Shown here: positions 1-64,000 of the stretch, in pieces
Layout of the letters: the number at the start of each line of letters is the position of its first letter
How positions within the stretch are numbered: the first letter of the stretch is position 1
Virus record (IMG/VR): IMGVR_UViG_3300028886_000089
Location: 5,080 to 69,079 of that record
Length of the DNA stretch: 64,000 nucleotides
Strand: one strand, 5' to 3'
Source: a virus
Lineage: Duplodnaviria > Caudoviricetes
Notes under the pieces: model-generated
Databases searched by the model: none
Told to the model about the DNA's origin: nothing
The model's input: only the letters and a program-made list of their open reading frames with translations
Position numbers and translations under genes: made by a program

Positions 1-1582
1 CCGTAGTAAAGGCTGAAGCATCTGAATACGATAAATCTTTAATCCTTACAACCTGTGAATCCTTTGGCGTACATATTTCCTTGTTTGTTTGCGGTTGGCT
101 ATTGACCGTCCCTGTCACATACTTTGCACAAACCATATTGATTGGCAAATAATATGTCCCTAACTGTTTGAAATCTGATATAACAGACGATGTGAATATC
201 TCATTGGTAGAATTATACGTCCACGCCAGCGTCCCCAAGTCCACAATGCCATACTTCCTTGTAACCGTACCGTCACTTTCATAGGTATCTCCGTCATAGT
301 ACAGATTATTGCTTGCATCTAACTTCGGAATACCACGAAGCGTGAGTGATGAGTCAAGTGGGTAAGAATGTTTGACGTATGCTTCGTACTCTCCGTCACG
401 TTCTCCGTCCCAGTGAAGGTTGATGCAGATGTCGTTTTTGTAGGTTGCGCCATATTCAGACCCCATGTAAAATGCTAAAAAGCAAGTATTTGCGCTAGTT
501 GTAAAAGTCGTAGGAGAAGAATTTGTTTTGATAAACGTCTTTTCACTGTCGTACTCAAGAACATTACCTGCAAGCGTGCCGTGCTTGAAAAAGTAGGTTG
601 TGTTCGGCAGACATGGGATAAAGTTTTTACTTCTAATCCTGTTAGTTGAAGCGTCTTTTTCGCCACTGTTGGTATTAAATCCGCCTAACTCCCACTCTTC
701 GTCCCAAGCATTAAACCTAACCATATCGTGGCTACTCACGCCCTCAACGTGCTTCAGTTCTCCTGCGTTGTATGCGTAGTATGGCTTTGGGAAAAGTTTT
801 CTGAACCAAGCAACTCCTGCACCTGCATTGGCTGTTTCAAGGGAGTAGATGTAGTCTGCTATGGTTGAGCCGAACATTTGGGTGAGGTCGAAACTCTGTG
901 GATAGAAGGTGATGTTGTAAGTGTTCCCACTAACTATTTTTATAGTTCCTTGGTCTGAAGCATTGCTTGGATATTTGCCCATTGTCCACTTTAATTTGCT
1001 GTCTGTGTCTATAAATGTATATAAGCAGACGTGGTCGGTTGGCAAACCCAACACATTCCACTCTCCTCCGTTGACTGTTCCTGTTGCGGTTCCGCTCAAA
1101 GTTATAGTGCCATTATTATTATTTGTAAATTGTACACCTTGTATCGTTCTTGTTTCTCTTATTTTTGCAAAGCTTATTAACTGATTCCACGCTACCGTAC
1201 CGCCGACAAGCATATCCTTAAGTCTGTTGCCTTCTAATGACGATCTGAAAGTATAAGGCTCTTCATCAATAAAACTATTCTCTTCACTAATCGCATACTT
1301 TACAGAAGAAATTTCAAGTGCATCTCCTTTCTGTCCAGTTGCACCAGTAATACACACAGCATTACCAATAATATCACTAGTTGCTTGTGTACCACTCTTA
1401 TGAGTACGTGTTCTTTGCCATATATAATAACCTGATGCCCAGGCTGGTCTAGTAGTTGACCAGCCCAAGTCATTTTGTTCAGGTGGAGTAGTAGTAGACT
1501 GATTACGATTATATTCTACTACAATACTTTCTATATCATTCGTATCGGTAATTGTTATTGTTCCATATGAAACTTGAGCCAT
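1..1582 (-). CDS. Tail fibre / receptor-binding protein, partial (runs off the window edge; >=527 aa)
   Basis: Manually translated from ATG 1582 (RBS GGAGGT) with no stop to position 1: MAQVSYGTITITDTND...GATGQKGD...LVGGTVAWNQL...FDLTQMFGSTIADYIYSLE...DGTVTRKYGIVDLG. Absent from the ORF track because it has no stop in the window. Last gene of the tail operon. Confidence 0.8.
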   Translation of the reverse strand, partial: MAQVSYGTITITDTNDIESIVVEYNRNQSTTTPPEQNDLGWSTTRPAWASGYYIWQRTRTHKSGTQATSDIIGNAVCITGATGQKGDALEISSVKYAISEENSFIDEEPYTFRSSLEGNRLKDMLVGGTVAWNQLISFAKIRETRTIQGVQFTNNNNGTITLSGTATGTVNGGEWNVLGLPTDHVCLYTFIDTDSKLKWTMGKYPSNASDQGTIKIVSGNTYNITFYPQSFDLTQMFGSTIADYIYSLETANAGAGVAWFRKLFPKPYYAYNAGELKHVEGVSSHDMVRFNAWDEEWELGGFNTNSGEKDASTNRIRSKNFIPCLPNTTYFFKHGTLAGNVLEYDSEKTFIKTNSSPTTFTTSANTCFLAFYMGSEYGATYKNDICINLHWDGERDGEYEAYVKHSYPLDSSLTLRGIPKLDASNNLYYDGDTYESDGTVTRKYGIVDLGTLAWTYNSTNEIFTSSVISDFKQLGTYYLPINMVCAKYVTGTVNSQPQTNKEICTPKDSQVVRIKDLSYSDASAFTT

Positions 1583-1593
1583 AACATTACCTC

Positions 1594-4257
1594 CTAGTTA
1601 ACTTCAACTTTTACATCTGCTGTAATTTTTGAATTGATTAAACTTCCATCTATATAAATACATTTACCAGTTGTGGCCGGTTTTCTTTTACTACTATCAA
1701 GTACATTATCATCTGGTCCACGATATGTCCAAGTATAAGTACAAGTAATTGTAGCCGGCGCCCAAGAACTTCCAGTCTTTTTATATAAAACCGCATTTCC
1801 TCGCGCAGCTACTGTATCATCAGTACTAGTTGTACTTGTTGGCTTAGTACATACAATACAGTAAGTTGCATTACTATCAGCGTCTGATGTAGCAGTCACA
1901 GCCTCTATATTCAAAGGAATTCCATCAATTTCTTGTCCATCTCTAGTAACTCTTACATACATCGCACCAAAACCCTGTCCATTTTTAATTTGAGTACCAA
2001 TAGTTGAATGAACACTTACTTGAATCGGGTCCATCTTATCAATAAATGATACATAAGAACGATACTCGTTGCTACTACCAGATGGATAAGTAACTATGAC
2101 TCTAAAAGAACCAAAGCCATCAACTGCACTAGCACCAACTGTTAAAGTTTTTCCACTTGCTGAAGCACCTGTTTTTAAAGCACCATATCCATCGCTTCCT
2201 GCGCCGGTGCCACCATATTGTTGCCAAGTGTAAGTAGCATCAGACTCAGTGATAGGAGTATTACCATCCAATACGTTAGCTATTGCTGTAAGTTGCCCCT
2301 GACTATTTTCCCAGACAGTACCTTGAGGTGTTTCAATTAATACCATTACAGCCTCTTGTGCTGCAGAATTACGTGCCCAAGTAAATAATTTAGAAATTTC
2401 AGTTGGTGTAGTATCATCTACTAATGTTCCTGTATTATCATAATGTTGACCAGTTACTTGGAAATTAAGTTGTGCACTACCTTTAGTAGCTAAAGTTGTG
2501 CCTGCTGGTATAACATAAGTAATCGTATTTCCACTTACGGTTTTTGTAATTGATTTTCCACTTGGTACAGTAAACCCACTAATATTTGGTACTGTAATAG
2601 TGGTTGGTCTAGTGGTAGTACCTTGATAACCAGTGAAATGAATTGTAATAGGATAATCAGCAGCTAATTTATTACTTGCAAGACAAGGAATACTTTCTGC
2701 TTCATTATCTATAACAACGTTGATGGCGCCGAGGCCCTGTTTTCCATCAGCTCCTTTAGTACCATCTTTAGTAACTGTTACTGATTGAGAAGCTAGTTGT
2801 TTTGTAAAACTACTATCTTCATATAATACTGCACGAAATACTTGAACACTTGTGCCAGCAAAAGTATAAGTTAAAGTACCTCTGGCAGTTGTATTGTCAG
2901 TACTAACTACACTATTATCAGCAAATACTCTAATAAATCCATTATTCCATGTAGTAGTTGTATTACCAGTTGTTTGTTTAGCTGTAAATGTTACTTGTGC
3001 CGGACTGTACGTTCCTGCCTCATTTTTATTAACAGCTACTACATCTGCAACAATATCATAAACAACTGGGTCTTCTCCATCTTTACCAGCTTTAACTTTA
3101 ACTAATGAAAATTGCTTTTCAATACGTTGAGTATTATCTGTTTTATTAACACAACTAAATGTTATATTACCTGTATCAACTGCGGCATCCATGCCTGTAA
3201 CTTTTACATAAGTGTAACCTTTATCAGTATTGTCTGGGTCACTCCAAGTAGTACCATCTTTGGAAACTTTATAAGTTATGCCAGTTGTTCCATTAATCGT
3301 AATATTCCAATTAGGAGTATCTGCATTACCATTCTTATCATAAATAGTAATTTTAGTTGTAGTAGCATCTCCAAATGCGCCAGTTGTTGGATTACCATTT
3401 TTATCTGCTGGTATCATTTGGTCATCATTAGTAAGAGTGGCAGAAGCAATCATACCTCCATCTCTTAACTTAGTAATTGTAAATATATCAGATACTTCAT
3501 TACCATCTATATCTACAGCTTCAAATTTGACTGTTAGAGAGTCACCCGTAAAAATACTTGCTCCACTTACTTGTTGATTTTCAAAAACTTTTAAAGTTGA
3601 TGGACTACCAGAAGTAATATTTTGCTCACCACCAGGTCCTGTAGTTGGATAAGACAACCAGCTATTACCTGACTTATACTTCCAACCAACTGTAGTAACA
3701 TTACTATAAGTAGCAGTTAAAAGAATTGGTGATGCCCCTGCTTGTTTTAAATTACCAGTAGCATCATAAGCAAATACATTATTACCGCTAATTTTTACAG
3801 TCTTTGCTGAACTACCACGACTAATTAAAGAAAAATCAATGCGACCAGTTGCTTCTAATTCTTCAGTACCAAAATCTGGTGGTGAAAAATAAGCCGTAAC
3901 CTCATAAGTTACTATAGGACTACCTATAGTTAAAATATTTGCATTAATAGTTAAACTTTCTTTCCTTGCTGTATCTGCAACCACTTCATTAGAAGTAAAT
4001 TGCGCTTCCACTCCATTTACATATTTTTTCCAAGTATATCTTGATGCAGTTGTCTTATTCGTACCTGCATAAAATGCAACCGGAGTTATTACTAATGGAT
4101 TATTATTTTCGGCCCAGTTAGGTGAGTAAGCAGTAGCACTACTCTCATCTGGATTATAAATTTGAGTTTGTGCCTTATTCGCCTGTGGATAAACCGAAAA
4201 TTCACCCACGTCGGTTATATCAACAATTGTTATAGAACCATAACTAGTTGTTGCCAT
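1594..4257 (-). CDS. Tail fibre/baseplate structural protein (T/S/G-rich beta-sandwich repeats, short GxD collagen-like linkers)
   Basis: 887-aa ORF downstream of the Tal-like gene; GKDGED and GTKGADGKQG linkers. Confidence 0.7.
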   Translation of the reverse strand: MATTSYGSITIVDITDVGEFSVYPQANKAQTQIYNPDESSATAYSPNWAENNNPLVITPVAFYAGTNKTTASRYTWKKYVNGVEAQFTSNEVVADTARKESLTINANILTIGSPIVTYEVTAYFSPPDFGTEELEATGRIDFSLISRGSSAKTVKISGNNVFAYDATGNLKQAGASPILLTATYSNVTTVGWKYKSGNSWLSYPTTGPGGEQNITSGSPSTLKVFENQQVSGASIFTGDSLTVKFEAVDIDGNEVSDIFTITKLRDGGMIASATLTNDDQMIPADKNGNPTTGAFGDATTTKITIYDKNGNADTPNWNITINGTTGITYKVSKDGTTWSDPDNTDKGYTYVKVTGMDAAVDTGNITFSCVNKTDNTQRIEKQFSLVKVKAGKDGEDPVVYDIVADVVAVNKNEAGTYSPAQVTFTAKQTTGNTTTTWNNGFIRVFADNSVVSTDNTTARGTLTYTFAGTSVQVFRAVLYEDSSFTKQLASQSVTVTKDGTKGADGKQGLGAINVVIDNEAESIPCLASNKLAADYPITIHFTGYQGTTTRPTTITVPNISGFTVPSGKSITKTVSGNTITYVIPAGTTLATKGSAQLNFQVTGQHYDNTGTLVDDTTPTEISKLFTWARNSAAQEAVMVLIETPQGTVWENSQGQLTAIANVLDGNTPITESDATYTWQQYGGTGAGSDGYGALKTGASASGKTLTVGASAVDGFGSFRVIVTYPSGSSNEYRSYVSFIDKMDPIQVSVHSTIGTQIKNGQGFGAMYVRVTRDGQEIDGIPLNIEAVTATSDADSNATYCIVCTKPTSTTSTDDTVAARGNAVLYKKTGSSWAPATITCTYTWTYRGPDDNVLDSSKRKPATTGKCIYIDGSLINSKITADVKVEVN

Positions 4258-4271
4258 TGTCCTTTTTCCTC

Positions 4272-7200
4272 CTAAAACTCTACTTCACATTTAAAAATTG
4301 CTTTAGATGCAACATCTTCTGGGCCTATTGTTATACTTTGACCACCAGGCAGCCTTGCCCATGTCTCATCTTTAATTCCATCTTTGTCATATTTAACCCA
4401 AGTAAATTTAGTTACTTGGTCGGTTATTTCATGTTCTGGGTCCATTCCACTACCTTGATATACATGACAAGTTAATGTCGCTCGTACATCTTGACGTACA
4501 AACATATTACCAGTTGAAGAATCAATTATTACAGTAATTGCATCTTCTCCATCTTGTCCAGGGGTTATTGGAATCGGATTCTCATCATCGTCATAACCTT
4601 CATAAATTGTATCTGCATTAATTATTAATCTATATTCGTTGGCTGTTTTATCATAATAATAAGTAATAAAGTTTTTATTGTCTCCTATATACATATTATT
4701 AGTATAAATACCTTGTGTACCTATCATATTATTATATATAGAAGAATTAACATTAATATTACTTTCTATTGGGTCAGGTAAAGTACCTAAAATACCTCTA
4801 TATTTATAACTAACTTTTGGAGATTTGCTTGGATCAATAATAGTCTCAAACAAACTTATTGCACGACGTGGTAAATTAACAGTATTATCTGAACTATTAA
4901 TTCCAATTCCATAATTAGATGAACCATCTTCACGGCCCATATCTACAAGCGCGCCGCCCTCAAGTCCTGCTAATACATCAGCTATTGTTTGATCTTGTTG
5001 AATAACACCATTAATAAATTGTATACCATTCTCTAAAGTAACTTCAGCTGTATTAAGATTTACGTCCAATACTCTATATACATGAATTAATCCATTTGAT
5101 AATAAAATATTATTTACATTTGGTTCTGTTCCATCGGTAGTATAATTACTAATTTTACACCAGCTTTGGAACTCTGTATGCATTTCATAATATTCATTTT
5201 CATGTGGATTACCCACAGGTGTATCAACTATTATATATCCATAATTTCCTTTAATATAATAAGTTTTTGAAATATCTATAGTAGTATCTTCACTTAAAGT
5301 ATAAACTGCTTTAGCAAATAATGCTGGTTTTTCAACCTTTAAAACCAAACTATTACCACTAATTCGTGCAGATTTAATGGTGGAAGATGGTCTAAAAATA
5401 AATATACCACCAACCGCTTGAATTTCTGCATATTCAAATACGGCTGTCTTAATAGCTCCGCGTGCCGTTATATTATTGAAAACAGCATCGCCATCTTTAT
5501 TAATCATCCAACCATATCCAGCCCCGTCCTCGTAATTAGAAGATTTAATTTTGGCGCTTTCACCATCAATAATAATATGTTCTTGTCCCTGACCTGTTGG
5601 ACCTACATTTACTCGTCCTAAAAAATCGCCTTGTAAAGCTGTAATAGTACCACGAACATTTGCATTATTAAAAGTAGCCCCATTATCATCTATGTGCCAA
5701 CCGGTTTGATTTTGTATAGACCAATTACTTGATTCAATGGCTCCTTGCGCGCCAACTGTAATTGTATCAATTACTTCTAACTCACCTAATGTACCAGTTT
5801 GTGCTTCAATATGACCTCGTGCAGTAATTTGATTAAAAGTTGCATTACCATTGGTGTCAGAAATAATAAAAGTTGGATTATTATCTGTCTGAATTGTAGA
5901 ATAAATACCAACTCCGGGCTCAAGTACAATAGTATCCATAGTTAATGAATTATTATTAACTACCATACCACCGATATGACCACTTGTCGCAGTAATATCA
6001 CCTGTTATATGAATATTACCTTGGTCATCAGTTTTCATTACTTCTATACCAGCATTGTTCTTTATACGAATACCATATAATGAAGGTCCTAATTGTTTAA
6101 TATTTTCTGGTATTGTTGCCGGGTCTGTATAAATTGGGTCACCTTCATGCCAATTTTCTTGTTTCCATTCAAGTGCACCAATTTTAATTTTTTCATTTAA
6201 TTGATTATTAATAGTATTTAAAACTCTAAAATCATTATCTGAAGTAATTTCTACTCTACCACCGCCAGGATATGAATTTTTTATAAAAAATCCGTCCCAA
6301 GTAACAGCGAAATGTGCTTTATCTTTAATTTCTTCTAATGTATAAGGTTTTAATGAATTTCCATTTTTTATACCATATAAACCATTTTGGTCATATCGTA
6401 CAAAAGTTTGCAAATCATAAGCACTTATTATATTACCTTCAGCATCAGTCATTGTTCCATCAGATCTATATGCACTAATACCAGCTTGATCCCAACGGAA
6501 ACTCGGACTATCACTATTTCCAATAGTTATTAATTTCGTGCTTAAACTTCCAGTAATTATGGCATCAGCATTAACACCAAAACCATCAATTACATTTTTC
6601 CAGGTATTACCACCATCAGCAGAAACTGAAATTCCCTCATTATTAATTATAACACGATTAGTAGGATTAGTCAAATTCCGTATTAAAATTTCATTACCAT
6701 TAATAGTAATAGAACCATCAGTGGTTAAGGCGTATTTTTGACCGCTAATATTATTTAAAGAATTAAGTAATACATCAGAATTAATCGTGCCATTTGCATC
6801 AAGTAAAGTACTTATTTTGGCATAAGTAGCTTCATTATATTGCACAGTTTGAACTGTTGCGCTAATACGTTGAAACAAATCTTCAAACCGTGTTTTATAA
6901 TTTTGAACAGTAATAACATTATTTTCTGGCTCTTCTAAATGCCATTCAACTTCTGATACTATTACTTCTTCTCGCGCGGGAGTATATATAAACTCAGGAT
7001 TTTCTTCTGTTCCTATATTCTCTTTAGTCCACCCGAAAAATTCAGTATCTTCTACATAAGTTTTATCTCCAGCATCAAATGTATACCATTCAAACCCTTC
7101 AATTTCACTTATTTCAACTACATTAATTGTATATGAAACTGCAGGTTGCGCTGAAGTATTACTAACTTGTAAAGCATCAAGATAATAACGTTCAGAATCT

Positions 7201-10200
7201 ATATAATCTGTTGAATTCCAAGTTCCTTCTTGAATAAAATGACTATATTTATTATTAAATTCTTTGGTAAGCTCATCTTTTTGTTCTCGTAATTCTTCTA
7301 TTTCATCTTCGATACCAAAAGTGGTTTTATCACAAGAAATTTTAATTGTAAAAATTTTATTATCATTAATAGTATATTGCGTTTCATCCGCAGAATAATT
7401 TTGCGGAACACTTTCAATAATAAAATTCGTTTCTTCTGTTTCTATGTCAAAGAATCTCTTAGTAATAGAGGTTGTATATTCATGCGTTCCTACTCTAAAC
7501 TGTATTCCAGGGAAAAATTCGTTTAATTCTACAAAAACGTGTCTTTGTAAATTAACATCTTTACCCGTCCAAATTTTAATTTTATAATTTTCAGAACCTT
7601 TTAATGTATCATGAATAATCCAATATTCTTTATCAACATTACTTAATAAACCACTATAATTATTAATTGTGGCAGATGAAACATAAATTTCTCCTAAGGT
7701 TTTAAGAACATTTTCTTCTTCAGTTAACTTTGATGCATTAATATCTTTAATATATTCAATTACAATATCTGGTTCTAATATAGTACCATATATTGTAAAT
7801 TTTGTCGCACCATTATAACTTAATATAACTTCTTCAGATTCATTAGTTATATTTTTTTCTTCGCCACCAATAAATTCATATTCAGCATTCCAAGCTTGAA
7901 TAGTCACAGTAATGTTTGAATCAACAACAGGAACACCACTTAAAGTAAAAGTTTGATAATCGACTTCACTATCTACTCTATCAAAAATATCTGTTGCATC
8001 GATTCCATCTAAAACTCCGTTATGAATTTCTTGATATTTTTCATAACTAATTCCAGTTAATTCCTCAAACTTCGCAAGTGCATCCATTTGAGTATCTTGT
8101 GCAGTTTCAATTAAAGTGGTATATACATCACGATTACTATTAATTTTAGTTAAAGCTAATTCTAAATTATTACGTTCTGTATTTTTTTCTTTTAAATCTT
8201 TATTTAATTTAGCAAATTTAGTTGAATAAGTTAATCTATCTTTTTCTACTTCTTCTTTATTTAATAATCCTTGATTATAATAATAATCAAAATTTATGAT
8301 ATAAGATTCTCCACTTTGATTAGAAGGAGCATTTGTAATAGAAATATATCCTTCATCAACTAAATCAGATTGAGATTGATCAATTATTAATTTTGTTACA
8401 ATTTCATCAGAATTTATATTACGTTCAATAGATGAAAGATTAACTCCATATTTAAAACCCGCCCAATTTTCTTTCCCAGCATATTCACGTAAATATACAT
8501 ATTTGTTTGGCCGTCCATTGGTTTTTGTAATATATCCTCTATCATCATGATCAACTACTAAATCAATCCAACATTCAAATGTTTCAGCAATTGTTTGAAG
8601 TATATTAAAACAATTAGATTGAGATACACTAATTGATAAATTTTTTTCTGAATTTTCATTATATAAAGGTTTAATTGTAACTGTATTATCATATATATCA
8701 TTAATTAACTCATTTAAATCTGTATAAGTAATAATACTATCAGCTTCATCACCTGTTTCTGGCTTTAAATAATAATATGAAGTTGTTTTCGCTGTCGCGG
8801 TTGGAACATTACCTATTAAGATAGGTTCACCATTTGTATCAACATCTTCTATATAACGAGTTAATTGTATATCTTGTATATAAATTGGATTTGCATTATC
8901 TCTAGCATATAAGAAAATACCAATTTTATATTTTGGGTCCGATAAAGATGCAGTAGATACTCCTTTTATAGCTGTACTAGTTAAATAATAATAAGGTAAA
9001 TATTGTTTATAAGATTCTGCACTACTTTCATTAATTGGAATAAAATCACCAGTTAAATTATCCCAAGTATATTTAATATGAGTTTGACTATCTTCATAAA
9101 TATATTTTGTTGAAGGAGTTTGAACCACTCCATTAATTACATATTCATATTTATTATTTGAATCGTCTTCATCTTCATCTTCAATTGCTTTAAGAATACC
9201 ACCAGTAATATAATTATTTTTAACTTTTGGAGTACCACTAAAATCAAAAATTACATCATTTACATTTATATGTTTATAATAGTTACCAAAACGATTAGCT
9301 TCATCTTTAGTATATTCGGCAACCATTATCCTTAAATTTTGATAAGGTATTAAACAATCTACATCACTAATGCTTTCATCTGACACAGTGGCATCTCGTA
9401 TACCTGCGCGCCATCTGAATACAAATTTATCTCCTTTAGCAATAGACTGTACAGTAGAAGAATTATTTTCAATACCGCTATTATATACAGTATTACAATA
9501 ATGATTGTCTACTGTCGCGCGCGGCCCATTAAATTTAACTTTTAAAAACCCTTCTATTTGTGATAAAGTTGCTATATCTACTAATTTTCTATTGCTACCA
9601 AGTTCTGGTCTGGTAACTAATTCTAACTTATTTACTGGTTTAGGTTTATTATTTTCACCTAAAGATTGGTCTGTATAAGGATTCCAACCTTGTAATGAAC
9701 CATCTTCTAATACATTAAAATTATCCCCATTAGTAATATAATTAGTAACTATATTAGAAGTTGTATACGTATAATCAATATATTCATATACCTCTTGATC
9801 ACTTGGTTGGTTATTTTCATATACTTGATATCTATTAACAGTGCGCCCCATTATTGGGTCATATACATTTAATTGTCCATAAGCTAAACGATTAGCATGA
9901 TATTTTGTCTCAACCTCTTGTATGGTAATGATGATATTATCGTTTGCATCTTTAAAACAATTATTGTCATAAAACAATTCAGTTGTAATTCTAAAATTAG
10001 TATCTGTAATTACTCCTTTATCATCAATTGTATAATTACGATTCTCATCATAAATTATAAATTGTATATTTTTACCATCTTGGTTTTTAACAAAACTATA
10101 AAATAGATATATATTAGTTTGAGTAGTTGGTATTATGTCTTGATTTCCAGAAGCATTTATAATTGTTATCCCTGTTGGATTTAAAATCGCTTTATAAATA

Positions 10201-10733
10201 GGTTCTTCTATAAGCTGTTTAAATATGTCTTTTCCACCAACTAACCAATCAGTATCTTTTAAAGTTTCTTTTGCTAATTGTGTTGCGGTACCTTGATTAT
10301 TATTTAATTCTGAATCAAAAGTAATGTTATAACCTTGTTTAGATAATTCTAATACAAAAGCATCTGTACAAGTATAAGTCCAAGTTAATTCATCGCTAGA
10401 TTCATTATGCTCTTTAACAATAAATTCATACCATTTATTATCATAATATAATTTAACTTTTCGTTCGTTTGTGAGCAATGCCGCGAATGGATTAACAAAA
10501 TCACTATTGCCACTGTATGGATCAAAATATTTATACTTTAAAGAAAAACTAAGTGTTTTTTCTCCATTACTTTTTTTATTAAAAACGGGGTCATAAACTT
10601 TATTTAACCCCGTCATTGTATTTGAGCCGATGACGGCTAATTTTCTTTCTTCAAACCTATATTCGGCTCCGTCTTGGATGAGTTTCTCTTCCCAAACGGA
10701 AATTTCATATGGCTTTATTAAACGCTCACCCAT
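4272..10733 (-). CDS. Large tail tip / host-specificity protein (Tal / prophage tail endopeptidase-like)
   Basis: 2153 aa, follows the Dit-like gene; N-terminal tail-spike-type region, central coiled coil, C-terminal beta-rich region. Confidence 0.7.
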   Translation of the reverse strand: MGERLIKPYEISVWEEKLIQDGAEYRFEERKLAVIGSNTMTGLNKVYDPVFNKKSNGEKTLSFSLKYKYFDPYSGNSDFVNPFAALLTNERKVKLYYDNKWYEFIVKEHNESSDELTWTYTCTDAFVLELSKQGYNITFDSELNNNQGTATQLAKETLKDTDWLVGGKDIFKQLIEEPIYKAILNPTGITIINASGNQDIIPTTQTNIYLFYSFVKNQDGKNIQFIIYDENRNYTIDDKGVITDTNFRITTELFYDNNCFKDANDNIIITIQEVETKYHANRLAYGQLNVYDPIMGRTVNRYQVYENNQPSDQEVYEYIDYTYTTSNIVTNYITNGDNFNVLEDGSLQGWNPYTDQSLGENNKPKPVNKLELVTRPELGSNRKLVDIATLSQIEGFLKVKFNGPRATVDNHYCNTVYNSGIENNSSTVQSIAKGDKFVFRWRAGIRDATVSDESISDVDCLIPYQNLRIMVAEYTKDEANRFGNYYKHINVNDVIFDFSGTPKVKNNYITGGILKAIEDEDEDDSNNKYEYVINGVVQTPSTKYIYEDSQTHIKYTWDNLTGDFIPINESSAESYKQYLPYYYLTSTAIKGVSTASLSDPKYKIGIFLYARDNANPIYIQDIQLTRYIEDVDTNGEPILIGNVPTATAKTTSYYYLKPETGDEADSIITYTDLNELINDIYDNTVTIKPLYNENSEKNLSISVSQSNCFNILQTIAETFECWIDLVVDHDDRGYITKTNGRPNKYVYLREYAGKENWAGFKYGVNLSSIERNINSDEIVTKLIIDQSQSDLVDEGYISITNAPSNQSGESYIINFDYYYNQGLLNKEEVEKDRLTYSTKFAKLNKDLKEKNTERNNLELALTKINSNRDVYTTLIETAQDTQMDALAKFEELTGISYEKYQEIHNGVLDGIDATDIFDRVDSEVDYQTFTLSGVPVVDSNITVTIQAWNAEYEFIGGEEKNITNESEEVILSYNGATKFTIYGTILEPDIVIEYIKDINASKLTEEENVLKTLGEIYVSSATINNYSGLLSNVDKEYWIIHDTLKGSENYKIKIWTGKDVNLQRHVFVELNEFFPGIQFRVGTHEYTTSITKRFFDIETEETNFIIESVPQNYSADETQYTINDNKIFTIKISCDKTTFGIEDEIEELREQKDELTKEFNNKYSHFIQEGTWNSTDYIDSERYYLDALQVSNTSAQPAVSYTINVVEISEIEGFEWYTFDAGDKTYVEDTEFFGWTKENIGTEENPEFIYTPAREEVIVSEVEWHLEEPENNVITVQNYKTRFEDLFQRISATVQTVQYNEATYAKISTLLDANGTINSDVLLNSLNNISGQKYALTTDGSITINGNEILIRNLTNPTNRVIINNEGISVSADGGNTWKNVIDGFGVNADAIITGSLSTKLITIGNSDSPSFRWDQAGISAYRSDGTMTDAEGNIISAYDLQTFVRYDQNGLYGIKNGNSLKPYTLEEIKDKAHFAVTWDGFFIKNSYPGGGRVEITSDNDFRVLNTINNQLNEKIKIGALEWKQENWHEGDPIYTDPATIPENIKQLGPSLYGIRIKNNAGIEVMKTDDQGNIHITGDITATSGHIGGMVVNNNSLTMDTIVLEPGVGIYSTIQTDNNPTFIISDTNGNATFNQITARGHIEAQTGTLGELEVIDTITVGAQGAIESSNWSIQNQTGWHIDDNGATFNNANVRGTITALQGDFLGRVNVGPTGQGQEHIIIDGESAKIKSSNYEDGAGYGWMINKDGDAVFNNITARGAIKTAVFEYAEIQAVGGIFIFRPSSTIKSARISGNSLVLKVEKPALFAKAVYTLSEDTTIDISKTYYIKGNYGYIIVDTPVGNPHENEYYEMHTEFQSWCKISNYTTDGTEPNVNNILLSNGLIHVYRVLDVNLNTAEVTLENGIQFINGVIQQDQTIADVLAGLEGGALVDMGREDGSSNYGIGINSSDNTVNLPRRAISLFETIIDPSKSPKVSYKYRGILGTLPDPIESNINVNSSIYNNMIGTQGIYTNNMYIGDNKNFITYYYDKTANEYRLIINADTIYEGYDDDENPIPITPGQDGEDAITVIIDSSTGNMFVRQDVRATLTCHVYQGSGMDPEHEITDQVTKFTWVKYDKDGIKDETWARLPGGQSITIGPEDVASKAIFKCEVEF

Positions 10734-10742
10734 GTGTGCCTC

Positions 10743-11864
10743 CTAGAAGTAAAGATAATCATAAAATATTCTAATTCCTTGATTACCATTAGTAATTACA
10801 ATTTTTGCTTTATCATCTTTGTCGCTTGGCTGTAATTTGAAAAAATAACCAGCATCTATACAATCATTATATAAATTACCACTTGTTATGTATTGATTAT
10901 CTGTATATTCAGATACGCCAATTATTAATCCATTATTTGTATCTATTAATACACCTATGTCATAACTATTTTCATCTATTCCATATTGCCGGCCTTGTTT
11001 AGGTAAAGTAAATTGTAAAATATCAAAATCTGTTAAATTTTCTTTTGCTTGATACGTCAATGTGATTTGTGTAGTAGAATCTGACTCTATAAAAGGAATA
11101 TACATACGGAAACCAGTTTCTACATCACCAGGGTTATATATATTAATACTTGAAGTATCTATAATATAACTATCATAAGGTTGTGTTGTGATAGTAGGCT
11201 CAACAGGATTATATTCTTCTTCTGTTAAAATTCCACTAGAAACAGCCCAATCACTTCCTTCTTCATTACTTGGTAGTACTTTATAAACCGATTTAGCAAA
11301 AGGAAAATAAGCTTTAAAAGTGATTTTCCCCTCACCCTTATAAACGCGTTGAGTACCTTCTTGATACTCATATGGAGTAACTTGTTCTCTTTCAATAGTA
11401 TAGCCAATAATTTGTTCTTCTCCTTCTACTTCTTCAGTAATCGGGATTCTATTAGCCACTCTAACTCCATCTCTCGCTGTGCCTATAATTTTTTTAGGTT
11501 CATCAAAGCATACATAAGAAAGTTCAATTGGGCTTTCAAGTTTTGCCAGATAATATTTATAAGGACGCTCATCAAATATTAATTTCTTAATATCTTTTGT
11601 CCCAAAAACTTGTCTAAGTTTTCTAAATTGTTTTTCATCTAAAGAATCAAAAGCAATTTCTATATCAAAAGACCTTGGACCAAAATCTGACCCAAAGTAA
11701 TATTCTCCATTTAATCCCGGTACCTCAGCAGTCCTATCCTTTATCTCTGGATGTAATTCTTCATCATATCTATCACCACCAGAGACTCTATAAACAGTTA
11801 CTATTCCTGTATTTGGGTCAGAACTACGCCAATCTCCAAAACTGAAACCTGTAAAGTCTCCCAT
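10743..11864 (-). CDS. Distal tail protein (Dit-like)
   Basis: MGDFTGFSFG...VPGLNGEYYFGSDFGPRSFDIEIAFD...LIFDERPYKYY pattern typical of siphophage Dit; position before the Tal-like gene. Confidence 0.7.
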   Translation of the reverse strand: MGDFTGFSFGDWRSSDPNTGIVTVYRVSGGDRYDEELHPEIKDRTAEVPGLNGEYYFGSDFGPRSFDIEIAFDSLDEKQFRKLRQVFGTKDIKKLIFDERPYKYYLAKLESPIELSYVCFDEPKKIIGTARDGVRVANRIPITEEVEGEEQIIGYTIEREQVTPYEYQEGTQRVYKGEGKITFKAYFPFAKSVYKVLPSNEEGSDWAVSSGILTEEEYNPVEPTITTQPYDSYIIDTSSINIYNPGDVETGFRMYIPFIESDSTTQITLTYQAKENLTDFDILQFTLPKQGRQYGIDENSYDIGVLIDTNNGLIIGVSEYTDNQYITSGNLYNDCIDAGYFFKLQPSDKDDKAKIVITNGNQGIRIFYDYLYF

Positions 11865-11892
11865 TTCCTTTTACTCCTAAATTCTTTTTAAT

Positions 11893-12342
11893 CTACTTCT
11901 TTTCGTAAATTAAAAAATCATGATCTCTCAAACATTCCTTATATACTTCTCTAATTGTAGAGATTGCCAATACAGCCTTATTATTCTCATAATCTTCATG
12001 TGCTGCACAATAATCCTCATAAGTGTCTATATCATCAAGAATTTCATCGAAGTGTTCTTTTGAATGACGCTTATTAAATAAAATTTCATCATTAAATCGA
12101 AGTATACGTTGTCTAGCCTGGCGCGCACGCTCAAGCTCTTCTTCTTTCTTTAAAATATCGACTTCAGCTGTAAGTCGTTTAACTTGTGTTAATACTTCTC
12201 CATTAATAGAACGACCGATTGTTCGGCCTATTAAATTCCATATATTTAGCTCTAGCTTCGGTATCTTAATCATCCCTATAAGGACAACCAATAATCCTAA
12301 TACTCCGCCTTGAGCAAGATGATTGATTTCAAACAAATTCAT
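11893..12342 (-). CDS. Membrane protein, possibly holin-like
   Basis: N-terminal hydrophobic segment GGVLGLLVVLIGMI followed by a charged helical domain; first gene of the late tail operon. Confidence 0.45.
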   Translation of the reverse strand: MNLFEINHLAQGGVLGLLVVLIGMIKIPKLELNIWNLIGRTIGRSINGEVLTQVKRLTAEVDILKKEEELERARQARQRILRFNDEILFNKRHSKEHFDEILDDIDTYEDYCAAHEDYENNKAVLAISTIREVYKECLRDHDFLIYEKK

Positions 12343-12379
12343 TTTCCCCTCCTAATATCCTTATAGGACATTTTCTTTC

Positions 12380-12420
12380 ATGGATAAGTGGAGATTAATG
12401 GCAAAAACTCTACTTTTTAG
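12380..12420. promoter_or_regulatory. Candidate divergent phage late promoters (CCACTTA on -, CTACTTT on +) forming an imperfect inverted repeat TAAGTGGAG...CTCTACTTT
   Basis: Lies between divergent genes; a similar C(T/C)ACTTA motif precedes the genes starting at 15665(-), 20501(+) and 33867(+). Confidence 0.45.
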
Positions 12421-12437
12421 AGAGAAGGAGAAGAGAT

Positions 12438-12845
12438 ATGAGTAGATATGAAGAACAAGTTATTACATTGTTGCAAAAAGGTAGATATAAATTTGAAAGA
12501 GAAAAACGATTTAGTGATTTAAAACATGGGCTTTATCGTTTTGATTTTTACGTAGTAGGCGGCCGTGCCATTCCATGTGTCATAGAAGTCCAGGGAGAAG
12601 GTCATTATCAGTATGTTGATAAATTTTATCACTCGCGCGCAGAGTTCGAAGCGGCTAAAGAAAGAGACAGACGTAAAATAAGTTACTGTCTCGCACACAA
12701 TATCCCGATATATATAATTCCTTATTGGGAATTAGAAAACTTACATACATCAGCTGACTTATTCGATCCACGTTTTCGCGCGGCCAGCCGTTGGAAAAAC
12801 GACCAGGATTGGCAACAACAGCAAAATTTGACAAAAAGACGCTAA
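12438..12845 (+). CDS. Vsr/DUF559-like PD-(D/E)xK endonuclease
   Basis: YRFDFY...IEVQGEGHY...ERDRRKISYC...IPIYII motif. Confidence 0.75.
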   Translation: MSRYEEQVITLLQKGRYKFEREKRFSDLKHGLYRFDFYVVGGRAIPCVIEVQGEGHYQYVDKFYHSRAEFEAAKERDRRKISYCLAHNIPIYIIPYWELENLHTSADLFDPRFRAASRWKNDQDWQQQQNLTKRR

Positions 12846-12953
12846 ACTTGATATAATATAATAGAAAGAGAAAAATAAAAAAAATTAAAGTAATTATATA
12901 CATTATTTATTATTAGTGTGTATATTTACTTTAAAATTTAAGGGGAGATTAAT

Positions 12954-14036
12954 ATGGAATTATATTTATTAATCGCTCTTCTTTTAGGTATTTTAATTAT
13001 TATTATATTATATTTACAATATAAAAAGAAAAAGAAATTAGTAGAAAAATTAATATTTGAAAAACATAAATTAGAAACATTAAGAAAGGACGAGATAAAA
13101 GACTACTTCAAAGAAGAGTGGAAACAAGAAAAAGATAAGTTAGATTATGAACGCAAGATATATGAATCAAATATATCTAATCGTCAGAATGAACTGGAAA
13201 GCCAATATAAGTTAGACGCCAGCAAATATGAGGGCGAAATTAAAAAATTAGAAGTTCATCTAAAGGAAAAAGAAAAACGATATAATGAAGTAAATCAAGA
13301 TTTAGACTTTTATCGTGAAGGTAAGATGAAAGAAATTGACGGTACGGCCGCAGAGTACGAACGGCGCAAACATAATCTTATCGACCAATCAATTGAAAAG
13401 TATCGCAACAAACAAATGACGCTTGCAAACGCTAAATTAGAATTAATGCAAGCAGAAAGAGACAACTACTTAAAAGAAATTGAAGAAATTAAAACCGACT
13501 TAGAAGCTGAACGTAGTAAGCGCGCAGCCATTAATGAAGAAATTTTACGAGCTCGCGCCCTCGAAGAACAACAAGACTTTTATCGTATTCAGCTTGACCC
13601 AGACGATACAAATGATATACAACTACTTCGTTCTATTACGGCGCGCCTTCGTCACCCAGAAGCAATCAACAAGGTCATTTGGACTGGTTATTATCAAAAG
13701 CCACTCGCAGAACTTCGCAAACGTATTTTGGTTAATGGTGATGTAAGTGGAGTTTATAAAATTACAAGGCTAAAAACAAATGAAATTTATATAGGACAAA
13801 CAACATCAGTTGATAAACGTTGGCAGGAACATGTCAAGTCAGCTTTAGGAGTTGGAACATTGGCGTCTTCACAACTCCACAGAGCGATGGCAACTGATGG
13901 ATGTGAAAATTTTACTTTTGAACTATTAGAGGTGGTTCCAAAAGACAAATTAAGAGAACGTGAATCATACTATATTGATTTCTACGATTCAAAAACTTAT
14001 GGACTTAACTCTGTTACCGGAGATAAGAATAAATAA
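12954..14036 (+). CDS. Membrane-anchored coiled-coil protein with C-terminal GIY-YIG nuclease domain
   Basis: N-terminal TM helix (LLIALLLGILIIIILYL), long coiled coil, GVYKIT...IYIGQT...RWQEH...E motif. Confidence 0.8.
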   Translation: MELYLLIALLLGILIIIILYLQYKKKKKLVEKLIFEKHKLETLRKDEIKDYFKEEWKQEKDKLDYERKIYESNISNRQNELESQYKLDASKYEGEIKKLEVHLKEKEKRYNEVNQDLDFYREGKMKEIDGTAAEYERRKHNLIDQSIEKYRNKQMTLANAKLELMQAERDNYLKEIEEIKTDLEAERSKRAAINEEILRARALEEQQDFYRIQLDPDDTNDIQLLRSITARLRHPEAINKVIWTGYYQKPLAELRKRILVNGDVSGVYKITRLKTNEIYIGQTTSVDKRWQEHVKSALGVGTLASSQLHRAMATDGCENFTFELLEVVPKDKLRERESYYIDFYDSKTYGLNSVTGDKNK

Positions 14037-14080
14037 AATAATCTTGCGACAGCAAGGCCCGACAGGGTAAGGAGGCAAAA

Positions 14081-15154
14081 ATGCAATTCACAGAAATGCA
14101 AAAACAAATTATTACAACAGACAAACCGAAGGTGCTTGTGCTTAGTAGCGCGGCAAGTGGTAAAAGTGCGGTAATTGTAGAAAGAATACGCTATTTACTC
14201 GAACAAGGCGTAGACCCATCAGAGATTGTAGCTATTACTTTTACGAACAATGCAGCATCAATTATGTATGAGAGGTTAGGTTACCCAAATGGATTATTCA
14301 TTGGAACAGTTCATTCTTATTGCAATTATCTTTTACGCGGTGGTGCAGTAGACACTACTAAAATTTTAAATGAAGAAAGGTTTGATGACTTGTTTGAGGA
14401 GATTAAAAAGAATCCAGGATGTATTAAACACGTAGAACACTTATTACTTGATGAAGCACAAGATTCAACAATGGATCAATTTGAATTCTTTGAACTCATC
14501 AATCCAACAAACTTCATGTATGTAGGAGACATTAAACAATCAATTTATGGATTCAATGGCTCTTATCCAGAATACCTTATCAACCTGTGGTATCAAAACG
14601 ATGTATCTGTCTACCAAATGAGACAGAACTTCCGCAATCTACCAGATATACTTAATTTTGCGAAAAAATTTCTTTATCGACTTGGTCCAGATTATGATGA
14701 TGACTCAATTCCTATGAGGAAAACTGATGGCAAGCCGCACGTGTTAGAAGGAACTTATACACCTTCTGAAGCAGTTGCTTCACTTATGCTCGCGGCAGAC
14801 CGGCTTCATACTCAATGGGGAGATTGGTTCGTATTATGTAGGACAAATAGTGATATAGCTTTATTTCAACAATTGTTTGCAGCTAATGGTATTCCAACAG
14901 ATACTTTTAAACAATCAGAACTGACTAATGCACAGATACAAGATAGATTGAAAGAAAATACAGTTAAAATCTTAACTGTTCATTCTGCAAAGGGAATGGA
15001 AGCACCTTACATTCTTTCATATAATATAAGAGCCTATAATGATGATGAAGCGCGGCTGTGCTATGTATCAGCTACTCGCGCAAAAGACTTCCTCATATGG
15101 GCAAAGACACCACCAAAGAAAAAGAAAAAAAGTAGAGTGGTTAACTGGGAATAG
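14081..15154 (+). CDS. UvrD/Rep-like SF1 helicase (compact)
   Basis: SAASGKS Walker A, AITFTNNAA, LLDEAQD, VGDIKQSIYGF, QNFRN, LTVHSAKGME, YVSATRAK. Confidence 0.9.
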   Translation: MQFTEMQKQIITTDKPKVLVLSSAASGKSAVIVERIRYLLEQGVDPSEIVAITFTNNAASIMYERLGYPNGLFIGTVHSYCNYLLRGGAVDTTKILNEERFDDLFEEIKKNPGCIKHVEHLLLDEAQDSTMDQFEFFELINPTNFMYVGDIKQSIYGFNGSYPEYLINLWYQNDVSVYQMRQNFRNLPDILNFAKKFLYRLGPDYDDDSIPMRKTDGKPHVLEGTYTPSEAVASLMLAADRLHTQWGDWFVLCRTNSDIALFQQLFAANGIPTDTFKQSELTNAQIQDRLKENTVKILTVHSAKGMEAPYILSYNIRAYNDDEARLCYVSATRAKDFLIWAKTPPKKKKKSRVVNWE

Positions 15155-15160
15155 ACAATA

Positions 15161-15187
15161 AAAAAGACGGGTTAATCCCGTCTTTTT
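15161..15187. terminator. Bidirectional intrinsic terminator
   Basis: AAAAAGACGGG-TTAAT-CCCGTCTTTTT between convergent genes. Confidence 0.85.
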
Positions 15188-15191
15188 AAAT

Positions 15192-15665
15192 TTAATTAGC
15201 AATACTAATTTTTATATGTACTGTTTTTACATTTGGTGTTGCCATATAGGTATAATTATCATTATTAGAAATATATAAAGGATACGTAGTAAATACTACA
15301 GCATCATTATCCATCTCTCCATAAAGATTATCACCACATTTAGGTAGTATAAAATCCTCTTCTCCCATCTGTACATATAATACATCTGGTGTTTCAGATA
15401 ATATACCATGTTGTATCGTGCATTCTGCATGTGGTGCATAAGCTTCACGAGAAAAAACAACATCCTCATCAAAAACCACTGTAAGTGAAATTTCTTCACT
15501 ACCAATCATTTGTTTAAATATATTCCAATTCGTATTCTTCGGTGTCTCCCTCAAATATCTTTCAATTTCCTCAGTCAATTCCACACCTTCAGACTCAAAA
15601 ATTTGAGGTAAGATATTCCAATTGAGATTGGTGAGGTTTTTATCTATATATTCACGTATTGTCAT
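15192..15665 (-). CDS. Hypothetical protein (isolated minus-strand gene, probably late)
   Basis: 157-aa ORF with GGAGG RBS and an upstream CTACTTATA motif at 15717-15709. Confidence 0.7.
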   Translation of the reverse strand: MTIREYIDKNLTNLNWNILPQIFESEGVELTEEIERYLRETPKNTNWNIFKQMIGSEEISLTVVFDEDVVFSREAYAPHAECTIQHGILSETPDVLYVQMGEEDFILPKCGDNLYGEMDNDAVVFTTYPLYISNNDNYTYMATPNVKTVHIKISIAN

Positions 15666-15829
15666 TGGTTATTTCTCCTCCTATTTAAATTTTACATAAT
15701 CTTTCTTATATAAGTAGTTTTTTTCGTCAATGCTCTACACTCATTGCGGCCGAGCCATAAAATCATTCAATAAACGCTTCATTCGCTTATCCTATGCAGT
15801 CGCGCGCCTCTACATACCAACTTCTAAAT

Positions 15830-15858
15830 TTGCATTTTCATTTGAAATATGATATAAT
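15830..15858 (+). promoter_or_regulatory. SigA-type promoter
   Basis: TTGCAT-17 nt-TATAAT with extended -10 TG, upstream of the small-gene cluster. Confidence 0.75.
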
Positions 15859-15886
15859 ATAAGTAAGATAAGAAAGGAGTATTGAA

Positions 15887-16120
15887 ATGACAATTAATTT
15901 AACAGACTTTTACGACATAGGAGAAATAACTCATTGGACTACTTCAATCGGTGTGTCAATGTATGATATCGAACTCATATCAAAGTCCACTGGTGAGGTA
16001 ATCATATGGAGTTTCACCGAAGAATACTTCGATAAATTCCTCGACGAACTCGAAGAAGACACAAAATACCTCGAAGACAGTTTATATTACACAAGAAAGA
16101 AAATGTGGTGGTTTTTATGA
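15887..16120 (+). CDS. Hypothetical acidic protein
   Basis: ORF with AAGGAG RBS after the SigA promoter. Confidence 0.65.
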   Translation: MTINLTDFYDIGEITHWTTSIGVSMYDIELISKSTGEVIIWSFTEEYFDKFLDELEEDTKYLEDSLYYTRKKMWWFL

Positions 16121-16305
16121 ATTACATATCAGACAAGTGTAATTGTTGTGAACGATATAATAAAATTGAAAACAAGCCTAGAAATAAATTATACTGCTGG
16201 TCGTTTTGTGAAGAATATCAAAAATATCAATGGGAAACAACAGCAAAATATTTGGGAGTAAAATTAGATGAACAAGCGTATCAAAAAGAAACAACGACAA
16301 CTTAA
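16105..16305 (+). CDS. Hypothetical small Cys-containing protein (start may be 16117)
   Basis: Overlap-coupled ORF. Confidence 0.5.
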   Translation: MVVFMNYISDKCNCCERYNKIENKPRNKLYCWSFCEEYQKYQWETTAKYLGVKLDEQAYQKETTTT

Positions 16306-16726
16306 AAATAAAAAATTATGCAAGCGATATCCTTTCCTTGCAATCCGTAATTGGAGAAATGACAAACCAATTGGTTATGAATTTACCTATCTTGACGATA
16401 TGCCTGATGGGTGGAGAAAGGCGTTCGGCAAAGATATGTGTGAGGAAATTAGACGAGTTCTCGTTAAAGCAAACTACCTCAATAAATATAGGATACTTCA
16501 AGTAAAAGAAAAATATGGCTCATTGAGATGGTATGATGGTTGCGCACCCTCGTCAATTTATCGTGAACTTCAAGATATAATTTATAAGTATGAAGAACTC
16601 TCTTACCGTACATGCATATGTTGTGGGCGGCCAGCCACTAAAATTGCTAAAGGTTGGATAAGCCCTTTTTGTGATAGGTGTGCGGAAAAACTTTCTGATA
16701 GACTTACTTTTAAGGAGATAGACTAA
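16268..16726 (+). CDS. Conserved phage hypothetical protein (QVKEKYGSLRWY motif, C-terminal CxxC...CxxC)
   Basis: Recognisable KEK(Y/F)GxLRxY phage family motif. Confidence 0.7.
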   Translation: MNKRIKKKQRQLKNKKLCKRYPFLAIRNWRNDKPIGYEFTYLDDMPDGWRKAFGKDMCEEIRRVLVKANYLNKYRILQVKEKYGSLRWYDGCAPSSIYRELQDIIYKYEELSYRTCICCGRPATKIAKGWISPFCDRCAEKLSDRLTFKEID

Positions 16727-16748
16727 TGCCAAAAGAAAGGAGTATTAA

Positions 16749-17009
16749 ATGAGTAATATAGAACATCTAATCGAAAATGGATTAATTAACTATGGTAAAA
16801 TGTCATCTGAAGAATGGGATGCAAAAATGTTACAAGACCCAAACTGGAAACCATGGGTTGCTATAACCATTGATGAGCTTTATGAAATTTGTAGCTATGT
16901 CGAAAATACTCATGTTGTAATGCTAAATGATATAATTGATGAATATAAAAATCTGTGTGCAGAATTAGTAAAGGAGTTAGAAGATGCCAGAAGTAGGAGA
17001 TACAATTAG
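16749..17009 (+). CDS. Hypothetical protein
   Basis: AAGGAG RBS, 86 aa. Confidence 0.6.
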   Translation: MSNIEHLIENGLINYGKMSSEEWDAKMLQDPNWKPWVAITIDELYEICSYVENTHVVMLNDIIDEYKNLCAELVKELEDARSRRYN

Positions 17010-17172
17010 AATTAACTATATGAAAGACGAGCCGCAGTATACAGGTAGAGAAGGAGTTATAACTCATATTGATGACTTTGGTCAACTATTCGGCTCATGG
17101 GGTGGACTTGCTGTAGTACCAGATATAGACGAGTTTGAAATTATAAAGAAAGGCTATAACGAAAATGTTTAA
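16984..17172 (+). CDS. DUF4314-like small protein
   Basis: GDTIRINYM.D...GREGVITHIDDFGQL...W...LAVVPDIDEFEI. Confidence 0.65.
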   Translation: MPEVGDTIRINYMKDEPQYTGREGVITHIDDFGQLFGSWGGLAVVPDIDEFEIIKKGYNENV

Positions 17173-17398
17173 AGCAAAACGAATTGATAATGGTAATGTC
17201 GAAACAATCCTCGCGGTTGATTATAATGACACCTTCCATCAAACCTATTTTCTTGTCTGGTCTAATGGTGCTTGGAGGTGGCGACCGGCGCATAAATATG
17301 TGCCACCAAATGTCGACCCCGGCGCACTCAACGCAATTAACGTGCGAACCGAAATTGCCGCAGCAGGAGACCTTATTGATGAAGATACCCCATTTTAA
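17165..17398 (+). CDS. Hypothetical protein
   Basis: Overlap-coupled ORF in the small-gene cluster. Confidence 0.6.
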   Translation: MFKAKRIDNGNVETILAVDYNDTFHQTYFLVWSNGAWRWRPAHKYVPPNVDPGALNAINVRTEIAAAGDLIDEDTPF

Positions 17399-17406
17399 GG
17401 AGAAAG

Positions 17407-17679
17407 ATGAATTATTATATTGAAGAAGATAAAACCTTTGATGAAATTATAGGTATTAAAAGTGCTGAAGTTAAATGTACTTTATCAAATGGAAAAACGC
17501 TTTTATTTAAAATTCCTAATATAATAGAAGGCTCTTTTTTATATAAAGGTGATGAAATTATTTGCAATAATCCTCGTTTTCTTCGTTATGTAATCGAACG
17601 AATGAATCAACGTATTTGTTTTAATTTTCCAGTTACCTGTGATGAGGATGGAATAGTATGTAAAATGGAGAAAATTTGA
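17407..17679 (+). CDS. Hypothetical protein
   Basis: AAGGAG RBS, 90 aa. Confidence 0.6.
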   Translation: MNYYIEEDKTFDEIIGIKSAEVKCTLSNGKTLLFKIPNIIEGSFLYKGDEIICNNPRFLRYVIERMNQRICFNFPVTCDEDGIVCKMEKI

Positions 17680-17681
17680 CT

Positions 17682-17717
17682 ATGGAAAAGGTTGATTTTA
17701 GTAAGGTGAGAGAGTGA
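17682..17717 (+). pseudogene. Stub copy of the GyrB C-terminus (MEKVDFSKVRE*)
   Basis: 17691-17713 GTTGATTTTAGTAAGGTGAGAGA is identical to 20042-20064 at the gyrB 3' end. Confidence 0.8.
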
Positions 17718-17911
17718 TGGGATATCAAGTACCGACTTATGTTATTATTAAAGATATAAATAATCTCTATTATATAGACAACTTAGGTCTACGATACGGA
17801 CCCTATCAAACAAAATGGGGTGCTAGACGAGCACTAAATAAATTAATTCATTCAAAAGAACCTATAATAATAGAACAATATGATGAAAAGGGGCAGTTAA
17901 TAAATGGATAA
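17714..17911 (+). CDS. Hypothetical protein
   Basis: Start overlaps the stop of the GyrB stub (GTGATG). Confidence 0.55.
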   Translation: MMGYQVPTYVIIKDINNLYYIDNLGLRYGPYQTKWGARRALNKLIHSKEPIIIEQYDEKGQLING

Positions 17912-18212
17912 ATGGCAAGCTTGTCCTCTATTTAAATGGTGTCCAAGTAAAACAGCAGCATGTAGAGTTTGTTTACCAGATGACGGATGCTATTGGTATA
18001 GATGGTTTGAACAACTAATAAAAGGAAATTTGACTATGGAAAAAAATCCAATTAAAATTACAATTGAAAATTATTGCGGGCAAATTGTTACATTCACAAT
18101 GTCGCCTGATGCAGAAATTGAATCAAGTCTTTGCATTATAGATGATAAAGTGACTGAAGTTCACATTAATGGATATGATAAAGACATACTAATTGAAAAA
18201 GAGGATATTTAA
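17904..18212 (+). CDS. Hypothetical protein (Cys-rich N-terminus; possible original start at the internal MEKNP near 18036)
   Basis: ORF coupled to the gyrB start; contains an 18-bp repeat at 18026-18043. Confidence 0.5.
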   Translation: MDKWQACPLFKWCPSKTAACRVCLPDDGCYWYRWFEQLIKGNLTMEKNPIKITIENYCGQIVTFTMSPDAEIESSLCIIDDKVTEVHINGYDKDILIEKEDI

Positions 18213-20068
18213 TGAATTACACAGCACAAGATATTGAAACTTTAAGCTTTCGCGATGCGGTGCGTGAACGTGTAGCTATGTATATGGGAAGTGCCGATAA
18301 TCAAGGGGTGCTTCAATGCGTGCGAGAGATTATAACCAACTCCATAGATGAAATGACTATGGGGTTTGGTAATACTATTTATGTAGAATTAGACAAAGAC
18401 AATTGTATAACTGTAAGTGATAATGCGCGTGGAGTTCCTTTTGGTTTGCGCGAAGATGGAACCGAAGCTATGGAAGCCATTTACACATTACCACATACGG
18501 GAGGTAAATTTAACGAAAAAATTTATCAAAACGTAGCAGGTCAAAACGGTATTGGTTCAAAAGGGGTTGCTTTATCTAGCTCCTTTTTTATGGCTGTTTC
18601 TACAAGAGATGGTCAGCAAGCTACTTTAGTTTTAAAAGATGGAATTAAAGAAAGTTTTACCATTGAAAAAAATATTGGTGGTAAAGAACATGGCACATTA
18701 GTTTGTTTTAAACCATCTCAAGAGGTATATAATTTAGAGCCAATACAAATTAATTTTGATGACTTAAAGGAAATGTGTCGTAATTGGTCTTATTTAACTA
18801 AAGGGGTTACTTTTAAGTTAGATAATTTAATTACAAACGAAACTGTTACATACAAATCTGAAAATGGAATACTTGATTTCCTTAAAGATTCAATTAAGAA
18901 ACCAATTCATAAAACACCGCTTTACATTTCAGTAAAAGAAGATGGAATTGAATGTGAGGTTGCTATGCAGTGGGCGGCCGACCGTAAAGAACATTGGTAT
19001 GTATTTACTAATGGACTTGCCAACGCAGAAGGCGGCACCTCGCTCACTGGCGTAAAAACAGCTATTACAAATTTCTTCAAAAAAAAATTCAAGGGTGAGT
19101 TTAGTCCTGAAGTAGCCAGGTCTGGTTTATTCTATGTGGTGAACTGTAAAGTTCCAAACCCTTCATTTGCAAATCAGACAAAAACGAAAGTGAATAATCC
19201 AGAGTTGCGCGGGCTCGCGCAACGTGCGACAGGACAGATGTTAGATGAGTTCAGTCGCAGATATGTGAATGAGTTCGATTCAATAATTGATTTGCTTACA
19301 AAAGAACTCAAAGCAGAGCGTGCCGCAGAGAAAGCACGCAAGCAAGTTCTTGAAGCATCGAAAGAAATTGAAAAGAATCAGAAGAAAAAAGTGTTTGCTT
19401 CTGACAAACTCAAAGATGCAGAGTTCCTCGGACCAAATGCAACACTTCTTGTAGTAGAAGGAAATAGTGCTATGGGTGGTATGGCTCAGGCAAGAGACTA
19501 TACAAAATATGGTATTTTAGCTATTAGAGGAAAGATTATCAACTGTCTTTCTAATCCAGAAGAAAAAATCTTCAATAATGAAGAAATCAAACTTCTTCTC
19601 TCAGCCATGAACATCGTTCCAGGCAAATATAATCCTTCCAAACTACGCTATGGACGTCTCGCAATCTGCACCGATGCCGATAGCGACGGCGCGCACATAG
19701 GTCTGCTTATAATGGCAGCTCTACAATATCTCGCGCCGGAGTTCATTAAAGAAGGCAGACTTTGTTGGCTTCGTTCTCCACTTTATATCGTTGAGAATAA
19801 AGGTAAAGAGTCATATTACTTTACTGATGATGAGTTTAATAAGGTGAGAAATAAGGTTAAAGGAGAAGTCACTCGTGCCAAAGGACTTGGTGAGCTTCCC
19901 GCAGAGACCGCGCGAGCTTCAATGTTTACACAAGAATATCAGCGTATTGATGTAATGGAATGGAATGACAGAGCAATTGATTTACTTTATGATTTAATGA
20001 GTGAAGATGTAGAACCAAGAAGAGATTTTATAATGAAGAAAGTTGATTTTAGTAAGGTGAGAGAATGA
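18212..20068 (+). CDS. gyrB: DNA gyrase/topoisomerase II subunit B
   Basis: EIITNSIDE, DNARGVP, HTGGKF, GQNGIGSK GHKL motifs; VEGNSA, IRGKI, TDADSDG TOPRIM; KGLGE. Confidence 0.95.
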   Translation: MNYTAQDIETLSFRDAVRERVAMYMGSADNQGVLQCVREIITNSIDEMTMGFGNTIYVELDKDNCITVSDNARGVPFGLREDGTEAMEAIYTLPHTGGKFNEKIYQNVAGQNGIGSKGVALSSSFFMAVSTRDGQQATLVLKDGIKESFTIEKNIGGKEHGTLVCFKPSQEVYNLEPIQINFDDLKEMCRNWSYLTKGVTFKLDNLITNETVTYKSENGILDFLKDSIKKPIHKTPLYISVKEDGIECEVAMQWAADRKEHWYVFTNGLANAEGGTSLTGVKTAITNFFKKKFKGEFSPEVARSGLFYVVNCKVPNPSFANQTKTKVNNPELRGLAQRATGQMLDEFSRRYVNEFDSIIDLLTKELKAERAAEKARKQVLEASKEIEKNQKKKVFASDKLKDAEFLGPNATLLVVEGNSAMGGMAQARDYTKYGILAIRGKIINCLSNPEEKIFNNEEIKLLLSAMNIVPGKYNPSKLRYGRLAICTDADSDGAHIGLLIMAALQYLAPEFIKEGRLCWLRSPLYIVENKGKESYYFTDDEFNKVRNKVKGEVTRAKGLGELPAETARASMFTQEYQRIDVMEWNDRAIDLLYDLMSEDVEPRRDFIMKKVDFSKVRE

Positions 20069-20397
20069 TTAATTGTTATATAAGAATAGGTTTTATAGTA
20101 AATGAAAACGAATATGAAACCGTTTGTACAAATATCTCTTCTTTATTTACTAAAGACATACAAATTATTAAAACTTCAGAATACTGTTTAATCAATAGTT
20201 CAATATTATTAATTAGAATCTTTAAATATAAGAATGAAAAAACCATTTCTTTAATTATTAAAAGTGGTAGATATGTATTATTGATTATATCAGATAATAT
20301 AACAATTCAACCTAACAATTTTAGCTTATTAGTAGACTTGTGTAATTTAGGAAATATTTGGAAAAAACATTTTAACATAGAGGAAACAGATGAGTAA
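20065..20397 (+). CDS. Hypothetical AT-rich protein inserted between gyrB and gyrA
   Basis: ATGA overlap with gyrB; very AT-rich. Confidence 0.55.
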   Translation: MINCYIRIGFIVNENEYETVCTNISSLFTKDIQIIKTSEYCLINSSILLIRIFKYKNEKTISLIIKSGRYVLLIISDNITIQPNNFSLLVDLCNLGNIWKKHFNIEETDE

Positions 20398-20449
20398 TTT
20401 ACAACCAATTATAGAAGAATCAATGGAACAAATGGAACCATTTTTATAA
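20390..20449 (+). pseudogene. Displaced original GyrA N-terminus (MSNLQPIIEESMEQMEPFL*)
   Basis: 10/14 identity to the start of the 21231 ORF (MSNLLPIIEDSFTQ); has its own AGAGGA RBS. Confidence 0.8.
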
Positions 20450-20500
20450 AGTCCAAATGTGCCATTTCTACTTATATATAGAAGGCAAGGAGGAATAAAA

Positions 20501-21256
20501 ATGGGAGCAAAAATAAATGAAATAGGTAATACATATGGATATTTAACCGTTATTGATACCGCGCCAAGTAAAAATAATCGCGCCATGTGGTTATGTAAAT
20601 GTAAATGCGGCAATGAATGTATTGTTAGTGGTAAGGAATTACGCAGTGGACATACAAAGTCGTGTGGATGCCTTAAGCGCGAAGCCACTATAAAAAGAAA
20701 CATAGAACGAGGTGGCGGAGATTTAACAGGACAAAGATTTGGTAAATTAACTGTTTTAGGTTTTGAAAAATGGTTAGACCGAAACAATGGGCATAGAGAT
20801 AGAATGTGGCGTTGTAAGTGTGATTGTGGTAATGAATGTGTAGTTAATCATAGATATTTAAGGTTTGGGGATACTGAATCTTGTGGTTGCACGAAGTCGC
20901 GCGGCAATGCAACAATTATGCGATGGTTAAATTCTAATCATTATGAATATCAAGCAGAATATCGTTTTAAAGATTTGGTAAGCCAATATAATAATATCCC
21001 ATATCAATTTGACTTTGCTATTTTTGATAATGGCAATTTAAAATTTCTCATTGAATATCAAGGAAACATTCATTTTAAAACCACTCCTGGTGGTTGGAAT
21101 GATGAAAAAGCACTTGCTGATTGTCAAAAACGAGATAAAATAAAATTTGATTATTGCAATCAAAACAATATACCATTATATTATATTACTTATGAAGAAA
21201 TTATAGAAGATAGACTAAAGGAGATTATGAATGAGCAATTTATTGCCAATAATTGA
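20501..21256 (+). mobile_element. Free-standing homing endonuclease: two CxCxCG..SCGC repeats plus a C-terminal Vsr-like (EDxHD-type) nuclease domain
   Basis: GGAGG RBS before ATG 20501 (track start 20459); WLCKCKCGNE..SCGC twice; QFDFAI..IEYQGNIHF..KRDKIKFDYC; overlaps the gyrA start by 26 nt. Confidence 0.8.
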
Positions 21257-23582
21257 AGATAGTTTTACTCAATATAGTTCAGCGGTTATACAATCAAGAG
21301 CATTAGTAGATGTGCGCGATGGTCTTAAACCATCTGCACGCCAAATCTTTTATTCAATGTTAATTCGCAAACTAACACCAGATAAACCATATAAAAAGAC
21401 CGCCAATGCCGTTGGTATGGCTATGGCAGATTTCTATATTCATGGCGATAGTTCTTGTGAAGGAGTAATCATGAGAGCAGGTCAGCCATTTGCCATGCGT
21501 TATCCACTGATTGATGTAAAAGGTAATTATGGCTCTTTAATAGAGTCCGGCAATTATGCGGCTATGCGTTATACGGAAAGTCGCTTATCTAAATTGGGCG
21601 CTTATCTTTTTAATGATATAGATAAAGAAACTATTAATGAGTGGAAAGATAGTTATGATAATACCAAACAATACCCAGCAGTATTACCAACCAAAGGATA
21701 CTATAATGTATGCAATGGTAGCATGGGTATAGCGGTAGGTATGGCTTGCTCAATTCCTCAATATAATTTAAAAGAAATGAATCAAGTCCTCGAACACTTA
21801 CTTCTCAATCCAGAATGTAGTTTCGATGATATATATATTGCGCCAGACTTTGCTACGGGCGCAGTATTACTTAATGAAGACGAAGTTAAAGAGTCGATGA
21901 AGAAAGGAACTGGCTTCGCTTGCAAGCTTCGTAGTGTCGTAGATTATGATAAGAAAGAAAACTGCTTTGTGGTTACCGAAATACCATATTCAGTTTATAC
22001 TAACACAATCTGCGGCGAGTTGGAAGATATAATCAATGGAGAAGAAAATCCAGGCGTTGATAGGTTCAATGACCTGACTGGTAAAACTCCTTTAATCAAA
22101 ATCTATCTGACGAAGCGCGCGAACCCAAACAAAGTATTAAAATATCTCTATAAAAATACCTCGCTTCAATCTCATTACTCAATTAACTTTACAATGCTTG
22201 ACAACGGTCGCTTTCCAAGAGTATTCACATGGAAAGAAATGCTTCAAGCACATATCGACCACGAAAAAGAGGTATATATGCGTGGTTTCCAATTCGATTT
22301 AAAGAAAATCGAAGACAGACTCCACATAATTGAAGGACTACTTGTTTGTCTCGCGAATATCGACGAGGTAGTCCGAACAATTAAAAACTCCGAGTCTACG
22401 CAAAAGGCGCGCGAGCGACTTATGGCATCATATAATCTCGATGAAGCACAAACAAAAGCCATTCTTGATATGAAGCTATCTCGTCTTGCACATCTCGAAG
22501 TTGAAAAATTATTTTCTGAAAAGTCAAAACTTGAAAAAGAAAGAGATTTCATTTATAATATAATTAACAATGAAAGTGAGTTTAATGCTCAACTCATTAA
22601 AGGGTGGCGAGAAGTCGCAGACAAATTCGGTGATGCCCGCCGCACTCAAATTTTAAATATCTCAAAGGACGATGAAGAGCCTGCCGAAAGACAAGAACTC
22701 CTCATTAACCTATCCAATCAGAACAATATCTACATAACAACCACTTCAACCCTCTATACTCAGAGACGCGGCGGTGTAGGTAATAAGTTCAAAATGAGTA
22801 AAGGAGAATATGTAATTGCGACCGCTTCGGGAACCAATCTCGATACTGTCCTCCTATTCTCCAATCGTGGAAATTGCTACCACATAACACCTTCCGAATT
22901 ACCTTTCGAACAGGTAGTTCCAATCGAAAGCATAGTTGAAATCCAAGCAAAAGAAAAAATCGAAGAACTTGTTTTTCTTAACAAAAAGAAACAAAAAGAA
23001 CACATAATCTTTTTCACGAAAAAAGGTATTTTAAAGAAAAGTAGGCTTTCAGAGTATAACATCAAACGGAAAGTTGGTGTTAAGGCTCTAAACTTAGATA
23101 ACGACGATGAAATTGTGTCAATTCTTTTTGTGAATGAAGAACGAGTTGGTATGATGACTGCGCGCGGCCAGTTCGTAGTGTGTGAGACAAAGGATGTGCG
23201 ACCAATCGGTCGCGCAGCAAGGGGAGTTAAGGGTATAACTCTTAACGATGGAGATTCTCTTGTATCTGCAAAGGTTATTCCAGCTGATACAAAAGAATAT
23301 TTAAGCGTAAGTGAAAAAGGATATATTAAACGAACAACCGCAAAAGATTTCACAGTTACCGGAAGGGCAACTAAAGGAAGTAAAATCCACTCACTCAAAG
23401 ATGCAGATGATAAACTAATTGCATTTGCTCCAATTACTAATGAGCAGGAAACGATTGTAGTATCCTCAAATGCACAAATTAAAATCAATTTAAATGAAGT
23501 AAATCTACTTTCAAAGGGTGCTCAAGGAACTAAATCAATGAAACTGTCTAACGCAAAAGTAATTGGACTATTAGTTGTGTAG
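21231..23582 (+). CDS. gyrA: DNA gyrase subunit A with beta-pinwheel CTD and GyrA-box
   Basis: DVRDGLKPSARQI, HGDSS, AAMRYTE catalytic Tyr, QRRGGVG, GRAARGVKG and GRATKGSK blade repeats. Confidence 0.95.
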   Translation: MSNLLPIIEDSFTQYSSAVIQSRALVDVRDGLKPSARQIFYSMLIRKLTPDKPYKKTANAVGMAMADFYIHGDSSCEGVIMRAGQPFAMRYPLIDVKGNYGSLIESGNYAAMRYTESRLSKLGAYLFNDIDKETINEWKDSYDNTKQYPAVLPTKGYYNVCNGSMGIAVGMACSIPQYNLKEMNQVLEHLLLNPECSFDDIYIAPDFATGAVLLNEDEVKESMKKGTGFACKLRSVVDYDKKENCFVVTEIPYSVYTNTICGELEDIINGEENPGVDRFNDLTGKTPLIKIYLTKRANPNKVLKYLYKNTSLQSHYSINFTMLDNGRFPRVFTWKEMLQAHIDHEKEVYMRGFQFDLKKIEDRLHIIEGLLVCLANIDEVVRTIKNSESTQKARERLMASYNLDEAQTKAILDMKLSRLAHLEVEKLFSEKSKLEKERDFIYNIINNESEFNAQLIKGWREVADKFGDARRTQILNISKDDEEPAERQELLINLSNQNNIYITTTSTLYTQRRGGVGNKFKMSKGEYVIATASGTNLDTVLLFSNRGNCYHITPSELPFEQVVPIESIVEIQAKEKIEELVFLNKKKQKEHIIFFTKKGILKKSRLSEYNIKRKVGVKALNLDNDDEIVSILFVNEERVGMMTARGQFVVCETKDVRPIGRAARGVKGITLNDGDSLVSAKVIPADTKEYLSVSEKGYIKRTTAKDFTVTGRATKGSKIHSLKDADDKLIAFAPITNEQETIVVSSNAQIKINLNEVNLLSKGAQGTKSMKLSNAKVIGLLVV

Positions 23583-23597
23583 TCAGAGAGTTAAAAT

Positions 23598-23626
23598 TTG
23601 AGTTTTATTAAAATTTATAGTATAAT
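23598..23626 (+). promoter_or_regulatory. SigA-type promoter
   Basis: TTGAGT-17 nt-TATAAT. Confidence 0.65.
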
Positions 23627-23703
23627 ATTTATAGAAAGTTAAGGATAACTTTCGCGAAAACAAATCATTTAAAAATTTATTTAAACAAGGAGAAAACAAA
23701 ATT

Positions 23704-23955
23704 ATGAAGCTTACAGAGAAGAGTAATGAAGTATTTGAGTATGTAAAGGCTAATGGCGGAAAGGTTTCCATTCCTGAGCTTGCACAGGCACTTGACAGAA
23801 CAGAGCGTTCGGTAGGCGCTAACGTAACTGACCTCACAAAGAAGGGTCTCGCAGCAAGAGAAAAGGTTGAGGTTGAAGGCGCAGAGAAGCCAATCACATA
23901 CGTAGTTCTGACAGAGGAAGGCAAGGTATTTGTTCCGAGCGAGGACGAGGAGTAA
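23704..23955 (+). CDS. Winged-helix DNA-binding protein
   Basis: VSIPELAQALDRTERSVGANVTDLTKKGL...YVVLTEEG HTH-wing pattern. Confidence 0.75.
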   Translation: MKLTEKSNEVFEYVKANGGKVSIPELAQALDRTERSVGANVTDLTKKGLAAREKVEVEGAEKPITYVVLTEEGKVFVPSEDEE

Positions 23956-23962
23956 TTAAATA

Positions 23963-23998
23963 GGAGGGTTATATAACCCTCCATTATTTATTCTTTTT
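23963..23998 (+). terminator. Intrinsic terminator
   Basis: GGAGGGTTA-TA-TAACCCTCC followed by a T-rich tract. Confidence 0.7.
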
Positions 23999-24042
23999 AA
24001 ACAAACTGAACAAACAGAACTAGACAAACAGGAGAAAATTAA

Positions 24043-24960
24043 ATGTTAAGACAGGCAGAAAATAGATGTAAAATTGAAGGAGTTCTCGCAGAGGTTGATA
24101 TTAAGCCGGGTTCATTTGTTAAGAATGGACAGACTGTTGAATCAATCGGAGGTTCGATTATCGTTAAGGTAATCCAGAAGATTAGTGGAGAAGAAAAGGA
24201 ATTAGCTATTCCGGTTCATATGTTTGCTTCGAAGCTGACAAATAAGGGCACACCTAACCCAGCATATGACTCCATTAAGAAGATTATGGACGAGTATACA
24301 AGCATCGCCGCATCAGAGAATGGTGAAGATGGTGCTGATAGAATTCGTATCACAAGTGGAAGTATTCGTATGAATGAGTATTATAGCCAGGATGGAAGAC
24401 TCGTATCTTTCCCACGCGTTAATGCTTCATTCGTTCAGAAGATTAATAAAGGTGATTGCAAGCCAGAAGCTACTTATACTACTGAGTTTGTAGTTGCAAA
24501 TAAGTCAGAAGAAATTGACAGAAACGGTGACCCTACAGGCAGATATAGAATCGATGCAATCATTCCGCAGTATGGTGGAAAGGTTGATGTTGTTCCTATG
24601 TATGCACAGAGTCCAGGAGTCATCAGCGCAGTTTCTGAGTATTGGGAAATTGGCGATACAGTAAAAGCTAATGGAAGACTTGACTTCTCAGCTACAACTG
24701 AAACAATTATTGAGGAAGTTGATTTTGGTGAGCCAATCGAAAAGACAAGAACTGTTAATAGAAGCGACCTTATCATCACTGGTGGTTCGCAGACAGCGCT
24801 TGAGGGTGATTTTGCATATGATAATGCAGAAATCCAGGAGGCTCTTGCTGAAAGAAAACTGAGACTTGAAAAGCAGAAGGATAAGGATATGTCAAGAGCG
24901 GCTTCTAAGCAGACTCCGCCAAAGACATCAAAGAACGGATTCACAGACCTTGGATTTTAA
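24043..24960 (+). CDS. Probable single-stranded DNA-binding protein (tandem OB-fold type)
   Basis: Beta-rich, acidic; C-terminal ..TDLGF tail; sits before the recombination ATPase and helicase. Confidence 0.55.
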   Translation: MLRQAENRCKIEGVLAEVDIKPGSFVKNGQTVESIGGSIIVKVIQKISGEEKELAIPVHMFASKLTNKGTPNPAYDSIKKIMDEYTSIAASENGEDGADRIRITSGSIRMNEYYSQDGRLVSFPRVNASFVQKINKGDCKPEATYTTEFVVANKSEEIDRNGDPTGRYRIDAIIPQYGGKVDVVPMYAQSPGVISAVSEYWEIGDTVKANGRLDFSATTETIIEEVDFGEPIEKTRTVNRSDLIITGGSQTALEGDFAYDNAEIQEALAERKLRLEKQKDKDMSRAASKQTPPKTSKNGFTDLGF

Positions 24961-24974
24961 GGAGGTAGGCTTCA

Positions 24975-25943
24975 ATGATTGATATTTTATCCATTGAGCC
25001 TACGGTAATTTCAAGAGATTTGAAAGGTAAATATTTGTTACTATACGGGAAGCCTAAGACAGGGAAAACCACAATGGCTTCCCGTTTTCCTAAAAATCTT
25101 TTAATTGCTTTTGAGAAAGGTTACAATGCTATTGATGGAATTAAGGCTGTTGACGTTAATAAATGGTCAGAGTTCCGTCAGATTTTAAGGCAATTAGAGA
25201 AACCGGAAGCTCAGGCGATGTATGATACGATTACAATTGATACTACAACGATTGCTTACGAAATGTGCGAACAGTTTGTATGTAGTCAGAATGGAGTTCA
25301 ATCAATCCGTGATATTCCTTGGGGTCAGGGATGGACACTCGTAAAGAAAGAATTTGAATCGTGTTTAAGAAAGATAACAATGCTTGGTTATGGTTTGGTT
25401 CTTATTTCACATATTGAAACTAGAAAAGAAAAGACCGCAGATGATAGTGAGATTGAAATTCTTGCGCCATCAATGCCAAAACGTTGTTATGAAGTTGTAA
25501 ATCAAATTGTAGATATTATAGGATATATTGCTACTGAATGGGATGATGATGGTAATAGTTATAGATGGCTGTATACTAGACAGACACCGACCGTTATGGC
25601 GGGCAGTCGATTCCCATATCTTGCGCCGAAGATTAAACTTGGCTATGATGAGTTGGTCGCAGCAATAAATGAAGCTATTGATAAACAGAGAGATTTAGAT
25701 GGCGCGACAGTAGTAGATAAGCTTGAAAGAAAAACAGAAGAAGAACTTAACTTTGAAGAGATTAGAGATGAAGCTCAAAAGATTTGGGCAAAACTCGTAA
25801 ATGCAGACCCTGCCAACGCGGAGAAGGTTTTAAAGAAGGTTGAAATGATTTTCGGAAGAAAACTGAAACTTTCAGAGATTACCGAAGACCAGAAAGAACC
25901 TTTCTTCCTTGTATTACTTGAAATGAGAGATATGGTTAAGTAA
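24975..25943 (+). CDS. AAA_24 / Sak4-like recombination ATPase
   Basis: LLYGKPKTGKTT Walker A, ITIDT, LVLISH, VDIIGY, AGSRF. Confidence 0.8.
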   Translation: MIDILSIEPTVISRDLKGKYLLLYGKPKTGKTTMASRFPKNLLIAFEKGYNAIDGIKAVDVNKWSEFRQILRQLEKPEAQAMYDTITIDTTTIAYEMCEQFVCSQNGVQSIRDIPWGQGWTLVKKEFESCLRKITMLGYGLVLISHIETRKEKTADDSEIEILAPSMPKRCYEVVNQIVDIIGYIATEWDDDGNSYRWLYTRQTPTVMAGSRFPYLAPKIKLGYDELVAAINEAIDKQRDLDGATVVDKLERKTEEELNFEEIRDEAQKIWAKLVNADPANAEKVLKKVEMIFGRKLKLSEITEDQKEPFFLVLLEMRDMVK

Positions 25944-25947
25944 GTTT

Positions 25948-25975
25948 AAAACGCATCCAAAAGGGGTGCGTTTTT
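25948..25975 (+). terminator. Intrinsic terminator
   Basis: AAAACGCATCC-AAAAG-GGGTGCGTTTTT-type hairpin with T tract. Confidence 0.75.
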
Positions 25976-25979
25976 AAAT

Positions 25980-26008
25980 TTGACAAACTTTTATTTTTCT
26001 GATATAAT
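25980..26008 (+). promoter_or_regulatory. SigA-type promoter
   Basis: TTGACA-17 nt-TATAAT, extended -10 TG. Confidence 0.85.
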
Positions 26009-26033
26009 ATAATTATGAAGAAAGGAGACTTTT

Positions 26034-26552
26034 ATGGCACAATGTAGATTATGTAAAATTGAAATTAATAAAGAGAAAGACGATTGGGTAATGCCCAGCA
26101 AAAATTACTATTACCATAGGAAGTGTTATGAAAATTGGAAGAAAGCACAGCCTGATAATGATGAAGCATATGTTGATTTAATTTATGACTTCATCGCGCG
26201 CGACCTTAAAGTCACGTATGATTATTGGGTATGTGAAGCACAACGAAAAAAGTTTTTGAAAGAGAAGATGACCAATAAGGGCATCTTATTTGCGTTGAAA
26301 TATTTTTATGAAGTAAAACACGGTGATTGGGAAAAGGGACATGGAGGAATTGGTATAATTCCTTTTGTATATAATGATTCGTGTGCATACTGGGCCGCGC
26401 GTGAGCGTAGGTCAGCTGGAACAATCGCAGAAATTGAACGTCAAATGCGCGAAGCAGCAGCAAGAAAGAAAGTGCGTATACAAAGACACGAAACAAAACC
26501 TAAATATACAATTGATTTTAGTGTGTTAGACGATTTGGAGGACGAAGAATGA
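26034..26552 (+). CDS. Zn-finger protein ahead of the helicase (possible loader/initiator)
   Basis: CRLC...HRKC motif; function inferred from position only. Confidence 0.6.
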   Translation: MAQCRLCKIEINKEKDDWVMPSKNYYYHRKCYENWKKAQPDNDEAYVDLIYDFIARDLKVTYDYWVCEAQRKKFLKEKMTNKGILFALKYFYEVKHGDWEKGHGGIGIIPFVYNDSCAYWAARERRSAGTIAEIERQMREAAARKKVRIQRHETKPKYTIDFSVLDDLEDEE

Positions 26553-26887
26553 CTTTTTATATAAATAAAGTGCATATAAGCGAATCTGATTGGGAGCACG
26601 AATGTATAGGACTTTTTGATAAAGAAAATTGGGTAGGCGAAGGAAATTTTTGTGGCTGGTATGGTGCAGAATATTATAAAGATACAACATTAATAGCATA
26701 CGGAATTCAATTGGGTCATAGTAGTATTTATAATCCAAAACGTCCATTTAACGGCGGTTTTAAAGTTGTCAAAGAACATTATGATAAAATACCTATTGGT
26801 TCTTGTTATTGGACAAGAAGTTTCGATGCTAATTCAGTAGAAGAAGCTATAGAAATTTTTAGAAAGCAAGAGTGGGAAAATGATTGA
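26549..26887 (+). CDS. Hypothetical protein
   Basis: ATGA-coupled ORF. Confidence 0.6.
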   Translation: MTFYINKVHISESDWEHECIGLFDKENWVGEGNFCGWYGAEYYKDTTLIAYGIQLGHSSIYNPKRPFNGGFKVVKEHYDKIPIGSCYWTRSFDANSVEEAIEIFRKQEWEND

Positions 26888-28451
26888 TAAACGAGATACT
26901 CAACAAATACTCGGCTGTTTAATGAAGAAACCGCAGTTATTAAGTGAGATTGACAAATATTCATTTATCTTAACTGATTTTCCTTCAAGATTTGAACGGT
27001 CAATATTTATGGCAATAAATGGGTTGTATAAGAATGGAGCAACAAAAATACAACCTATTGATATAGAGAACTTTATAGAACCAGACCAAGTATCTGCGAA
27101 ATTATTTAAGGATAAAAATGGAATTGAATATCTACAGGATATAGTAGAGCTATCAGAAGTTGATAACTTTGATTTCTATTATAATAGATTTAAGATGTTC
27201 AATTTGTTAAAGGACTTAAAGAAACAAGGTTTTGATACAAGTGAGTTCTATTGTGAAGACTTGGCAAATCCGAAAGCAGATGAAATAAACCAAGCATTTA
27301 ATATGTTAAGTCCGAAACTGATAACTGACGCAGTAAGAAAAAAGTTATTAGGAGTAGAAGCTAAATATGAAACAACTGATGAAATAGAAATTGAAGCCGC
27401 CGCAAAAGGAATGGCAACATTAGTTGATGAGTTCGGTGCAGCATATGAGATTGGTATGCCGGTTCAGGGCACGATATATAATCAGGTAATTGATGGAGCG
27501 AAGAAAGGCACTTTGACGATTAGGTCTGCGGCCAGTGGTGTAGGAAAGACAAGGAATGCAGTAGCTGATGCTTGTTATTTAGCTTATCCTTTTAGATATA
27601 ATAGTACGACTTGTAGCTGGGAACAAGAAGGCAACAGTGAAAAAGTTCTGTTCATCGTGACCGAGCAGAGATTTAAAGAAGTTAGAACGATGATTCTAGC
27701 TTACTTAACAGATATAAATGCTACAAGATTTAAATATGCAGATTTCTCTGATAGAGAACGCGCAGTCATCACACAGGCGATTCATTTGATGGAGAAGTAT
27801 AATAATTTAATTCTCGTAAAAATGCCGAATCCAACAATTGAGTCGGTCAAAACAATTGTAAGAGAGAATTGTATTATTTATGATATAGGTTATGTATTTT
27901 ATGACTATATATTTATTGGACCATCGCTGTTAAATGAGTTTAAAGGTTTTGCTTTGAGAAATGATGAAGTATTACTTATGTTTGCTACGGCGCTGAAAGA
28001 TTTGGCAGTTGAATTAGATGTAGCAATGTTTACTTCAACACAGTTAAATGCAAAAGGTGATGATAATAAAGATATAAGAAATGAAGGAACTCTTGCGGGC
28101 GGCCGTAGCACAATTAACAAAGCAGATAATGGCGCTGTAATGGCAAGACCGACAAAAGAAGAATTAGAGATACTCGCGCCGCTGTATGAAAATCATCCAG
28201 AGAATAAACCGAACTTAGTAACTGATATTTTTAAGGTGAGAAGTGGTGAATGGACGCAGGTGAGAATTTGGTCTGATATGAACTTGGGTACCTTAAAGAA
28301 AAGAGATTTGTTTATAACTGATTCACGAATGGACCCGATTGATAATTTTAATTCACGAATTGAATATAATATTAAGAGTTGGGAAGATTCGGAAGATGAA
28401 CATATAAATGTAATAGTAGAAAGGTTAAATCAAGGTGAGATAATTGATTGA
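26880..28451 (+). CDS. DnaB-like replicative helicase
   Basis: SAASGVGKTR Walker A, FYDYI, LKDLAVEL..MFTSTQLN, GGRSTINKAD. Confidence 0.85.
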   Translation: MIDKRDTQQILGCLMKKPQLLSEIDKYSFILTDFPSRFERSIFMAINGLYKNGATKIQPIDIENFIEPDQVSAKLFKDKNGIEYLQDIVELSEVDNFDFYYNRFKMFNLLKDLKKQGFDTSEFYCEDLANPKADEINQAFNMLSPKLITDAVRKKLLGVEAKYETTDEIEIEAAAKGMATLVDEFGAAYEIGMPVQGTIYNQVIDGAKKGTLTIRSAASGVGKTRNAVADACYLAYPFRYNSTTCSWEQEGNSEKVLFIVTEQRFKEVRTMILAYLTDINATRFKYADFSDRERAVITQAIHLMEKYNNLILVKMPNPTIESVKTIVRENCIIYDIGYVFYDYIFIGPSLLNEFKGFALRNDEVLLMFATALKDLAVELDVAMFTSTQLNAKGDDNKDIRNEGTLAGGRSTINKADNGAVMARPTKEELEILAPLYENHPENKPNLVTDIFKVRSGEWTQVRIWSDMNLGTLKKRDLFITDSRMDPIDNFNSRIEYNIKSWEDSEDEHINVIVERLNQGEIID

Positions 28452-29496
28452 TTATAAAAGTATAGTTGAACAATTAGATACTCATAAAGTTATTCAATTG
28501 ATGATTACACTTGGCGCAGATGAGTTTATTGAAAAACCAGGATATATAATTTTTCCTACTATCTGTCATAATGAAGATGCAAGTGATGCATCTATGAAGC
28601 TTTATTATTATGAGAATAGTCATATGTTTGTGTGCTACACAGAATGTGGTAATATGAATATCTTTTCATTTATGAAGCATTACTATGATGCTCGCGGCAT
28701 TTCATATGACTGGTATCAAGACATATATAAGGTAATTCTTGATTGTAGTAATTATAATCCCAACTTTGGGTTCGCGCCGCAGAAGTATCAGCGTATACGT
28801 GATATATACGCTGCACCCGAGCGTGTGGAATTACCAACATATCCAAATGGTATTATAGATGTATTTACGAAGTTCTATCCTCCGGAGTGGTTAAACGATG
28901 GCATTACTAAAAAGAGTATGGAAAAATTTAATATACGCTATTCGGTGCCACAGAATAAGATTATAATACCGCATTATAATCCAAAGGGAGAACTTATAGG
29001 CATACGAGGTCGCGCGCTTAATCAATGGGAAATTGAGAATGTGGGTAAGTATATGCCGGTGCAGATAGAAGGTAAGTGGTATAGTCATCCACTATCGCTT
29101 AACCTATACGGATTAAATATAACAAAAGACAACATCCGAAGAACTGGCACCTGTTTCTTATTTGAAGCAGAAAAAAGTTGCTTACAGTTTGAAGGCTTTG
29201 ACTTTGCAAATTGTTCGGCCGCTGTATGCGGAAGTCAGTTCAATAAGCATGCTTTAAAACTGTTGATGCAAACCGCACACCCGCGCGAGGTCGTAATTTG
29301 TTTTGATAAAGAAGAAAAACCAGGTAGTGATGAATATTTCAATAAACTATGGAATATAGGGAAGAAATATTCTAACTATGCTGATTTTTCATTTATATAT
29401 GATAGAGAAAATTTATTAGATATGAAAGATTCACCGACCGATAAGGGAAGTGAAGTATTTTGGAAGTTATATAGAAAGAGAGTAGTGGTAAAATGA
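28444..29496 (+). CDS. DNA primase (Zn-binding plus TOPRIM)
   Basis: TICHN...CYTEC zinc finger, IIIPHY..GELIGIRGR, FEAEKS, ICFDKE. Confidence 0.8.
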   Translation: MIDYKSIVEQLDTHKVIQLMITLGADEFIEKPGYIIFPTICHNEDASDASMKLYYYENSHMFVCYTECGNMNIFSFMKHYYDARGISYDWYQDIYKVILDCSNYNPNFGFAPQKYQRIRDIYAAPERVELPTYPNGIIDVFTKFYPPEWLNDGITKKSMEKFNIRYSVPQNKIIIPHYNPKGELIGIRGRALNQWEIENVGKYMPVQIEGKWYSHPLSLNLYGLNITKDNIRRTGTCFLFEAEKSCLQFEGFDFANCSAAVCGSQFNKHALKLLMQTAHPREVVICFDKEEKPGSDEYFNKLWNIGKKYSNYADFSFIYDRENLLDMKDSPTDKGSEVFWKLYRKRVVVK

Positions 29497-29687
29497 TAGA
29501 AAAAGTTTTAATGGATAGAGATGAATTTCAGCGTTATATTATTGAATATATTAATAGTGATGAATTTAACCAACATTATAACTCTATGAAATTTACTGAT
29601 GATAAACAAGCTTTTATGCAAGGATTAGTATGGGCCGCTCTATTAACAGTAAGAGTACCACATTACTATTTAAAAGGAGATGAATAA
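29493..29687 (+). CDS. Hypothetical protein
   Basis: Coupled small ORF. Confidence 0.55.
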   Translation: MIEKVLMDRDEFQRYIIEYINSDEFNQHYNSMKFTDDKQAFMQGLVWAALLTVRVPHYYLKGDE

Positions 29688-29689
29688 TT

Positions 29690-29881
29690 ATGGCTGATTT
29701 TATATACTTCTGGGTAGGAGTAATACTAGCCTCTGTTTTTTATTATAAAACCGATGATTGGAGAATTAAAAGATTGAAGCAAAATGGATATGATGCAGCA
29801 GTGCGTGATATTATAGAGTTTGGATACTATTATGATACAAATAATAATAAGATTAATGTAATAGTTAATAAAAGAGGGTAG
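29690..29881 (+). CDS. Hypothetical small membrane protein
   Basis: N-terminal hydrophobic helix; AAGGAG RBS. Confidence 0.55.
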   Translation: MADFIYFWVGVILASVFYYKTDDWRIKRLKQNGYDAAVRDIIEFGYYYDTNNNKINVIVNKRG

Positions 29882-29888
29882 GAATAAA

Positions 29889-30089
29889 ATGACATTAACT
29901 CAAAAAGAACAAAAAGATATTTTAAATACTATAGGAGAAGCAGCTAATAATATAGGCTGGGCTTTAATAAAAGCTAATGGCCAGGCTCAATGCCATTATT
30001 TAGGAGCTACGTTAACTCGTTTATCTGATTTAATGATACAAGTTAATAAGGCAGAAATTAAAGAATTAAATATAGGGGATTATTTTTAA
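29889..30089 (+). CDS. Hypothetical protein
   Basis: AGGA RBS; TAATG coupling to recJ. Confidence 0.55.
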   Translation: MTLTQKEQKDILNTIGEAANNIGWALIKANGQAQCHYLGATLTRLSDLMIQVNKAEIKELNIGDYF

Positions 30090-31843
30090 TGAAATGTAAA
30101 TTAGTAAATAAAGATATAAGACAAAATTATACAAATGAATTACTTATGGAGCGCGGACTGAGTCCCGTTGAATTAGAATATTTTCTAAACCCCGACGGCT
30201 CATATCTTCAGTCTCCTTATGGCTTAGATTATATAAACCAGGCTAGACGTATGTTTGATACTATGGTTAATCAAACAGCTGAAGATACAATTATGGTAGT
30301 AGTTGATTCCGATGTAGATGGTTTTACTTCCGCAGCAATTTTCATTCAGTATCTACGTAAGTTTAATAAAGAAGTTAAAGTGATTCCTATACTCCATAGC
30401 GGAAAGGGACATGGATTATCAGATACCTACGAGAAAATTAGTAGTCAAATTGAAGATGGTGAAAATGTAAAGTTTGTAGTACTTCCAGATGCAGGCAGTA
30501 ATGACTTTGAATATATTGAAAAACTTGGAAATAATTATGGAATTAATTGTTTAATTCTTGACCACCATATTGTAGAACCAGATACTCATTTTTCAGACTA
30601 TGCAGTTATTGTAAATAATCAGTTGTCTCCAAATTATGTTAATAAAGAATTATGTGGTGCAGGAGTAACTTGGCAGTTTTGTAGATGGTGTGATATACTT
30701 TATCATACTAATTATGCCGATGAATTTATCGACCTGGCCGCACTTGGTCTAATTTCTGATATGATGTCGATGTTATCACTTGAGAATAGATATATCGTCC
30801 ATACAGGTCTTAATAATATAAATAACTATTTCTTTCAAGCATTATGTGAAAAGCAATCATTCTCAATGGGCGGCAAAGTAAATCCAATCAGTGTAGCCTT
30901 TTATATAACCCCACTTATCAACGCAATGATTCGCGCGGGCGCGCAAGAAGAAAAAGAACGTTGTTTCCAAGCCTTTATTGACGGACATGCACTGGTCGAA
31001 TCTCATAAGCGTGGTGCGAAGGGAACCTACGAAGAAGTTGCCATTGAGTCCGCGCGCGAGTGTACGAATGCACGTGCGAAGCAGAATCGTATACTTGATA
31101 AAGCAGTTGAGGAGCTTGAAATTAAAATTGCAAAGCATGATTTACTTTCAAATAAGGTATTATTTATTAGATTAGAAGAAGACGACCAATTCCCGCCAGA
31201 GTTAAATGGACTTGTAGCTATGAAGCTGAGCGCAAAGTATAAGAAGCCAACCATAGTGGCGCGCCTTAACGAAGAGGGAGAGATTAAAGGGTCAAGTAGA
31301 GGTTTAAATGAATCAGAACTTACATCTTTTAAAAACTTCATGGATAATAGCGGTTATTTCACTTTCACTGCAGGCCATGATAACGCATGTGGTATAGGGA
31401 TTTTAGATAAGAACCTTGCCGCTTTCCATGAATATGCGAATAAAGAACTTGCCAATGTAGATTTTGGTGAGTCATGGTATGAAGTTAATTTTGAACGCAT
31501 CGCTGCAGATACTGACATTGAAGATTTAATTATAGATATTGCAAGTCATGAAGATTTGTGGGGACAGCAAAATCCACAGCCTTTAATTCATATTAAGGAT
31601 ATTAACATAACGAAAAACGATATACAGATAATGGGACGCAGTGCAGATACCGTTAAAATTACCAAGTTCGGTATTGCTTATTTAAAGTTCCATGCAAAAG
31701 ATTTCATTGAAGAACTTGGTAAATATGATAATATAAAATTAGAGGTTGTTGGAAGGGCGAACCTGAACGAGTGGATGGGAAATTTCACTAGTCAAATTTT
31801 TATAGATAACTATCAAATAGAAGATGGAACATTGGGGTTTTAA
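30089..31843 (+). CDS. recJ: RecJ-like ssDNA exonuclease (DHH family)
   Basis: DSDVDGFTS, PDAGSND, LDHH, ELCGAGV, GSSRG, AGHDNACG. Confidence 0.9.
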   Translation: MKCKLVNKDIRQNYTNELLMERGLSPVELEYFLNPDGSYLQSPYGLDYINQARRMFDTMVNQTAEDTIMVVVDSDVDGFTSAAIFIQYLRKFNKEVKVIPILHSGKGHGLSDTYEKISSQIEDGENVKFVVLPDAGSNDFEYIEKLGNNYGINCLILDHHIVEPDTHFSDYAVIVNNQLSPNYVNKELCGAGVTWQFCRWCDILYHTNYADEFIDLAALGLISDMMSMLSLENRYIVHTGLNNINNYFFQALCEKQSFSMGGKVNPISVAFYITPLINAMIRAGAQEEKERCFQAFIDGHALVESHKRGAKGTYEEVAIESARECTNARAKQNRILDKAVEELEIKIAKHDLLSNKVLFIRLEEDDQFPPELNGLVAMKLSAKYKKPTIVARLNEEGEIKGSSRGLNESELTSFKNFMDNSGYFTFTAGHDNACGIGILDKNLAAFHEYANKELANVDFGESWYEVNFERIAADTDIEDLIIDIASHEDLWGQQNPQPLIHIKDINITKNDIQIMGRSADTVKITKFGIAYLKFHAKDFIEELGKYDNIKLEVVGRANLNEWMGNFTSQIFIDNYQIEDGTLGF

Positions 31844-31845
31844 TT

Positions 31846-32631
31846 ATGATTTATCAAGGAAGTAAAAATAAATATGCCGATAGTATAGTACCAATTTTAC
31901 AAAAATTAATTGATGATAATAATATTCAATTATATGTTGAGCCATTTGTAGGCGGTGCAAATATAATAGATAAAATTAATTGTCCACATAAATATGGAAT
32001 AGATAAAAATTATTCTTTAATTTGTTTATTAAGAAAAGCTCAAGAAGCTCCAGAAGATATACCATCAACTGGAAGTAAAGAATTGTGGTATCAAGCCAAA
32101 GATATCTATAGACGTTATAAAGGTGAACCACAAATGGAAGAAGAAATGGAAGGTTGGCGTATTGGAGCCATTCAATTTTTAGGTAGTTATAATAGAGGCG
32201 GTTTTAGTCGTGGTTATGCTAATTCCACAAAGGAACAAGATTTCTATAAACAAGCTTATGATAATTTAATAAAACAAGCTAAAGAACCAAAATTTAAAGA
32301 TATTATTTTTTGTCACTCTAATTATAATGAATTACAATTAGATGATAACTTTCCAACTCTAATTTATTGTGATCCACCATATGAAAACACTAAACCATAT
32401 GGATATAAATTCGAAACCGACTTTGACTATAAATATTATTGGAATTGGGTGCGAAAAATGAGTCAAAAACATATTGTAATATGTAGCGAACAAAATTTTC
32501 CATCTGATTTTAATATTATATGGCAAAAAGAAGTAAAACGAACTATGAATAATAAGCGTAAAACAGCTATTGAAAAACTTGGTATTTATAGCGGTGATTT
32601 AAATTGGAAGTTATTGGTAGAGCAAACGTAA
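31846..32631 (+). CDS. Dam/D12-class N6-adenine DNA methyltransferase
   Basis: YQGSK, YVEPFVGGANI, IYCDPPY. Confidence 0.85.
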   Translation: MIYQGSKNKYADSIVPILQKLIDDNNIQLYVEPFVGGANIIDKINCPHKYGIDKNYSLICLLRKAQEAPEDIPSTGSKELWYQAKDIYRRYKGEPQMEEEMEGWRIGAIQFLGSYNRGGFSRGYANSTKEQDFYKQAYDNLIKQAKEPKFKDIIFCHSNYNELQLDDNFPTLIYCDPPYENTKPYGYKFETDFDYKYYWNWVRKMSQKHIVICSEQNFPSDFNIIWQKEVKRTMNNKRKTAIEKLGIYSGDLNWKLLVEQT

Positions 32632-32708
32632 ATTATTGGGGCGGATATGCTACTCCACAGATTTTTATAAGTAATTATCAAATTGAAGATGGAACATTGA
32701 GGTTTTAA
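32601..32708 (+). pseudogene. Second copy of the last 35 codons of recJ
   Basis: KLEVIGRANVNYWGGYATPQIFISNYQIEDGTLRF* versus KLEVVGRANLNEWMGNFTSQIFIDNYQIEDGTLGF* (31736-31843), 26/35 identical. Confidence 0.85.
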
Positions 32709-32710
32709 AT

Positions 32711-33457
32711 ATGATAGAGTTAAAACAAGGAGACTGTTTAGAATTAATGAAAGATATACCTTCACATAGTATTGATATGATATTATGTGATTTACCTTAT
32801 GGGACCACCTCTTGTAAATGGGATATTATTATACCATTTGAACCACTATGGGAAGAATATAAAAGAATAATAAAAAATAATGGAGCTATTGCTCTTTTTG
32901 GAAAGCAACCGTTTACTTCTTTTTTGATACAATCGAATTTAAAATGGTGGCGATATGAATTAATTTGGGAAAAGGAAAAAGGAACAGATTTTGGTAATGC
33001 TAATCGAAAGCCTTTAAATGCTCACGAATCAATTCAAATTTTTTATAATAAACAACCAACTTATAATAAACAAATGCTTCCAGGACAACCTTATACTAAA
33101 AAGAATTATCATAATAATAATGAAGAAGATTTAAATTTTAAATCAGATAATAGTGGTATATGGATAAACAAAGGAGAACGCACTCCAATAACAGTATTAA
33201 AATTTACAAGAGATAATATTCATAAAGGAACTAATTTTCATCCAACTCAAAAACCGGTAAAATTATTAGAATGGCTAATTAAATCTTATACTAATGAAGG
33301 CGAAACTGTATTAGATAACTGCATGGGTTCTGGCAGTACTGGAATAGCTTGTGTTAATACTAACAGAAAATTTATCGGTTATGAATTAAATAAAGAATAT
33401 TTTGAAATTGCAAAGAAAAGAATTGAAGATGCCAAAATAAAATTGACAAAACAGTAA
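32711..33457 (+). CDS. N4-C/N6-A DNA methyltransferase (beta class)
   Basis: ILCDLPYG, HPTQKP, VLDNCMGSGSTG. Confidence 0.9.
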   Translation: MIELKQGDCLELMKDIPSHSIDMILCDLPYGTTSCKWDIIIPFEPLWEEYKRIIKNNGAIALFGKQPFTSFLIQSNLKWWRYELIWEKEKGTDFGNANRKPLNAHESIQIFYNKQPTYNKQMLPGQPYTKKNYHNNNEEDLNFKSDNSGIWINKGERTPITVLKFTRDNIHKGTNFHPTQKPVKLLEWLIKSYTNEGETVLDNCMGSGSTGIACVNTNRKFIGYELNKEYFEIAKKRIEDAKIKLTKQ

Positions 33458-33471
33458 AAATCTGATATAAT
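33443..33471 (+). promoter_or_regulatory. SigA-type promoter
   Basis: TTGACA-17 nt-TATAAT with TG. Confidence 0.85.
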
Positions 33472-33506
33472 TATAATATAAAATAAGAGAAAAGGAGTAA
33501 TGTGAA

Positions 33507-33665
33507 TTGAAAGAAGAACTTTTACAATTATATATAGAAGCATTAGACGAAGCAACAAGTTTCTTTTTAAGTGACTATGCTAGTACTATCAATGAATGGG
33601 AAGAAAGACAAAAGTCTGATAAGGAACAAATAGAATATTTTAAATCACTATTAAATCAATTATAA
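33507..33665 (+). CDS. Hypothetical 52-aa protein (not in the track)
   Basis: TTG start after AAGGAG: MKEELLQLYIEALDEATSFFLSDYASTINEWEERQKSDKEQIEYFKSLLNQL*. Confidence 0.55.
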   Translation: MKEELLQLYIEALDEATSFFLSDYASTINEWEERQKSDKEQIEYFKSLLNQL

Positions 33666-33866
33666 TTTATAAGTCCTACGTACACAGCGGCCGTTCAACT
33701 TATTTTACGGGTGGGTTCAACCTATTTGTGAAATAGGTTGGGCGGCCGCCTTCGACATACAATTTCGACGATTTTCAAAGAGAAAAATCTAATATTTTTT
33801 CTCAATTTGGAATACTTTATATAATTATTTTCTACTTATAATTAGAAAGGAAATAAGGAGAAAATT

Positions 33867-34739
33867 ATGGCTAGTATATATAAAATAACAGATGCAACAA
33901 ATGGGTGGGTTTATATTGGAGAAACTACCCGTACAGTTCAGGTAAGATGGAAACAACATTTGTCTCGTGCGAAAGACTTACAATATACTGAATATTTATA
34001 TAGAGCAATGCGTACACACGGAATAGAAAATTTTTCAGTCGAACAAATTGCAGAATGTGATGATAAAGATAGGTTTAAAGTTGAGACTGAATATATTACA
34101 AAATATAACTCTTGGGTTGGCTTTGAAAATCATAGGGGATATAATTTAGTTTTATCTCAAGAGGGTATTGCACCTATTATGGCACAAGAAATTTTGAATT
34201 GCTGGAATGACGGCTTGACTTTAGTGCAAATCAGTGAAAGATTACATGTCTGCGATAAAACAGTACGTTATTCATTAAGAAACAGTGGAATAACAGAAGA
34301 ACAAGTATTAGAAAGACGTAATCAAAATGCAGGAAAACATAGTCGAAAACCGGTTATTCAATACACAATGGATGGGGAGTATGTTAATGAATATGAATCT
34401 ATTTCAGATGCCGCGCGAGCAATGAATAAAACATCTCCTGCTCAAATTCAAAAATCTTGTGCGGGTAAAATTTCATTAACGGCATATGGATACATTTGGC
34501 AATATAAAGACGACGATAATGTTGAAGAAATAATATCCATTTTAAAAACAAAGAATAAAAAGGGGATTAATAAAAAAGCAATTCAACAAATAGATATAGA
34601 TGGTAATATTATAGCAGAATATGAATCAGCCTCTGCTGCCGGCAGAGCTTTTAATAAAGCACACACAGCCTTTGCTAAAGCCGCGAGAAATGGTAATATG
34701 GCTTATGGTTATTATTGGAAATATAAATTGACAAATTAG
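33867..34739 (+). mobile_element. Free-standing GIY-YIG homing endonuclease with NUMOD1-like repeats
   Basis: IYKIT..GWVYIGET..RWKQH; two VIQY..DG..V.EYES...AAR repeats; upstream of dnaE. Confidence 0.85.
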
Positions 34740-34756
34740 AAAAAATCTGTTATAAT
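34728..34756 (+). promoter_or_regulatory. SigA-type promoter for dnaE
   Basis: TTGACA-17 nt-TATAAT with TG. Confidence 0.85.
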
Positions 34757-34793
34757 TATAATATAGGTTAAAGTAGAGATAAAGGAGTAATTA

Positions 34794-37700
34794 ATGCGAT
34801 TTGAAACACATGCACATTCAATGTACAGTAATATAAGGCTTGTGGATTGTATTAATAAGCCCGAAGATTTAATACGTAAGGCTGCAGAGTTAGGTTTAGC
34901 AGGCATTACATTAACAGACCACGAATCTTTAAGCGGTCATGTCGATTGGTTAAATGCAGAAAAGAAATTAAAAAAAGATGGTGTTATCCCATCTGATTTT
35001 GTGTGTGCGCTTGGTAATGAGATTTATCTAGTTGATAATAGAGAAAATGCAACCAAGTTTTGGCATTTTATACTTATTGCAAAAAATAAAGAGGGTCACC
35101 GCGCGCTCAGAGAGTTATCCTCAACAGCATGGTATAATTCTTTCAGATATAGAGGTATGGAAAGAGTACCAACAACAAAAAATGAGCTTCGCGCGATTGT
35201 ACATAAATATCCAAACACGTTAATAGCGGATAGCGCATGTCTAGGGTCTGAAGTTGCACATCTAACATTAGAATTAGTTGATTTAGAAAAAGCAAAAGTA
35301 AAAGATGAGCAAGCAATTTATAATAAAAAACTTGAAATAGTTAATTTTTGTAACTTCTGTAGAGATTTATTTGGCGATGATTTTCACCTTGAGGTCGCGC
35401 CGAGTGCGTCAAAAGACCAAATTAAATATAATAAAAGAATAAAAGAAATTGCCGAAGGTTTAAATATTAAATTAGTATTTGGCGGCGATTCGCATTATTT
35501 AACTAAAGAAGATAGATTAGTTCACAAAGCATTTCTTAATTCTAAAGAGGGTGAGCGCGAAGTTGATGAATTCTACTCATATGCTTATCTTATGAATGAT
35601 GAAGAAGCATTTGAGAATTGCGCAGGTGTGTTCACAAAAGAGGAGTTCGACGAAATATGTTATAATTCAATTGAAATAATGAATAAAATTGAACATTATG
35701 AACTCGACCATTCGCCGGTCATTCCAGAAACAAAAGTTAAATATTATGTACCAGTAAAAGATGAATCACTAAAGGAGTATCCGACATTATATTTCTTACG
35801 TTCCAAAGGGACAGATAATGAAAGATATTGGGTTAATCAATGTCTGGAAGGATTAATTAAAATAAATAAGAAAGATGATACAGTATATATTAAACGTCTA
35901 GAAGAAGAAGCAGATATTATTAATACAGTTGGTAATAATTTAGGAAATGATTTATTTTCTTATTTTAATACATTTCAAAGTTATATTGACTTATTTTGGG
36001 ACTGTGGTTCAATTGTGGGGCCAGGTCGCGGAAGTTCGGTTTGTTATTTATCAAACTATCTTCTTGGCATAACTCAATTAGACCCAATTGAATACAATCT
36101 TCCAGCCTTTCGATTCTTAAACAAAGAAAGAGTTGAATTACCAGATATTGATATCGACCTCTCACCATCGAAACGTCCTCTTATTTTTAAAAAAATAAGA
36201 GAAAGAGTCGGGGAAACTAACCTGTTGCAAGTTGCAACATTCACAACAGTTGGACCGCGTTCTGCGGTTTTAACGGCATGTCGCGGCTATCGTTCAGATA
36301 ATTATCCAAATGGAATTGATAATGACGTGGCGCAATATATAGCAAGTATGATACCTTCAGAAAGAGGATTTACATGGCCACTTTCTGATATGATATATGG
36401 AAACGAAGAAAAGGGAAGAAATGCAAATAGAACTTTTATAGAAGAGGTTAATCAATATCCAGGACTATTAGAAATAATGTTTGGCATTGAAGGATTAATT
36501 TCAACTCGAAGTCAACACGCATCTGGAGTAATTATATATAATGAATCGTGTTGTGATACCGGTGCGCTAATGCGCAGTCCAGGAGGTGAATTAACAACTC
36601 AATATGCACTTCATCAGTGCGAGCAATGTGGCGATGTCAAGTTTGACTTTTTAGTAACAGAGATATGTGACAAATTAATTTCTACAATTGATTTATTACA
36701 AAAAGACGAGCTTTTACCTAAAGATGCAACGTTGCGACAGGTATATGACGAATATCTTCATCCATCTAAACTTGATATAAATGATACAAGAATATGGGAT
36801 GCATTAGGAGACGGTCATGTTATTGATGTATTTCAATTTTCAACACAAGTTGGATTACAGGCCGCGACATCTATTAAGCCTCGTAATCCAATTGAAATGA
36901 TGATGGCAAATGCATTAACAAGACTTGTTGGTGAAAGAGGACAAGAACGTCCTATTGATAGATATATTAGATTAAGAAGTAATATCAATTATTGGTATGA
37001 CGAGGTTCGTCGAAGAGGTTTAACAGAAGAAGAAATAAAATTAATTGAACCTTATTATCTTCCATCTAGTGGTTGTCCAACAACACAGGAAAAATTAATG
37101 TTAATATGTATGGGTGTTGCTAATTTTTCATTAAAAGATGCTAATGGCGCACGAAAAATAGTGGCGAAAAAACAAATTAATAAAGTTCCTGAATTAAAAC
37201 AACAATTCATTGATGGATGCGGGAGTGAAAAACTGGCAAATTATGTGTGGGACACATGTATGGCACCGCAGATGTCATACTCGTTTGCTGAGCCACATGC
37301 ACTGGCATATTCATATGTTGGAATTCAAGTATTATATTTAGCAACTAATTTCCCAGAGATATATTGGGATTGTGCCTGTCTTATATCTGATAGTGGTGGA
37401 ATGGAAGACACCTTAGATAATGATGATGTAGACATAGAAATGGGAGAAGATGAAATCGAAGAGGCTGAAACACCAAAGAAAAAGGTGAAAGCGACAAATT
37501 ATGGAAAAGTTGCAACAGCCATTGGAAAAATGATGGCGGCACACATCAATGTAACTGCGCCGGATATTAATAAATCTGAATATACTTTTACGCCAGATGC
37601 AAATAATAATTTAATTCTTCATGGATTAAGTGGAATCACTAGAGTTGGGAAAGATTTAATTAAAGATATAATGAATAATCGTCCATATAATGGAATCGAT

Positions 37701-38705
37701 GACTTTATTAATAAAATAAAGATTAATAAACCTCAAATGATTAACTTGATTAAATCGGGAGCATTTGATTCATTTTATAATGATAGATTCGATGCAATGA
37801 ATCATTATATAGATTTAATTGCAGATAAGAAAAAAAGAGTTACATTACAAAATATGAAAATGTTAATTGATTTTAATTTAATACCAGAAGAATATGATTT
37901 ACAATGCAGAGTCTATAACTTTAATAAATATTTAAAAAAGAATAAATTTGGAAATTCATATGGTCTAGATGATATTGCATTAGGGTTTTACTCATATAAT
38001 TTTGATATGGATTTACTTATACCGTGTACAGAATCAAACTATATGTTTCAAATTAAACAAACCGATTGGGATAAAATATATAAAAAACAAATGGATAAAA
38101 TTCGACCTTTTATTCAACAGAATAATGAAGAATTGTTAAACGCAATTAATAATAGATTGAGGCAAGACTTATGGGATAAATATTGTGAAGGTAATATAAG
38201 CAAATGGGAGATGGATTCTATATCTTGTTATATTCATGAACATGAGTTGGCCCATTTAAAAAATAATGTTTATGGTTTAGCAGATTTCTATAAACTTCCA
38301 AATGAGCCAGAAGTTGTATATAGATTTAAATCTAAACAAACCGGTCAATTAGTTCCGTTGTATAGAATACACAGAATTGCTGGAACAGTCTTAGATAAAG
38401 ATAAAACAAGAAAAACGATTACCTTATTAACAAAAGATGGAGTTGTGTCGGTAAAATTGTTTGGTGAAGTTTTTACACATTATGATAAACAAACATCGAC
38501 AAAAGGCGCCGATGGAAAAAAGCATATATTAGAACGTAGTTGGATTAGCCGTGGAAATAAAATTATAGTTGCAGGAATTAAAAATGGAGAAGGAGATTTT
38601 GTTGCAAAGAAATATAAAAACAGTGGTTTCCACCTTATTGAGTTAATAACTTCAATAGATGAAAATGGATATATTCAAACAAAAAAGGAGCGTGATGAGG
38701 TATGA
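34794..38705 (+). CDS. dnaE: DNA polymerase III alpha subunit (family C)
   Basis: PHP motifs HAHS, TDHE, GNEIY, GDSHY; GPGRGS; PDIDIDL; QHASGV; KFDFL; C-terminal OB fold. Confidence 0.95.
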   Translation: MRFETHAHSMYSNIRLVDCINKPEDLIRKAAELGLAGITLTDHESLSGHVDWLNAEKKLKKDGVIPSDFVCALGNEIYLVDNRENATKFWHFILIAKNKEGHRALRELSSTAWYNSFRYRGMERVPTTKNELRAIVHKYPNTLIADSACLGSEVAHLTLELVDLEKAKVKDEQAIYNKKLEIVNFCNFCRDLFGDDFHLEVAPSASKDQIKYNKRIKEIAEGLNIKLVFGGDSHYLTKEDRLVHKAFLNSKEGEREVDEFYSYAYLMNDEEAFENCAGVFTKEEFDEICYNSIEIMNKIEHYELDHSPVIPETKVKYYVPVKDESLKEYPTLYFLRSKGTDNERYWVNQCLEGLIKINKKDDTVYIKRLEEEADIINTVGNNLGNDLFSYFNTFQSYIDLFWDCGSIVGPGRGSSVCYLSNYLLGITQLDPIEYNLPAFRFLNKERVELPDIDIDLSPSKRPLIFKKIRERVGETNLLQVATFTTVGPRSAVLTACRGYRSDNYPNGIDNDVAQYIASMIPSERGFTWPLSDMIYGNEEKGRNANRTFIEEVNQYPGLLEIMFGIEGLISTRSQHASGVIIYNESCCDTGALMRSPGGELTTQYALHQCEQCGDVKFDFLVTEICDKLISTIDLLQKDELLPKDATLRQVYDEYLHPSKLDINDTRIWDALGDGHVIDVFQFSTQVGLQAATSIKPRNPIEMMMANALTRLVGERGQERPIDRYIRLRSNINYWYDEVRRRGLTEEEIKLIEPYYLPSSGCPTTQEKLMLICMGVANFSLKDANGARKIVAKKQINKVPELKQQFIDGCGSEKLANYVWDTCMAPQMSYSFAEPHALAYSYVGIQVLYLATNFPEIYWDCACLISDSGGMEDTLDNDDVDIEMGEDEIEEAETPKKKVKATNYGKVATAIGKMMAAHINVTAPDINKSEYTFTPDANNNLILHGLSGITRVGKDLIKDIMNNRPYNGIDDFINKIKINKPQMINLIKSGAFDSFYNDRFDAMNHYIDLIADKKKRVTLQNMKMLIDFNLIPEEYDLQCRVYNFNKYLKKNKFGNSYGLDDIALGFYSYNFDMDLLIPCTESNYMFQIKQTDWDKIYKKQMDKIRPFIQQNNEELLNAINNRLRQDLWDKYCEGNISKWEMDSISCYIHEHELAHLKNNVYGLADFYKLPNEPEVVYRFKSKQTGQLVPLYRIHRIAGTVLDKDKTRKTITLLTKDGVVSVKLFGEVFTHYDKQTSTKGADGKKHILERSWISRGNKIIVAGIKNGEGDFVAKKYKNSGFHLIELITSIDENGYIQTKKERDEV

Positions 38706-38878
38706 TAATAATAACTGTAGGTGATTTAGTCGCAGAACTACAACAATTACCTCAAGATGCTAATATATTTGATTTATATGGAGAACGTTTTGAGGATTTA
38801 AAATATTCTAATGAAATTTACTTGGGTGACCCGGCAAATCCTCGTGTCGAAATTACTGAGGGGTATATATTGGAATGA
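38702..38878 (+). CDS. Hypothetical 58-aa protein (not in the track)
   Basis: MIIITVGDLVAELQQLPQDA...EGYILE*; overlaps the dnaE stop and the next start (ATGA). Confidence 0.6.
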   Translation: MIIITVGDLVAELQQLPQDANIFDLYGERFEDLKYSNEIYLGDPANPRVEITEGYILE

Positions 38879-39990
38879 GTTATGGACTATATGATGCTGA
38901 CCTCCCTTACTATCCAATTCCATTTTACAATTTAGAACTAATGAAATTGTCTTCCTATTATAAACGCAAGCGAGAGATAGTCGGGTTATCACCCGACTTC
39001 TCTCCGCAGAGATATAATCATTTTATTATACGCCAAGATTTTTATAATCCATACTCACACTTTAAAGGTCAGAATGTCGAACTTGGCGGCCGCGCCTTCG
39101 ACGGAGAAACATATAAGCCTCTTCCAATAGAAATTGAACGAATGCGACCAGACATAGGACTTTATGATAGAGTGAAGCCGAATCAAATCAAGGGCTATAA
39201 CAAAAGTGCTTTAAGTACAATGCGGCGAGCCGAACATTTGCGCTTATCGCTTGATGGTAAAACAATTTGGAAAGATTTTGAGCGACAATTTCGCAATGAA
39301 GATAAGGCTTATGGAGTTATTTTCCATGACTACAATCTGAATGATGTTGAAGGCGCGCGAGTGTTAATAGAAGAATCTATCAACGAATGGATACCTCATG
39401 CGACCGGCCGCCGTATAGGTATGAAGTATCCGGTTATCGTAGACAACAAAGAAGACTTAATTTCATGGCTTTCATTTCAACCTATGATTCCATATTTCTC
39501 CCTTGTCCATAAAGGACTCATCGACGAATCATATATTCCCGACCTAGTCGAAGTTTATCGCACATCAAATGCAATTCGTCAAACCTCTATTGACATCCGT
39601 GATTGTTTCTCAAATTACGAACTTGTCCATGGCGGCATTCAGCGAATTTTCCGCAATATAATAAATTTACGTAGTCATTGCCTTACTTTTCCACTTATTT
39701 ATAATGAGAATGCGCTCATTGACTCCGATTGGAAAATGGTAATGAAGTTAATTCTACGATATAACACTCACTTGGCTACGAACGGAGACCCAGAGTTCTT
39801 CCGTAGAGTAGAACCATTTGAAACATTATACAGTTATTGCTTTGGCGCAATAAAACAATATCAAATTAAAGAACCATTACTTGAAAAGGAATCAATACAA
39901 AAAATCTTTCAATTCGTAAGAGAAAACAATTACGACTTATTCAAAGATTTCTATGAATACCGTGGAGGTGAAGTAAGAAATGACAGGTGA
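38875..39990 (+). CDS. Degenerate radical-SAM-associated family protein lacking CxxxCxxC
   Basis: GLYDAD...NLELMKLSSYYK...GGRAF...LPIEIERMRPDIGLY resembles the N-terminus of phage radical SAM proteins; no Cys triad. Confidence 0.55.
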   Translation: MSYGLYDADLPYYPIPFYNLELMKLSSYYKRKREIVGLSPDFSPQRYNHFIIRQDFYNPYSHFKGQNVELGGRAFDGETYKPLPIEIERMRPDIGLYDRVKPNQIKGYNKSALSTMRRAEHLRLSLDGKTIWKDFERQFRNEDKAYGVIFHDYNLNDVEGARVLIEESINEWIPHATGRRIGMKYPVIVDNKEDLISWLSFQPMIPYFSLVHKGLIDESYIPDLVEVYRTSNAIRQTSIDIRDCFSNYELVHGGIQRIFRNIINLRSHCLTFPLIYNENALIDSDWKMVMKLILRYNTHLATNGDPEFFRRVEPFETLYSYCFGAIKQYQIKEPLLEKESIQKIFQFVRENNYDLFKDFYEYRGGEVRNDR

Positions 39991-40168
39991 AGAAATTAGA
40001 GATAAAATTAATTTCAACAACCAAAAAATCCAATCGTTAATGGACCCATCTATATTCATTCTTCAACCAGAAGTACAAAAATATATGGAAGATAATGAAT
40101 ATCTCAAAACAATTTGTCCTCACAAATATGAAAATGGAGTATGTATTTATTGCGGACAAACAGAATAA
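39980..40168 (+). CDS. Small Zn-ribbon protein
   Basis: CPHKYENGVCIYCG; GGAGG RBS. Confidence 0.65.
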   Translation: MTGEEIRDKINFNNQKIQSLMDPSIFILQPEVQKYMEDNEYLKTICPHKYENGVCIYCGQTE

Positions 40169-40205
40169 TCAATCCTTAATATAATTAATTGCTTAGGAGG
40201 GATAA

Positions 40206-42425
40206 ATGCAATACATTAAGAAAAGAGATGGTAGAGTAGTTGAATTTAATAAGAATAAAATTGTTAATGCTATATTAAAAGCCTTTCAACAAGTTGACGG
40301 AGATATTTCAAATTACGCCCTTGATAAGGCAAACAATATAGCTAATTTTATTGAAAATGAAACTGAACAAGTACTAACAGTAGAAGAAATCCAAGACCTC
40401 GTCGAAAATGGACTTATGTCTACAAAACGTAAAGACGTGGCAAGAGCCTATATTAAATACAGGCAAGAGCGCAGTCGTGAGCGCGAATGGAACACGAAGA
40501 TGATGGATAAGGTTGCTGTCAAGTTGGCCGCTTCCGATGTCCAGAATCAAAATGCAAACGTCGATGAATACTCATTCGGCGGCCGCAGAGGAGAAGCTGA
40601 TTCTGTAATTTTCAAACAGTATGCACTTGATAACCTTATATCAAAGATGGCACGCAACAACCATTTAAACAATGAAATTTACATCCACGACCTTGATGCT
40701 TACATCCTCGGCATGCACAATTGTCTAACGGTTCCATTTGATGACCTGCTTGCGACTGGTTTTAATACAAGACAAACAGATGTTCGTCCAGCAAACTCAA
40801 TTAACACAGCCTTTCAGTTGGTAGCCGTTCTGTTCCAGCTTCAATCGCTTCAACAGTTCGGTGGTGTAAGTGCATCGCATCTTGATTGGACAATGGTTCC
40901 TTATGTAAGAAAAAGTTTCTATAAACACTTTTGTAATGGATTACAATATATAGAACTACCAGATCTATATTATAAAAATAAACCTGATGGTAGCCACGTG
41001 CAATTTTTAACTATTCGTAATAAATTTTCTAGTGATATGAGTATTGATGCTTCAGAGTATAAAGAATATCCTAAGGCTTATCAATATGCCATGGATATGA
41101 CAGAGAAAGAAATGAACCAAGCTGTAGAAGGAATGTATCATAACCTTAATACTTTACAAAGCAGAAGCGGAAATCAGCTTCCTTTCACTTCAATCAACTA
41201 TGGCACATGCACTTTACCAGAGGGCCGCATGATTATCAAAGCCTTACTTGAAGGCTCAATCAAGGGAGTAGGCAAACTCCATAAAACAGCTATCTTCCCT
41301 TGCGGCATCTTCCAATATATGAAAGGCGTCAATGACAAACCAGGGACTCCAAATTACGATTTGTATAGACTTGCTCTTGAATCGACTGCAAAACGCTTAT
41401 ATCCAAATTACGCAAACGTAGATTGGTCAGGCAATGCGGGCTATGACGTTAATGACCCAAGCACATATTTTTCCACAATGGGATGTCGTACTGCCAATGG
41501 CTACGATATTAATGGGTTCGGGCAGTTAAAAGACGGTCGTGGTAATATCTGTCCAGTAACCATTATACTCCCAACACTTGCAATGGAGGCAGGAAATGTT
41601 GAAGACTTTATGGTTTTACTTGATGAAAAGATTCACGAAGCCAAGGACATGCTACTTGAGAGGTTTGAGTATATATGTTCTCAAAGCCCATCCTCCGCAA
41701 AATTTATGTATGAGAATGGAACAATGAAGGGCTATGTGCCAGAAGAAGGCATACGTTCTGCTCTCAAACATGGAACAATCGTAATTGGACAACTCGGTCT
41801 TGCCGAATGTCTACAAATTCTTATTGGTTGCGACCACACAACTGATGAGGGTATGAAACTTGCAAAGCGCATTGAGCAACTTTTTAAAGATAGATGCGCT
41901 GAGTTCAAACAAACCTATAAATTGAATTTTGGAGTATATTATACTCCAGCAGAAAACCTCTGCTACACAGCCATGAAAAAGTTCAAAGAAGACTTCGGAG
42001 AACTTCCAAATATCAGCGACAGAGATTACTTTACAAACTCAATGCACGTACCAGTATGGAAAGAGATTTCACCATTCGATAAAATTGACATCGAATCAGA
42101 ACTCACCGGTTATTCCAGTGCCGGATGCATTACTTACGTTGAATTAGAAGGGGCAATATTAAAAAATCTTGATGCATTAGAACAAATCGTATCCTATGCT
42201 ATGGATAAAGATATTCCTTACTTCGCAATCAATGTACCTAATGATACCTGTCTTGAATGTGGGTGGACAGGTGAAATTGAAAACGAATGTCCAGAATGTG
42301 GTTCAAAAAATATACAACGTCTAAGACGTGTAACTGGATATTTAACTGGCAACTACACAACTGCTTTTAACATAGGTAAACAGCATGAAGTTGAAGACCG
42401 ATTCAAACATAGCAAAAAGCTTTAA
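40206..42425 (+). CDS. nrdD: Anaerobic (class III) ribonucleoside-triphosphate reductase
   Basis: N-terminal ATP cone, TMGCRT, CxxC..CxxC, RRVTGYL glycyl-radical motif. Confidence 0.95.
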   Translation: MQYIKKRDGRVVEFNKNKIVNAILKAFQQVDGDISNYALDKANNIANFIENETEQVLTVEEIQDLVENGLMSTKRKDVARAYIKYRQERSREREWNTKMMDKVAVKLAASDVQNQNANVDEYSFGGRRGEADSVIFKQYALDNLISKMARNNHLNNEIYIHDLDAYILGMHNCLTVPFDDLLATGFNTRQTDVRPANSINTAFQLVAVLFQLQSLQQFGGVSASHLDWTMVPYVRKSFYKHFCNGLQYIELPDLYYKNKPDGSHVQFLTIRNKFSSDMSIDASEYKEYPKAYQYAMDMTEKEMNQAVEGMYHNLNTLQSRSGNQLPFTSINYGTCTLPEGRMIIKALLEGSIKGVGKLHKTAIFPCGIFQYMKGVNDKPGTPNYDLYRLALESTAKRLYPNYANVDWSGNAGYDVNDPSTYFSTMGCRTANGYDINGFGQLKDGRGNICPVTIILPTLAMEAGNVEDFMVLLDEKIHEAKDMLLERFEYICSQSPSSAKFMYENGTMKGYVPEEGIRSALKHGTIVIGQLGLAECLQILIGCDHTTDEGMKLAKRIEQLFKDRCAEFKQTYKLNFGVYYTPAENLCYTAMKKFKEDFGELPNISDRDYFTNSMHVPVWKEISPFDKIDIESELTGYSSAGCITYVELEGAILKNLDALEQIVSYAMDKDIPYFAINVPNDTCLECGWTGEIENECPECGSKNIQRLRRVTGYLTGNYTTAFNIGKQHEVEDRFKHSKKL

Positions 42426-42957
42426 TGCTGTAATAGCAGGATTGTTAATTGGTTTGGGTGTTATTATTAACACCCAAACCAAACCACCAATTTTAGGAGC
42501 ATTGTTATTTAGTTTTGGATTATTAACTATAATCCATTTAAAGCTTCCTTTATATACTGGAAAAATTGGTTACTTAAAAGATAAGTTAGCTTTAATTTTA
42601 GTCTTTAATTTAATCGGCATCGGAATAACTGTTGCGGCCTACTATATAGCTAATTCGCAGTTTCATGAACTCATTAGCGCGGCCGCGAGTGTAAAGTTTG
42701 AAAAAACATATGCTCAAATGTTATTCGGAGGAATATTCTGCGGGATGCTTATCCACTTTGCAGTTAAATGTAAAGTATCATATTTAACTTCAATGGCAGT
42801 AATCATATTCATACTCATCGGTGCCGAACACTGTATAGCAGATTTTCCATATTTACTTACCACCCTTTCACTACCCCACATAGGAAAATTTTTAATGGTA
42901 ATTCTTGGAAACTCTATCGGTGCAATTTTGATAGAAAAAGGTATAAGTTATGAATAG
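42385..42957 (+). CDS. Formate/nitrite transporter (FNT/FocA-like channel)
   Basis: Multiple TM segments; AGLLIGLG, GALLFSFGL..LYTGKIG, GIFCGMLI, FILIGAEHCIAD. Confidence 0.8.
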   Translation: MKLKTDSNIAKSFNAVIAGLLIGLGVIINTQTKPPILGALLFSFGLLTIIHLKLPLYTGKIGYLKDKLALILVFNLIGIGITVAAYYIANSQFHELISAAASVKFEKTYAQMLFGGIFCGMLIHFAVKCKVSYLTSMAVIIFILIGAEHCIADFPYLLTTLSLPHIGKFLMVILGNSIGAILIEKGISYE

Positions 42958-43453
42958 ATATAGCGCAGTAATACCGAATGATGTTGTTAATGGACGAGGC
43001 GTATGCACTAGTTTTTGGGTGCAAGGATGTCCGCATCACTGCCCCGGTTGTTTTAATGAAGAAACATGGGACTTCAATGGGGGTATTCCATACACCCCAG
43101 AAGTCAAATGGGAAATAATTAAGGCAATTTCAGCCAATAACATCACCCGTAACTTTTCTGTCCTTGGAGGAGAACCATTAGCTCCACAAAATATAGATAT
43201 GACATGGGAAGTTATTGACGCGGTGCGCCACGCTTATCCACATATTGAAATTACTTTGTGGACGGGTTATACATATGAAGAGCTAGCAGCGCGGCAAAAT
43301 GAAAATCTGTTAAACATTTTAAATACAATAGATGTATTAGTTGATGGGCCTTTTATTGAAGAAGAAAAGGATTTATCGTTGCGTCTACGAGGCAGCCGCA
43401 ATCAGCATATTCGAGTGCGTAAACATAATTATTGGGAGATAGAAGATGATTGA
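42950..43453 (+). CDS. nrdG: Anaerobic RNR activating radical SAM enzyme
   Basis: QGCPHHCPGCFN, LGGEPL, WTGY, DVLVDGPF, GSRNQ. Confidence 0.95.
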   Translation: MNRYSAVIPNDVVNGRGVCTSFWVQGCPHHCPGCFNEETWDFNGGIPYTPEVKWEIIKAISANNITRNFSVLGGEPLAPQNIDMTWEVIDAVRHAYPHIEITLWTGYTYEELAARQNENLLNILNTIDVLVDGPFIEEEKDLSLRLRGSRNQHIRVRKHNYWEIEDD

Positions 43454-43643
43454 TGATTTAAAAATTGATATTGAAAAATTTAATAGAATCGTTAAAGCAA
43501 TTAAAAAAAGCAATATGAAAGAAGTTTCATTTGAGTTTTTAGTTGGTAGTTGTTTCCCAAAGGCGCTTGAAAATGTTAAAGAAGAGATGAGACGTCAATA
43601 TACATTAGGATATGTTGAAGGTCAAAAGGAGGGAAAAGAATGA
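43446..43643 (+). CDS. Hypothetical protein
   Basis: Coupled ORF. Confidence 0.6.
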   Translation: MIDDLKIDIEKFNRIVKAIKKSNMKEVSFEFLVGSCFPKALENVKEEMRRQYTLGYVEGQKEGKE

Positions 43644-43978
43644 TTAAATGGGCTTTATTAAATATTCTTTTAGCCTTTACTACTGGAGTAATTGCATTAC
43701 TTTCAGTATCAAGGCATAAAGATATAGATTTAAAACCTTTTGAAAAAAGAAAGGTTTATTTAGCAAAAAGTATTGCTGTATATATTGGTATAGTTGCTTG
43801 TTTAATTTGTTTATTTAGTGAACAATCAACTGGTATGGATATACTGGTTGCAGATAAATGGTCAATTATATTATTTTTCTTTTTAATAGGAGAATTATTA
43901 ACAGATTACTTTGTAGCTAAAAAATGTCATCCTAAACAATGGAAACATTATAGAGATAGAGATGACGAAAATGAATAA
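43640..43978 (+). CDS. Hypothetical membrane protein (about 3 TM)
   Basis: Hydrophobic segments. Confidence 0.6.
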   Translation: MIKWALLNILLAFTTGVIALLSVSRHKDIDLKPFEKRKVYLAKSIAVYIGIVACLICLFSEQSTGMDILVADKWSIILFFFLIGELLTDYFVAKKCHPKQWKHYRDRDDENE

Positions 43979-43988
43979 ATATATTTTT

Positions 43989-44018
43989 AACGGTCAATCT
44001 TAATAGATTGGCCGTTTT
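43989..44018 (+). terminator. Intrinsic terminator
   Basis: AACGGTCAATCT-TAAT-AGATTGGCCGTT followed by T residues. Confidence 0.7.
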
Positions 44019-44023
44019 AAATT

Positions 44024-44052
44024 TTGACAAAAAAAATTTTTTCTGGTATAAT
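44024..44052 (+). promoter_or_regulatory. SigA-type promoter
   Basis: TTGACA-17 nt-TATAAT with TG. Confidence 0.85.
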
Positions 44053-44082
44053 ATATATAGAATAAGAAAGGAGTTTTATATT

Positions 44083-44967
44083 ATGCAATTCAAAAAAACA
44101 GAAGTATATAATTTTGAAGGTAGTTTTAGAGGTATGCGCAATCCGATGAATTCATGGGATAGGTCTGATAGTTGTTTTGGCATTGTAGATATCTATAATA
44201 GTGATGCATTAACAGACGTATGTGATGCTTGGATTGATGATGAAAACGAAGAACGTATTGAGCGCGGACTTGAACCATATAGTCATGATATGGAACGTTA
44301 TAATGAATATTATGATAAACTTGAGGAATATGGTAATTGGTTAAAAGAAAACGGTATTTTATCAAAGAATTTAAATTATGATGATTTGTATAACGTAGCT
44401 TTTCTTGGACCACATGATTTATATCTTGCTAAAAGTCTTGTTCTTGCTGGCGCAGAACACGCAAAATTTTTGCGTCAGATTTTTGTATCTGTTGATATTA
44501 CCGCGCCGCTTTATTGGTGGAAAGAATTTGATACATATAAAGTTGGTACGGTAGCTAATTCAACATCTACAATGCATAAACTTTCAGCAGAGCCAATTAC
44601 AAAAGAAATGTTTAACTTCGTTGATAATAGCGATGATTTAATTGTAAGTCAAGGTAAATCAATCTGTGGTGAATGGGAATATGTATTTAGTGACTATATT
44701 GATGATATAGTTGATATGTGCGAAAATCTTCGTCTTAAATTCAAAGAAACAGGCGATGCTGCATATTGGAAAGCACTTATACAAATACTACCAAATGCAT
44801 ATTTACAAACTCGTACAGTAACAATGTCATATGCCAACTTACGAAACATATATTTTCAGCGCCATCATCATAAGCTGACCGAATGGCATGAGTTTTGTGA
44901 TTGGATACAGACATTACCATATAGTAAAGAACTTATAACCTTAGGAGGAAATGATGAGACTCATTAA
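44083..44967 (+). CDS. Divergent ThyX/Thy1-like thymidylate synthase family protein
   Basis: Start at ATG 44083 after AAGGAG (track start 44008); HAKFLRQI..DITAPLYWW.EFDTYKVGT..NS.STMHKL...LP..YLQTRT...NIYFQR..HKL.EW. Confidence 0.65.
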   Translation: MQFKKTEVYNFEGSFRGMRNPMNSWDRSDSCFGIVDIYNSDALTDVCDAWIDDENEERIERGLEPYSHDMERYNEYYDKLEEYGNWLKENGILSKNLNYDDLYNVAFLGPHDLYLAKSLVLAGAEHAKFLRQIFVSVDITAPLYWWKEFDTYKVGTVANSTSTMHKLSAEPITKEMFNFVDNSDDLIVSQGKSICGEWEYVFSDYIDDIVDMCENLRLKFKETGDAAYWKALIQILPNAYLQTRTVTMSYANLRNIYFQRHHHKLTEWHEFCDWIQTLPYSKELITLGGNDETH

Positions 44968-45175
44968 AAGAACAGAAGAATATGTAGTAGATTCCGAAGA
45001 AGATGCAATCAAACTTATCCAAAACTTTAAAGATGATGCAGAGAAAAATGGATATATACTCGGCGCGAGTGGATATACATACAAAACAAAGAAAGCTAAA
45101 GGTGAAATCATTGGTGAAGTTTGGGTATGTAAAATAACAAAAATACTCGGAGGTGTTTGGGACGATTATGAATGA
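44951..45175 (+). CDS. Hypothetical protein
   Basis: AGGAGG RBS. Confidence 0.65.
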   Translation: MMRLIKRTEEYVVDSEEDAIKLIQNFKDDAEKNGYILGASGYTYKTKKAKGEIIGEVWVCKITKILGGVWDDYE

Positions 45176-46097
45176 TGAAGAAAAAAAAGAAGGATTAGAA
45201 ATAATCGAAGAAGACGCATTTGAACCTGAAATGAGTGACGAAGAACTTGAACAATTCTACGAGGATAATAAAGATGCTATCGACCTCATCGGTGGTCTTG
45301 ATATGTTTGAATCTTTAATGGGTCTTGATGATGAAACATTTATTCAACTCAAGCCACAAGTTCTTCAACTCTTTGCAGAAACCCTTCATGAACCGGAATC
45401 CATTTCAGAGTTTAGAACACTCGCTATCGCACAAGGATATACACAAGAAACTGCTAAGGCAGACTTTGAATTAGCTGTTCAGGCAATTAATGAAATTGAT
45501 TTCTTATCTGAAGCTAAAAAAGATTTTCTTAAAGAAATCTATACAATGGCAAGTAATCAACTAGCCGCAGTAATTGGTGAAGCTAATCCTGTGATACGAA
45601 TACCCTGCGAAGTTGCCGAAGGAGTCAAAGTCCCTGTCTACGTGCATGAAACGGATGCTGGCATGGACATATTCGCAAATGATGAAATCACTCTGGCGCC
45701 AGGCGAGACTAGAATCATTGGAACAGGTATTAAAGTCGCTATCCCAGATGGATACGCTCTTCTCATTCAGCCACGTTCCGGACAATCCGCAAAAACAAAA
45801 CTTCGTATTGCCAACACGCCAGGTCTCATTGACTCCGGATATCGCGATGAAATCGGTGTCATCATGGAAAACATTGAGCCACCTTTCAAAGACATCGACT
45901 ATGAATTCGATGAAAACGGAGAAATTCACATCAAGTCTATACTCCATGGAGAGGCTTATACAATTGCACCAGGACAACGTTTTGCCCAAATGCGATTAGT
46001 TCAAGTTCCAAAAGCCGAATTTGTGCAAGTGGAATCTGTAGGAGAAATTGGCGAAGACCGTAAAGGCGGATTCGGAAGCACAGATATAGTTGAGTAA
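45153..46097 (+). CDS. dut: Trimeric dUTPase with long acidic N-terminal extension (start may be 45168)
   Basis: AGMDI, PRSG, NTPGLIDSGYRDEI, RFAQ, RKGGFGST. Confidence 0.9.
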   Translation: MFGTIMNDEEKKEGLEIIEEDAFEPEMSDEELEQFYEDNKDAIDLIGGLDMFESLMGLDDETFIQLKPQVLQLFAETLHEPESISEFRTLAIAQGYTQETAKADFELAVQAINEIDFLSEAKKDFLKEIYTMASNQLAAVIGEANPVIRIPCEVAEGVKVPVYVHETDAGMDIFANDEITLAPGETRIIGTGIKVAIPDGYALLIQPRSGQSAKTKLRIANTPGLIDSGYRDEIGVIMENIEPPFKDIDYEFDENGEIHIKSILHGEAYTIAPGQRFAQMRLVQVPKAEFVQVESVGEIGEDRKGGFGSTDIVE

Positions 46098-46821
46098 AAT
46101 TAAAATCGAAGATATAAGAAAGGCGGCGATAGAACACGGTTGGGAATTATACTCAACCGAATATAAAAATTTAGATACAACACTTGAATTTATATGTGAA
46201 GAAGGACATCAAGTCTTTCTTCCATATAAAAAAGTAAGAGACAAATGGGAATGTCCAATTTGTATTAAAAATCAATTCACATATTTTGAAGAAAAAATAA
46301 TTCCAAAGAAAAAGAATATACAGCGTTCAATTGGACTTGACCAAGCTACTCATAGTACAGGCTATTCAATTTTCGATGACGGAGAACTTATCTATGCTGG
46401 TACATTTGAGGCGGTCGCAGACGATGAAATAGAACGTGATATAGAAATAAAAAATTGGCTTATTCAATTAATTGCAAATTGGAAGCCAGATTTAATTGGT
46501 ATCGAAGGTATTCAATTGCAACAACTTAATAATAAAACTGTTGGAGTCACGACTTATCAAACACTCGCGCGACTGCAAGGCATACTTATGGCAACCTGTG
46601 TAGAACAACGCGTTGACTACATCATATGCCCGCCCGCGACATGGCGTTCGCATTGTGAGGTGAAGGGCCGCACACGTGCAGATAGAAAACGGTCAATGCA
46701 AACAAAAGTCAAAGAATGGTTTGATATAACTGTCTCTGATGATGTAGCTGATGCAATTGGAATCGGTAAATATATAAATGATAAGCATAAAAAGAAAGTT
46801 GAAATATTCAACTGGGAATAG
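46090..46821 (+). CDS. RuvC-like Holliday junction resolvase with N-terminal Zn ribbon
   Basis: IGLDQATHSTGY, IGIEG, DDVADAIGIG; CEEGH..CPIC. Confidence 0.8.
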   Translation: MSKIKIEDIRKAAIEHGWELYSTEYKNLDTTLEFICEEGHQVFLPYKKVRDKWECPICIKNQFTYFEEKIIPKKKNIQRSIGLDQATHSTGYSIFDDGELIYAGTFEAVADDEIERDIEIKNWLIQLIANWKPDLIGIEGIQLQQLNNKTVGVTTYQTLARLQGILMATCVEQRVDYIICPPATWRSHCEVKGRTRADRKRSMQTKVKEWFDITVSDDVADAIGIGKYINDKHKKKVEIFNWE

Positions 46822-46833
46822 GAGGATTAGTTA

Positions 46834-47220
46834 ATGGTTAATGTAACAATGGACCAAATTATTGCTTTTAGAAATAACGGAGATTTTTTCAGTAATACAA
46901 CTCTTCCGCTTAAAGGTGCGTATAAACTGAATAAAATTAAAAAAGCAGTTGAGAAAGAAGGTGAGTTTTATACTGAAAAGTTCCAAGAAATTGTTGAACA
47001 GTATGCAAAGCATGATGAGAATGGGCAGCTTGTGTTTAGTGATGATGGAAATCAGATTTTAATTAAAGATGGAATGGTTGATGAGTGTAATAAAGCACTA
47101 GAGGACCTTCAAAGTTTAGAAGTTCAAGTTGAAACTTATGGACTTACACTTGATGATCTTGGAGAGAATCTTGAATGTACTCCAGAAGAACTTGAAGCGC
47201 TGATGCCATTTATGGAATAA
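46834..47220 (+). CDS. Hypothetical acidic protein (DUF1617-like)
   Basis: GAGG RBS; LPLKGAYKLNKIKKAV pattern. Confidence 0.55.
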   Translation: MVNVTMDQIIAFRNNGDFFSNTTLPLKGAYKLNKIKKAVEKEGEFYTEKFQEIVEQYAKHDENGQLVFSDDGNQILIKDGMVDECNKALEDLQSLEVQVETYGLTLDDLGENLECTPEELEALMPFME

Positions 47221-47228
47221 AGCAAATT

Positions 47229-47253
47229 AAAAGAGGGTTTAAAACCCTCTTTT
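47229..47253. terminator. Bidirectional intrinsic terminator at the convergence of the replication and late blocks
   Basis: AAAAGAGGGTTT-A-AAACCCTCTTTT. Confidence 0.85.
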
Positions 47254-47260
47254 TTAATGC

Positions 47261-50200
47261 TTATCTAAAGTTTCTTACTTGTGTTACATTTCTGTATCCT
47301 GCACCTTTTGTAATTTCTTTTTTAACTTTTTCTATTACTCTATCTACGTCATAATCTTTTTCAATCTTATCTACATTCACATTAATTTCAAATATATTAT
47401 CTCCACCATATGAATTATTAATTGAATTAGTTGAACCAATTGCTTTACTCAATACATCACGTAATGCAAGAAAGTTTTGTGTATCTTTAGCATTTAATAC
47501 AAGCTCTGGTTTTGAAGGAGTACCATCAAGCCAAGCTGGACCAGTATAATCTGCAAGACCTCCAGTGGCATATTTGCTCCAATCTTTTATTGCGTTTTTG
47601 GATTTATTAGATACATTACCCCACCAACTAGTTACTGTTGCTTTACTATAACCAGCTTTTTTTGCTGCTTTTACCACTTGTTTCCAAGTTAATCCTTTGG
47701 TTTTAGCTAAATCTTTACCCATTTGTGTCATAGATATTCCTGCGGCTTTAGCATGAGCTACAACACTTTTAAATTCATTAGCGCCCATTTTTTTATTGCT
47801 TTGTGCTGCTTGAACTTTAGCTTTATAAGCATTAAGTGGATTAGGCTTAGCAGCAGGGGCTGGAGCAGAATTTGAAGTAGAAGGCGTGGATATAGCTTTT
47901 GTTCCACCTTCTGTTACTTTTCCTCCATTACTTAAACTAACACTACTTCCTGAACTATTAAGCCCGTCTATACCAGCTTTAATAGAATCTAATATACCAC
48001 TTTCTTGACCAGACCAGTTAGCAATTTTAATTGTGCCGTCTTCAATCTGATTAATTATTTGATTTTGAGCTTGATCGCTTGAATATAATGCATCTTGTTT
48101 ATCTTTATTGGTTATTATACCTAAATATAATTCTTCAAATTGTCTTTCTAATTGTTCTTTAATAGCATCTGGTTTTGTATCTGCTTCGTTGGCTGCCATA
48201 AAGGCTTCATACATGGCCTGTTTATTATCAGGGTTTTTAGGATCAGCCAACCATTGATTAACTAAACTAGCATTATTAATGGCATCAATTGTTGCTGATT
48301 GTAATTCAATTTGCTGTTCTCTTTGTTGGGCTGCTTGATCGGCTTGTTGTTGTAATTTATCAAGCATTTGGTCTTCAAGAGAACGTTGATAATCTTGCTG
48401 AGCATTGGCAATTTCTTGTTGTAATTGAGCAATTTCAACCTGATGTCCGCCCGAAGTGTCTGCTTGTAACATTGCTAAACGTTGTTGTTTTTGAGAAATA
48501 TCACGTTCAGTTTTTGTATTATCTTCTTGTTGCCTACGTTCATCAAGTTTTCTTTTTACTCCATCAAGTAAATTTTTAAAAGCACTATCTAAACTATCAG
48601 ATAACTTTTTAAAATTGTCAAGTTCTTTTTTCTGCTCTGCATCACTAATTTCCCATAACTGGTTAGCGTAACCTGCCCACTCATCTTTTAAGGTTTTTAA
48701 CTCATTGTAAAATTCAGCAGTAGAAGAGGTTATAGTATCCATACGATTATTTATGGCATCACTTTTATCAACTAATGATTTTACATAATCTTGAATAGCT
48801 TTAGCTTTTTCATCATTTATTAAACCAGCTTGTCGATCAGCTTCAAAACTAGCAGTATTAAATTTAGTGTCTAAAGTTCCATCTGCTCTTTGAGTAACAG
48901 TCAAATATTTCCAAGCATCATCTAAAGTATTAATTTGTTTTTCTAATTTTTCACCCCAGTTTAAATAGCCCTTTCGGTCTGTTTCATTTAAAGTTCTTCC
49001 ATCTGGACCTTTATTTGTTTTTAAATAACCTTGAATAGCTGTTAATGTTGCTTTTTCATCAGCTAAACTCATTGTACGACGTAAATCATCACGCTCTTCA
49101 CCCAATGCTTCAATATTATTTTGTAAATTAGTAGCCTGAGATTGTACTTGCGTTGAAAAAGCATCAATTGAAGCTTGAGAAACATCCACTGCTTTTTGAA
49201 TACCACTACCTACTTTTGCATCAAGCAATTCTGTGTATGATTTAGCTCTATTAATATGATTTTCTGCTTCTGCAATTTTTTGAGTAATATTCCAAATTTT
49301 TGTAAGTTCATTTTCCCAAGCAAAGAAAGTGTTATACAATTCTTCGCCGAATTTTTCAAGAGCTTCTTGAGCTTTTTCAATAGCATCTTCTGCAGATTGC
49401 TTTTTTGAACGTTCATCATTTAAGGCTTTGCTCGCTGCTTCGGCTACAGCTTTACGTTTTGCAGAACTTTTAATCTTTTTTAATGCTTTTTCATCTACTT
49501 GACCATTTTTAATATATTTAGATAAATCAATATAATCTGTTTTACTTTTCTTACCTTTTTTATAAGAAATTTCTTCAACTGCTACATTACCTTTTTTATA
49601 TTCTTTTTTGCGTTGTTTTTTTGTAGCTTTTTTATTTAATCCACTAGATTCTAAAGCGTCTAATTCTAGTTTTGCTCTGTCTCTTTGTTGTTCATTTAAT
49701 TTTTGATATTCTTTTATATTTTTAATATAATCATCACCGCCGCCTCCGCCAGAGGCAACAGATTCTCCTGTTTTTCGTAGAGTGGCTCGTATATCTTTTG
49801 TGTATTTCTCAAAATCTTTCGCAGCTCTATCCATTATACGTTGAGTATCTTGAGTACTACGAGCGATATTTTCCCACCAAACAGTTACTTTATAAACTTT
49901 ATCTCCAATATCTTTAAAAGTTTTTTCAATTTGTTTTGCAGCTTTTTTAGTATCTGTATTTTTATTTTGTGTATTCTTATTACCACCACCACTAGTAGTA
50001 GTTGTAGTAGAGCCTTTTTTCTTATAAGAGCTAGCCTTAGCTGACATATCAGCGTGAGATCCAGCAGGAATTGATTTTTGCTTTAAAATACGTTTTGATT
50101 GTTCATGAGTCCAAACAACCGCATCTCCTGGTAAATTAACCATTTGCGGTCCATTTGCTCCAAGAATCATTGAACGATTTTCACTTGGAAGCCAAGCTAT

Positions 50201-53200
50201 TTCATATCCCAACTCACCAGTAAGAGTTAATCCACCCTTTCCTTTTGGTCCAAGCTGTCCATAACTACCACGCGCAGCGGAACCCATTGAAGGTGCCGGA
50301 AAATATCCATGATTATGCGCACCAGTAGCTTCCTTAGTAACTGTTTCTTTTATTGTTTTTAAAGTAATAGTTTTGTCTGTTAATCTATGGAATGCTTGAA
50401 CAGCGCTAGTTAAACTTTGAACACCACTTAACCCGCTAGTTTTCGCTGTTAAATTAATAGTTTTATTATTTAACTTACTAAAATCTTTAACTGCAGCTGA
50501 TAATTTATTTGCTCCATCTGCTCCACTAGCAGTTACGTTAATATTTTTGTTGTTAGAAGCTTTTGTTAAAGATTCAGCTTGTTTTGCTGCATTTGTTAAT
50601 CCAGAATCATTAACATTAATTTTAAAAGTTGCGCCTTGTTGAATTGTAGAAACTGTATTGTCTACTTGTGTTTTTAAATTAGTTAATTTAGCTTCACTTT
50701 CAGAAGTATCAACGCTAAATTTACTTTGGCTCTCTTGTGCTACATTTTTAGCTACATTAGCAACAGCTTGAGCACCAGTATTAACAGTAGGAGCAATATT
50801 AGAAGATGTGTTAGCTTCAGAATTTACATTATTAATTTTGTCCCACCAGTTTTTTAAGCGTTGCCCTACAGTTGTAATTGCTTTGCTAACATTATCATCA
50901 GCAGGTACAACATCCATAGCTAAAGCAGCTTTATCAGCTTGGGCAAATGCTTGATAAGCAGCACTAATTTTTTCTCCTAAAATAGAAGTTTTTTCTTCTA
51001 ACGCTCCTGTAATTTGATCTTGATATTGAGAATCTAATTGTCCAAAAATACCTAAAGTTTGTAAATCTTCTGCTTTTGGTAAACTACCATTAATTAAATC
51101 TTTATATAGATTAGTAAAAGCTTGAGACTGTGCCGGATCAGAAGCAATTTGAGCTGGATCTAAATTGTCTAAAGCAGTTTTTAAACTTGTATTAATAGAA
51201 GTACGTAAAAGATAATCTGTTTTTCCTTGAATATCTTCCGCTTGCACCGCAGTTTGTTCCGCCGACAATGCACGCCCTTGTGCTCTTCCTTGGTCTTGAG
51301 ATGCCAACTGTGCTTGACGTTGTGCTTCTTGTTCTTGTCTCGCACGCTCAGCTAATTTTTCTCCTTCTAATTGACTTCGTTCTTCTATATTTTTACGTTT
51401 TCGAGCTTGTTCTTCTGCTTCGTATCTTTGTTTAAGCTTCTGTCCCTCAATTTCTCCCTGCTCTTGTAATGTTTTTTGAGTTTTTAAGTTATCTTCAGTA
51501 GCTTTTTTCTCCGCCGCAGCTGCAGCCTGGGCTCTTTTATTTTCAGCCTCCCATCTTTGCTTATTGGCTTCTTCTAATTCTTTTTGCCTTTGTTGTTGAG
51601 CTTCTTTTACTCGCCCTTCATCTCTTGCTGTTTTACCTTCAGATTCAGTAACTGGTTTATTTTGTTCGCGTTCGGTTTGTGTTTTACCTCTTTCTTGCGC
51701 ATTTTTATTAGCTTCTTTTGCTGCTGCTTCTGCTGCGTCTTGTTCAGTTTGTCTAGCTTTATTTCGAGCCTCAACTTCTTTTTGACGTCCTTCAGTTTCT
51801 TGCTTTTCTGCATCAGCACGCTTCTTCATAGCCTCATCGGCCATTTGAATATATTTATCTGTACGAGCCGCATCAGCTTCTGCGCCTTTTTGTACCTGTT
51901 TCCAATAATCTTGTTCTGCACCAGAAGTAATTTTAACTTTTTCCGCGGCAATGGCTGCAGTCTCTCTAAAACTATTAGCAACTTCTTGCATACTAGCTTT
52001 AGTCTGCTCATATTCACCAGCACTAAGGTCAACTAACTTACCATTTTCATCAAGTTTTTTACCTTTAGCAAAAGCTTGGGCTTGTGTATCTATTCCTTTT
52101 CCGCCAACTAATTCTTTATGAGCTTCGTCATAATCTTCTTTAGCTTCTTTACCGGTTCTTGTATCAGCTAAAGCAGCCACTTGAGCACTGATTGTTTCTA
52201 ACACTCCAGTTTGCTTAACTAATTCAGGATTTTCTGCAGCTTCAATTATGCTACTATATAAATCATCATATTGAGCATCACTACCTAATAATCCTAATTG
52301 ATCAGCATAATTTTTAATTTCGTCTTTAGTAAAATCGCCTGTTTCATTAAGAGTCTGAATTAAATCTGGAAGAGTGCTAACTCCCCAATCTTTAGCCATA
52401 GAATCTAAATCTTTAGGACTTAATTGAGAAGCATCAGCAGGAATAGTTTTTACTCCTTCATTTAATAGCTTTGCAATTTGCTCGTCTTGTTGTTCTTTAC
52501 GAACATATCCGGCATTAGCTAATTCCGATCTTAAAGTATCTTCTTTAACATATAAATTTTGTTGTTCTCCAGGGGCAGCTTGAGTTCCTTTAATAGAATA
52601 ATCACTGGCTGCTAAAGCTTTTCGAGCATCTTCTACATTCATAAAGCTAATGTCAGCAAATTGACGACCTTTATTAAGCATAGAAGTTAATAAATCATCA
52701 GAAATACCTAAAGCTTCAGCAACATTATGCCATTGATCATCTGGTATATTAGTAATTAATCCACTTTCTTTATCATAGGTTACTCCAGCTTCTGCTAATT
52801 TATCCATAGCATCTGCATTTTCAAGAACCCTATCTGTAAAAGCATCAAAACCGTCTTGCCCCTCACGAAGCATAGGTTCTAAGCCTTTAATCTTTTTAGC
52901 TACAGCCTCTGCTGCCTCATAACCATCTTTGCCTTTAGTGAGGCGTTCTATTTCTTTTCCGCTAAGTAAAGCTTCCGCACCAGTCCAGAATGTAGCATCA
53001 CCCATGCCTTCGGCATGTTTCTGAATTTCACTACCATAAATATCCTTATAAGTTTCGGTAGTTTTATCAAAGATAGAACGCATTCCTTCTGCAGCGGTTG
53101 AATAATCTCGTTTCGTAGCTTCATTAAAGCTGTCTAATGCTCCTTCAGCCGCGGCGATTTCATCTGTTGCTGTATTTAATGCTTCAGTTAAGTTAGCTCC

Positions 53201-56200
53201 ACCTTCTTTAGTAAAATTACTAATACGTTGAATTTGATTTTCAAGATATTCTGCAAGAGCATCTCCATAGGCACTACCTTCATCTAATGCTTCTTGTTTT
53301 AATTTAATTAAGTCTTGAATTGCAGGTTCAACATTAGCTTTATACTCGGTTTCATTAAGAGTAGTAGCAAACTCCTGTTGAGCTTCTTCAACTTTATCTA
53401 ATGCGTCTTGATATTTACCGCTACCAGTTGTTAAATCAGCAAATCTAGCTGCCATATTATTCGCGGCCTTAATCATTTCACTTCCACTTAAATCTTGAGA
53501 AGCGAGATCTTTAAGACCCATATTAAGAGCATTTCTAAATTCTGGAGCAATTGATTCAAATACTTTCGAATTAGATACGTTTGCTAATAAATTATCATAT
53601 ACTGGTTGAATAGCAGCATCAAAAGCAGCACTATCTTCTCCTAATTTATCAAAACCTTTAATAACTGCATCACTTAATTTTACACCAGAATTACTTAAAT
53701 CTGTTTCAATCTGTTGTCTATGTTTAACAAAATTTTGAACTGCTTTTTCTTCACCATTTTTTAAAGCATCAAGACTATCAATACCATACTTGGTAAAATC
53801 AAAATCTTTTACTCCAACAGATAAACCAAGTAAATCTGCTATATTTCTTACATCTGCTGCAAAAGGAGTTTTTTTATTGTTTATAAGACCAGCATCTTCT
53901 GCTTTAGAGCTAGTAGGATTAACAATACTGTTTCTATATTCTGAACTAATATTTCTAGCATTAATTAACTTTTGTAAAGAGTCCTGTTCAGTATAAGTTT
54001 TATAAGCCTCATCTCTAATTTCTTGTTGTTTTTTTAAGGTTTCGGCAAGTGCCTTATTATTATTAATAATAGCATGTCCTTGCGCATTATAACCTTCTAC
54101 TATTTCAGGATTAATCGCGGCAATATCATCGACAATTTCTAAATAACGTTGATATTGTGAATCATCTAAACTTACATTATAGCCATTACTATCTACACCT
54201 TTGGATAATTGGGCAAATTCACTTTGATATGATTTAAGTTTGGCTATATTATCTTCAGCAGTTTTACTCGTTTCTTTAAAAGTTTCTGTTACTTCCGCAC
54301 CAGCCTCTTTAACTTGTTTAATATGATGACGCACTAATAAAAAACCAGCAGCCAACGCAGCAAGTGGAGCTGCAACTGCAGCAATAGTAGAACCTGCAAC
54401 CACAACTGCACCAGTTGCATCAGTAATACCTACGGTAAATAAACTAATTATACCAGTAGCACCCGATATAGATGCTCCTATTGTAGAAATTGCACCACCA
54501 AAAACAGCAATACCATTGCCTACTACTCCTAATGGACCACCCAATTGAGATAAGGCATTACCAAAAGCAGAAATACCATAACCAGCTTGAGTAAATTTAT
54601 CTGCTATCGCACCGATATCATTGGCAAAGCGTCCCATGTCAGAAACAACGCCTTTTGCTTCGCCATGTCCTTGCCTTTTGTCTATTGCTTGTCTAAAATA
54701 TTTTGCATAAGCCTCTTTTTGTGCATCAGTAGCTTGATTGTTATACCAATCTTTAAATTCATTACTTCGGAAACCATATGCATCAGGATTACCAACCAAA
54801 TACTGCATAGCTTGTTGATGAGCTTGCTGAGTTGATTCTCTAGCAAAAGAACTAGAAAACCCTTTTGCCATATCAGTTCCAAAATATTGTCCCCATTTTT
54901 GAGGTTGTCCTATAAGTTCAATTCCTTTATCTACAGGAATTTGACCTTGTGACATTCCTTTATATATAGAATTAATAAATTGCCTACCTTCATTGGTTAG
55001 CTCTTTTGATAGTCCCTTAGAATTAAACCAATTTAAACTCGCCTGCTTCATGGCCAACTTAGTACCAGGACTATTATTAAACATAGAAAGTTGGTGTTTT
55101 GCATCTAAGTTTCCAAATAACTTAGATGTATCTCCCATCTTAAAGCCTTCTTTGCCACTTAATTGACTAAAAAGTTTCTTGGTATTGGCGTAATCCTCTT
55201 TAGAAGTTTCTTTAACTCCAGCAGTACTACCTTTTTGTCCTGCACCTTTAATACCTTGTCTCTTTGCGATCGCCGCAATTTGTCCCGATATTTTTGATAA
55301 AGATCCAACTATAGGAGTAGTAATTGCTTTAGCTTGATTTGCATTTTTACCTTGACCAAAAAGACCTACCTTGAGCCCTTCTTTTACACTAGATTTAGGA
55401 TCAACTAATCCACCCAATCCACCGATTAAAGCATTAGCTCCACGTCCGGCCATTTTTAAACCAGTAAAAGCTGCAAACACGGATAAGAACGATTTAATCG
55501 CTCCACTACCCATACTTAAAGTATCAATTATTTTATTGGTAATATTTAAGAATCCAGTTAAACCGTCAACAGCCAGTTTAATCATGTTATTATTAGCAAT
55601 ACCCATGGTAAACTGTTGCCATGCATTGTGTAACTGATTTAACTTAGATTCTAATGAATCCATTGTTTTTCCAAACTGCTCATCTGACGCGCCGGCGCTA
55701 TTATTAGCAGCCTCCATTAATTGCATAGTACGGTCATAATTACTAACCATCGCAATAAAACGAGACTGTTGTCTACTACCTGCGGCAGTAGTTGCTATAT
55801 ATCTTTGTTGACTTTGAGATAAAGTATCCCATTTAGCTGAAATATCTAGCATTACCTGGTCAAATTCTCTAAATTGACCATTTGTATCTTTTAAGTCAAC
55901 GCCAATAGTCTTTAAAGCCGCGTCAATTTTATTATAGTCAACCTCTTCTCCATCAACTTCGCTAATTTCAAGAGGATTTTTTTTCATTTCTTGGAAACGT
56001 GCGACAATTGTTTTCATCGCAGTACCAATATTTTCAGCCGGCTCTCTTGTAGTTTCAATTGCTTGTGCTAAGAAAGCTGTTGTTCCTTCAAAACTTGCTC
56101 CTGCAGACGCAGCAATTGAAGCAGTACGCTGCATAGCAGTACCGAGTTCTTCAGTATCTGAAGCCGTAATCGCAGCTAATTCTGAATATACATCATTAAC

Positions 56201-57553
56201 ACGCTTCGCTGAAGTTTCATTTAACTCCATATTAAAACCACGAAGCGCCGCAGTCATCATGTCGGTAGTTTCTGCATAATCAAGGCCAGCAATACGAGCC
56301 ATCTTCATGGTTTCTGCACCAAGTTCGAAAGCTTGTTGCTGTTCCAAACCCTGTTGATAATACAGAGTCATTGTTTCATAAGCACCTTGAGTAGTAGCTC
56401 CTAATTGATTAGCAACCCTTGTATATTCAGGTAACATACCCCATAAATCACTAACCTTATAATCAGTAACTACTGCAGTTTCTGTCATTGCTTTATCAAG
56501 TTCTTTAACAGATTGAACTGCTTCATCAATTCCCCTCTTTAAAAGGTTTATCATATTTCTTAAACTAAAGAAATATTGAGTTGATTGCTGAAGTTGCTCT
56601 ACCTGTTGCGCTGCAGACATAGATTGTTGAGCGAAGCCGCGCGCAGCCTCAGCGCACTGATCATAGCCTTGCTTTAATTGGTTTGCATCTTGAGCTTGTT
56701 TAGCAAGATTGTTATTATAATTACGTTCACCAATTTTTTCAAGTTCACTCTTTTTATCAACAGCATCACTTAATGATTTAGTTACTTGTTTAAGTTCTGC
56801 GTCGTCAGCTGATAAAACAGTACGTAATTTTTCAAAACCTTGATGTAGTAATGAAACATGTTCTCCACTCTTATATAAATCTTCGGCACTCTTATTAAAT
56901 TGAATAAGCCCCATTTGTTGAAAAGTCTTAAGCAATCCAACGCTTGCACCCTTTAATTTAGTGGCCTGCTGTTCAATTTGAGTTAAACCCTTGGCTGCAT
57001 CAGTAAAATTACCACTTTTAACACTATTCGTCATTTCCTTCATAGAAGCGGATACAGTTTTTGAACTTTTAACTGCACGCTCCATATCGGAAACTAACTC
57101 ATTTAATCCTATATCAACTTTACCTTTTGTAGGACTACTAAACTCAAACTTAATAGAGCCAAGTTTATTTTGTACATCTTGTTTTAACTGGTCTATATCT
57201 TTTTGAGCATTTTTGATAGCTGTAGCATCGGCCTCAAGATATATTTTTTTACCAGAAAGCTCATCATAAACTTTAGATAATTCTGAAAAAGAACTTTTAA
57301 TAGTTTTTTCTAATTTTTCTAACTGTTTTAAATCAGTTTTTGTATTAACCCCTTTTTCCATTAACTCTTTATATTTAGTTAATGAATCTTTCAATTTATC
57401 AAATTGTTTTAAGGCATCACCTGTTAAATTAGCTGGTAATTTTAAACCATTAAAAGCACCCTGCATACTTTTGACGCCATTTAATACGCCACTAACATCC
57501 ATATTGGCAGCTACAGTAACCCCTACAGTTGCTTGACCTCCACCTGGTGCCAT
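47261..57553 (-). CDS. Tail tape measure protein (3430 aa)
   Basis: TMP signature (LDKAMTETAVV..ARIAGLD..TAALRGF..AVTASDT..QRTASIA), long helical composition, C-terminal GGLADYTGPAWLDGTPSKPELVLNA. Confidence 0.92.
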   Translation of the reverse strand: MAPGGGQATVGVTVAANMDVSGVLNGVKSMQGAFNGLKLPANLTGDALKQFDKLKDSLTKYKELMEKGVNTKTDLKQLEKLEKTIKSSFSELSKVYDELSGKKIYLEADATAIKNAQKDIDQLKQDVQNKLGSIKFEFSSPTKGKVDIGLNELVSDMERAVKSSKTVSASMKEMTNSVKSGNFTDAAKGLTQIEQQATKLKGASVGLLKTFQQMGLIQFNKSAEDLYKSGEHVSLLHQGFEKLRTVLSADDAELKQVTKSLSDAVDKKSELEKIGERNYNNNLAKQAQDANQLKQGYDQCAEAARGFAQQSMSAAQQVEQLQQSTQYFFSLRNMINLLKRGIDEAVQSVKELDKAMTETAVVTDYKVSDLWGMLPEYTRVANQLGATTQGAYETMTLYYQQGLEQQQAFELGAETMKMARIAGLDYAETTDMMTAALRGFNMELNETSAKRVNDVYSELAAITASDTEELGTAMQRTASIAASAGASFEGTTAFLAQAIETTREPAENIGTAMKTIVARFQEMKKNPLEISEVDGEEVDYNKIDAALKTIGVDLKDTNGQFREFDQVMLDISAKWDTLSQSQQRYIATTAAGSRQQSRFIAMVSNYDRTMQLMEAANNSAGASDEQFGKTMDSLESKLNQLHNAWQQFTMGIANNNMIKLAVDGLTGFLNITNKIIDTLSMGSGAIKSFLSVFAAFTGLKMAGRGANALIGGLGGLVDPKSSVKEGLKVGLFGQGKNANQAKAITTPIVGSLSKISGQIAAIAKRQGIKGAGQKGSTAGVKETSKEDYANTKKLFSQLSGKEGFKMGDTSKLFGNLDAKHQLSMFNNSPGTKLAMKQASLNWFNSKGLSKELTNEGRQFINSIYKGMSQGQIPVDKGIELIGQPQKWGQYFGTDMAKGFSSSFARESTQQAHQQAMQYLVGNPDAYGFRSNEFKDWYNNQATDAQKEAYAKYFRQAIDKRQGHGEAKGVVSDMGRFANDIGAIADKFTQAGYGISAFGNALSQLGGPLGVVGNGIAVFGGAISTIGASISGATGIISLFTVGITDATGAVVVAGSTIAAVAAPLAALAAGFLLVRHHIKQVKEAGAEVTETFKETSKTAEDNIAKLKSYQSEFAQLSKGVDSNGYNVSLDDSQYQRYLEIVDDIAAINPEIVEGYNAQGHAIINNNKALAETLKKQQEIRDEAYKTYTEQDSLQKLINARNISSEYRNSIVNPTSSKAEDAGLINNKKTPFAADVRNIADLLGLSVGVKDFDFTKYGIDSLDALKNGEEKAVQNFVKHRQQIETDLSNSGVKLSDAVIKGFDKLGEDSAAFDAAIQPVYDNLLANVSNSKVFESIAPEFRNALNMGLKDLASQDLSGSEMIKAANNMAARFADLTTGSGKYQDALDKVEEAQQEFATTLNETEYKANVEPAIQDLIKLKQEALDEGSAYGDALAEYLENQIQRISNFTKEGGANLTEALNTATDEIAAAEGALDSFNEATKRDYSTAAEGMRSIFDKTTETYKDIYGSEIQKHAEGMGDATFWTGAEALLSGKEIERLTKGKDGYEAAEAVAKKIKGLEPMLREGQDGFDAFTDRVLENADAMDKLAEAGVTYDKESGLITNIPDDQWHNVAEALGISDDLLTSMLNKGRQFADISFMNVEDARKALAASDYSIKGTQAAPGEQQNLYVKEDTLRSELANAGYVRKEQQDEQIAKLLNEGVKTIPADASQLSPKDLDSMAKDWGVSTLPDLIQTLNETGDFTKDEIKNYADQLGLLGSDAQYDDLYSSIIEAAENPELVKQTGVLETISAQVAALADTRTGKEAKEDYDEAHKELVGGKGIDTQAQAFAKGKKLDENGKLVDLSAGEYEQTKASMQEVANSFRETAAIAAEKVKITSGAEQDYWKQVQKGAEADAARTDKYIQMADEAMKKRADAEKQETEGRQKEVEARNKARQTEQDAAEAAAKEANKNAQERGKTQTEREQNKPVTESEGKTARDEGRVKEAQQQRQKELEEANKQRWEAENKRAQAAAAAEKKATEDNLKTQKTLQEQGEIEGQKLKQRYEAEEQARKRKNIEERSQLEGEKLAERARQEQEAQRQAQLASQDQGRAQGRALSAEQTAVQAEDIQGKTDYLLRTSINTSLKTALDNLDPAQIASDPAQSQAFTNLYKDLINGSLPKAEDLQTLGIFGQLDSQYQDQITGALEEKTSILGEKISAAYQAFAQADKAALAMDVVPADDNVSKAITTVGQRLKNWWDKINNVNSEANTSSNIAPTVNTGAQAVANVAKNVAQESQSKFSVDTSESEAKLTNLKTQVDNTVSTIQQGATFKINVNDSGLTNAAKQAESLTKASNNKNINVTASGADGANKLSAAVKDFSKLNNKTINLTAKTSGLSGVQSLTSAVQAFHRLTDKTITLKTIKETVTKEATGAHNHGYFPAPSMGSAARGSYGQLGPKGKGGLTLTGELGYEIAWLPSENRSMILGANGPQMVNLPGDAVVWTHEQSKRILKQKSIPAGSHADMSAKASSYKKKGSTTTTTSGGGNKNTQNKNTDTKKAAKQIEKTFKDIGDKVYKVTVWWENIARSTQDTQRIMDRAAKDFEKYTKDIRATLRKTGESVASGGGGGDDYIKNIKEYQKLNEQQRDRAKLELDALESSGLNKKATKKQRKKEYKKGNVAVEEISYKKGKKSKTDYIDLSKYIKNGQVDEKALKKIKSSAKRKAVAEAASKALNDERSKKQSAEDAIEKAQEALEKFGEELYNTFFAWENELTKIWNITQKIAEAENHINRAKSYTELLDAKVGSGIQKAVDVSQASIDAFSTQVQSQATNLQNNIEALGEERDDLRRTMSLADEKATLTAIQGYLKTNKGPDGRTLNETDRKGYLNWGEKLEKQINTLDDAWKYLTVTQRADGTLDTKFNTASFEADRQAGLINDEKAKAIQDYVKSLVDKSDAINNRMDTITSSTAEFYNELKTLKDEWAGYANQLWEISDAEQKKELDNFKKLSDSLDSAFKNLLDGVKRKLDERRQQEDNTKTERDISQKQQRLAMLQADTSGGHQVEIAQLQQEIANAQQDYQRSLEDQMLDKLQQQADQAAQQREQQIELQSATIDAINNASLVNQWLADPKNPDNKQAMYEAFMAANEADTKPDAIKEQLERQFEELYLGIITNKDKQDALYSSDQAQNQIINQIEDGTIKIANWSGQESGILDSIKAGIDGLNSSGSSVSLSNGGKVTEGGTKAISTPSTSNSAPAPAAKPNPLNAYKAKVQAAQSNKKMGANEFKSVVAHAKAAGISMTQMGKDLAKTKGLTWKQVVKAAKKAGYSKATVTSWWGNVSNKSKNAIKDWSKYATGGLADYTGPAWLDGTPSKPELVLNAKDTQNFLALRDVLSKAIGSTNSINNSYGGDNIFEINVNVDKIEKDYDVDRVIEKVKKEITKGAGYRNVTQVRNFR

Positions 57554-57577
57554 TCTTTTTTCCTCCTAATTTTTTCA

Positions 57578-57610
57578 ATAAAAAATGACGTTAATTAAAA
57601 ATTAACGCCA
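57578..57610 (-). terminator. Intrinsic terminator
   Basis: TGGCGTTAAT-loop-ATTAACGTCA followed by a T tract on -. Confidence 0.65.
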
Positions 57611-58408
57611 TTCGGAATCTCTATCTATATCCTCATCTAAATAATATATCTCTAAGGCTTTTGAAGTTTTACGCCCACCAACAGATAAAGCCGTTCCTTT
57701 AAATTGTCCTACTATTGGCTGCGCATTTTGTCCTAAAGTGAGATTGAAATCTGACGTAATTTTTAATTTCGGAATGTAGATAATTGCAGTATGAGTTTCA
57801 CCAGTTATATCATCTTTAATTCTTGATCTACCCTCTAAAGTTAAAAAACCATCAAAGATTTCTTCACCAATTAACTCAACATCTGCACCATTATCATATC
57901 CATATTCATAATCTACAACAACTTCTTTATAGATTAAGGGAGTTTGTAATATACCTTGAGTTTTATCTACCCAAGTTAAATCTGTCAGCTTCTCACCTGT
58001 TTCTCTATTATAAACAAAAATCCACGAATCTATAGGTACGTGGGTTAATGTAATTTTCCCCTCATCATCGGTCTCAAGTTCGTCTCGTTGCGCTATTCGA
58101 ATTCTTTTTCCCTCGTTTATAGAAAGGACCCGCGCATTATGCATAAGACCTAATTGTGTTTTTGAAAACACACCTTGTGTGAAAATTAAATTTACTCCCT
58201 CAGTCCTGTCCCAAATTACTAATTTCTTATTTTGGTAGCCACCTTGTGCGGCTATTTCTTTATTTATTTCTTGAAAATTAGCAATTTGAATCTTATCAAA
58301 TGCTGCGACCACTTCACCAGCCGCATATTGAACTCCTTTTATCTCTATAGGATAAGTGGATTTTAACTGCACTGAATACAGTTCTTGCATACCGAATTCA
58401 TTATCCAT
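57602..58408 (-). CDS. Tail tube protein paralogue (minor tube)
   Basis: AQGGYQNKKLVIWD..FSKTQLGLM aligns by eye with ARGGKGNVKLLTWD..FSAKSLGIM of 58477-59490. Confidence 0.6.
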   Translation of the reverse strand: MDNEFGMQELYSVQLKSTYPIEIKGVQYAAGEVVAAFDKIQIANFQEINKEIAAQGGYQNKKLVIWDRTEGVNLIFTQGVFSKTQLGLMHNARVLSINEGKRIRIAQRDELETDDEGKITLTHVPIDSWIFVYNRETGEKLTDLTWVDKTQGILQTPLIYKEVVVDYEYGYDNGADVELIGEEIFDGFLTLEGRSRIKDDITGETHTAIIYIPKLKITSDFNLTLGQNAQPIVGQFKGTALSVGGRKTSKALEIYYLDEDIDRDSEWR

Positions 58409-58419
58409 TGAAGTCTCCT

Positions 58420-58453
58420 AAAATAAAATGAGGAGAGACGTTGCCGCCTCTCC
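58420..58453 (-). terminator. Intrinsic terminator after the major tail gene
   Basis: GGAGAGGCG-GCAA-CGTCTCTCC followed by a T-rich tract on -. Confidence 0.8.
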
Positions 58454-58476
58454 ACCATTAAAGTTCGTTTTATTAA

Positions 58477-59490
58477 TTAATTCTCATCAGTAATATTAGC
58501 GCCTTCAGTTAATGAACCACTAGCTGATGTAATAGTTGAAGCATCCCAAGCATCACCAGAAGATACTGCTGCATAAGCTGCACGCTGATTTGGACCATTA
58601 TAATGATCTAATACAGAAGCAACACCTTTATTCTTAATAGCATCACCAGTACCACTCTCACCAAGGCTGTATTTAACAAGTTTAACCATTGAACCATCAT
58701 TAGCTTTTAAGCACTGAACAGTCATAGCAAATTCTGCTGGATCACCATCAGCTTCCATTGTAAGACTTACATCCTCGGCAGAAACCTTACCCTTTGGAAT
58801 AATAAATTGTAAAAATTCATCTTGACCAGACTGGAAGTTTCTAGCATATGTATCGCCAGTAATATAATAAGTGTTTGAATTGAAATTAGAAGTAATATCA
58901 ATTGTAATACCATTTGATACAATACCAGTTGAACCAATACTACCATCTGCAGCAACAGTTACAGCATCAAGTAAATCAAAAGTAACAAAATCCCATGGGT
59001 CTGGAGTACCTTTTGTAGCATTTGCAACAGTTACAGGGGATGGATCAGTTTCGCCTGTAGCATATACAAAATAAGTACATTTAGTTTTATCAATTGCATA
59101 AGTAACGTCTTTAATGCTAAATTTCCAATAATTTGTTGAATTACTACCAGTAGCAGAAGTAACATCACTAAACTTTAAAGTTTTTAATACTTCTTGACCA
59201 CCAACAGAATTATCTTTCATAGTACCACCGAACATGATACCAAGAGATTTAGCACTAAATAAAGCGTCTGTAAGCTCTAATGTAAGTTCTTTATTAGTAT
59301 CCCAAGTAAGTAACTTAACATTACCCTTACCACCTCTAGCATCTACTGTTTCTGAACTCTGGCTCAGTGTAGAAGTCTTCAGAGTATCAAGATAAAGTAC
59401 AGGAGCAGAAGGAGCACCCTTAGAGTCAAGCTCATAGAACATGACGTCAGCGACTTCTTTGATAGCATATTTATCAAGAATAATTGCCAT
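58477..59490 (-). CDS. Major tail tube protein
   Basis: YAIKEVAD..LYLDTLK..DARGGKGN.KL..WD..GKV..DVSLTMEADGDP. Confidence 0.75.
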   Translation of the reverse strand: MAIILDKYAIKEVADVMFYELDSKGAPSAPVLYLDTLKTSTLSQSSETVDARGGKGNVKLLTWDTNKELTLELTDALFSAKSLGIMFGGTMKDNSVGGQEVLKTLKFSDVTSATGSNSTNYWKFSIKDVTYAIDKTKCTYFVYATGETDPSPVTVANATKGTPDPWDFVTFDLLDAVTVAADGSIGSTGIVSNGITIDITSNFNSNTYYITGDTYARNFQSGQDEFLQFIIPKGKVSAEDVSLTMEADGDPAEFAMTVQCLKANDGSMVKLVKYSLGESGTGDAIKNKGVASVLDHYNGPNQRAAYAAVSSGDAWDASTITSASGSLTEGANITDEN

Positions 59491-59503
59491 ATTAAATAGC
59501 CTC

Positions 59504-60268
59504 CTATAATTCTTTTTCGTCTATATTTTTTATCCAATATTTTGGTTTTACTTTTTTACTATCCGCGCCAGCAAGAAGTGCTCGAATATCTATATCATAT
59601 TCTTCCTTCTGCTGCTCCATGGCTATTAACCAATGAACGCACGCATAGCTTATCTCTCCAATATTAAGTGGATTTAATCCAATACCCATACAACAAATTG
59701 CCGTTAACAAAGTTCCAAAAGTTGGCGCATTTTTTTGTTTTTTCTTTTTAAGAATTTCCTCGCTTTGTTTAATTTTCATTTTATAGCGTTTAATACGTGG
59801 ATCTAAATTTTCTTCTTCTGGGTCTGGAGGTTTTTCCATTTCCACACCTACAACCTGTCGTATCATATTTTGAAATTCAAAATAATTTTCTTCTGTTAAA
59901 AGTCTAGGTTCTTCTAAGTCCACATCTGGGTCTAATTCGTCTTCACTTTTACCAATTAGTAACATCTCAATTTCCGGCACAATTGTCACCGGCTCATGTA
60001 TAAATTGATTAAAAGCTTCATGTATTTTTTCTCTCACCTTGTCATCTTGATAATAATTTATTAACAAATATTGAAATGGTGTAGGAACTTGATTAACCCT
60101 TTCATCTTGGAGAAATGCTTTATCTAATTCCTCTTGTGTCATTGTAAATAACGACTGATAAATCCCAAAATCTTTATTTCCAACTACATCATTTACGGTT
60201 GGGGGATATATTTGACATATGCCTTTAAAATCAATTGGAAAACCAAGTAGAATCCTCTCATCAATCAT
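59504..60268 (-). CDS. Tail assembly chaperone-like protein
   Basis: Position; C-terminal ICCMGIGLNPLNIGEISY..DIDIRALLAGA. Confidence 0.5.
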   Translation of the reverse strand: MIDERILLGFPIDFKGICQIYPPTVNDVVGNKDFGIYQSLFTMTQEELDKAFLQDERVNQVPTPFQYLLINYYQDDKVREKIHEAFNQFIHEPVTIVPEIEMLLIGKSEDELDPDVDLEEPRLLTEENYFEFQNMIRQVVGVEMEKPPDPEEENLDPRIKRYKMKIKQSEEILKKKKQKNAPTFGTLLTAICCMGIGLNPLNIGEISYACVHWLIAMEQQKEEYDIDIRALLAGADSKKVKPKYWIKNIDEKEL

Positions 60269-60752
60269 ATGATGTCAAAACGAAAGTTTGTTCATAAGCA
60301 GAAATTTCTTCGGTTAAAAAATTTAAACTGAAATCTCCACCCGTTAACTTTCCTAATCCTTCAATTTTCTTTCCATTTAAAGACTTCTGTACTTCCCCCA
60401 TAATCGCAAAAGGTCTTAGATTTGTGTCTTTAATTATCCATTGAGTCATTGGAACAAATACTTCAATACTAATATTTACATTTTTAAACTCATTATTTGA
60501 TGCCAACCCACGCGCCCGCGCGATACGAACAGCAATAATTGAGTGAGCAGTTTCTTTTGGACCGACACGCGGCACAATTTTAACTAATTTTTCAAATATC
60601 TCATCTTGTATTTGTTCTTGAGTCAAATCATCATGACTCAATGGGTCTTTATCTGTATAATACAGTAATTTAAGTAAATTCTGATTAGCTAGAAGTCTTT
60701 TTACTATATATTGTGCATTTATACCAATATCAGTACAATTTCTTACGTTCAT
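60261..60752 (-). CDS. Tail terminator/completion protein (putative)
   Basis: Position in the neck module. Confidence 0.5.
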   Translation of the reverse strand: MNVRNCTDIGINAQYIVKRLLANQNLLKLLYYTDKDPLSHDDLTQEQIQDEIFEKLVKIVPRVGPKETAHSIIAVRIARARGLASNNEFKNVNISIEVFVPMTQWIIKDTNLRPFAIMGEVQKSLNGKKIEGLGKLTGGDFSLNFLTEEISAYEQTFVLTSYD

Positions 60753-61477
60753 GCTTCACCTCCTCGATTCAGCCAATAGAAATCATCAGCGTTATCATCA
60801 TCATCTTGAACCGGAGGCTCACTATTATCTCTTATATATTGTGGATCTACTGATACAAATTCAACTCCAGGAGTTGATTGTATATCATAGCCCGTCACTA
60901 CATAAGCTTCTGTAAGTTTGCCTTGAGTGACTTCTAAATAATCGTCCTTTCTTATGTTTTCATTTAGTGGTATAATAAAGAAACTCAATTTCAGATTTTC
61001 TGTATATAAAACCTTACTTCTACTTCTTGACTTTAATTCATCTTTCAACATATTGTCTTCCTGACCATAGAAATATGCCCAAGTACTACATTTCTTACCT
61101 TGTCTATTCTTCCAAGTAAGATAATGAGTCATTTTCAAAACAATATATCTATTATAACCACTTGCTTTTATATCTTCTAAATAATAAATAAGCCAAGGAC
61201 ATAAAATATTATCTTTATCTGGGATAAATAATATAGTTCCATTCGGCATATCTAAATGAACATCAGTTAATAGATAGTGCATCGTCTTCGTTTCATTCTG
61301 CCGCATTGGTGTAAGTTCACCTTCGCGCATCACGCCTTCATACTCAAACTCTACATAATAAACCGACTTCATCAATTGCCGTCTAAAATTTTCTTCCCTT
61401 TGTCCTTGTATACGAGATTGCCAGTCTACTCCGTAATGATTTAACCTCTTTAAATACACATCCTCATAGTATCCCAT
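60749..61477 (-). CDS. Head-tail joining / stopper protein (putative)
   Basis: Position in the neck module. Confidence 0.5.
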   Translation of the reverse strand: MGYYEDVYLKRLNHYGVDWQSRIQGQREENFRRQLMKSVYYVEFEYEGVMREGELTPMRQNETKTMHYLLTDVHLDMPNGTILFIPDKDNILCPWLIYYLEDIKASGYNRYIVLKMTHYLTWKNRQGKKCSTWAYFYGQEDNMLKDELKSRSRSKVLYTENLKLSFFIIPLNENIRKDDYLEVTQGKLTEAYVVTGYDIQSTPGVEFVSVDPQYIRDNSEPPVQDDDDNADDFYWLNRGGEA

Positions 61478-61751
61478 CTTCTACCTCCCCATATTTAGAA
61501 AGTAAAGACATACAATCAAAAATTGTACTTCTAAAATACTCATACCGTAAATATCTTAAAGAGGAAACCTTATGAAATAAAGTGTAATAGTTAATAGTTC
61601 GTTCTTCAGGTTCAAAACCATATAACTCAATTAAAATTGAATCCAAGAACTTCTCCCATTCCCTTCCTTTCTCGTATTCACAAAGTAATCCGAATAGCTT
61701 ATTCTTCAAACTATTCGCATACCCTTCATCCATACCAGGAATATATTTCAT
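61464..61751 (-). CDS. Hypothetical neck-region protein
   Basis: Likely start ATG 61751 directly after the previous stop (track start 61820). Confidence 0.55.
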   Translation of the reverse strand: MKYIPGMDEGYANSLKNKLFGLLCEYEKGREWEKFLDSILIELYGFEPEERTINYYTLFHKVSSLRYLRYEYFRSTIFDCMSLLSKYGEVEDGIL

Positions 61752-61752
61752 T

Positions 61753-62181
61753 TTAATCTCCCGCCAATTGACTATAAGTAAATGGTCGTCCCTTGCGCGA
61801 GCGATAGTAAATACGCTCAAGCTTTAATGCTTTATATTCCTCTCTTTCAAGTAATTGTTTTAACTTATCTATTAAATTAGCTTGTGAAAAGTCCCTTTCC
61901 ACATACAACGGCTTAACATTTTCCCATGTCATAATTGTACGATTAAGCCATTCGCATTTCATATAGGTTGCAAGGATTTGAATCTCTTCATTACAGATAT
62001 TCTCATCTACAAACATATCGTCCTGGATTTCCAAACTAACTCTAGGAAACTTAAAATAAGGAATTGCCGCATCTAATAAGGTACGCCAATCTTGTTCTCT
62101 TTCTTCATCTGTCCAATTTAACCATTCGTCTTCAAGCATTTTTGATAAAAATGCTTCATATACGTCATAGACTGAAGCCAT
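61753..62181 (-). CDS. Head-tail adaptor (putative)
   Basis: YDVYEAFLSKM..A IPYFKFPR..EIQILA.YM..EW..R pattern; position after the capsid genes. Confidence 0.55.
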   Translation of the reverse strand: MASVYDVYEAFLSKMLEDEWLNWTDEEREQDWRTLLDAAIPYFKFPRVSLEIQDDMFVDENICNEEIQILATYMKCEWLNRTIMTWENVKPLYVERDFSQANLIDKLKQLLEREEYKALKLERIYYRSRKGRPFTYSQLAGD

Positions 62182-62182
62182 T

Positions 62183-62671
62183 TTATTTCTCCTTTACTGT
62201 GGCTTGGTCGTCCCTATTTAACTTAATGGCTTTCGTAATATCAACATCTACATATTGCTGAATAATTTCGGACTTATCATAATCCATAATCTCATTTGCA
62301 ATAGCATATGCGGCCAGTTCGTTAATTTGTTCAATTGGAAGTTCTTTTACTTTCTGTCTGAACTCTGCTACTGGCATTACCTTAAGATAACGCTTTCTTT
62401 GCTCATCATTTAGTGTAATAATGTTAACTGGTTCCTTCGCATCTTCTGGCTCAAGACCCAGCGCGATTTTAACTTCCATGTCATCAATACCGAGAATACC
62501 GTTTCTGAACATATTCTCTACTCCAGGACTATACATAGCCTCTTCTAATTGTTCAAAAGGGATTACCATAGTTGCACCTTTTCTTTCCCAAACTCTTCTA
62601 AGTCTGATGTCAGGTACAGTCAGTACAACCCTTTGTGAAACTAAACTTACAACCTTTACCTTTTTATCCAT
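62183..62671 (-). CDS. Hypothetical virion protein
   Basis: AAGGAG RBS; follows the capsid gene. Confidence 0.6.
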   Translation of the reverse strand: MDKKVKVVSLVSQRVVLTVPDIRLRRVWERKGATMVIPFEQLEEAMYSPGVENMFRNGILGIDDMEVKIALGLEPEDAKEPVNIITLNDEQRKRYLKVMPVAEFRQKVKELPIEQINELAAYAIANEIMDYDKSEIIQQYVDVDITKAIKLNRDDQATVKEK

Positions 62672-62796
62672 TTTAATACTCCTTTTAACTCCTAAGCCAT
62701 ATGTATTCTGCGGGCGGTCGCCTATGGATAAACATAGACAGCTCTATGTCGTCAACATAGACGGGCGGCCGCAGTATAAATACAACCTCAACATTT

Positions 62797-62835
62797 AAAA
62801 ATAAATATAGGGAGGGGAATGAACCCCTCCCCTAT
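62797..62835 (-). terminator. Intrinsic terminator after the capsid gene
   Basis: ATAGGGGAGGGG-TTCATT-CCCCTCCCTAT followed by ATTTATTTTT on -. Confidence 0.8.
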
Positions 62836-62843
62836 CTAACTCA

Positions 62844-63905
62844 TTATACGTTCGGATACATCTCCTTATATGTCTGAGTGATTCCTTCATTCTTATAGAT
62901 AGCCCAATTGTGATAAGCAAGAATAGCTGTACCAATCTTTCTATAAGTATGAATTTCCATGGACTGGTCTGCATTGACGAAATCCCACATCTGAGTATTT
63001 CCTTCAAATACAACCTTAACAACTCTTTCACCACCTGTAGGCAGTACGTAAGCAAGTTGTGGGTCAATCCATGTCTCTACATTGTTCTCATCAACAAATG
63101 ACTGTGGAATCTGAACAATCGGAGTTCCTCTAAAGATGTTAATATATCCTTGGTTATGGATAGCATCGATATCCTGTGGGTGATATACGCCACCGTAATT
63201 GCCATTAGCAGCAACTGGAACGATAGCATCAGCGCCCATAGCAGCAACGAATTCAGGCGGTGCAAAGATAACAGCGCCAGAACCATATGCTCTAACTGTC
63301 GAAATCAGTTTCATCATTTCCTGGCCATCAAAGTCATTACCAACTGTTACGTTAGCTCTATTGTTAGCCGGAACACCCTGCTGACTTACAGCCGCGCGCA
63401 GTGCTCTTTGAACCTCTTGATATACAGCATCTGTCTGAGCCTCTGTAAGAAGCTGAACGAGTTCTGCCATATTCTCAGCACCATCAAGCATTCTCTCGAA
63501 GTCAATGCTGCAAGCTCCACCGATTGCATGACCGCTCAGTTCAAAGTAGCCATGGTCAAGTCTGAAGCTTTCATATACGCCCGAAAGACCAACCTGAGTA
63601 AGGAACTTTCTTGCTCTTGTTCTTCCAAGCTTTGTTTTGAAGAGAGCTTTCTGGCCCTGTGGAACTTGCTGAACTTCAGCAAAAATACCTACAGCGTCGA
63701 TAACTTTCTTAGGAACTACTTCATCAGCAGCCTCAATTATAATTTCATAAATGTCATATCTGTTCTTCATGAACTGATTAACGGAACCAGCTAATTCTCT
63801 GAGTCCTTCGCGAAGAGCATCATCTACGTTTTCAACAGAGAAGTTAGTTGGAGCCTGACCCTTAGCTGCATAAACAGCTAATTCTTTCATTTCTTTAATA
63901 GTCAT
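62844..63905 (-). CDS. Major capsid protein
   Basis: 353 aa, highly-expressed codon bias, GGGAGG RBS, strong terminator, head-module position. Confidence 0.7.
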   Translation of the reverse strand: MTIKEMKELAVYAAKGQAPTNFSVENVDDALREGLRELAGSVNQFMKNRYDIYEIIIEAADEVVPKKVIDAVGIFAEVQQVPQGQKALFKTKLGRTRARKFLTQVGLSGVYESFRLDHGYFELSGHAIGGACSIDFERMLDGAENMAELVQLLTEAQTDAVYQEVQRALRAAVSQQGVPANNRANVTVGNDFDGQEMMKLISTVRAYGSGAVIFAPPEFVAAMGADAIVPVAANGNYGGVYHPQDIDAIHNQGYINIFRGTPIVQIPQSFVDENNVETWIDPQLAYVLPTGGERVVKVVFEGNTQMWDFVNADQSMEIHTYRKIGTAILAYHNWAIYKNEGITQTYKEMYPNV

Positions 63906-63921
63906 TCTTCATACCTCCCTA

Positions 63922-64000
63922 TTATGCTTCAAGAACCTGGAACTTCAGAGCAAACTGATTATCCGGCATTGTTGTCTTCTCAACAACAAGCAGTACAGGA
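63922..64000 (-). CDS. C-terminal end of the upstream head gene (partial)
   Basis: ...PVLLVVEKTTMPDNQFALKFQVLEA* on -. Confidence 0.6.
   Translation of the reverse strand, partial: PVLLVVEKTTMPDNQFALKFQVLEA

Follow-up and report, generated by a model that had tools for sequence, protein, structure and literature searches.

Word-independent excess of uninterrupted G/C runs in an AT-rich phage genome and its relatives

Why should an AT-rich phage genome hold so many short words made of G and C only? One would expect phages to clear short GC-rich palindromes from their genomes, yet the stretch of viral DNA analysed here (64,000 nucleotides, hereafter the window; 34.4% GC) carries them well above the 1.7 copies per hexamer and 0.05 per octamer that its composition predicts, an expectation that the original prediction on this DNA had estimated correctly. 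Recounting returned every palindromic octamer exactly where it had been reported, with five copies of GCGGCCGC (33742, 39086, 40579, 42679 and 62765), three of CGCGCGCG (9516, 26195 and 31051) and two of GGCGCGCC (13640 and 31258), as well as 22 copies of GCGCGC and 13 of CGGCCG; the excess of CGCGCG also stood, at 27 copies in place of the roughly 24 first given. The statement that CCCGGG and GGGCCC show no matching excess was right (0 and 0 in the window), and the codon examples cited from NrdD, FNT and RecJ, along with the presence of G/C runs in three intergenic spacers, were all verified. The octamer sites, the longest run and the paired spacer runs are as follows.

9516..9527, minus strand: 12-nt run containing CGCGCGCG, in a 2153-aa tail (tape-measure-size) ORF; sense GGG CCG CGC GCG
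13639..13647, plus strand: CGGCGCGCC containing GGCGCGCC, in a GIY-YIG protein gene (12954-14036)
15746..15808, no strand assigned: intergenic run pair GCGGCCG (15746-15752) and CGCGCGCC (15801-15808); no fold, z positive on both strands
26195..26202, plus strand: CGCGCGCG, in ORF 26034-26552, ATC GCG CGC GAC
30932..30944, plus strand: CGCGCGGGCGCGC, 13 nt, the longest run of the window, in recJ, CGC GCG GGC GCG C (Arg-Ala-Gly-Ala)
31050..31058, plus strand: CCGCGCGCG containing CGCGCGCG, in recJ, TCC GCG CGC GAG
31258..31265, plus strand: GGCGCGCC, in recJ, GTG GCG CGC CTT
33687..33749, plus strand: intergenic 30-bp hairpin clamped by GCGGCCG / CGGCCGC
33742..33749, no strand assigned: GCGGCCGC, intergenic, in the 3' arm of the long hairpin
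39085..39096, plus strand: GGCGGCCGCGCC, a 12-nt run containing GCGGCCGC, GGC GGC CGC GCC (Gly-Gly-Arg-Ala), in a 371-aa ORF (38875-39990)
40577..40586, plus strand: CGGCGGCCGC containing GCGGCCGC, in nrdD, TTC GGC GGC CGC
42677..42687, plus strand: GCGCGGCCGCG containing GCGGCCGC, in an FNT-family ORF, AGC GCG GCC GCG
62762..62772, no strand assigned: CGGGCGGCCGC containing GCGGCCGC, intergenic, in the 3' arm of an imperfect long hairpin (5' arm 62710-62717)

The hairpin at 33687..33749, which as RNA reaches -47.1 kcal/mol on the plus strand (z -8.3) and -29 kcal/mol on the minus strand, is a separate local feature that accounts for the run pair of its spacer. Hairpin stems make up two of the three intergenic run pairs, and pairing as a general account of the runs was rejected, since it holds for these two spacers only and the runs elsewhere are unpaired and Poisson-spaced. 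No known RNA families or tRNAs were found in the spacers.

Writing S for G or C and W for A or T, the window contains 91 S-runs of at least 7 letters, where an S/W Markov chain predicts 32, and 47 of at least 8. Runs of at least 7 are found in every gene module and on either strand, with a density of about 1.4 per kb, lengths of 7-13 letters and many spellings. It had been proposed that synonymous choices place this excess at the level of DNA, and codon shuffling was named as the check. With 300 synonymous shuffles within genes, which keep each protein and the codon usage of each gene, the excess persists, and the proposal is upheld: coding S-runs of at least 7 number 85 against 30 (z 11), GCGCGC 21 against 3.6 (z 9), CGCGCG 26 against 3.5 (z 11) and CGGCCG 9 against 1.9 (z 5). 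Shuffles limited to blocks of 30-150 codons leave it in place as well (z 7.5-10.8), and global and block shuffles together exclude amino-acid pairs and codon usage as the cause. Slippage growth of dinucleotide repeats was also rejected, as ATATAT, ACACAC and similar repeats show no enrichment.

Palindromy, which the original prediction took to be the relevant property, is not what distinguishes the enriched words. At an equal number of CC/GG steps, palindromic hexamers are enriched 3.26-fold and non-palindromic ones 2.79-fold; GCGGCC (33 copies), CGCGGC (28), CCGCGC (27) and CGCGCC (27) each have an expectation of 3.3. The commonest G/C-only octamers are non-palindromic (CGGCCGCC, 9 copies; CGCGCGGC, 8), the palindromic ones are about as frequent as their 7-mers predict (GCGGCCGC, 5 against 6.2; CGCGCGCG, 3 against 2.9), and no additional signal at the hexamer or octamer level was found once shorter words were accounted for. 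Pooled over the clade, the non-palindromes CGCGCC, GCGGCC and CCGCGC exceed codon shuffles 5.5-, 5.0- and 4.6-fold, and CGCGCG, GCGCGC and CGGCCG 5.5-fold each. Alternating spellings dominate because CC/GG steps are disfavoured within runs. Spelling also differs between lineages: two loci nearly devoid of GCGC and CGCG (L002 and L030) keep a 3.3-4.2-fold run excess spelled CGGCGG/GCCGCC, and one devoid of GGCC (L053) spells its runs with CGCGCG. The retention of the excess in sister lineages that lack GCGC/CGCG argues against the suggested sequence-specific repair of the methylase/Vsr type and against a sequence-specific binding site; what survives is the broader idea of a genome shaped by repair, conversion or selection of some kind, without the tie to a single specific word. 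Of the two outcomes named beforehand as speaking against the palindrome signal, disappearance under codon control did not occur, and enrichment beyond palindromes was found in part. The feature is thus a word-independent, cooperative, genome-wide preference for uninterrupted G/C runs of at least 6 letters.

The same genome avoids GATC (0.19-0.24) as well as CTAG, GTAC, TCGA, ACGT and CATG (0.56-0.81). The run excess is opposed to the usual avoidance of palindromes by phages, as originally stated. Across the clade, ACGC/GCGT stands at 0.82 and TCGA and ACGT at 0.67-0.71 of the codon-shuffle expectation, but these words are at the same time CpG in W contexts and restriction-type palindromes, and no one word is favoured. 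The one-step neighbours of the enriched palindromes, ACGC/GCGT and AGCG/CGCT, rank among the tetramers with stronger depletion, and individual lineages purge GCGC, CGCG, GGCC, CCGG or GATC.

The preference is cooperative, as is evident from its dependence on length. The hexamer pattern SSSSSS is enriched 2.75-fold and WSSSSW stands at 0.83, and observed-to-expected ratios climb from 0.83 for runs of 4 to 1.32 (6), 2.1 (7), 2.9 (8), 4.3 (9) and 6.9 (10); runs of 2-5 are slightly depleted, and from 6 upwards each extra base multiplies the enrichment by about 1.45. At four-fold degenerate sites the S fraction is 0.19, 0.28, 0.51 and 0.64 with 0-3, 4, 6 and at least 8 flanking S, respectively. The bias acts on DNA, not on translation: the three codon phases hold 31, 28 and 26 of the coding runs, and the intergenic DNA of the clade contains 105 runs against 35.9 expected (1.36 per kb), an excess and a density like those in genes, with a complementary partner for only 16 of the 105. 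A codon-phase or translation effect was rejected on these grounds. A word and its reverse complement show equal enrichment, and G/C-rich words have no polarity on the genome strand, which removes a Chi-like polar motif from consideration; CGCAG was the only strand-skewed word (63 against 21). The bias also reaches protein sequence and shifts amino-acid adjacency, stretches of at least four Ala/Gly/Pro/Arg residues being 1.42-fold enriched in the clade (z 11) against 0.63-0.65 in controls.

Comparison of related genomes shows that the runs are a steady-state flux and not conserved sites, their positions being interchangeable in genes and spacers alike. In 19 alignments of independent close pairs (912 run observations), 56% of runs are identical, about as expected for any 8-mer at 92% identity; W substitutions interrupt 40%, gaps account for 1.4%, and no inserted segments of at least 6 nt with at least 80% GC were seen. 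Transitions make up about 80% of changes in every context. Changes were polarised by parsimony with distant outgroups, a procedure biased toward inferring W-to-S; in S contexts gains and losses balance (47 against 48). Outside S contexts gains exceed losses about two-fold, a figure that we distrust for AT-rich DNA with distant outgroups. With longer S flanks, S sites are exchanged less often (0.34 down to 0.14 per site) and W sites more often (0.05-0.08 up to 0.24 per site); equilibrium data of this kind cannot tell selection or conversion from neighbour-dependent mutation bias. Run spacing is Poisson in the window; in the clade it resembles that of potential sites drawn at random, apart from a marginal deficit of very short gaps (z -2.6) and of very long ones (z -2.2). 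Such spacing is marginally more even than chance at best, so that it does not demonstrate selection on density. The runs showed no association with mosaic junctions of the kind that recombination anchors would show, the distance to the nearest run from 269 internal ends of high-identity blocks being that of random positions (z -1.0 to 1.2), although block ends are imprecise and conversion tracts could lie elsewhere.

A survey of 70 related IMG/VR loci of at least 10 kb found a 2-6-fold run excess in nearly all of them. The trait is weak in one genome (G068, 1.4-fold genome-wide; its loci L057 and L074, 1.3-1.5-fold) and absent from an outlying relative (L066). The clade is deep, with DnaE identity down to about 41%, and comes from many different metagenome samples, so that it probably spans many host species. 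Moreover, the trait does not follow the polymerase allele: the complete relative G005 is 89-95% identical to the window at the DNA level on both flanks of dnaE, the DnaE proteins are only 45% identical, and both genomes carry the trait. Protein-permitted run sites are realised at 12.9% in the window and 17% in the clade, against 2% in SPbeta and bacterial metagenome-assembled genomes (MAGs). Ten cultured phages (1.15 Mb) contain 7 GCGCGC and 6 CGCGCG, against 22 and 27 in these 64 kb, a density about 60 times that of cultured phages with low to moderate GC. Runs are depleted in SPbeta, the ten cultured phages and low-GC bacterial chromosomes (0-0.5-fold), and stand at 0-0.7-fold in four MAGs that hold related contigs (two Bacilli, two Bacteroidales), which may not be host lineages. 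Among 61 genomes in the order of one of the Bacilli MAGs, low-GC members have 0-40 CGCGCG per genome; hundreds of copies occur in only a few genomes, whose GC is 45-54% and whose run ratio is about 1.0-1.2. For the AT-rich genomes and candidate hosts sampled, the trait is thus ruled out as a general property.

Enzymes that could act on G/C-only words were sought in the genomes. No match to PF00145 (C5 methyltransferase) or PF03852 (Vsr) was found in the present genome (G000) or in G005, in which controls were detected, and two complete and two partial clade genomes gave no UDG-family or HhH-GPD glycosylases. The window encodes two DNA methyltransferases.

31846-32631, plus strand: Dam/D12 class DNA methyltransferase gene, closest relatives in the Dam family
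32711-33457, plus strand: N6_N4 beta-class DNA methyltransferase gene, closest relatives CcrM, DpnA, RsrI and MboIIA

Judging from sequence similarity, both look adenine-specific, N4-cytosine enzymes matching 10 orders of magnitude more weakly than adenine enzymes. G/C-only words contain no adenine, which makes action of such enzymes on them unlikely. Two ORFs that had appeared Vsr-like (12438-12845 and 20459-21256) match phage homing-endonuclease PHROGs instead. Among replication-module genes none correlates with trait strength, and a clade-specific mini-UvrD/GIY-YIG cassette has no clear link with the trait.

Several explanations have to be weighed against these results. Coding or otherwise trivial causes (amino-acid pairs with codon usage, codon-pair or translation effects, GC-rich patches, mobile GC clusters, hairpin stems) might be suspected because each genic run necessarily encodes Ala/Arg/Gly/Pro, because the modules vary two-fold in GC3 (G+C at third positions of codons), and because of the two hairpin spacers. 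They are refuted by the shuffles, the even codon phases, the lack of G/C-rich inserts, the unpaired and unclustered runs and the flat dinucleotide repeats; foreign GC-rich patches or GC3 heterogeneity fail in particular, since GC3 autocorrelation is only 0.03-0.07 and the excess ratio is alike across the three modules (1.7-2.5 in each). Maintenance of specific palindromes (GCGGCCGC, CGCGCG, GCGCGC, CGGCCG) by methylation-coupled Vsr/HIP-like repair, or as sites for dimeric proteins, draws on their place among the most enriched words, on the depleted one-step neighbours and on a precedent in cyanobacterial highly iterated palindromes (HIPs; PMC4390886). It is largely refuted and highly improbable, given equally enriched non-palindromes, octamers predicted by 7-mers, lineages that keep the excess without the words, unconserved positions, the PF00145 and PF03852 results in G000 and G005, and window methylases that look adenine-specific. 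An imprint of the host, either one with the same run excess or one imposing it through repair, methylation or defence systems, would make the phage a mirror of its host's oligonucleotide signature. Phages commonly follow their hosts in oligonucleotide usage, and the lineage-specific avoidance of GCGC, CGCG, GGCC, CCGG and GATC shows that host restriction has shaped these genomes; the MAGs, the 61 Bacilli-order genomes and the probable breadth of hosts across the clade speak against it, and we regard it as rather improbable.

The main rival is a neutral, neighbour-dependent mutation or repair bias in which runs feed back on themselves without function. C:G pairs in stable runs might be lost more slowly, for example if cytosine deamination needs transient opening of the duplex (the link between duplex melting and deamination is established chemistry), and, in addition or instead, W-to-S errors might be fixed more often beside G/C; the effect would become visible in this clade through how, or by what, its DNA is replicated or repaired. 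Such a bias fits a pattern that is strand-symmetric, phase-independent and equal in coding and noncoding DNA, as well as the unconserved positions, Poisson-like spacing, equal gains and losses, flank-dependent exchange and constant transition spectrum. It should, however, affect every AT-rich genome, and those sampled show depletion; the trait persists over very different, even swapped, DnaE alleles; the footprint, at least 6 bases and still climbing at 10, exceeds known polymerase and repair contexts; and glycosylases, Vsr and C5 methylases were not found in the clade genomes searched. We consider this bias possible but doubtful. Our preferred reading, held tentatively at a probability of about 40%, is weak selection, or GC-biased conversion acting like selection, on local duplex stability. 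The scaled strength of the bias would be about 1-2 per site, its target the duplex stability of short 'GC clamps' within AT-rich DNA, and that stability would be read by something common to this phage clade; no sequence-specific methylase, repair enzyme or binding protein would be required. In its favour are the action on DNA, the independence from any one word, the cooperativity, the steady-state flux, the reach into protein sequence, the restriction to the clade and the persistence over different polymerase alleles. Against it stand the replication-module genes and the mini-UvrD/GIY-YIG cassette, which show no clear correlation with the trait, the lack of run enrichment at mosaic junctions, the near-random spacing, and the weak or missing trait in G068 and L066. 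A more specific version, in which the runs are functional GC clamps read by stability and kept by selection at about one per 0.7 kb, on number and not on position, seems unlikely. The clamps could then be stable primer anchor points for the phage primase-DnaB-DnaE replisome in 66% AT DNA, or they could label phage DNA as self, so that a clade-specific helicase-nuclease spares it and degrades host or competitor DNA without clamps.

Cultured AT-rich phages are nearly devoid of short GC-rich palindromes, and this deep uncultivated clade does the reverse, with a cooperative preference whose unit is the uninterrupted G/C run and not a word; the realised share of protein-permitted run sites (13-17% against 2% in controls) serves as a marker of the clade. 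Were selection on stability the cause, the runs would represent an unrecognised stability-read signal in viral DNA, and under either of the clamp options a novel type of viral genomic signal, degenerate and coded by composition. A mutational origin would make them a clean natural case of long-range context dependence creating compositional micro-structure, and run bias would then have to be considered in codon-usage analysis, host prediction and k-mer binning.

No described equivalent was found in the literature, and several known systems share parts of the pattern. HIP1 (GCGATCGC) and alternate highly iterated palindromes occur in cyanobacteria, where a repair-type origin has been proposed (Elhai 2015, PMC4390886). 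HIPs resemble the runs in being GC-rich words that exceed expectation lineage-wide through synonymous choices, with lineages swapping spellings, and the lineage-wide, frame-independent excess typical of HIPs is found here too. Each HIP, however, is a single defined octamer, palindromic and accompanied by a genome-encoded cognate methyltransferase. The phage runs favour no particular word, being palindromic makes no difference to a word's enrichment at matched composition and CC/GG steps, the octamers follow from their 7-mers, and a search of G000 and G005 gave no cytosine methyltransferase. Very-short-patch (Dcm/Vsr) repair reportedly shapes the frequencies of CCWGG-related words in E. coli, and a similar process biased from T:G mismatches to C:G could raise context G/C independently of frame; such repair is tied to one methylated word and Vsr, unlike the present effect on any G/C run in genomes (G000, G005) where PF03852 and PF00145 were not found. 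Restriction-site avoidance works in this genome as in other phages (GATC and others), but the run excess has the opposite sign and concerns runs, not sites. GC-biased gene conversion and the reported melting-dependent deamination feedback likewise give a frame-independent, strand-symmetric S/W shift that behaves like weak selection, and under the deamination model cooperativity with the G/C content nearby is predicted. Their scale is tens to thousands of bases, and neither is known to make 7-13-bp runs; in further contrast, no link to junctions was seen here (269 block ends, imprecise), and other AT-rich genomes sampled lack the effect. Yeast mitochondrial GC clusters, finally, are also short G/C-rich islands across very AT-rich DNA, and are 30-50-bp mobile insertions, mostly between genes. 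Mobile clusters of this type were rejected for lack of insertion polymorphism, only 1.4% of the 912 run observations facing a gap; unlike them, the phage runs are 7-13 bp long, form in-frame parts of genes, and come and go through point substitutions.

GCGCGC, CGCGCG and CGGCCG occur 22, 27 and 13 times, respectively, in the window, whose GC content is 34.4%. The original prediction of an excess of all-GC palindromes was accurate in its details: every listed position proved exact on recount, the expectations from base composition, 1.7 copies of each hexamer and 0.05 of each octamer, were right, and CCCGGG and GGGCCC, for which no excess had been seen, have 0 and 0 copies. The excess is also beyond chance, as it outlasts 300 within-gene synonymous shuffles that preserve protein and per-gene codon usage, for words and for uninterrupted G/C stretches (S-runs; S, G or C; W, A or T), and it persists when shuffling is restricted to blocks of 30–150 codons (z 7.5–10.8). 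GGCC and CCGG lie at shuffle expectation in the window, with no enrichment.

Words and S-runs in the window compared with 300 within-gene synonymous shuffles
GCGCGC: observed 21, shuffle mean 3.6, z 9
CGCGCG: observed 26, shuffle mean 3.5, z 11
CGGCCG: observed 9, shuffle mean 1.9, z 5
GCGC: observed 159, shuffle mean 82, z 9
CGCG: observed 128, shuffle mean 67, z 9
S-runs of 7 or more: observed 85, shuffle mean 30, z 11

The reading of palindromes as the signal did not hold, since the non-palindromic hexamers GCGGCC (33), CGCGGC (28), CCGCGC (27) and CGCGCC (27) far exceed the 3.3 expected of each and match the palindromes in enrichment. Palindromic hexamer counts are reproduced by an order-4 Markov model, and the octamers GCGGCCGC, CGCGCGCG and GGCGCGCC occur 5, 3 and 2 times against 6.2, 2.9 and 1.9 predicted from 7-mers; the most frequent G/C-only octamers, CGGCCGCC (9) and CGCGCGGC (8), are non-palindromic. 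S-runs of at least 7 number 91 in the window against 32 expected, and lengths 3–5 are slightly depleted. It is thus in their length distribution that S-runs deviate from expectation, and the target is the uninterrupted G/C run.

The window forms the final 64 kb of a 69,079-base record with a CheckV completeness of 59%, and a crude ORF call assigns 97.6% of it to 61 genes. These include replication and repair genes (GyrB, GyrA, DnaB at 26880–28451, a 350-residue primase at 28444–29496, RecJ, a YorL-type DnaE, a Sak4-type ATPase, RuvC and a dUTPase fusion), nucleotide-supply genes (NrdD, an FNT-family ORF and NrdG), two DNA methyltransferases, several homing endonucleases, and tail and virion genes of Gram-positive siphovirus type. 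The first ORF (2–1582, minus strand) is the N-terminal part of an ORF of ~2,000 residues, the size of a tail fibre, that extends past the window edge to genome position 680; this gene and ORFs of 3,430 and 2,153 residues make up about one-third of the record. GC3 (G+C fraction of third codon positions) is 0.21–0.34 (mostly 0.28–0.33) in the plus-strand replication genes (12400–47250) and 0.13–0.16 in most minus-strand tail and virion genes (1–12400 and 47250–64000). CGCAG is the sole GC-rich word with strong polarity in the whole record, at 63 versus 21 between strands (p 5e-6). GATC is the most avoided tetramer (0.19 of composition, 0.23–0.24 of codon-shuffle expectation), and is avoided clade-wide despite a Dam-family methyltransferase gene at 31846–32631.

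We pooled 71 related loci with the window's genome (~1.5 Mb) and compared them with protein-preserving shuffles. SSSSSS was enriched 2.75-fold and WSSSSW stood at 0.83-fold, while enrichment of G/C-only hexamers ran 5.6, 3.8, 2.9, 1.3, 0.5 and 0.2 with rising number of CC/GG steps. The observed/expected ratio rose from 1.3 at run length 6 to ~7 at length 10, or ~1.45-fold per base; a word and its reverse complement were alike in enrichment, other dinucleotide repeats were not enriched and W-runs were unaffected. In the 71 loci alone (1.43 Mb), the top tetramers were GCGC (2.13), CGCG (1.85), CGGC (1.50), CGCC (1.42) and CCGC (1.40), all remaining ones being at most 1.16. Intergenic DNA of the clade holds 105 runs against 35.9 expected (1.36 per kb), equal to genes in excess and density; for only 16 of them does a complementary partner lie close by. 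Strand symmetry, together with this equal intergenic excess, indicates that the force acts at the level of the DNA duplex rather than of translation or RNA.

Within genes of the window, 31, 26 and 28 runs belong to codon phases 0, 1 and 2, respectively, and all encode Ala, Arg, Gly or Pro; over the window as a whole, run spacing is Poisson and runs are unpaired. Four-fold sites have a G+C fraction of 0.34 with two S on each side and 0.18–0.22 otherwise, and the tail (2.5), replication (2.0) and virion (1.7) modules have comparable excess ratios despite a two-fold difference in GC3. The bias also shapes protein sequence: stretches of at least four A/G/P/R residues stand at 1.42-fold in the clade (z 11) and at 0.63–0.65-fold in SPbeta and bacterial controls. 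Two intergenic sites of the window can fold:

33687–33749, plus strand favoured as RNA: 30-bp hairpin with a GCGGCCG/CGGCCGC clamp, −47 kcal/mol, z −8.3
62708–62774: imperfect long hairpin, z about −4

In the former, which lies between a 53-residue ORF and a GIY-YIG homing endonuclease gene (33867–34739), G-U pairs favour the plus strand. The run pair at 15746/15801 gave no fold, and the intergenic spacers contain no Rfam matches and no tRNAs. The hairpins are local features superimposed on the general excess.

Gain and loss of runs were followed in 19 independent close pairs, one of them formed by the window and its relative G005 (IMGVR_UViG_3300031867_000009; complete, 135 kb; ~30 kb in common at 86–95% DNA identity). 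At four-fold sites of codons starting with SS, the S fraction is 0.41 with two S on each side (SS_SS) and 0.20 with S on the left and W on the right (SS_WW); S sites are inferred to exchange to W at 0.21 per site in the first context and 0.34 in the second, and W sites to S at 0.148 and 0.085. The S fraction climbs with contiguous flanking S, from 0.19 (0–3) through 0.28 (4), 0.32 (5) and 0.51 (6–7) to 0.64 (at least 8), and transitions make up ~80% of S/W differences in all contexts. Among 912 run observations, 56% were identical in the partner, 40% were broken by 1–3 W substitutions, 3% were altered but retained and 1.4% lay opposite a gap, conservation close to that of any 8-mer at 92% identity; the 19 pairs contained no G/C-rich insertions. 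Outgroup-polarised changes in SS_SS comprised 47 gains and 48 losses, the W-flanked classes being unreliable through parsimony bias. Ends of mosaic similarity blocks show no greater proximity to runs than randomly chosen positions. The spacing of realised sites resembles that of subsets drawn at random from the potential sites, very short gaps (z −2.6) and very long ones (z −2.2) being only marginally fewer.

A DnaE search returned 80 IMG/VR loci (40–67% identity) from many different metagenome samples, and the 70 of at least 10 kb were given scores. In nearly all of these, S-runs reach 2–6x and GCGC 2–6x, and the window, at 2.8x, is average among them. Spelling varies: L002 and L030 almost lack GCGC/CGCG, yet reach 3.3–4.2x through CGG/GCC words, and L053 lacks GGCC and builds runs from CGCGCG. 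The excess is absent from L066, the locus most distant from the window, and G068, the record behind loci L057 and L074, is weak at 1.4x genome-wide.

The bias is DNA-level, strand-symmetric, word-independent, cooperative, steady-state and clade-specific. With odds ratios of 2.8 in SS_SS and 7.8 with at least eight flanking S, it appears to act like weak selection or biased conversion with a scaled strength of ~1–2 per site. We tentatively favour selection on local duplex stability, in which runs would serve as 'GC clamps' (probability about 0.4), because the effect is independent of spelling, because its growth with run length exceeds any known mutational context and because other AT-rich genomes, with the same chemistry, lack it. 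A neutral neighbour-dependent bias of mutation or repair, somewhat unlikely in our judgement, fits the dynamics as well as selection does on the substitution data. No replication-module gene tracks the strength of the excess, which is present on either side of a DnaE allele swap (protein 45% identical, flanks 89–95%). This replicative polymerase was exchanged as a cassette, dnaE (34794–38705) lying within 22944–47583 with G005-like DNA on its flanks. A clade-specific mini-UvrD is found in six genomes with the excess and was not found in the weak G068 (82% complete) or five cultured relatives; since the relative G069 carries it, yet reaches only 1.5–1.7x outside the DnaE region, the link is unclear. 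The 357-residue mini-UvrD (14081–15154) and a GIY-YIG protein (12954–14036) form a two-gene unit (12954–15154) in six clade genomes, absent from five cultured distant relatives. A homologue in the relative G071 (G071:C1:81596–82630) is interrupted by a single in-frame TAG, and this relative may therefore recode stop codons.

An imprint of the host is improbable. Four MAGs contain related contigs, two from rumen labelled 'Bacilli bacterium' and two assigned to Bacteroidales, and the chromosomal DNA of all four lacks the excess (0–0.7x). Among 61 genomes searched from the order to which one Bacilli MAG belongs, low-GC genomes have 0–40 CGCGCG each, and those with hundreds have 45–54% GC and run ratios of 1.0–1.2. 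The proposed methylase- or Vsr-type process acting on palindromes is essentially refuted: neither a C5 methyltransferase nor Vsr was found in the window's record or G005, and the window's methyltransferases, one Dam-family and one beta-class, appear adenine-like from sequence. The beta-class enzyme is closest to the adenine enzymes CcrM, DpnA, RsrI and MboIIA, with N4-cytosine enzymes far weaker matches, and G/C-only words contain no adenine. Candidate Vsr-like ORFs were homing-endonuclease family matches. In four clade genomes, two of them complete and two partial, no UDG-family or HhH-GPD glycosylase was found. Coding-level or trivial causes, the least probable of all, are likewise essentially refuted.

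Cultured phages differ from the clade. SPbeta, the nearest cultured DnaE relative (38.6% identity), stands at 0.5x, without the excess. GCGCGC occurs 0, 0, 0, 0 and 1 times in the entire genomes of Staphylococcus K, Enterococcus phiEF24C, Lactococcus 949, Listeria A511 and T4, respectively, and CGCGCG in none of them; five cultured large Bacillota siphoviruses sharing the DnaB-type helicase have 0–3 of each word. These ten cultured phages carry ~6 copies of each word per Mb, compared with 344 (GCGCGC) and 422 (CGCGCG) per Mb in the window. Of protein-permitted run sites, the window realises 12.9%, the clade 17% and the SPbeta and bacterial controls 2.0–2.1%.

Follow-up and report, generated by a model that had tools for sequence, protein, structure and literature searches.

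Organization of the gyrB–gyrA locus

We analysed a 64,000-nucleotide stretch of the genome of a Caudoviricetes phage of the cattle rumen (the window), in which a homing endonuclease gene (HEG) precedes a gyrA-like gene; the features of this locus are on the plus strand. The gene for the gyrB-like topoisomerase II ATPase subunit (18212–20068, 618 aa; Pfam DNA_gyraseB, Toprim and HATPase_c; PHROG 543) is followed by a 110-aa ORF (20065–20397) without an assigned family. This ORF gave no Pfam or PHROG match, had no relative in IMG/VR and none among 80 gyrA loci, and only its last ~25 nt are common to the related contig L001. Its stop codon overlaps, as ATGA, the start of a 19-codon ORF encoding MSNLQPIIEESMEQMEPFL (20390–20449; ATG at 20390, TAA at 20447–20449), hereafter the stub, with GAGGAA upstream. 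The leader of the endonuclease cassette (20432–20500) comes next, and then the free-standing homing endonuclease gene itself (20501–21256, 251 aa), which matches PHROGs 9084 and 7140. Its last 26 nt (21231–21256) overlap a complete gyrA-like topoisomerase II gene (21231–23582, 783 aa), whose product matches Pfam DNA_topoisoIV (E 3e-111) and the GyrA C-terminal repeats. The ribosome-binding site of gyrA, AAGGAG (21218–21223), is encoded in LKEI, conserved C-terminal residues of the endonuclease, and is kept as AAGGAG or GGAGGA ahead of the gyrA start in three relatives (L002, L042 and L070).

An earlier sequence-only reading of this stretch had listed the stub, the endonuclease ORF, the gyrA start at 21231, the overlap and a short duplication, and all of these are found in the sequence. 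A blastn search of 19500–22500 against 50,697 GenBank phage records retrieved no useful relative.

The endonuclease gene is polymorphic among related rumen phages

At the gyrA site, five distinct contigs out of about 60 related rumen-phage contigs have the endonuclease gene and about 50 lack it. Close copies (70–82% amino acid identity) occupy the same site in L002/L081, L042 and L070, and another is found in L165, the one new locus retrieved by a leader-pattern scan of metagenome contigs; two further hits of that scan, L166 and L168, were chance matches. The gyrB genes flanking the cassette in L002, L042 and L070 are only 58–62% identical to that of the window. In every relative carrying the endonuclease gene at this site, the gyrA allele that overlaps its 3' end travels with it, in agreement with the earlier proposal that the working gyrA start belongs to a different allele.

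A Vsr-like nuclease domain behind a structured leader

The AlphaFold model of the endonuclease has a pLDDT of 90.4. Residues 132–251 (20894–21253) align with Vsr (1cw0; VIA-align Z 10.1, rmsd 2.6, 104 residues) and with I-Bth0305I (3r3p; Z 9.9, 96/98 residues), so that the predicted C-terminal domain has a Vsr/I-Bth0305I-type nuclease fold, as the sequence-only reading had anticipated; it was detected by VIA-align only. Pfam gave no family at E <= 0.01 and, at E <= 10, only DUF2726, below the cut-off; phmmer against PDB sequences returned nothing, and with Foldseek no PDB entry matched at E <= 0.001, the only hits being weak ones to PD-(D/E)xK nucleases. At least 584 relatives are present in IMG/VR. 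Across 30 relatives, D171, E185, H191 and K215 do not vary and D212 hardly does; these include candidates for the catalytic E, D, H and D of the EDxHD family. Within the motif E-x-(D/Q)-G-x-x-H, Q187 of the window clade stands in place of the D of many relatives, and we assume that the putative endonuclease activity of this clade is retained.

Residues 1–130 consist of two repeats of a Cys-rich beta module (CxCxCG...SCGC), whereas I-Bth0305I has N-terminal NUMOD/HTH modules; neither these modules nor any Pfam family was found in this part of the protein. It is common to PHROGs 374 and 559, together with proteins annotated as HNH endonucleases.

The leader is near-identical in the window, L002, L070 and L165. 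A hairpin is predicted in it (arms 20438–20447 and 20495–20504; MFE -19.9 kcal/mol, z -3.05), three of whose pairs show compensatory change; its pairing takes in the start codon of the endonuclease gene and, in part, the ribosome-binding site. Leader hairpins have been reported for the EDxHD/Vsr-like endonuclease family (PMC2677866). Within the leader, the motif CCATTTCTACTTATATATAGA (20462–20482) is invariant across all HEG-carrying loci and occurs as a single copy in the window. It was found once more in IMG/VR (L162), after a hairpin and a T run and before an unrelated gene, and is possibly a phage promoter. A scan for sigma-70 promoters gave sites no more numerous than in shuffled sequence.

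The stub is the displaced start of the native gyrA

The stub matches the gyrA start of the HEG-less contig L015 at 39 of 42 nt, and its ATG is preceded by the same 25 nt as the gyrA ATG of the HEG-less contig L001, the sole match when this upstream context was searched for; the resemblance is therefore not due to chance. These matches bear out the suggestion that the 19-codon ORF is the displaced native start of gyrA. Between the stub and the working gyrA start, 10 of 14 positions are identical in protein and 27 of 42 in DNA. HEG-less alleles start at the position of the stub, as had been predicted, and begin with SMIQY or SFIQY, not with the predicted SMEQY. The stub is itself composite: codons 1–12 (20390–20425) are the native gyrA start, codons 13–14 (20426–20431) are of the type found in cassette donors, and the final five codons and the stop are part of the cassette leader.

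The left junction coincides with ten bases of short homology, AATGGAACAA (20422–20431). In L002 and L165, the same ten bases lie directly 3' of the gyrB stop. Contigs in other samples have gyrB sequence ahead of position 20422 and, from there on, ~97% identity to the window: one from run X3 matches 20422–22007 at about 97%, with gyrB directly ahead, and the joints in runs X4 and X8 fall at the same position. All HEG-carrying loci have an identical left cassette end, reading ...CAA up to the boundary and ATGGAACC after it. The tandem near-duplication of ATGGAACAA and ATGGAACCA (20423–20440), which the sequence-only reading took to mark the junction, does locate the short-homology junction. However, the pair is already present, directly after the gyrB stop, in HEG-carrying relatives without a full stub (L002 and L165), so it pre-exists in donors and was not made by the insertion in the window. 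Contigs of run X3, and probably of X4 and X8, share the layout of these two relatives.

Among HEG-carrying loci, an intact stub occurs only in the window. The stub of L070 has lost its ATG and contains an indel, and in L002, L042 and L165 all that is left of it, after the gyrB stop, is three codons. Most commonly, the cassette lies directly after the gyrB stop with this three-codon remnant (L002, L165 and run X3). Such trimmed remnants are detectable only by DNA alignment; searching the first 80 gyrA loci with a strict peptide pattern gave no second full stub. The L070 remnant is closer to the L015-type allele than to L054, the nearest relative of the L070 backbone. Given this remnant, we consider it less parsimonious that L002-type loci represent an ancestral intergenic form and that stubs arose by independent microhomology events, although for the window itself such an origin may still hold.

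Apart from the window's record, only X1 and X2, two runs of the probable source sample, showed the exact stub–cassette junction. An empty-site allele with the 110-aa ORF upstream is hinted at by run X8, in short contigs, although the joint concerned (20425 to 21309) has a short side of just 21 letters and is at best a hint. The lack of cover at 20106–20408 in X3 and X4 is not evidence.

A mosaic gyrA and a candidate immunity site

The window's gyrA is 75.3% identical to that of L001 over nt 1–507, then 89.9% and 93.7% identical downstream, whereas its identity to the gyrA of L002 is 80–83% throughout. Contigs from three other runs break at 21738, the end of the divergent segment. The first ~507 nt (21231–21738) are thus foreign to the rest of the gene and fit a co-conversion tract of the donor, HEG-linked type. 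Rather than the 14 recoded codons first envisaged, about 507 nt of donor gyrA were imported. The mosaic boundary adjoins the endonuclease gene, and boundaries near endonuclease genes have been reported for other phage homing endonucleases (PMC10448857).

Within this segment, codon 20 (21288–21290; ATA, Ile), in the conserved GAV(L/I)Q motif, is a candidate immunity substitution. All four HEG-carrying alleles scored have A at nucleotide 58, against 3 of 52 HEG-less ones, a count to be read with the descent that relates these alleles. Escape from re-cutting more likely rests on substitutions around this codon, to judge from the allele comparison, than on splitting of the target. A pseudo-palindrome at codons 19–22 (TTTTACAAAA) was considered as the target and dropped, as Leu20 has five codons in HEG-less alleles.

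Similar layouts at other genes

In 8 of 71 loci, a stub, an endonuclease gene and a complete, divergent gene were found together; among shifted controls the figure was 2 of 121. Discounting L127, where it is the endonuclease gene itself that is repeated, and counting once the stub shared by L116 and L118, about six independent host-gene cases are left. The window scores just at the duplication threshold (z 5.0). The layout is found with related endonuclease genes at gyrB, at a DNA ligase gene and elsewhere. L131 has an N-terminal ligA stub, for which L175 and L176 provide uninterrupted HEG-less alleles, L132 holds a second gyrA stub, and L026, L098 and L094 are C-terminal mirror images of the layout.

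Probable replacement of the gyrA 5' end by homing-type gene conversion

These observations are probably best explained by a homing-type gene conversion in which the 5' end of gyrA was replaced and its displaced start persisted as a scar, the junction lying at the short homology of 20422–20431. The endonuclease of a co-infecting donor would have cut a HEG-less gyrA between about codon 12 and codon 24. The right end would then have been repaired by homologous copying of the donor gyrA, with a crossover near 21738, so that the first ~507 nt of the working gene would have arrived with the endonuclease gene from another phage. The left end would have been joined at the ten-base homology AATGGAACAA, which would leave the recipient's first 12 codons and their ribosome-binding site ahead of the cassette. 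The ten bases are themselves most likely a remnant of an older stub; as they travel with the cassette, each new invasion could regenerate a full stub. In the resulting locus, the working gyrA would be translated from its own ATG at 21231, using the ribosome-binding site inside the endonuclease's last codons, and the leader hairpin would mask the endonuclease start codon. The resident allele may escape re-cutting through substitutions such as that at nt 58 (Leu20 to Ile), and the overlap of the two ORFs may lock the element in place, as suggested before.

Alternatively, the cassette and the gyrA 5' end may be passive cargo, swapped by general short-homology recombination that uses core-gene ends as handles, with no break made by the endonuclease. 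A Sak4-like annealase and RecJ are encoded nearby, and the gyrB–gyrA gap ranges from 3 to about 1750 nt among related contigs and holds many different inserts. Two further gene-end duplications in the window have no endonuclease gene, namely a gyrB 3' stub before a small-ORF cassette, flanked by an 18-bp repeat, and a recJ-like C-terminal duplicate (26 of 35 identical). Three observations nevertheless speak against passive exchange, namely the enrichment of flank duplications beside endonuclease genes over shifted controls, the substitution in a highly conserved gyrA motif that tracks the endonuclease gene, and the position of the mosaic boundary, and we consider it unlikely.

A retained function for the 19-codon ORF is far less probable. 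It could act as a leader peptide, coupled to the 110-aa ORF, that tunes endonuclease expression: its ribosome-binding site, its ATG overlapping the upstream stop and its open frame are all kept, and its own stop lies inside the 5' arm of the hairpin (20438–20447), which translating ribosomes could open. However, every other HEG-carrying locus lacks the full ORF and has a short MEQMEPFL version or none, and a recent origin explains the intact stub equally well.

It is more improbable still that the stub is exon 1 of a group I (or other) intron, spliced from about 20431 to about 21273. Group I introns can indeed encode Vsr-like endonucleases, such as I-Bth0305I in a phage recA (PMC3239194), and an in-frame join would give a plausible GyrA. 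Against this, no Rfam intron matched at E <= 10 over 19800–21800, where cmscan returned only two chance-level, non-intron matches, and the endonuclease ORF leaves room for a ribozyme core of only about 70 nt before it and 16 nt after it. At no in-register position of the 42-nt duplication is a U ahead of the 5' splice site combined with a G at the corresponding intron end, and the N-terminus encoded within the element keeps the family pattern, a start codon and a ribosome-binding site. Contigs from an RNA library (run X22) are unbroken across 21093–21372, past 21273, which is weak evidence, as this run covers the region partially and may contain DNA. The supposed exon is frameshifted in L070 and reduced to three codons in L002, L042 and L165; since HEG-carrying relatives persist with such remnants, the stub, on comparative grounds, reads as a scar and cannot be an exon. 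Signs of an intein are likewise absent: the stub's stop codon precedes the endonuclease ORF, which has its own ribosome-binding site and ATG and a frame different from that of gyrA. The Rfam search and the locus comparison thus agree with the original observation that intron and intein signals are lacking.

An assembly chimera of HEG-less and HEG-carrying phages in the same sample could explain why the exact junction was not seen in other samples, but it is hardly credible, because the roughly 10 nt shared by the two forms at the junction are presumably too short for a k-mer assembler and the separately assembled runs X1 and X2 (Logan) hold all sampled 31-mers of 20100–21600.

Comparison with known homing systems

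The homing-type replacement proposed for gyrA has its closest counterparts in the free-standing endonucleases of T-even phages and their "intronless homing" (SegF, SegG, MobE and Hef; PMC2988022). These genes likewise lie beside a DNA-metabolism gene and are absent from close relatives, and they share flank co-conversion, ORF overlap with a neighbour and expression apparently held down by an RNA hairpin. The T4 genes occupy intergenic gaps and no displaced piece of the target is described for them (PMC2988022), whereas here the stub, whole or decayed, stays on the far side of the endonuclease gene. A precedent for replacement of a gene's 5' end is the one-sided homing demonstrated experimentally in T4 (Parker, Belisle and Belfort 1999, Genetics 153:1513, as summarised in PMC2988022), which combines homology on one side with a microhomology junction on the other and was proposed as a route to new sites. 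Unlike the window locus, it concerns a laboratory construct with the td intron.

Vsr-like/EDxHD endonucleases (Dassa et al. 2009, PMC2677866; Taylor et al. 2011, PMC3239194) also target phage DNA-metabolism genes, occur as free-standing copies and are reported to have leader hairpins, but gene-end replacement is not among their known contexts, which comprise introns, split inteins and one gene split in two. Genes in pieces, such as nrdA of Aeh1 with mobE and T4 genes 39 and 60 with mobA between them (PMC2988022), similarly have an endonuclease gene within an essential ORF without splicing, and the T4 case is a topoisomerase II gene. There, both parts are needed and reassemble as subunits, whereas the upstream piece in the window is redundant: the cassette brings a whole gene, a full-length gyrA that has its own copy of residues 1–14.

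Gene-end duplication in fungal mitochondria involves a different endonuclease family and a different type of genome, and mostly 3' ends; the C-terminal cases L026 and L098 resemble it. In Allomyces atp6, as Paquin et al. reportedly described in 1994, an endonuclease gene arrived with a foreign gene end, the original end being left as a pseudogene or fused to the endonuclease ORF. Fusions of rps3 with LAGLIDADG endonucleases are on record as well (Gibb and Hausner 2005, in the citation given by PMC7902536). In the literature searched, we found no description of gene-end duplication beside homing endonuclease genes in phages.

Gene-end replacement as a possible habit of the clade

The recurrence of the layout raises the possibility that a clade of Vsr-like free-standing HEGs found in gut phages moves, as a rule, in gene-end replacement cassettes, each carrying a resistant copy of the target's end and using the displaced host end as a portable homology arm. 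We put this forward tentatively, and regard it as somewhat doubtful. If true, homing endonuclease genes would have, next to introns and inteins, a third mode of residence within essential ORFs, and the cleavage site would be marked by the stub's end. Should the stub end correspond to the break, cleavage sites and immunity substitutions of uncharacterised endonucleases could be predicted from sequence only, and stubs would account for part of the short orphan ORFs and of the mosaic boundaries of phage genomes. What is known of how free-standing HEGs spread to new sites, or enter coding sequence with neither an intron nor an intein, comes chiefly from laboratory constructs; the loci described here would be natural products at several stages, with a fresh stub in the window and decayed stubs in its relatives.

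Gene-end stubs in the same window also flank cargo free of endonuclease genes, at 17674–17718 (the gyrB 3' stub) and at 31736/32601 (the recJ-like C-terminal duplicate), so short-homology cassette exchange occurs in this genome without the enzyme.

A displaced gyrA start ahead of an endonuclease gene

The IMG/VR virus record behind the window is 69 kb long, and bovine gut metagenomes contain sequence near-identical to the window. Its gyrase region opens with a gyrB-like gene at 18212-20068 and a 110-aa ORF without an assigned function at 20065-20397; these are followed by a 19-codon ORF, hereafter the stub (20390-20449), a gene for a 251-aa endonuclease (20501-21256) and a complete gyrA-like gene (21231-23582). 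The sequence-only reading had proposed that a homing endonuclease gene (HEG) invaded the 5' end of gyrA, and its details hold: the two MSNL... starts are alike (10/14 identity in protein, 27/42 in DNA), the endonuclease ORF overlaps gyrA by 26 nt, and the ATGGAACAA/ATGGAACCA pair lies at 20423-20440.

A GyrA query against IMG/VR retrieved 80 related loci. In L001, a HEG-less locus whose GyrA protein is 94% identical to that of the window, gyrA starts exactly at the stub's start position and is preceded by an identical 25 nt. The native gyrA start of a second HEG-less locus, L015, is identical to the stub at 39 of 42 positions, the only differences being K5Q and codon 13. Judged from these alignments, the stub is a genuine gyrA start. 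A second full copy of this start was absent from all the others of the 80 gyrA loci.

Mobility of the cassette

Genes closely similar to that of the endonuclease (70-82% amino acid identity) are found at this site in L002/L081, L042 and L070, and a further copy is in L165. The gyrB genes next to it in L002, L042 and L070 share only 58-62% identity with that of the window. All these loci share with the window the left end ...CAA|ATGGAACC and a near-invariant leader. What precedes this left end varies: a full stub in the window, a stub with an indel and without its ATG in L070, and three codons only, directly after the gyrB stop, in L002, L042 and L165. In every one of these loci the GyrA N-terminus inside the cassette (leader plus endonuclease gene) has retained the family pattern, along with a ribosome-binding site and either ATG or GTG as start codon.

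If the insertion were an intron, the stub would be its upstream exon, but an exon would not be decayed or trimmed as the stub is in relatives. No in-register position follows the U/G splice-site rule for group I splicing, and an Rfam search gave no intron at E <= 10. RNA-library contigs run continuously over 21093-21372, which is weak evidence against splicing because the library may contain DNA. An intein is ruled out by stop codons and frame. The cassette is thus mobile DNA, neither intron nor intein.

The leader motif CCATTTCTACTTAAATATAGA recurs in another phage contig (L162, 2560-2660), where a hairpin and then a T run precede it and an unrelated gene follows; this phage group may use it as a promoter.

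Conversion tract and a candidate immunity change

Compared with L001, the gyrA of the window is 75.3% identical over nt 1-507, and 89.9% and 93.7% identical further on; compared with HEG-carrying L002, identity is even, at 80-83%. Breaks at 21738 (gyrA nt 507-508) are found in contigs from three other sequencing runs. One contig, from run X3, shows a match of about 97% to 20422-22007 that is immediately preceded by gyrB sequence, and joints in runs X4 and X8 fall at the same position, 20422; the shared mobile segment therefore begins at 20422. Together, these patterns indicate that a gyrA conversion tract arrived with the endonuclease. The left junction of the window falls within AATGGAACAA, which pre-exists in donors.

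Nucleotide 58 of gyrA sets the four scored HEG-carrying alleles apart from 49 of 52 HEG-less ones. The change replaces Leu20 with Ile in the conserved GAVLQ motif and is a candidate immunity change. Locus L018 carries a GIY-YIG endonuclease gene (4190-5070) in the same gyrB-gyrA gap, ending just ahead of the gyrA start, and its gyrA has the HEG-linked allele AAVIQSRAL; either one endonuclease gene was swapped for another or the target is common to two enzymes.

Origin of the junction

Two variants of the junction's origin were considered, both of which would involve gene conversion driven by the endonuclease. In the first, to which we give a modest preference, the ten bases at the left junction would be what is left of an older stub that moves with the cassette, the crossover having occurred inside them. 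The L070 remnant is closer to the L015-type allele than to L054, the nearest relative of the L070 backbone, and the window stub is hybrid in look, with its upstream side and Q5 resembling L001 and its downstream side of the EESM type; both features favour this variant. In the second, somewhat less probable, an L002-type donor would have been used in one-sided repair, closed by an AATG microhomology join. A microhomology junction of one-sided repair was demonstrated in T4 laboratory work, as relayed in PMC2988022 (Parker et al. 1999).

We infer that the DNA break was made by the window's endonuclease, a claim limited by gene-end stubs in the window that lie beside cargo without an endonuclease. 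One is a gyrB 3' stub (17674-17718); another belongs to a recJ-like gene, whose final 35 residues are present twice (31736-31843 and 32601-32708, 26/35 identical). It follows that these phages commonly exchange DNA through short homologies. At the first of these stubs the window holds a 354-bp insert (17672-18043) between copies of an 18-bp direct repeat (AAATTTGACTATGGAAAA). Its beginning duplicates the 3' end of gyrB (MEKVDFSKVRE*) at a distance of about 500 nt 5' of that gene. The insert contains a 65-aa ORF together with the N-terminal portion of another of 102 aa, both of which are found in the gyrB-gyrA gap of relatives L006 and L015.

The endonuclease family

Pfam offered no family for the endonuclease, and its PHROG matches were only to families annotated as homing or intron-encoded nucleases. 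In a structure model built from 30 relatives (pLDDT 90.4), residues 132-251 could be superposed both on Vsr (1cw0, Z 10.1) and on the I-Bth0305I catalytic domain (3r3p, Z 9.9, 96/98 residues). By this modelled catalytic fold, it is a predicted member of the Vsr-like/EDxHD family (Dassa et al. 2009, PMC2677866; Taylor et al. 2011, PMC3239194). Its N-terminal half, however, consists of two Cys-rich beta modules in place of the NUMOD/HTH modules of I-Bth0305I. The enzyme's own family is frequent among phage contigs (at least 584 matches) and, in the topoisomerase loci retrieved here, lies before gyrB in some phages and in the gyrB-gyrA interval in others. Elsewhere in the window, a stand-alone 135-aa ORF (12438-12845) encodes a Vsr-like nuclease domain only, 29% identical to the C-terminal half of the endonuclease; the next ORF (12954-14036, 360 aa) has a GIY-YIG-like motif at its end.

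The same layout at other loci

A flank-duplication scan compared the 330 nt upstream of each related endonuclease gene with the surroundings of its stop. Strong protein-level duplications were found at 8 of 71 endonuclease loci, compared with 2 of 121 shifted control positions. In L127 what is duplicated is the endonuclease gene itself, and a single stub is common to L116 and L118, which leaves about six independent host-gene cases among the eight. The window's own score was just at threshold (z 5.0). By sequence comparison, then, the window is not the sole case of a stub, an endonuclease gene and a complete gene in succession.

Among N-terminal cases, L131 has a 77-aa NAD-dependent DNA ligase stub followed by a decayed endonuclease gene and a full, divergent ligA, and L175 and L176, relatives that lack the HEG, have the stub-type allele uninterrupted. 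In L132 a gyrA stub about 17 codons long, in an ORF of 21 codons, adjoins an endonuclease gene whose product is only 34% identical to that of the window, and L116/L118 carry the N-terminal stub of a different gene. An HNH endonuclease ORF (471-915) lies directly 5' of the L132 stub and Vsr-like gene, placing two consecutive nuclease genes at the gyrA start.

C-terminal mirror images occur in L098 and L094 and in the pair L025/L026; in this pair the endonuclease ORF terminates in the old gyrB tail. This ORF (L026, 2221-2943; L025 alike) lacks its own stop and continues into the old last 13 gyrB codons (FILKKVDFSKVRE*); the working gyrB ends in a second, different tail copy just upstream.

Free-standing endonuclease genes are known to home without introns, and one-sided repair is known as well; the window case would share this mechanism. 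Our search of the phage literature found no description of a stub, an endonuclease gene and a complete replacement gene recurring in nature in this order; this architecture would be what is new for phages, the mechanism and enzyme family being already known. Its nearest parallel is in fungal mitochondria. At L052 (2560-3720) and L061, a GIY-YIG endonuclease gene splits gyrB inside the Toprim motif (…DADSD | G.HIGLL…) with no intein, an arrangement reminiscent of T4 genes 39/60 with mobA, where topoisomerase genes are likewise in pieces.
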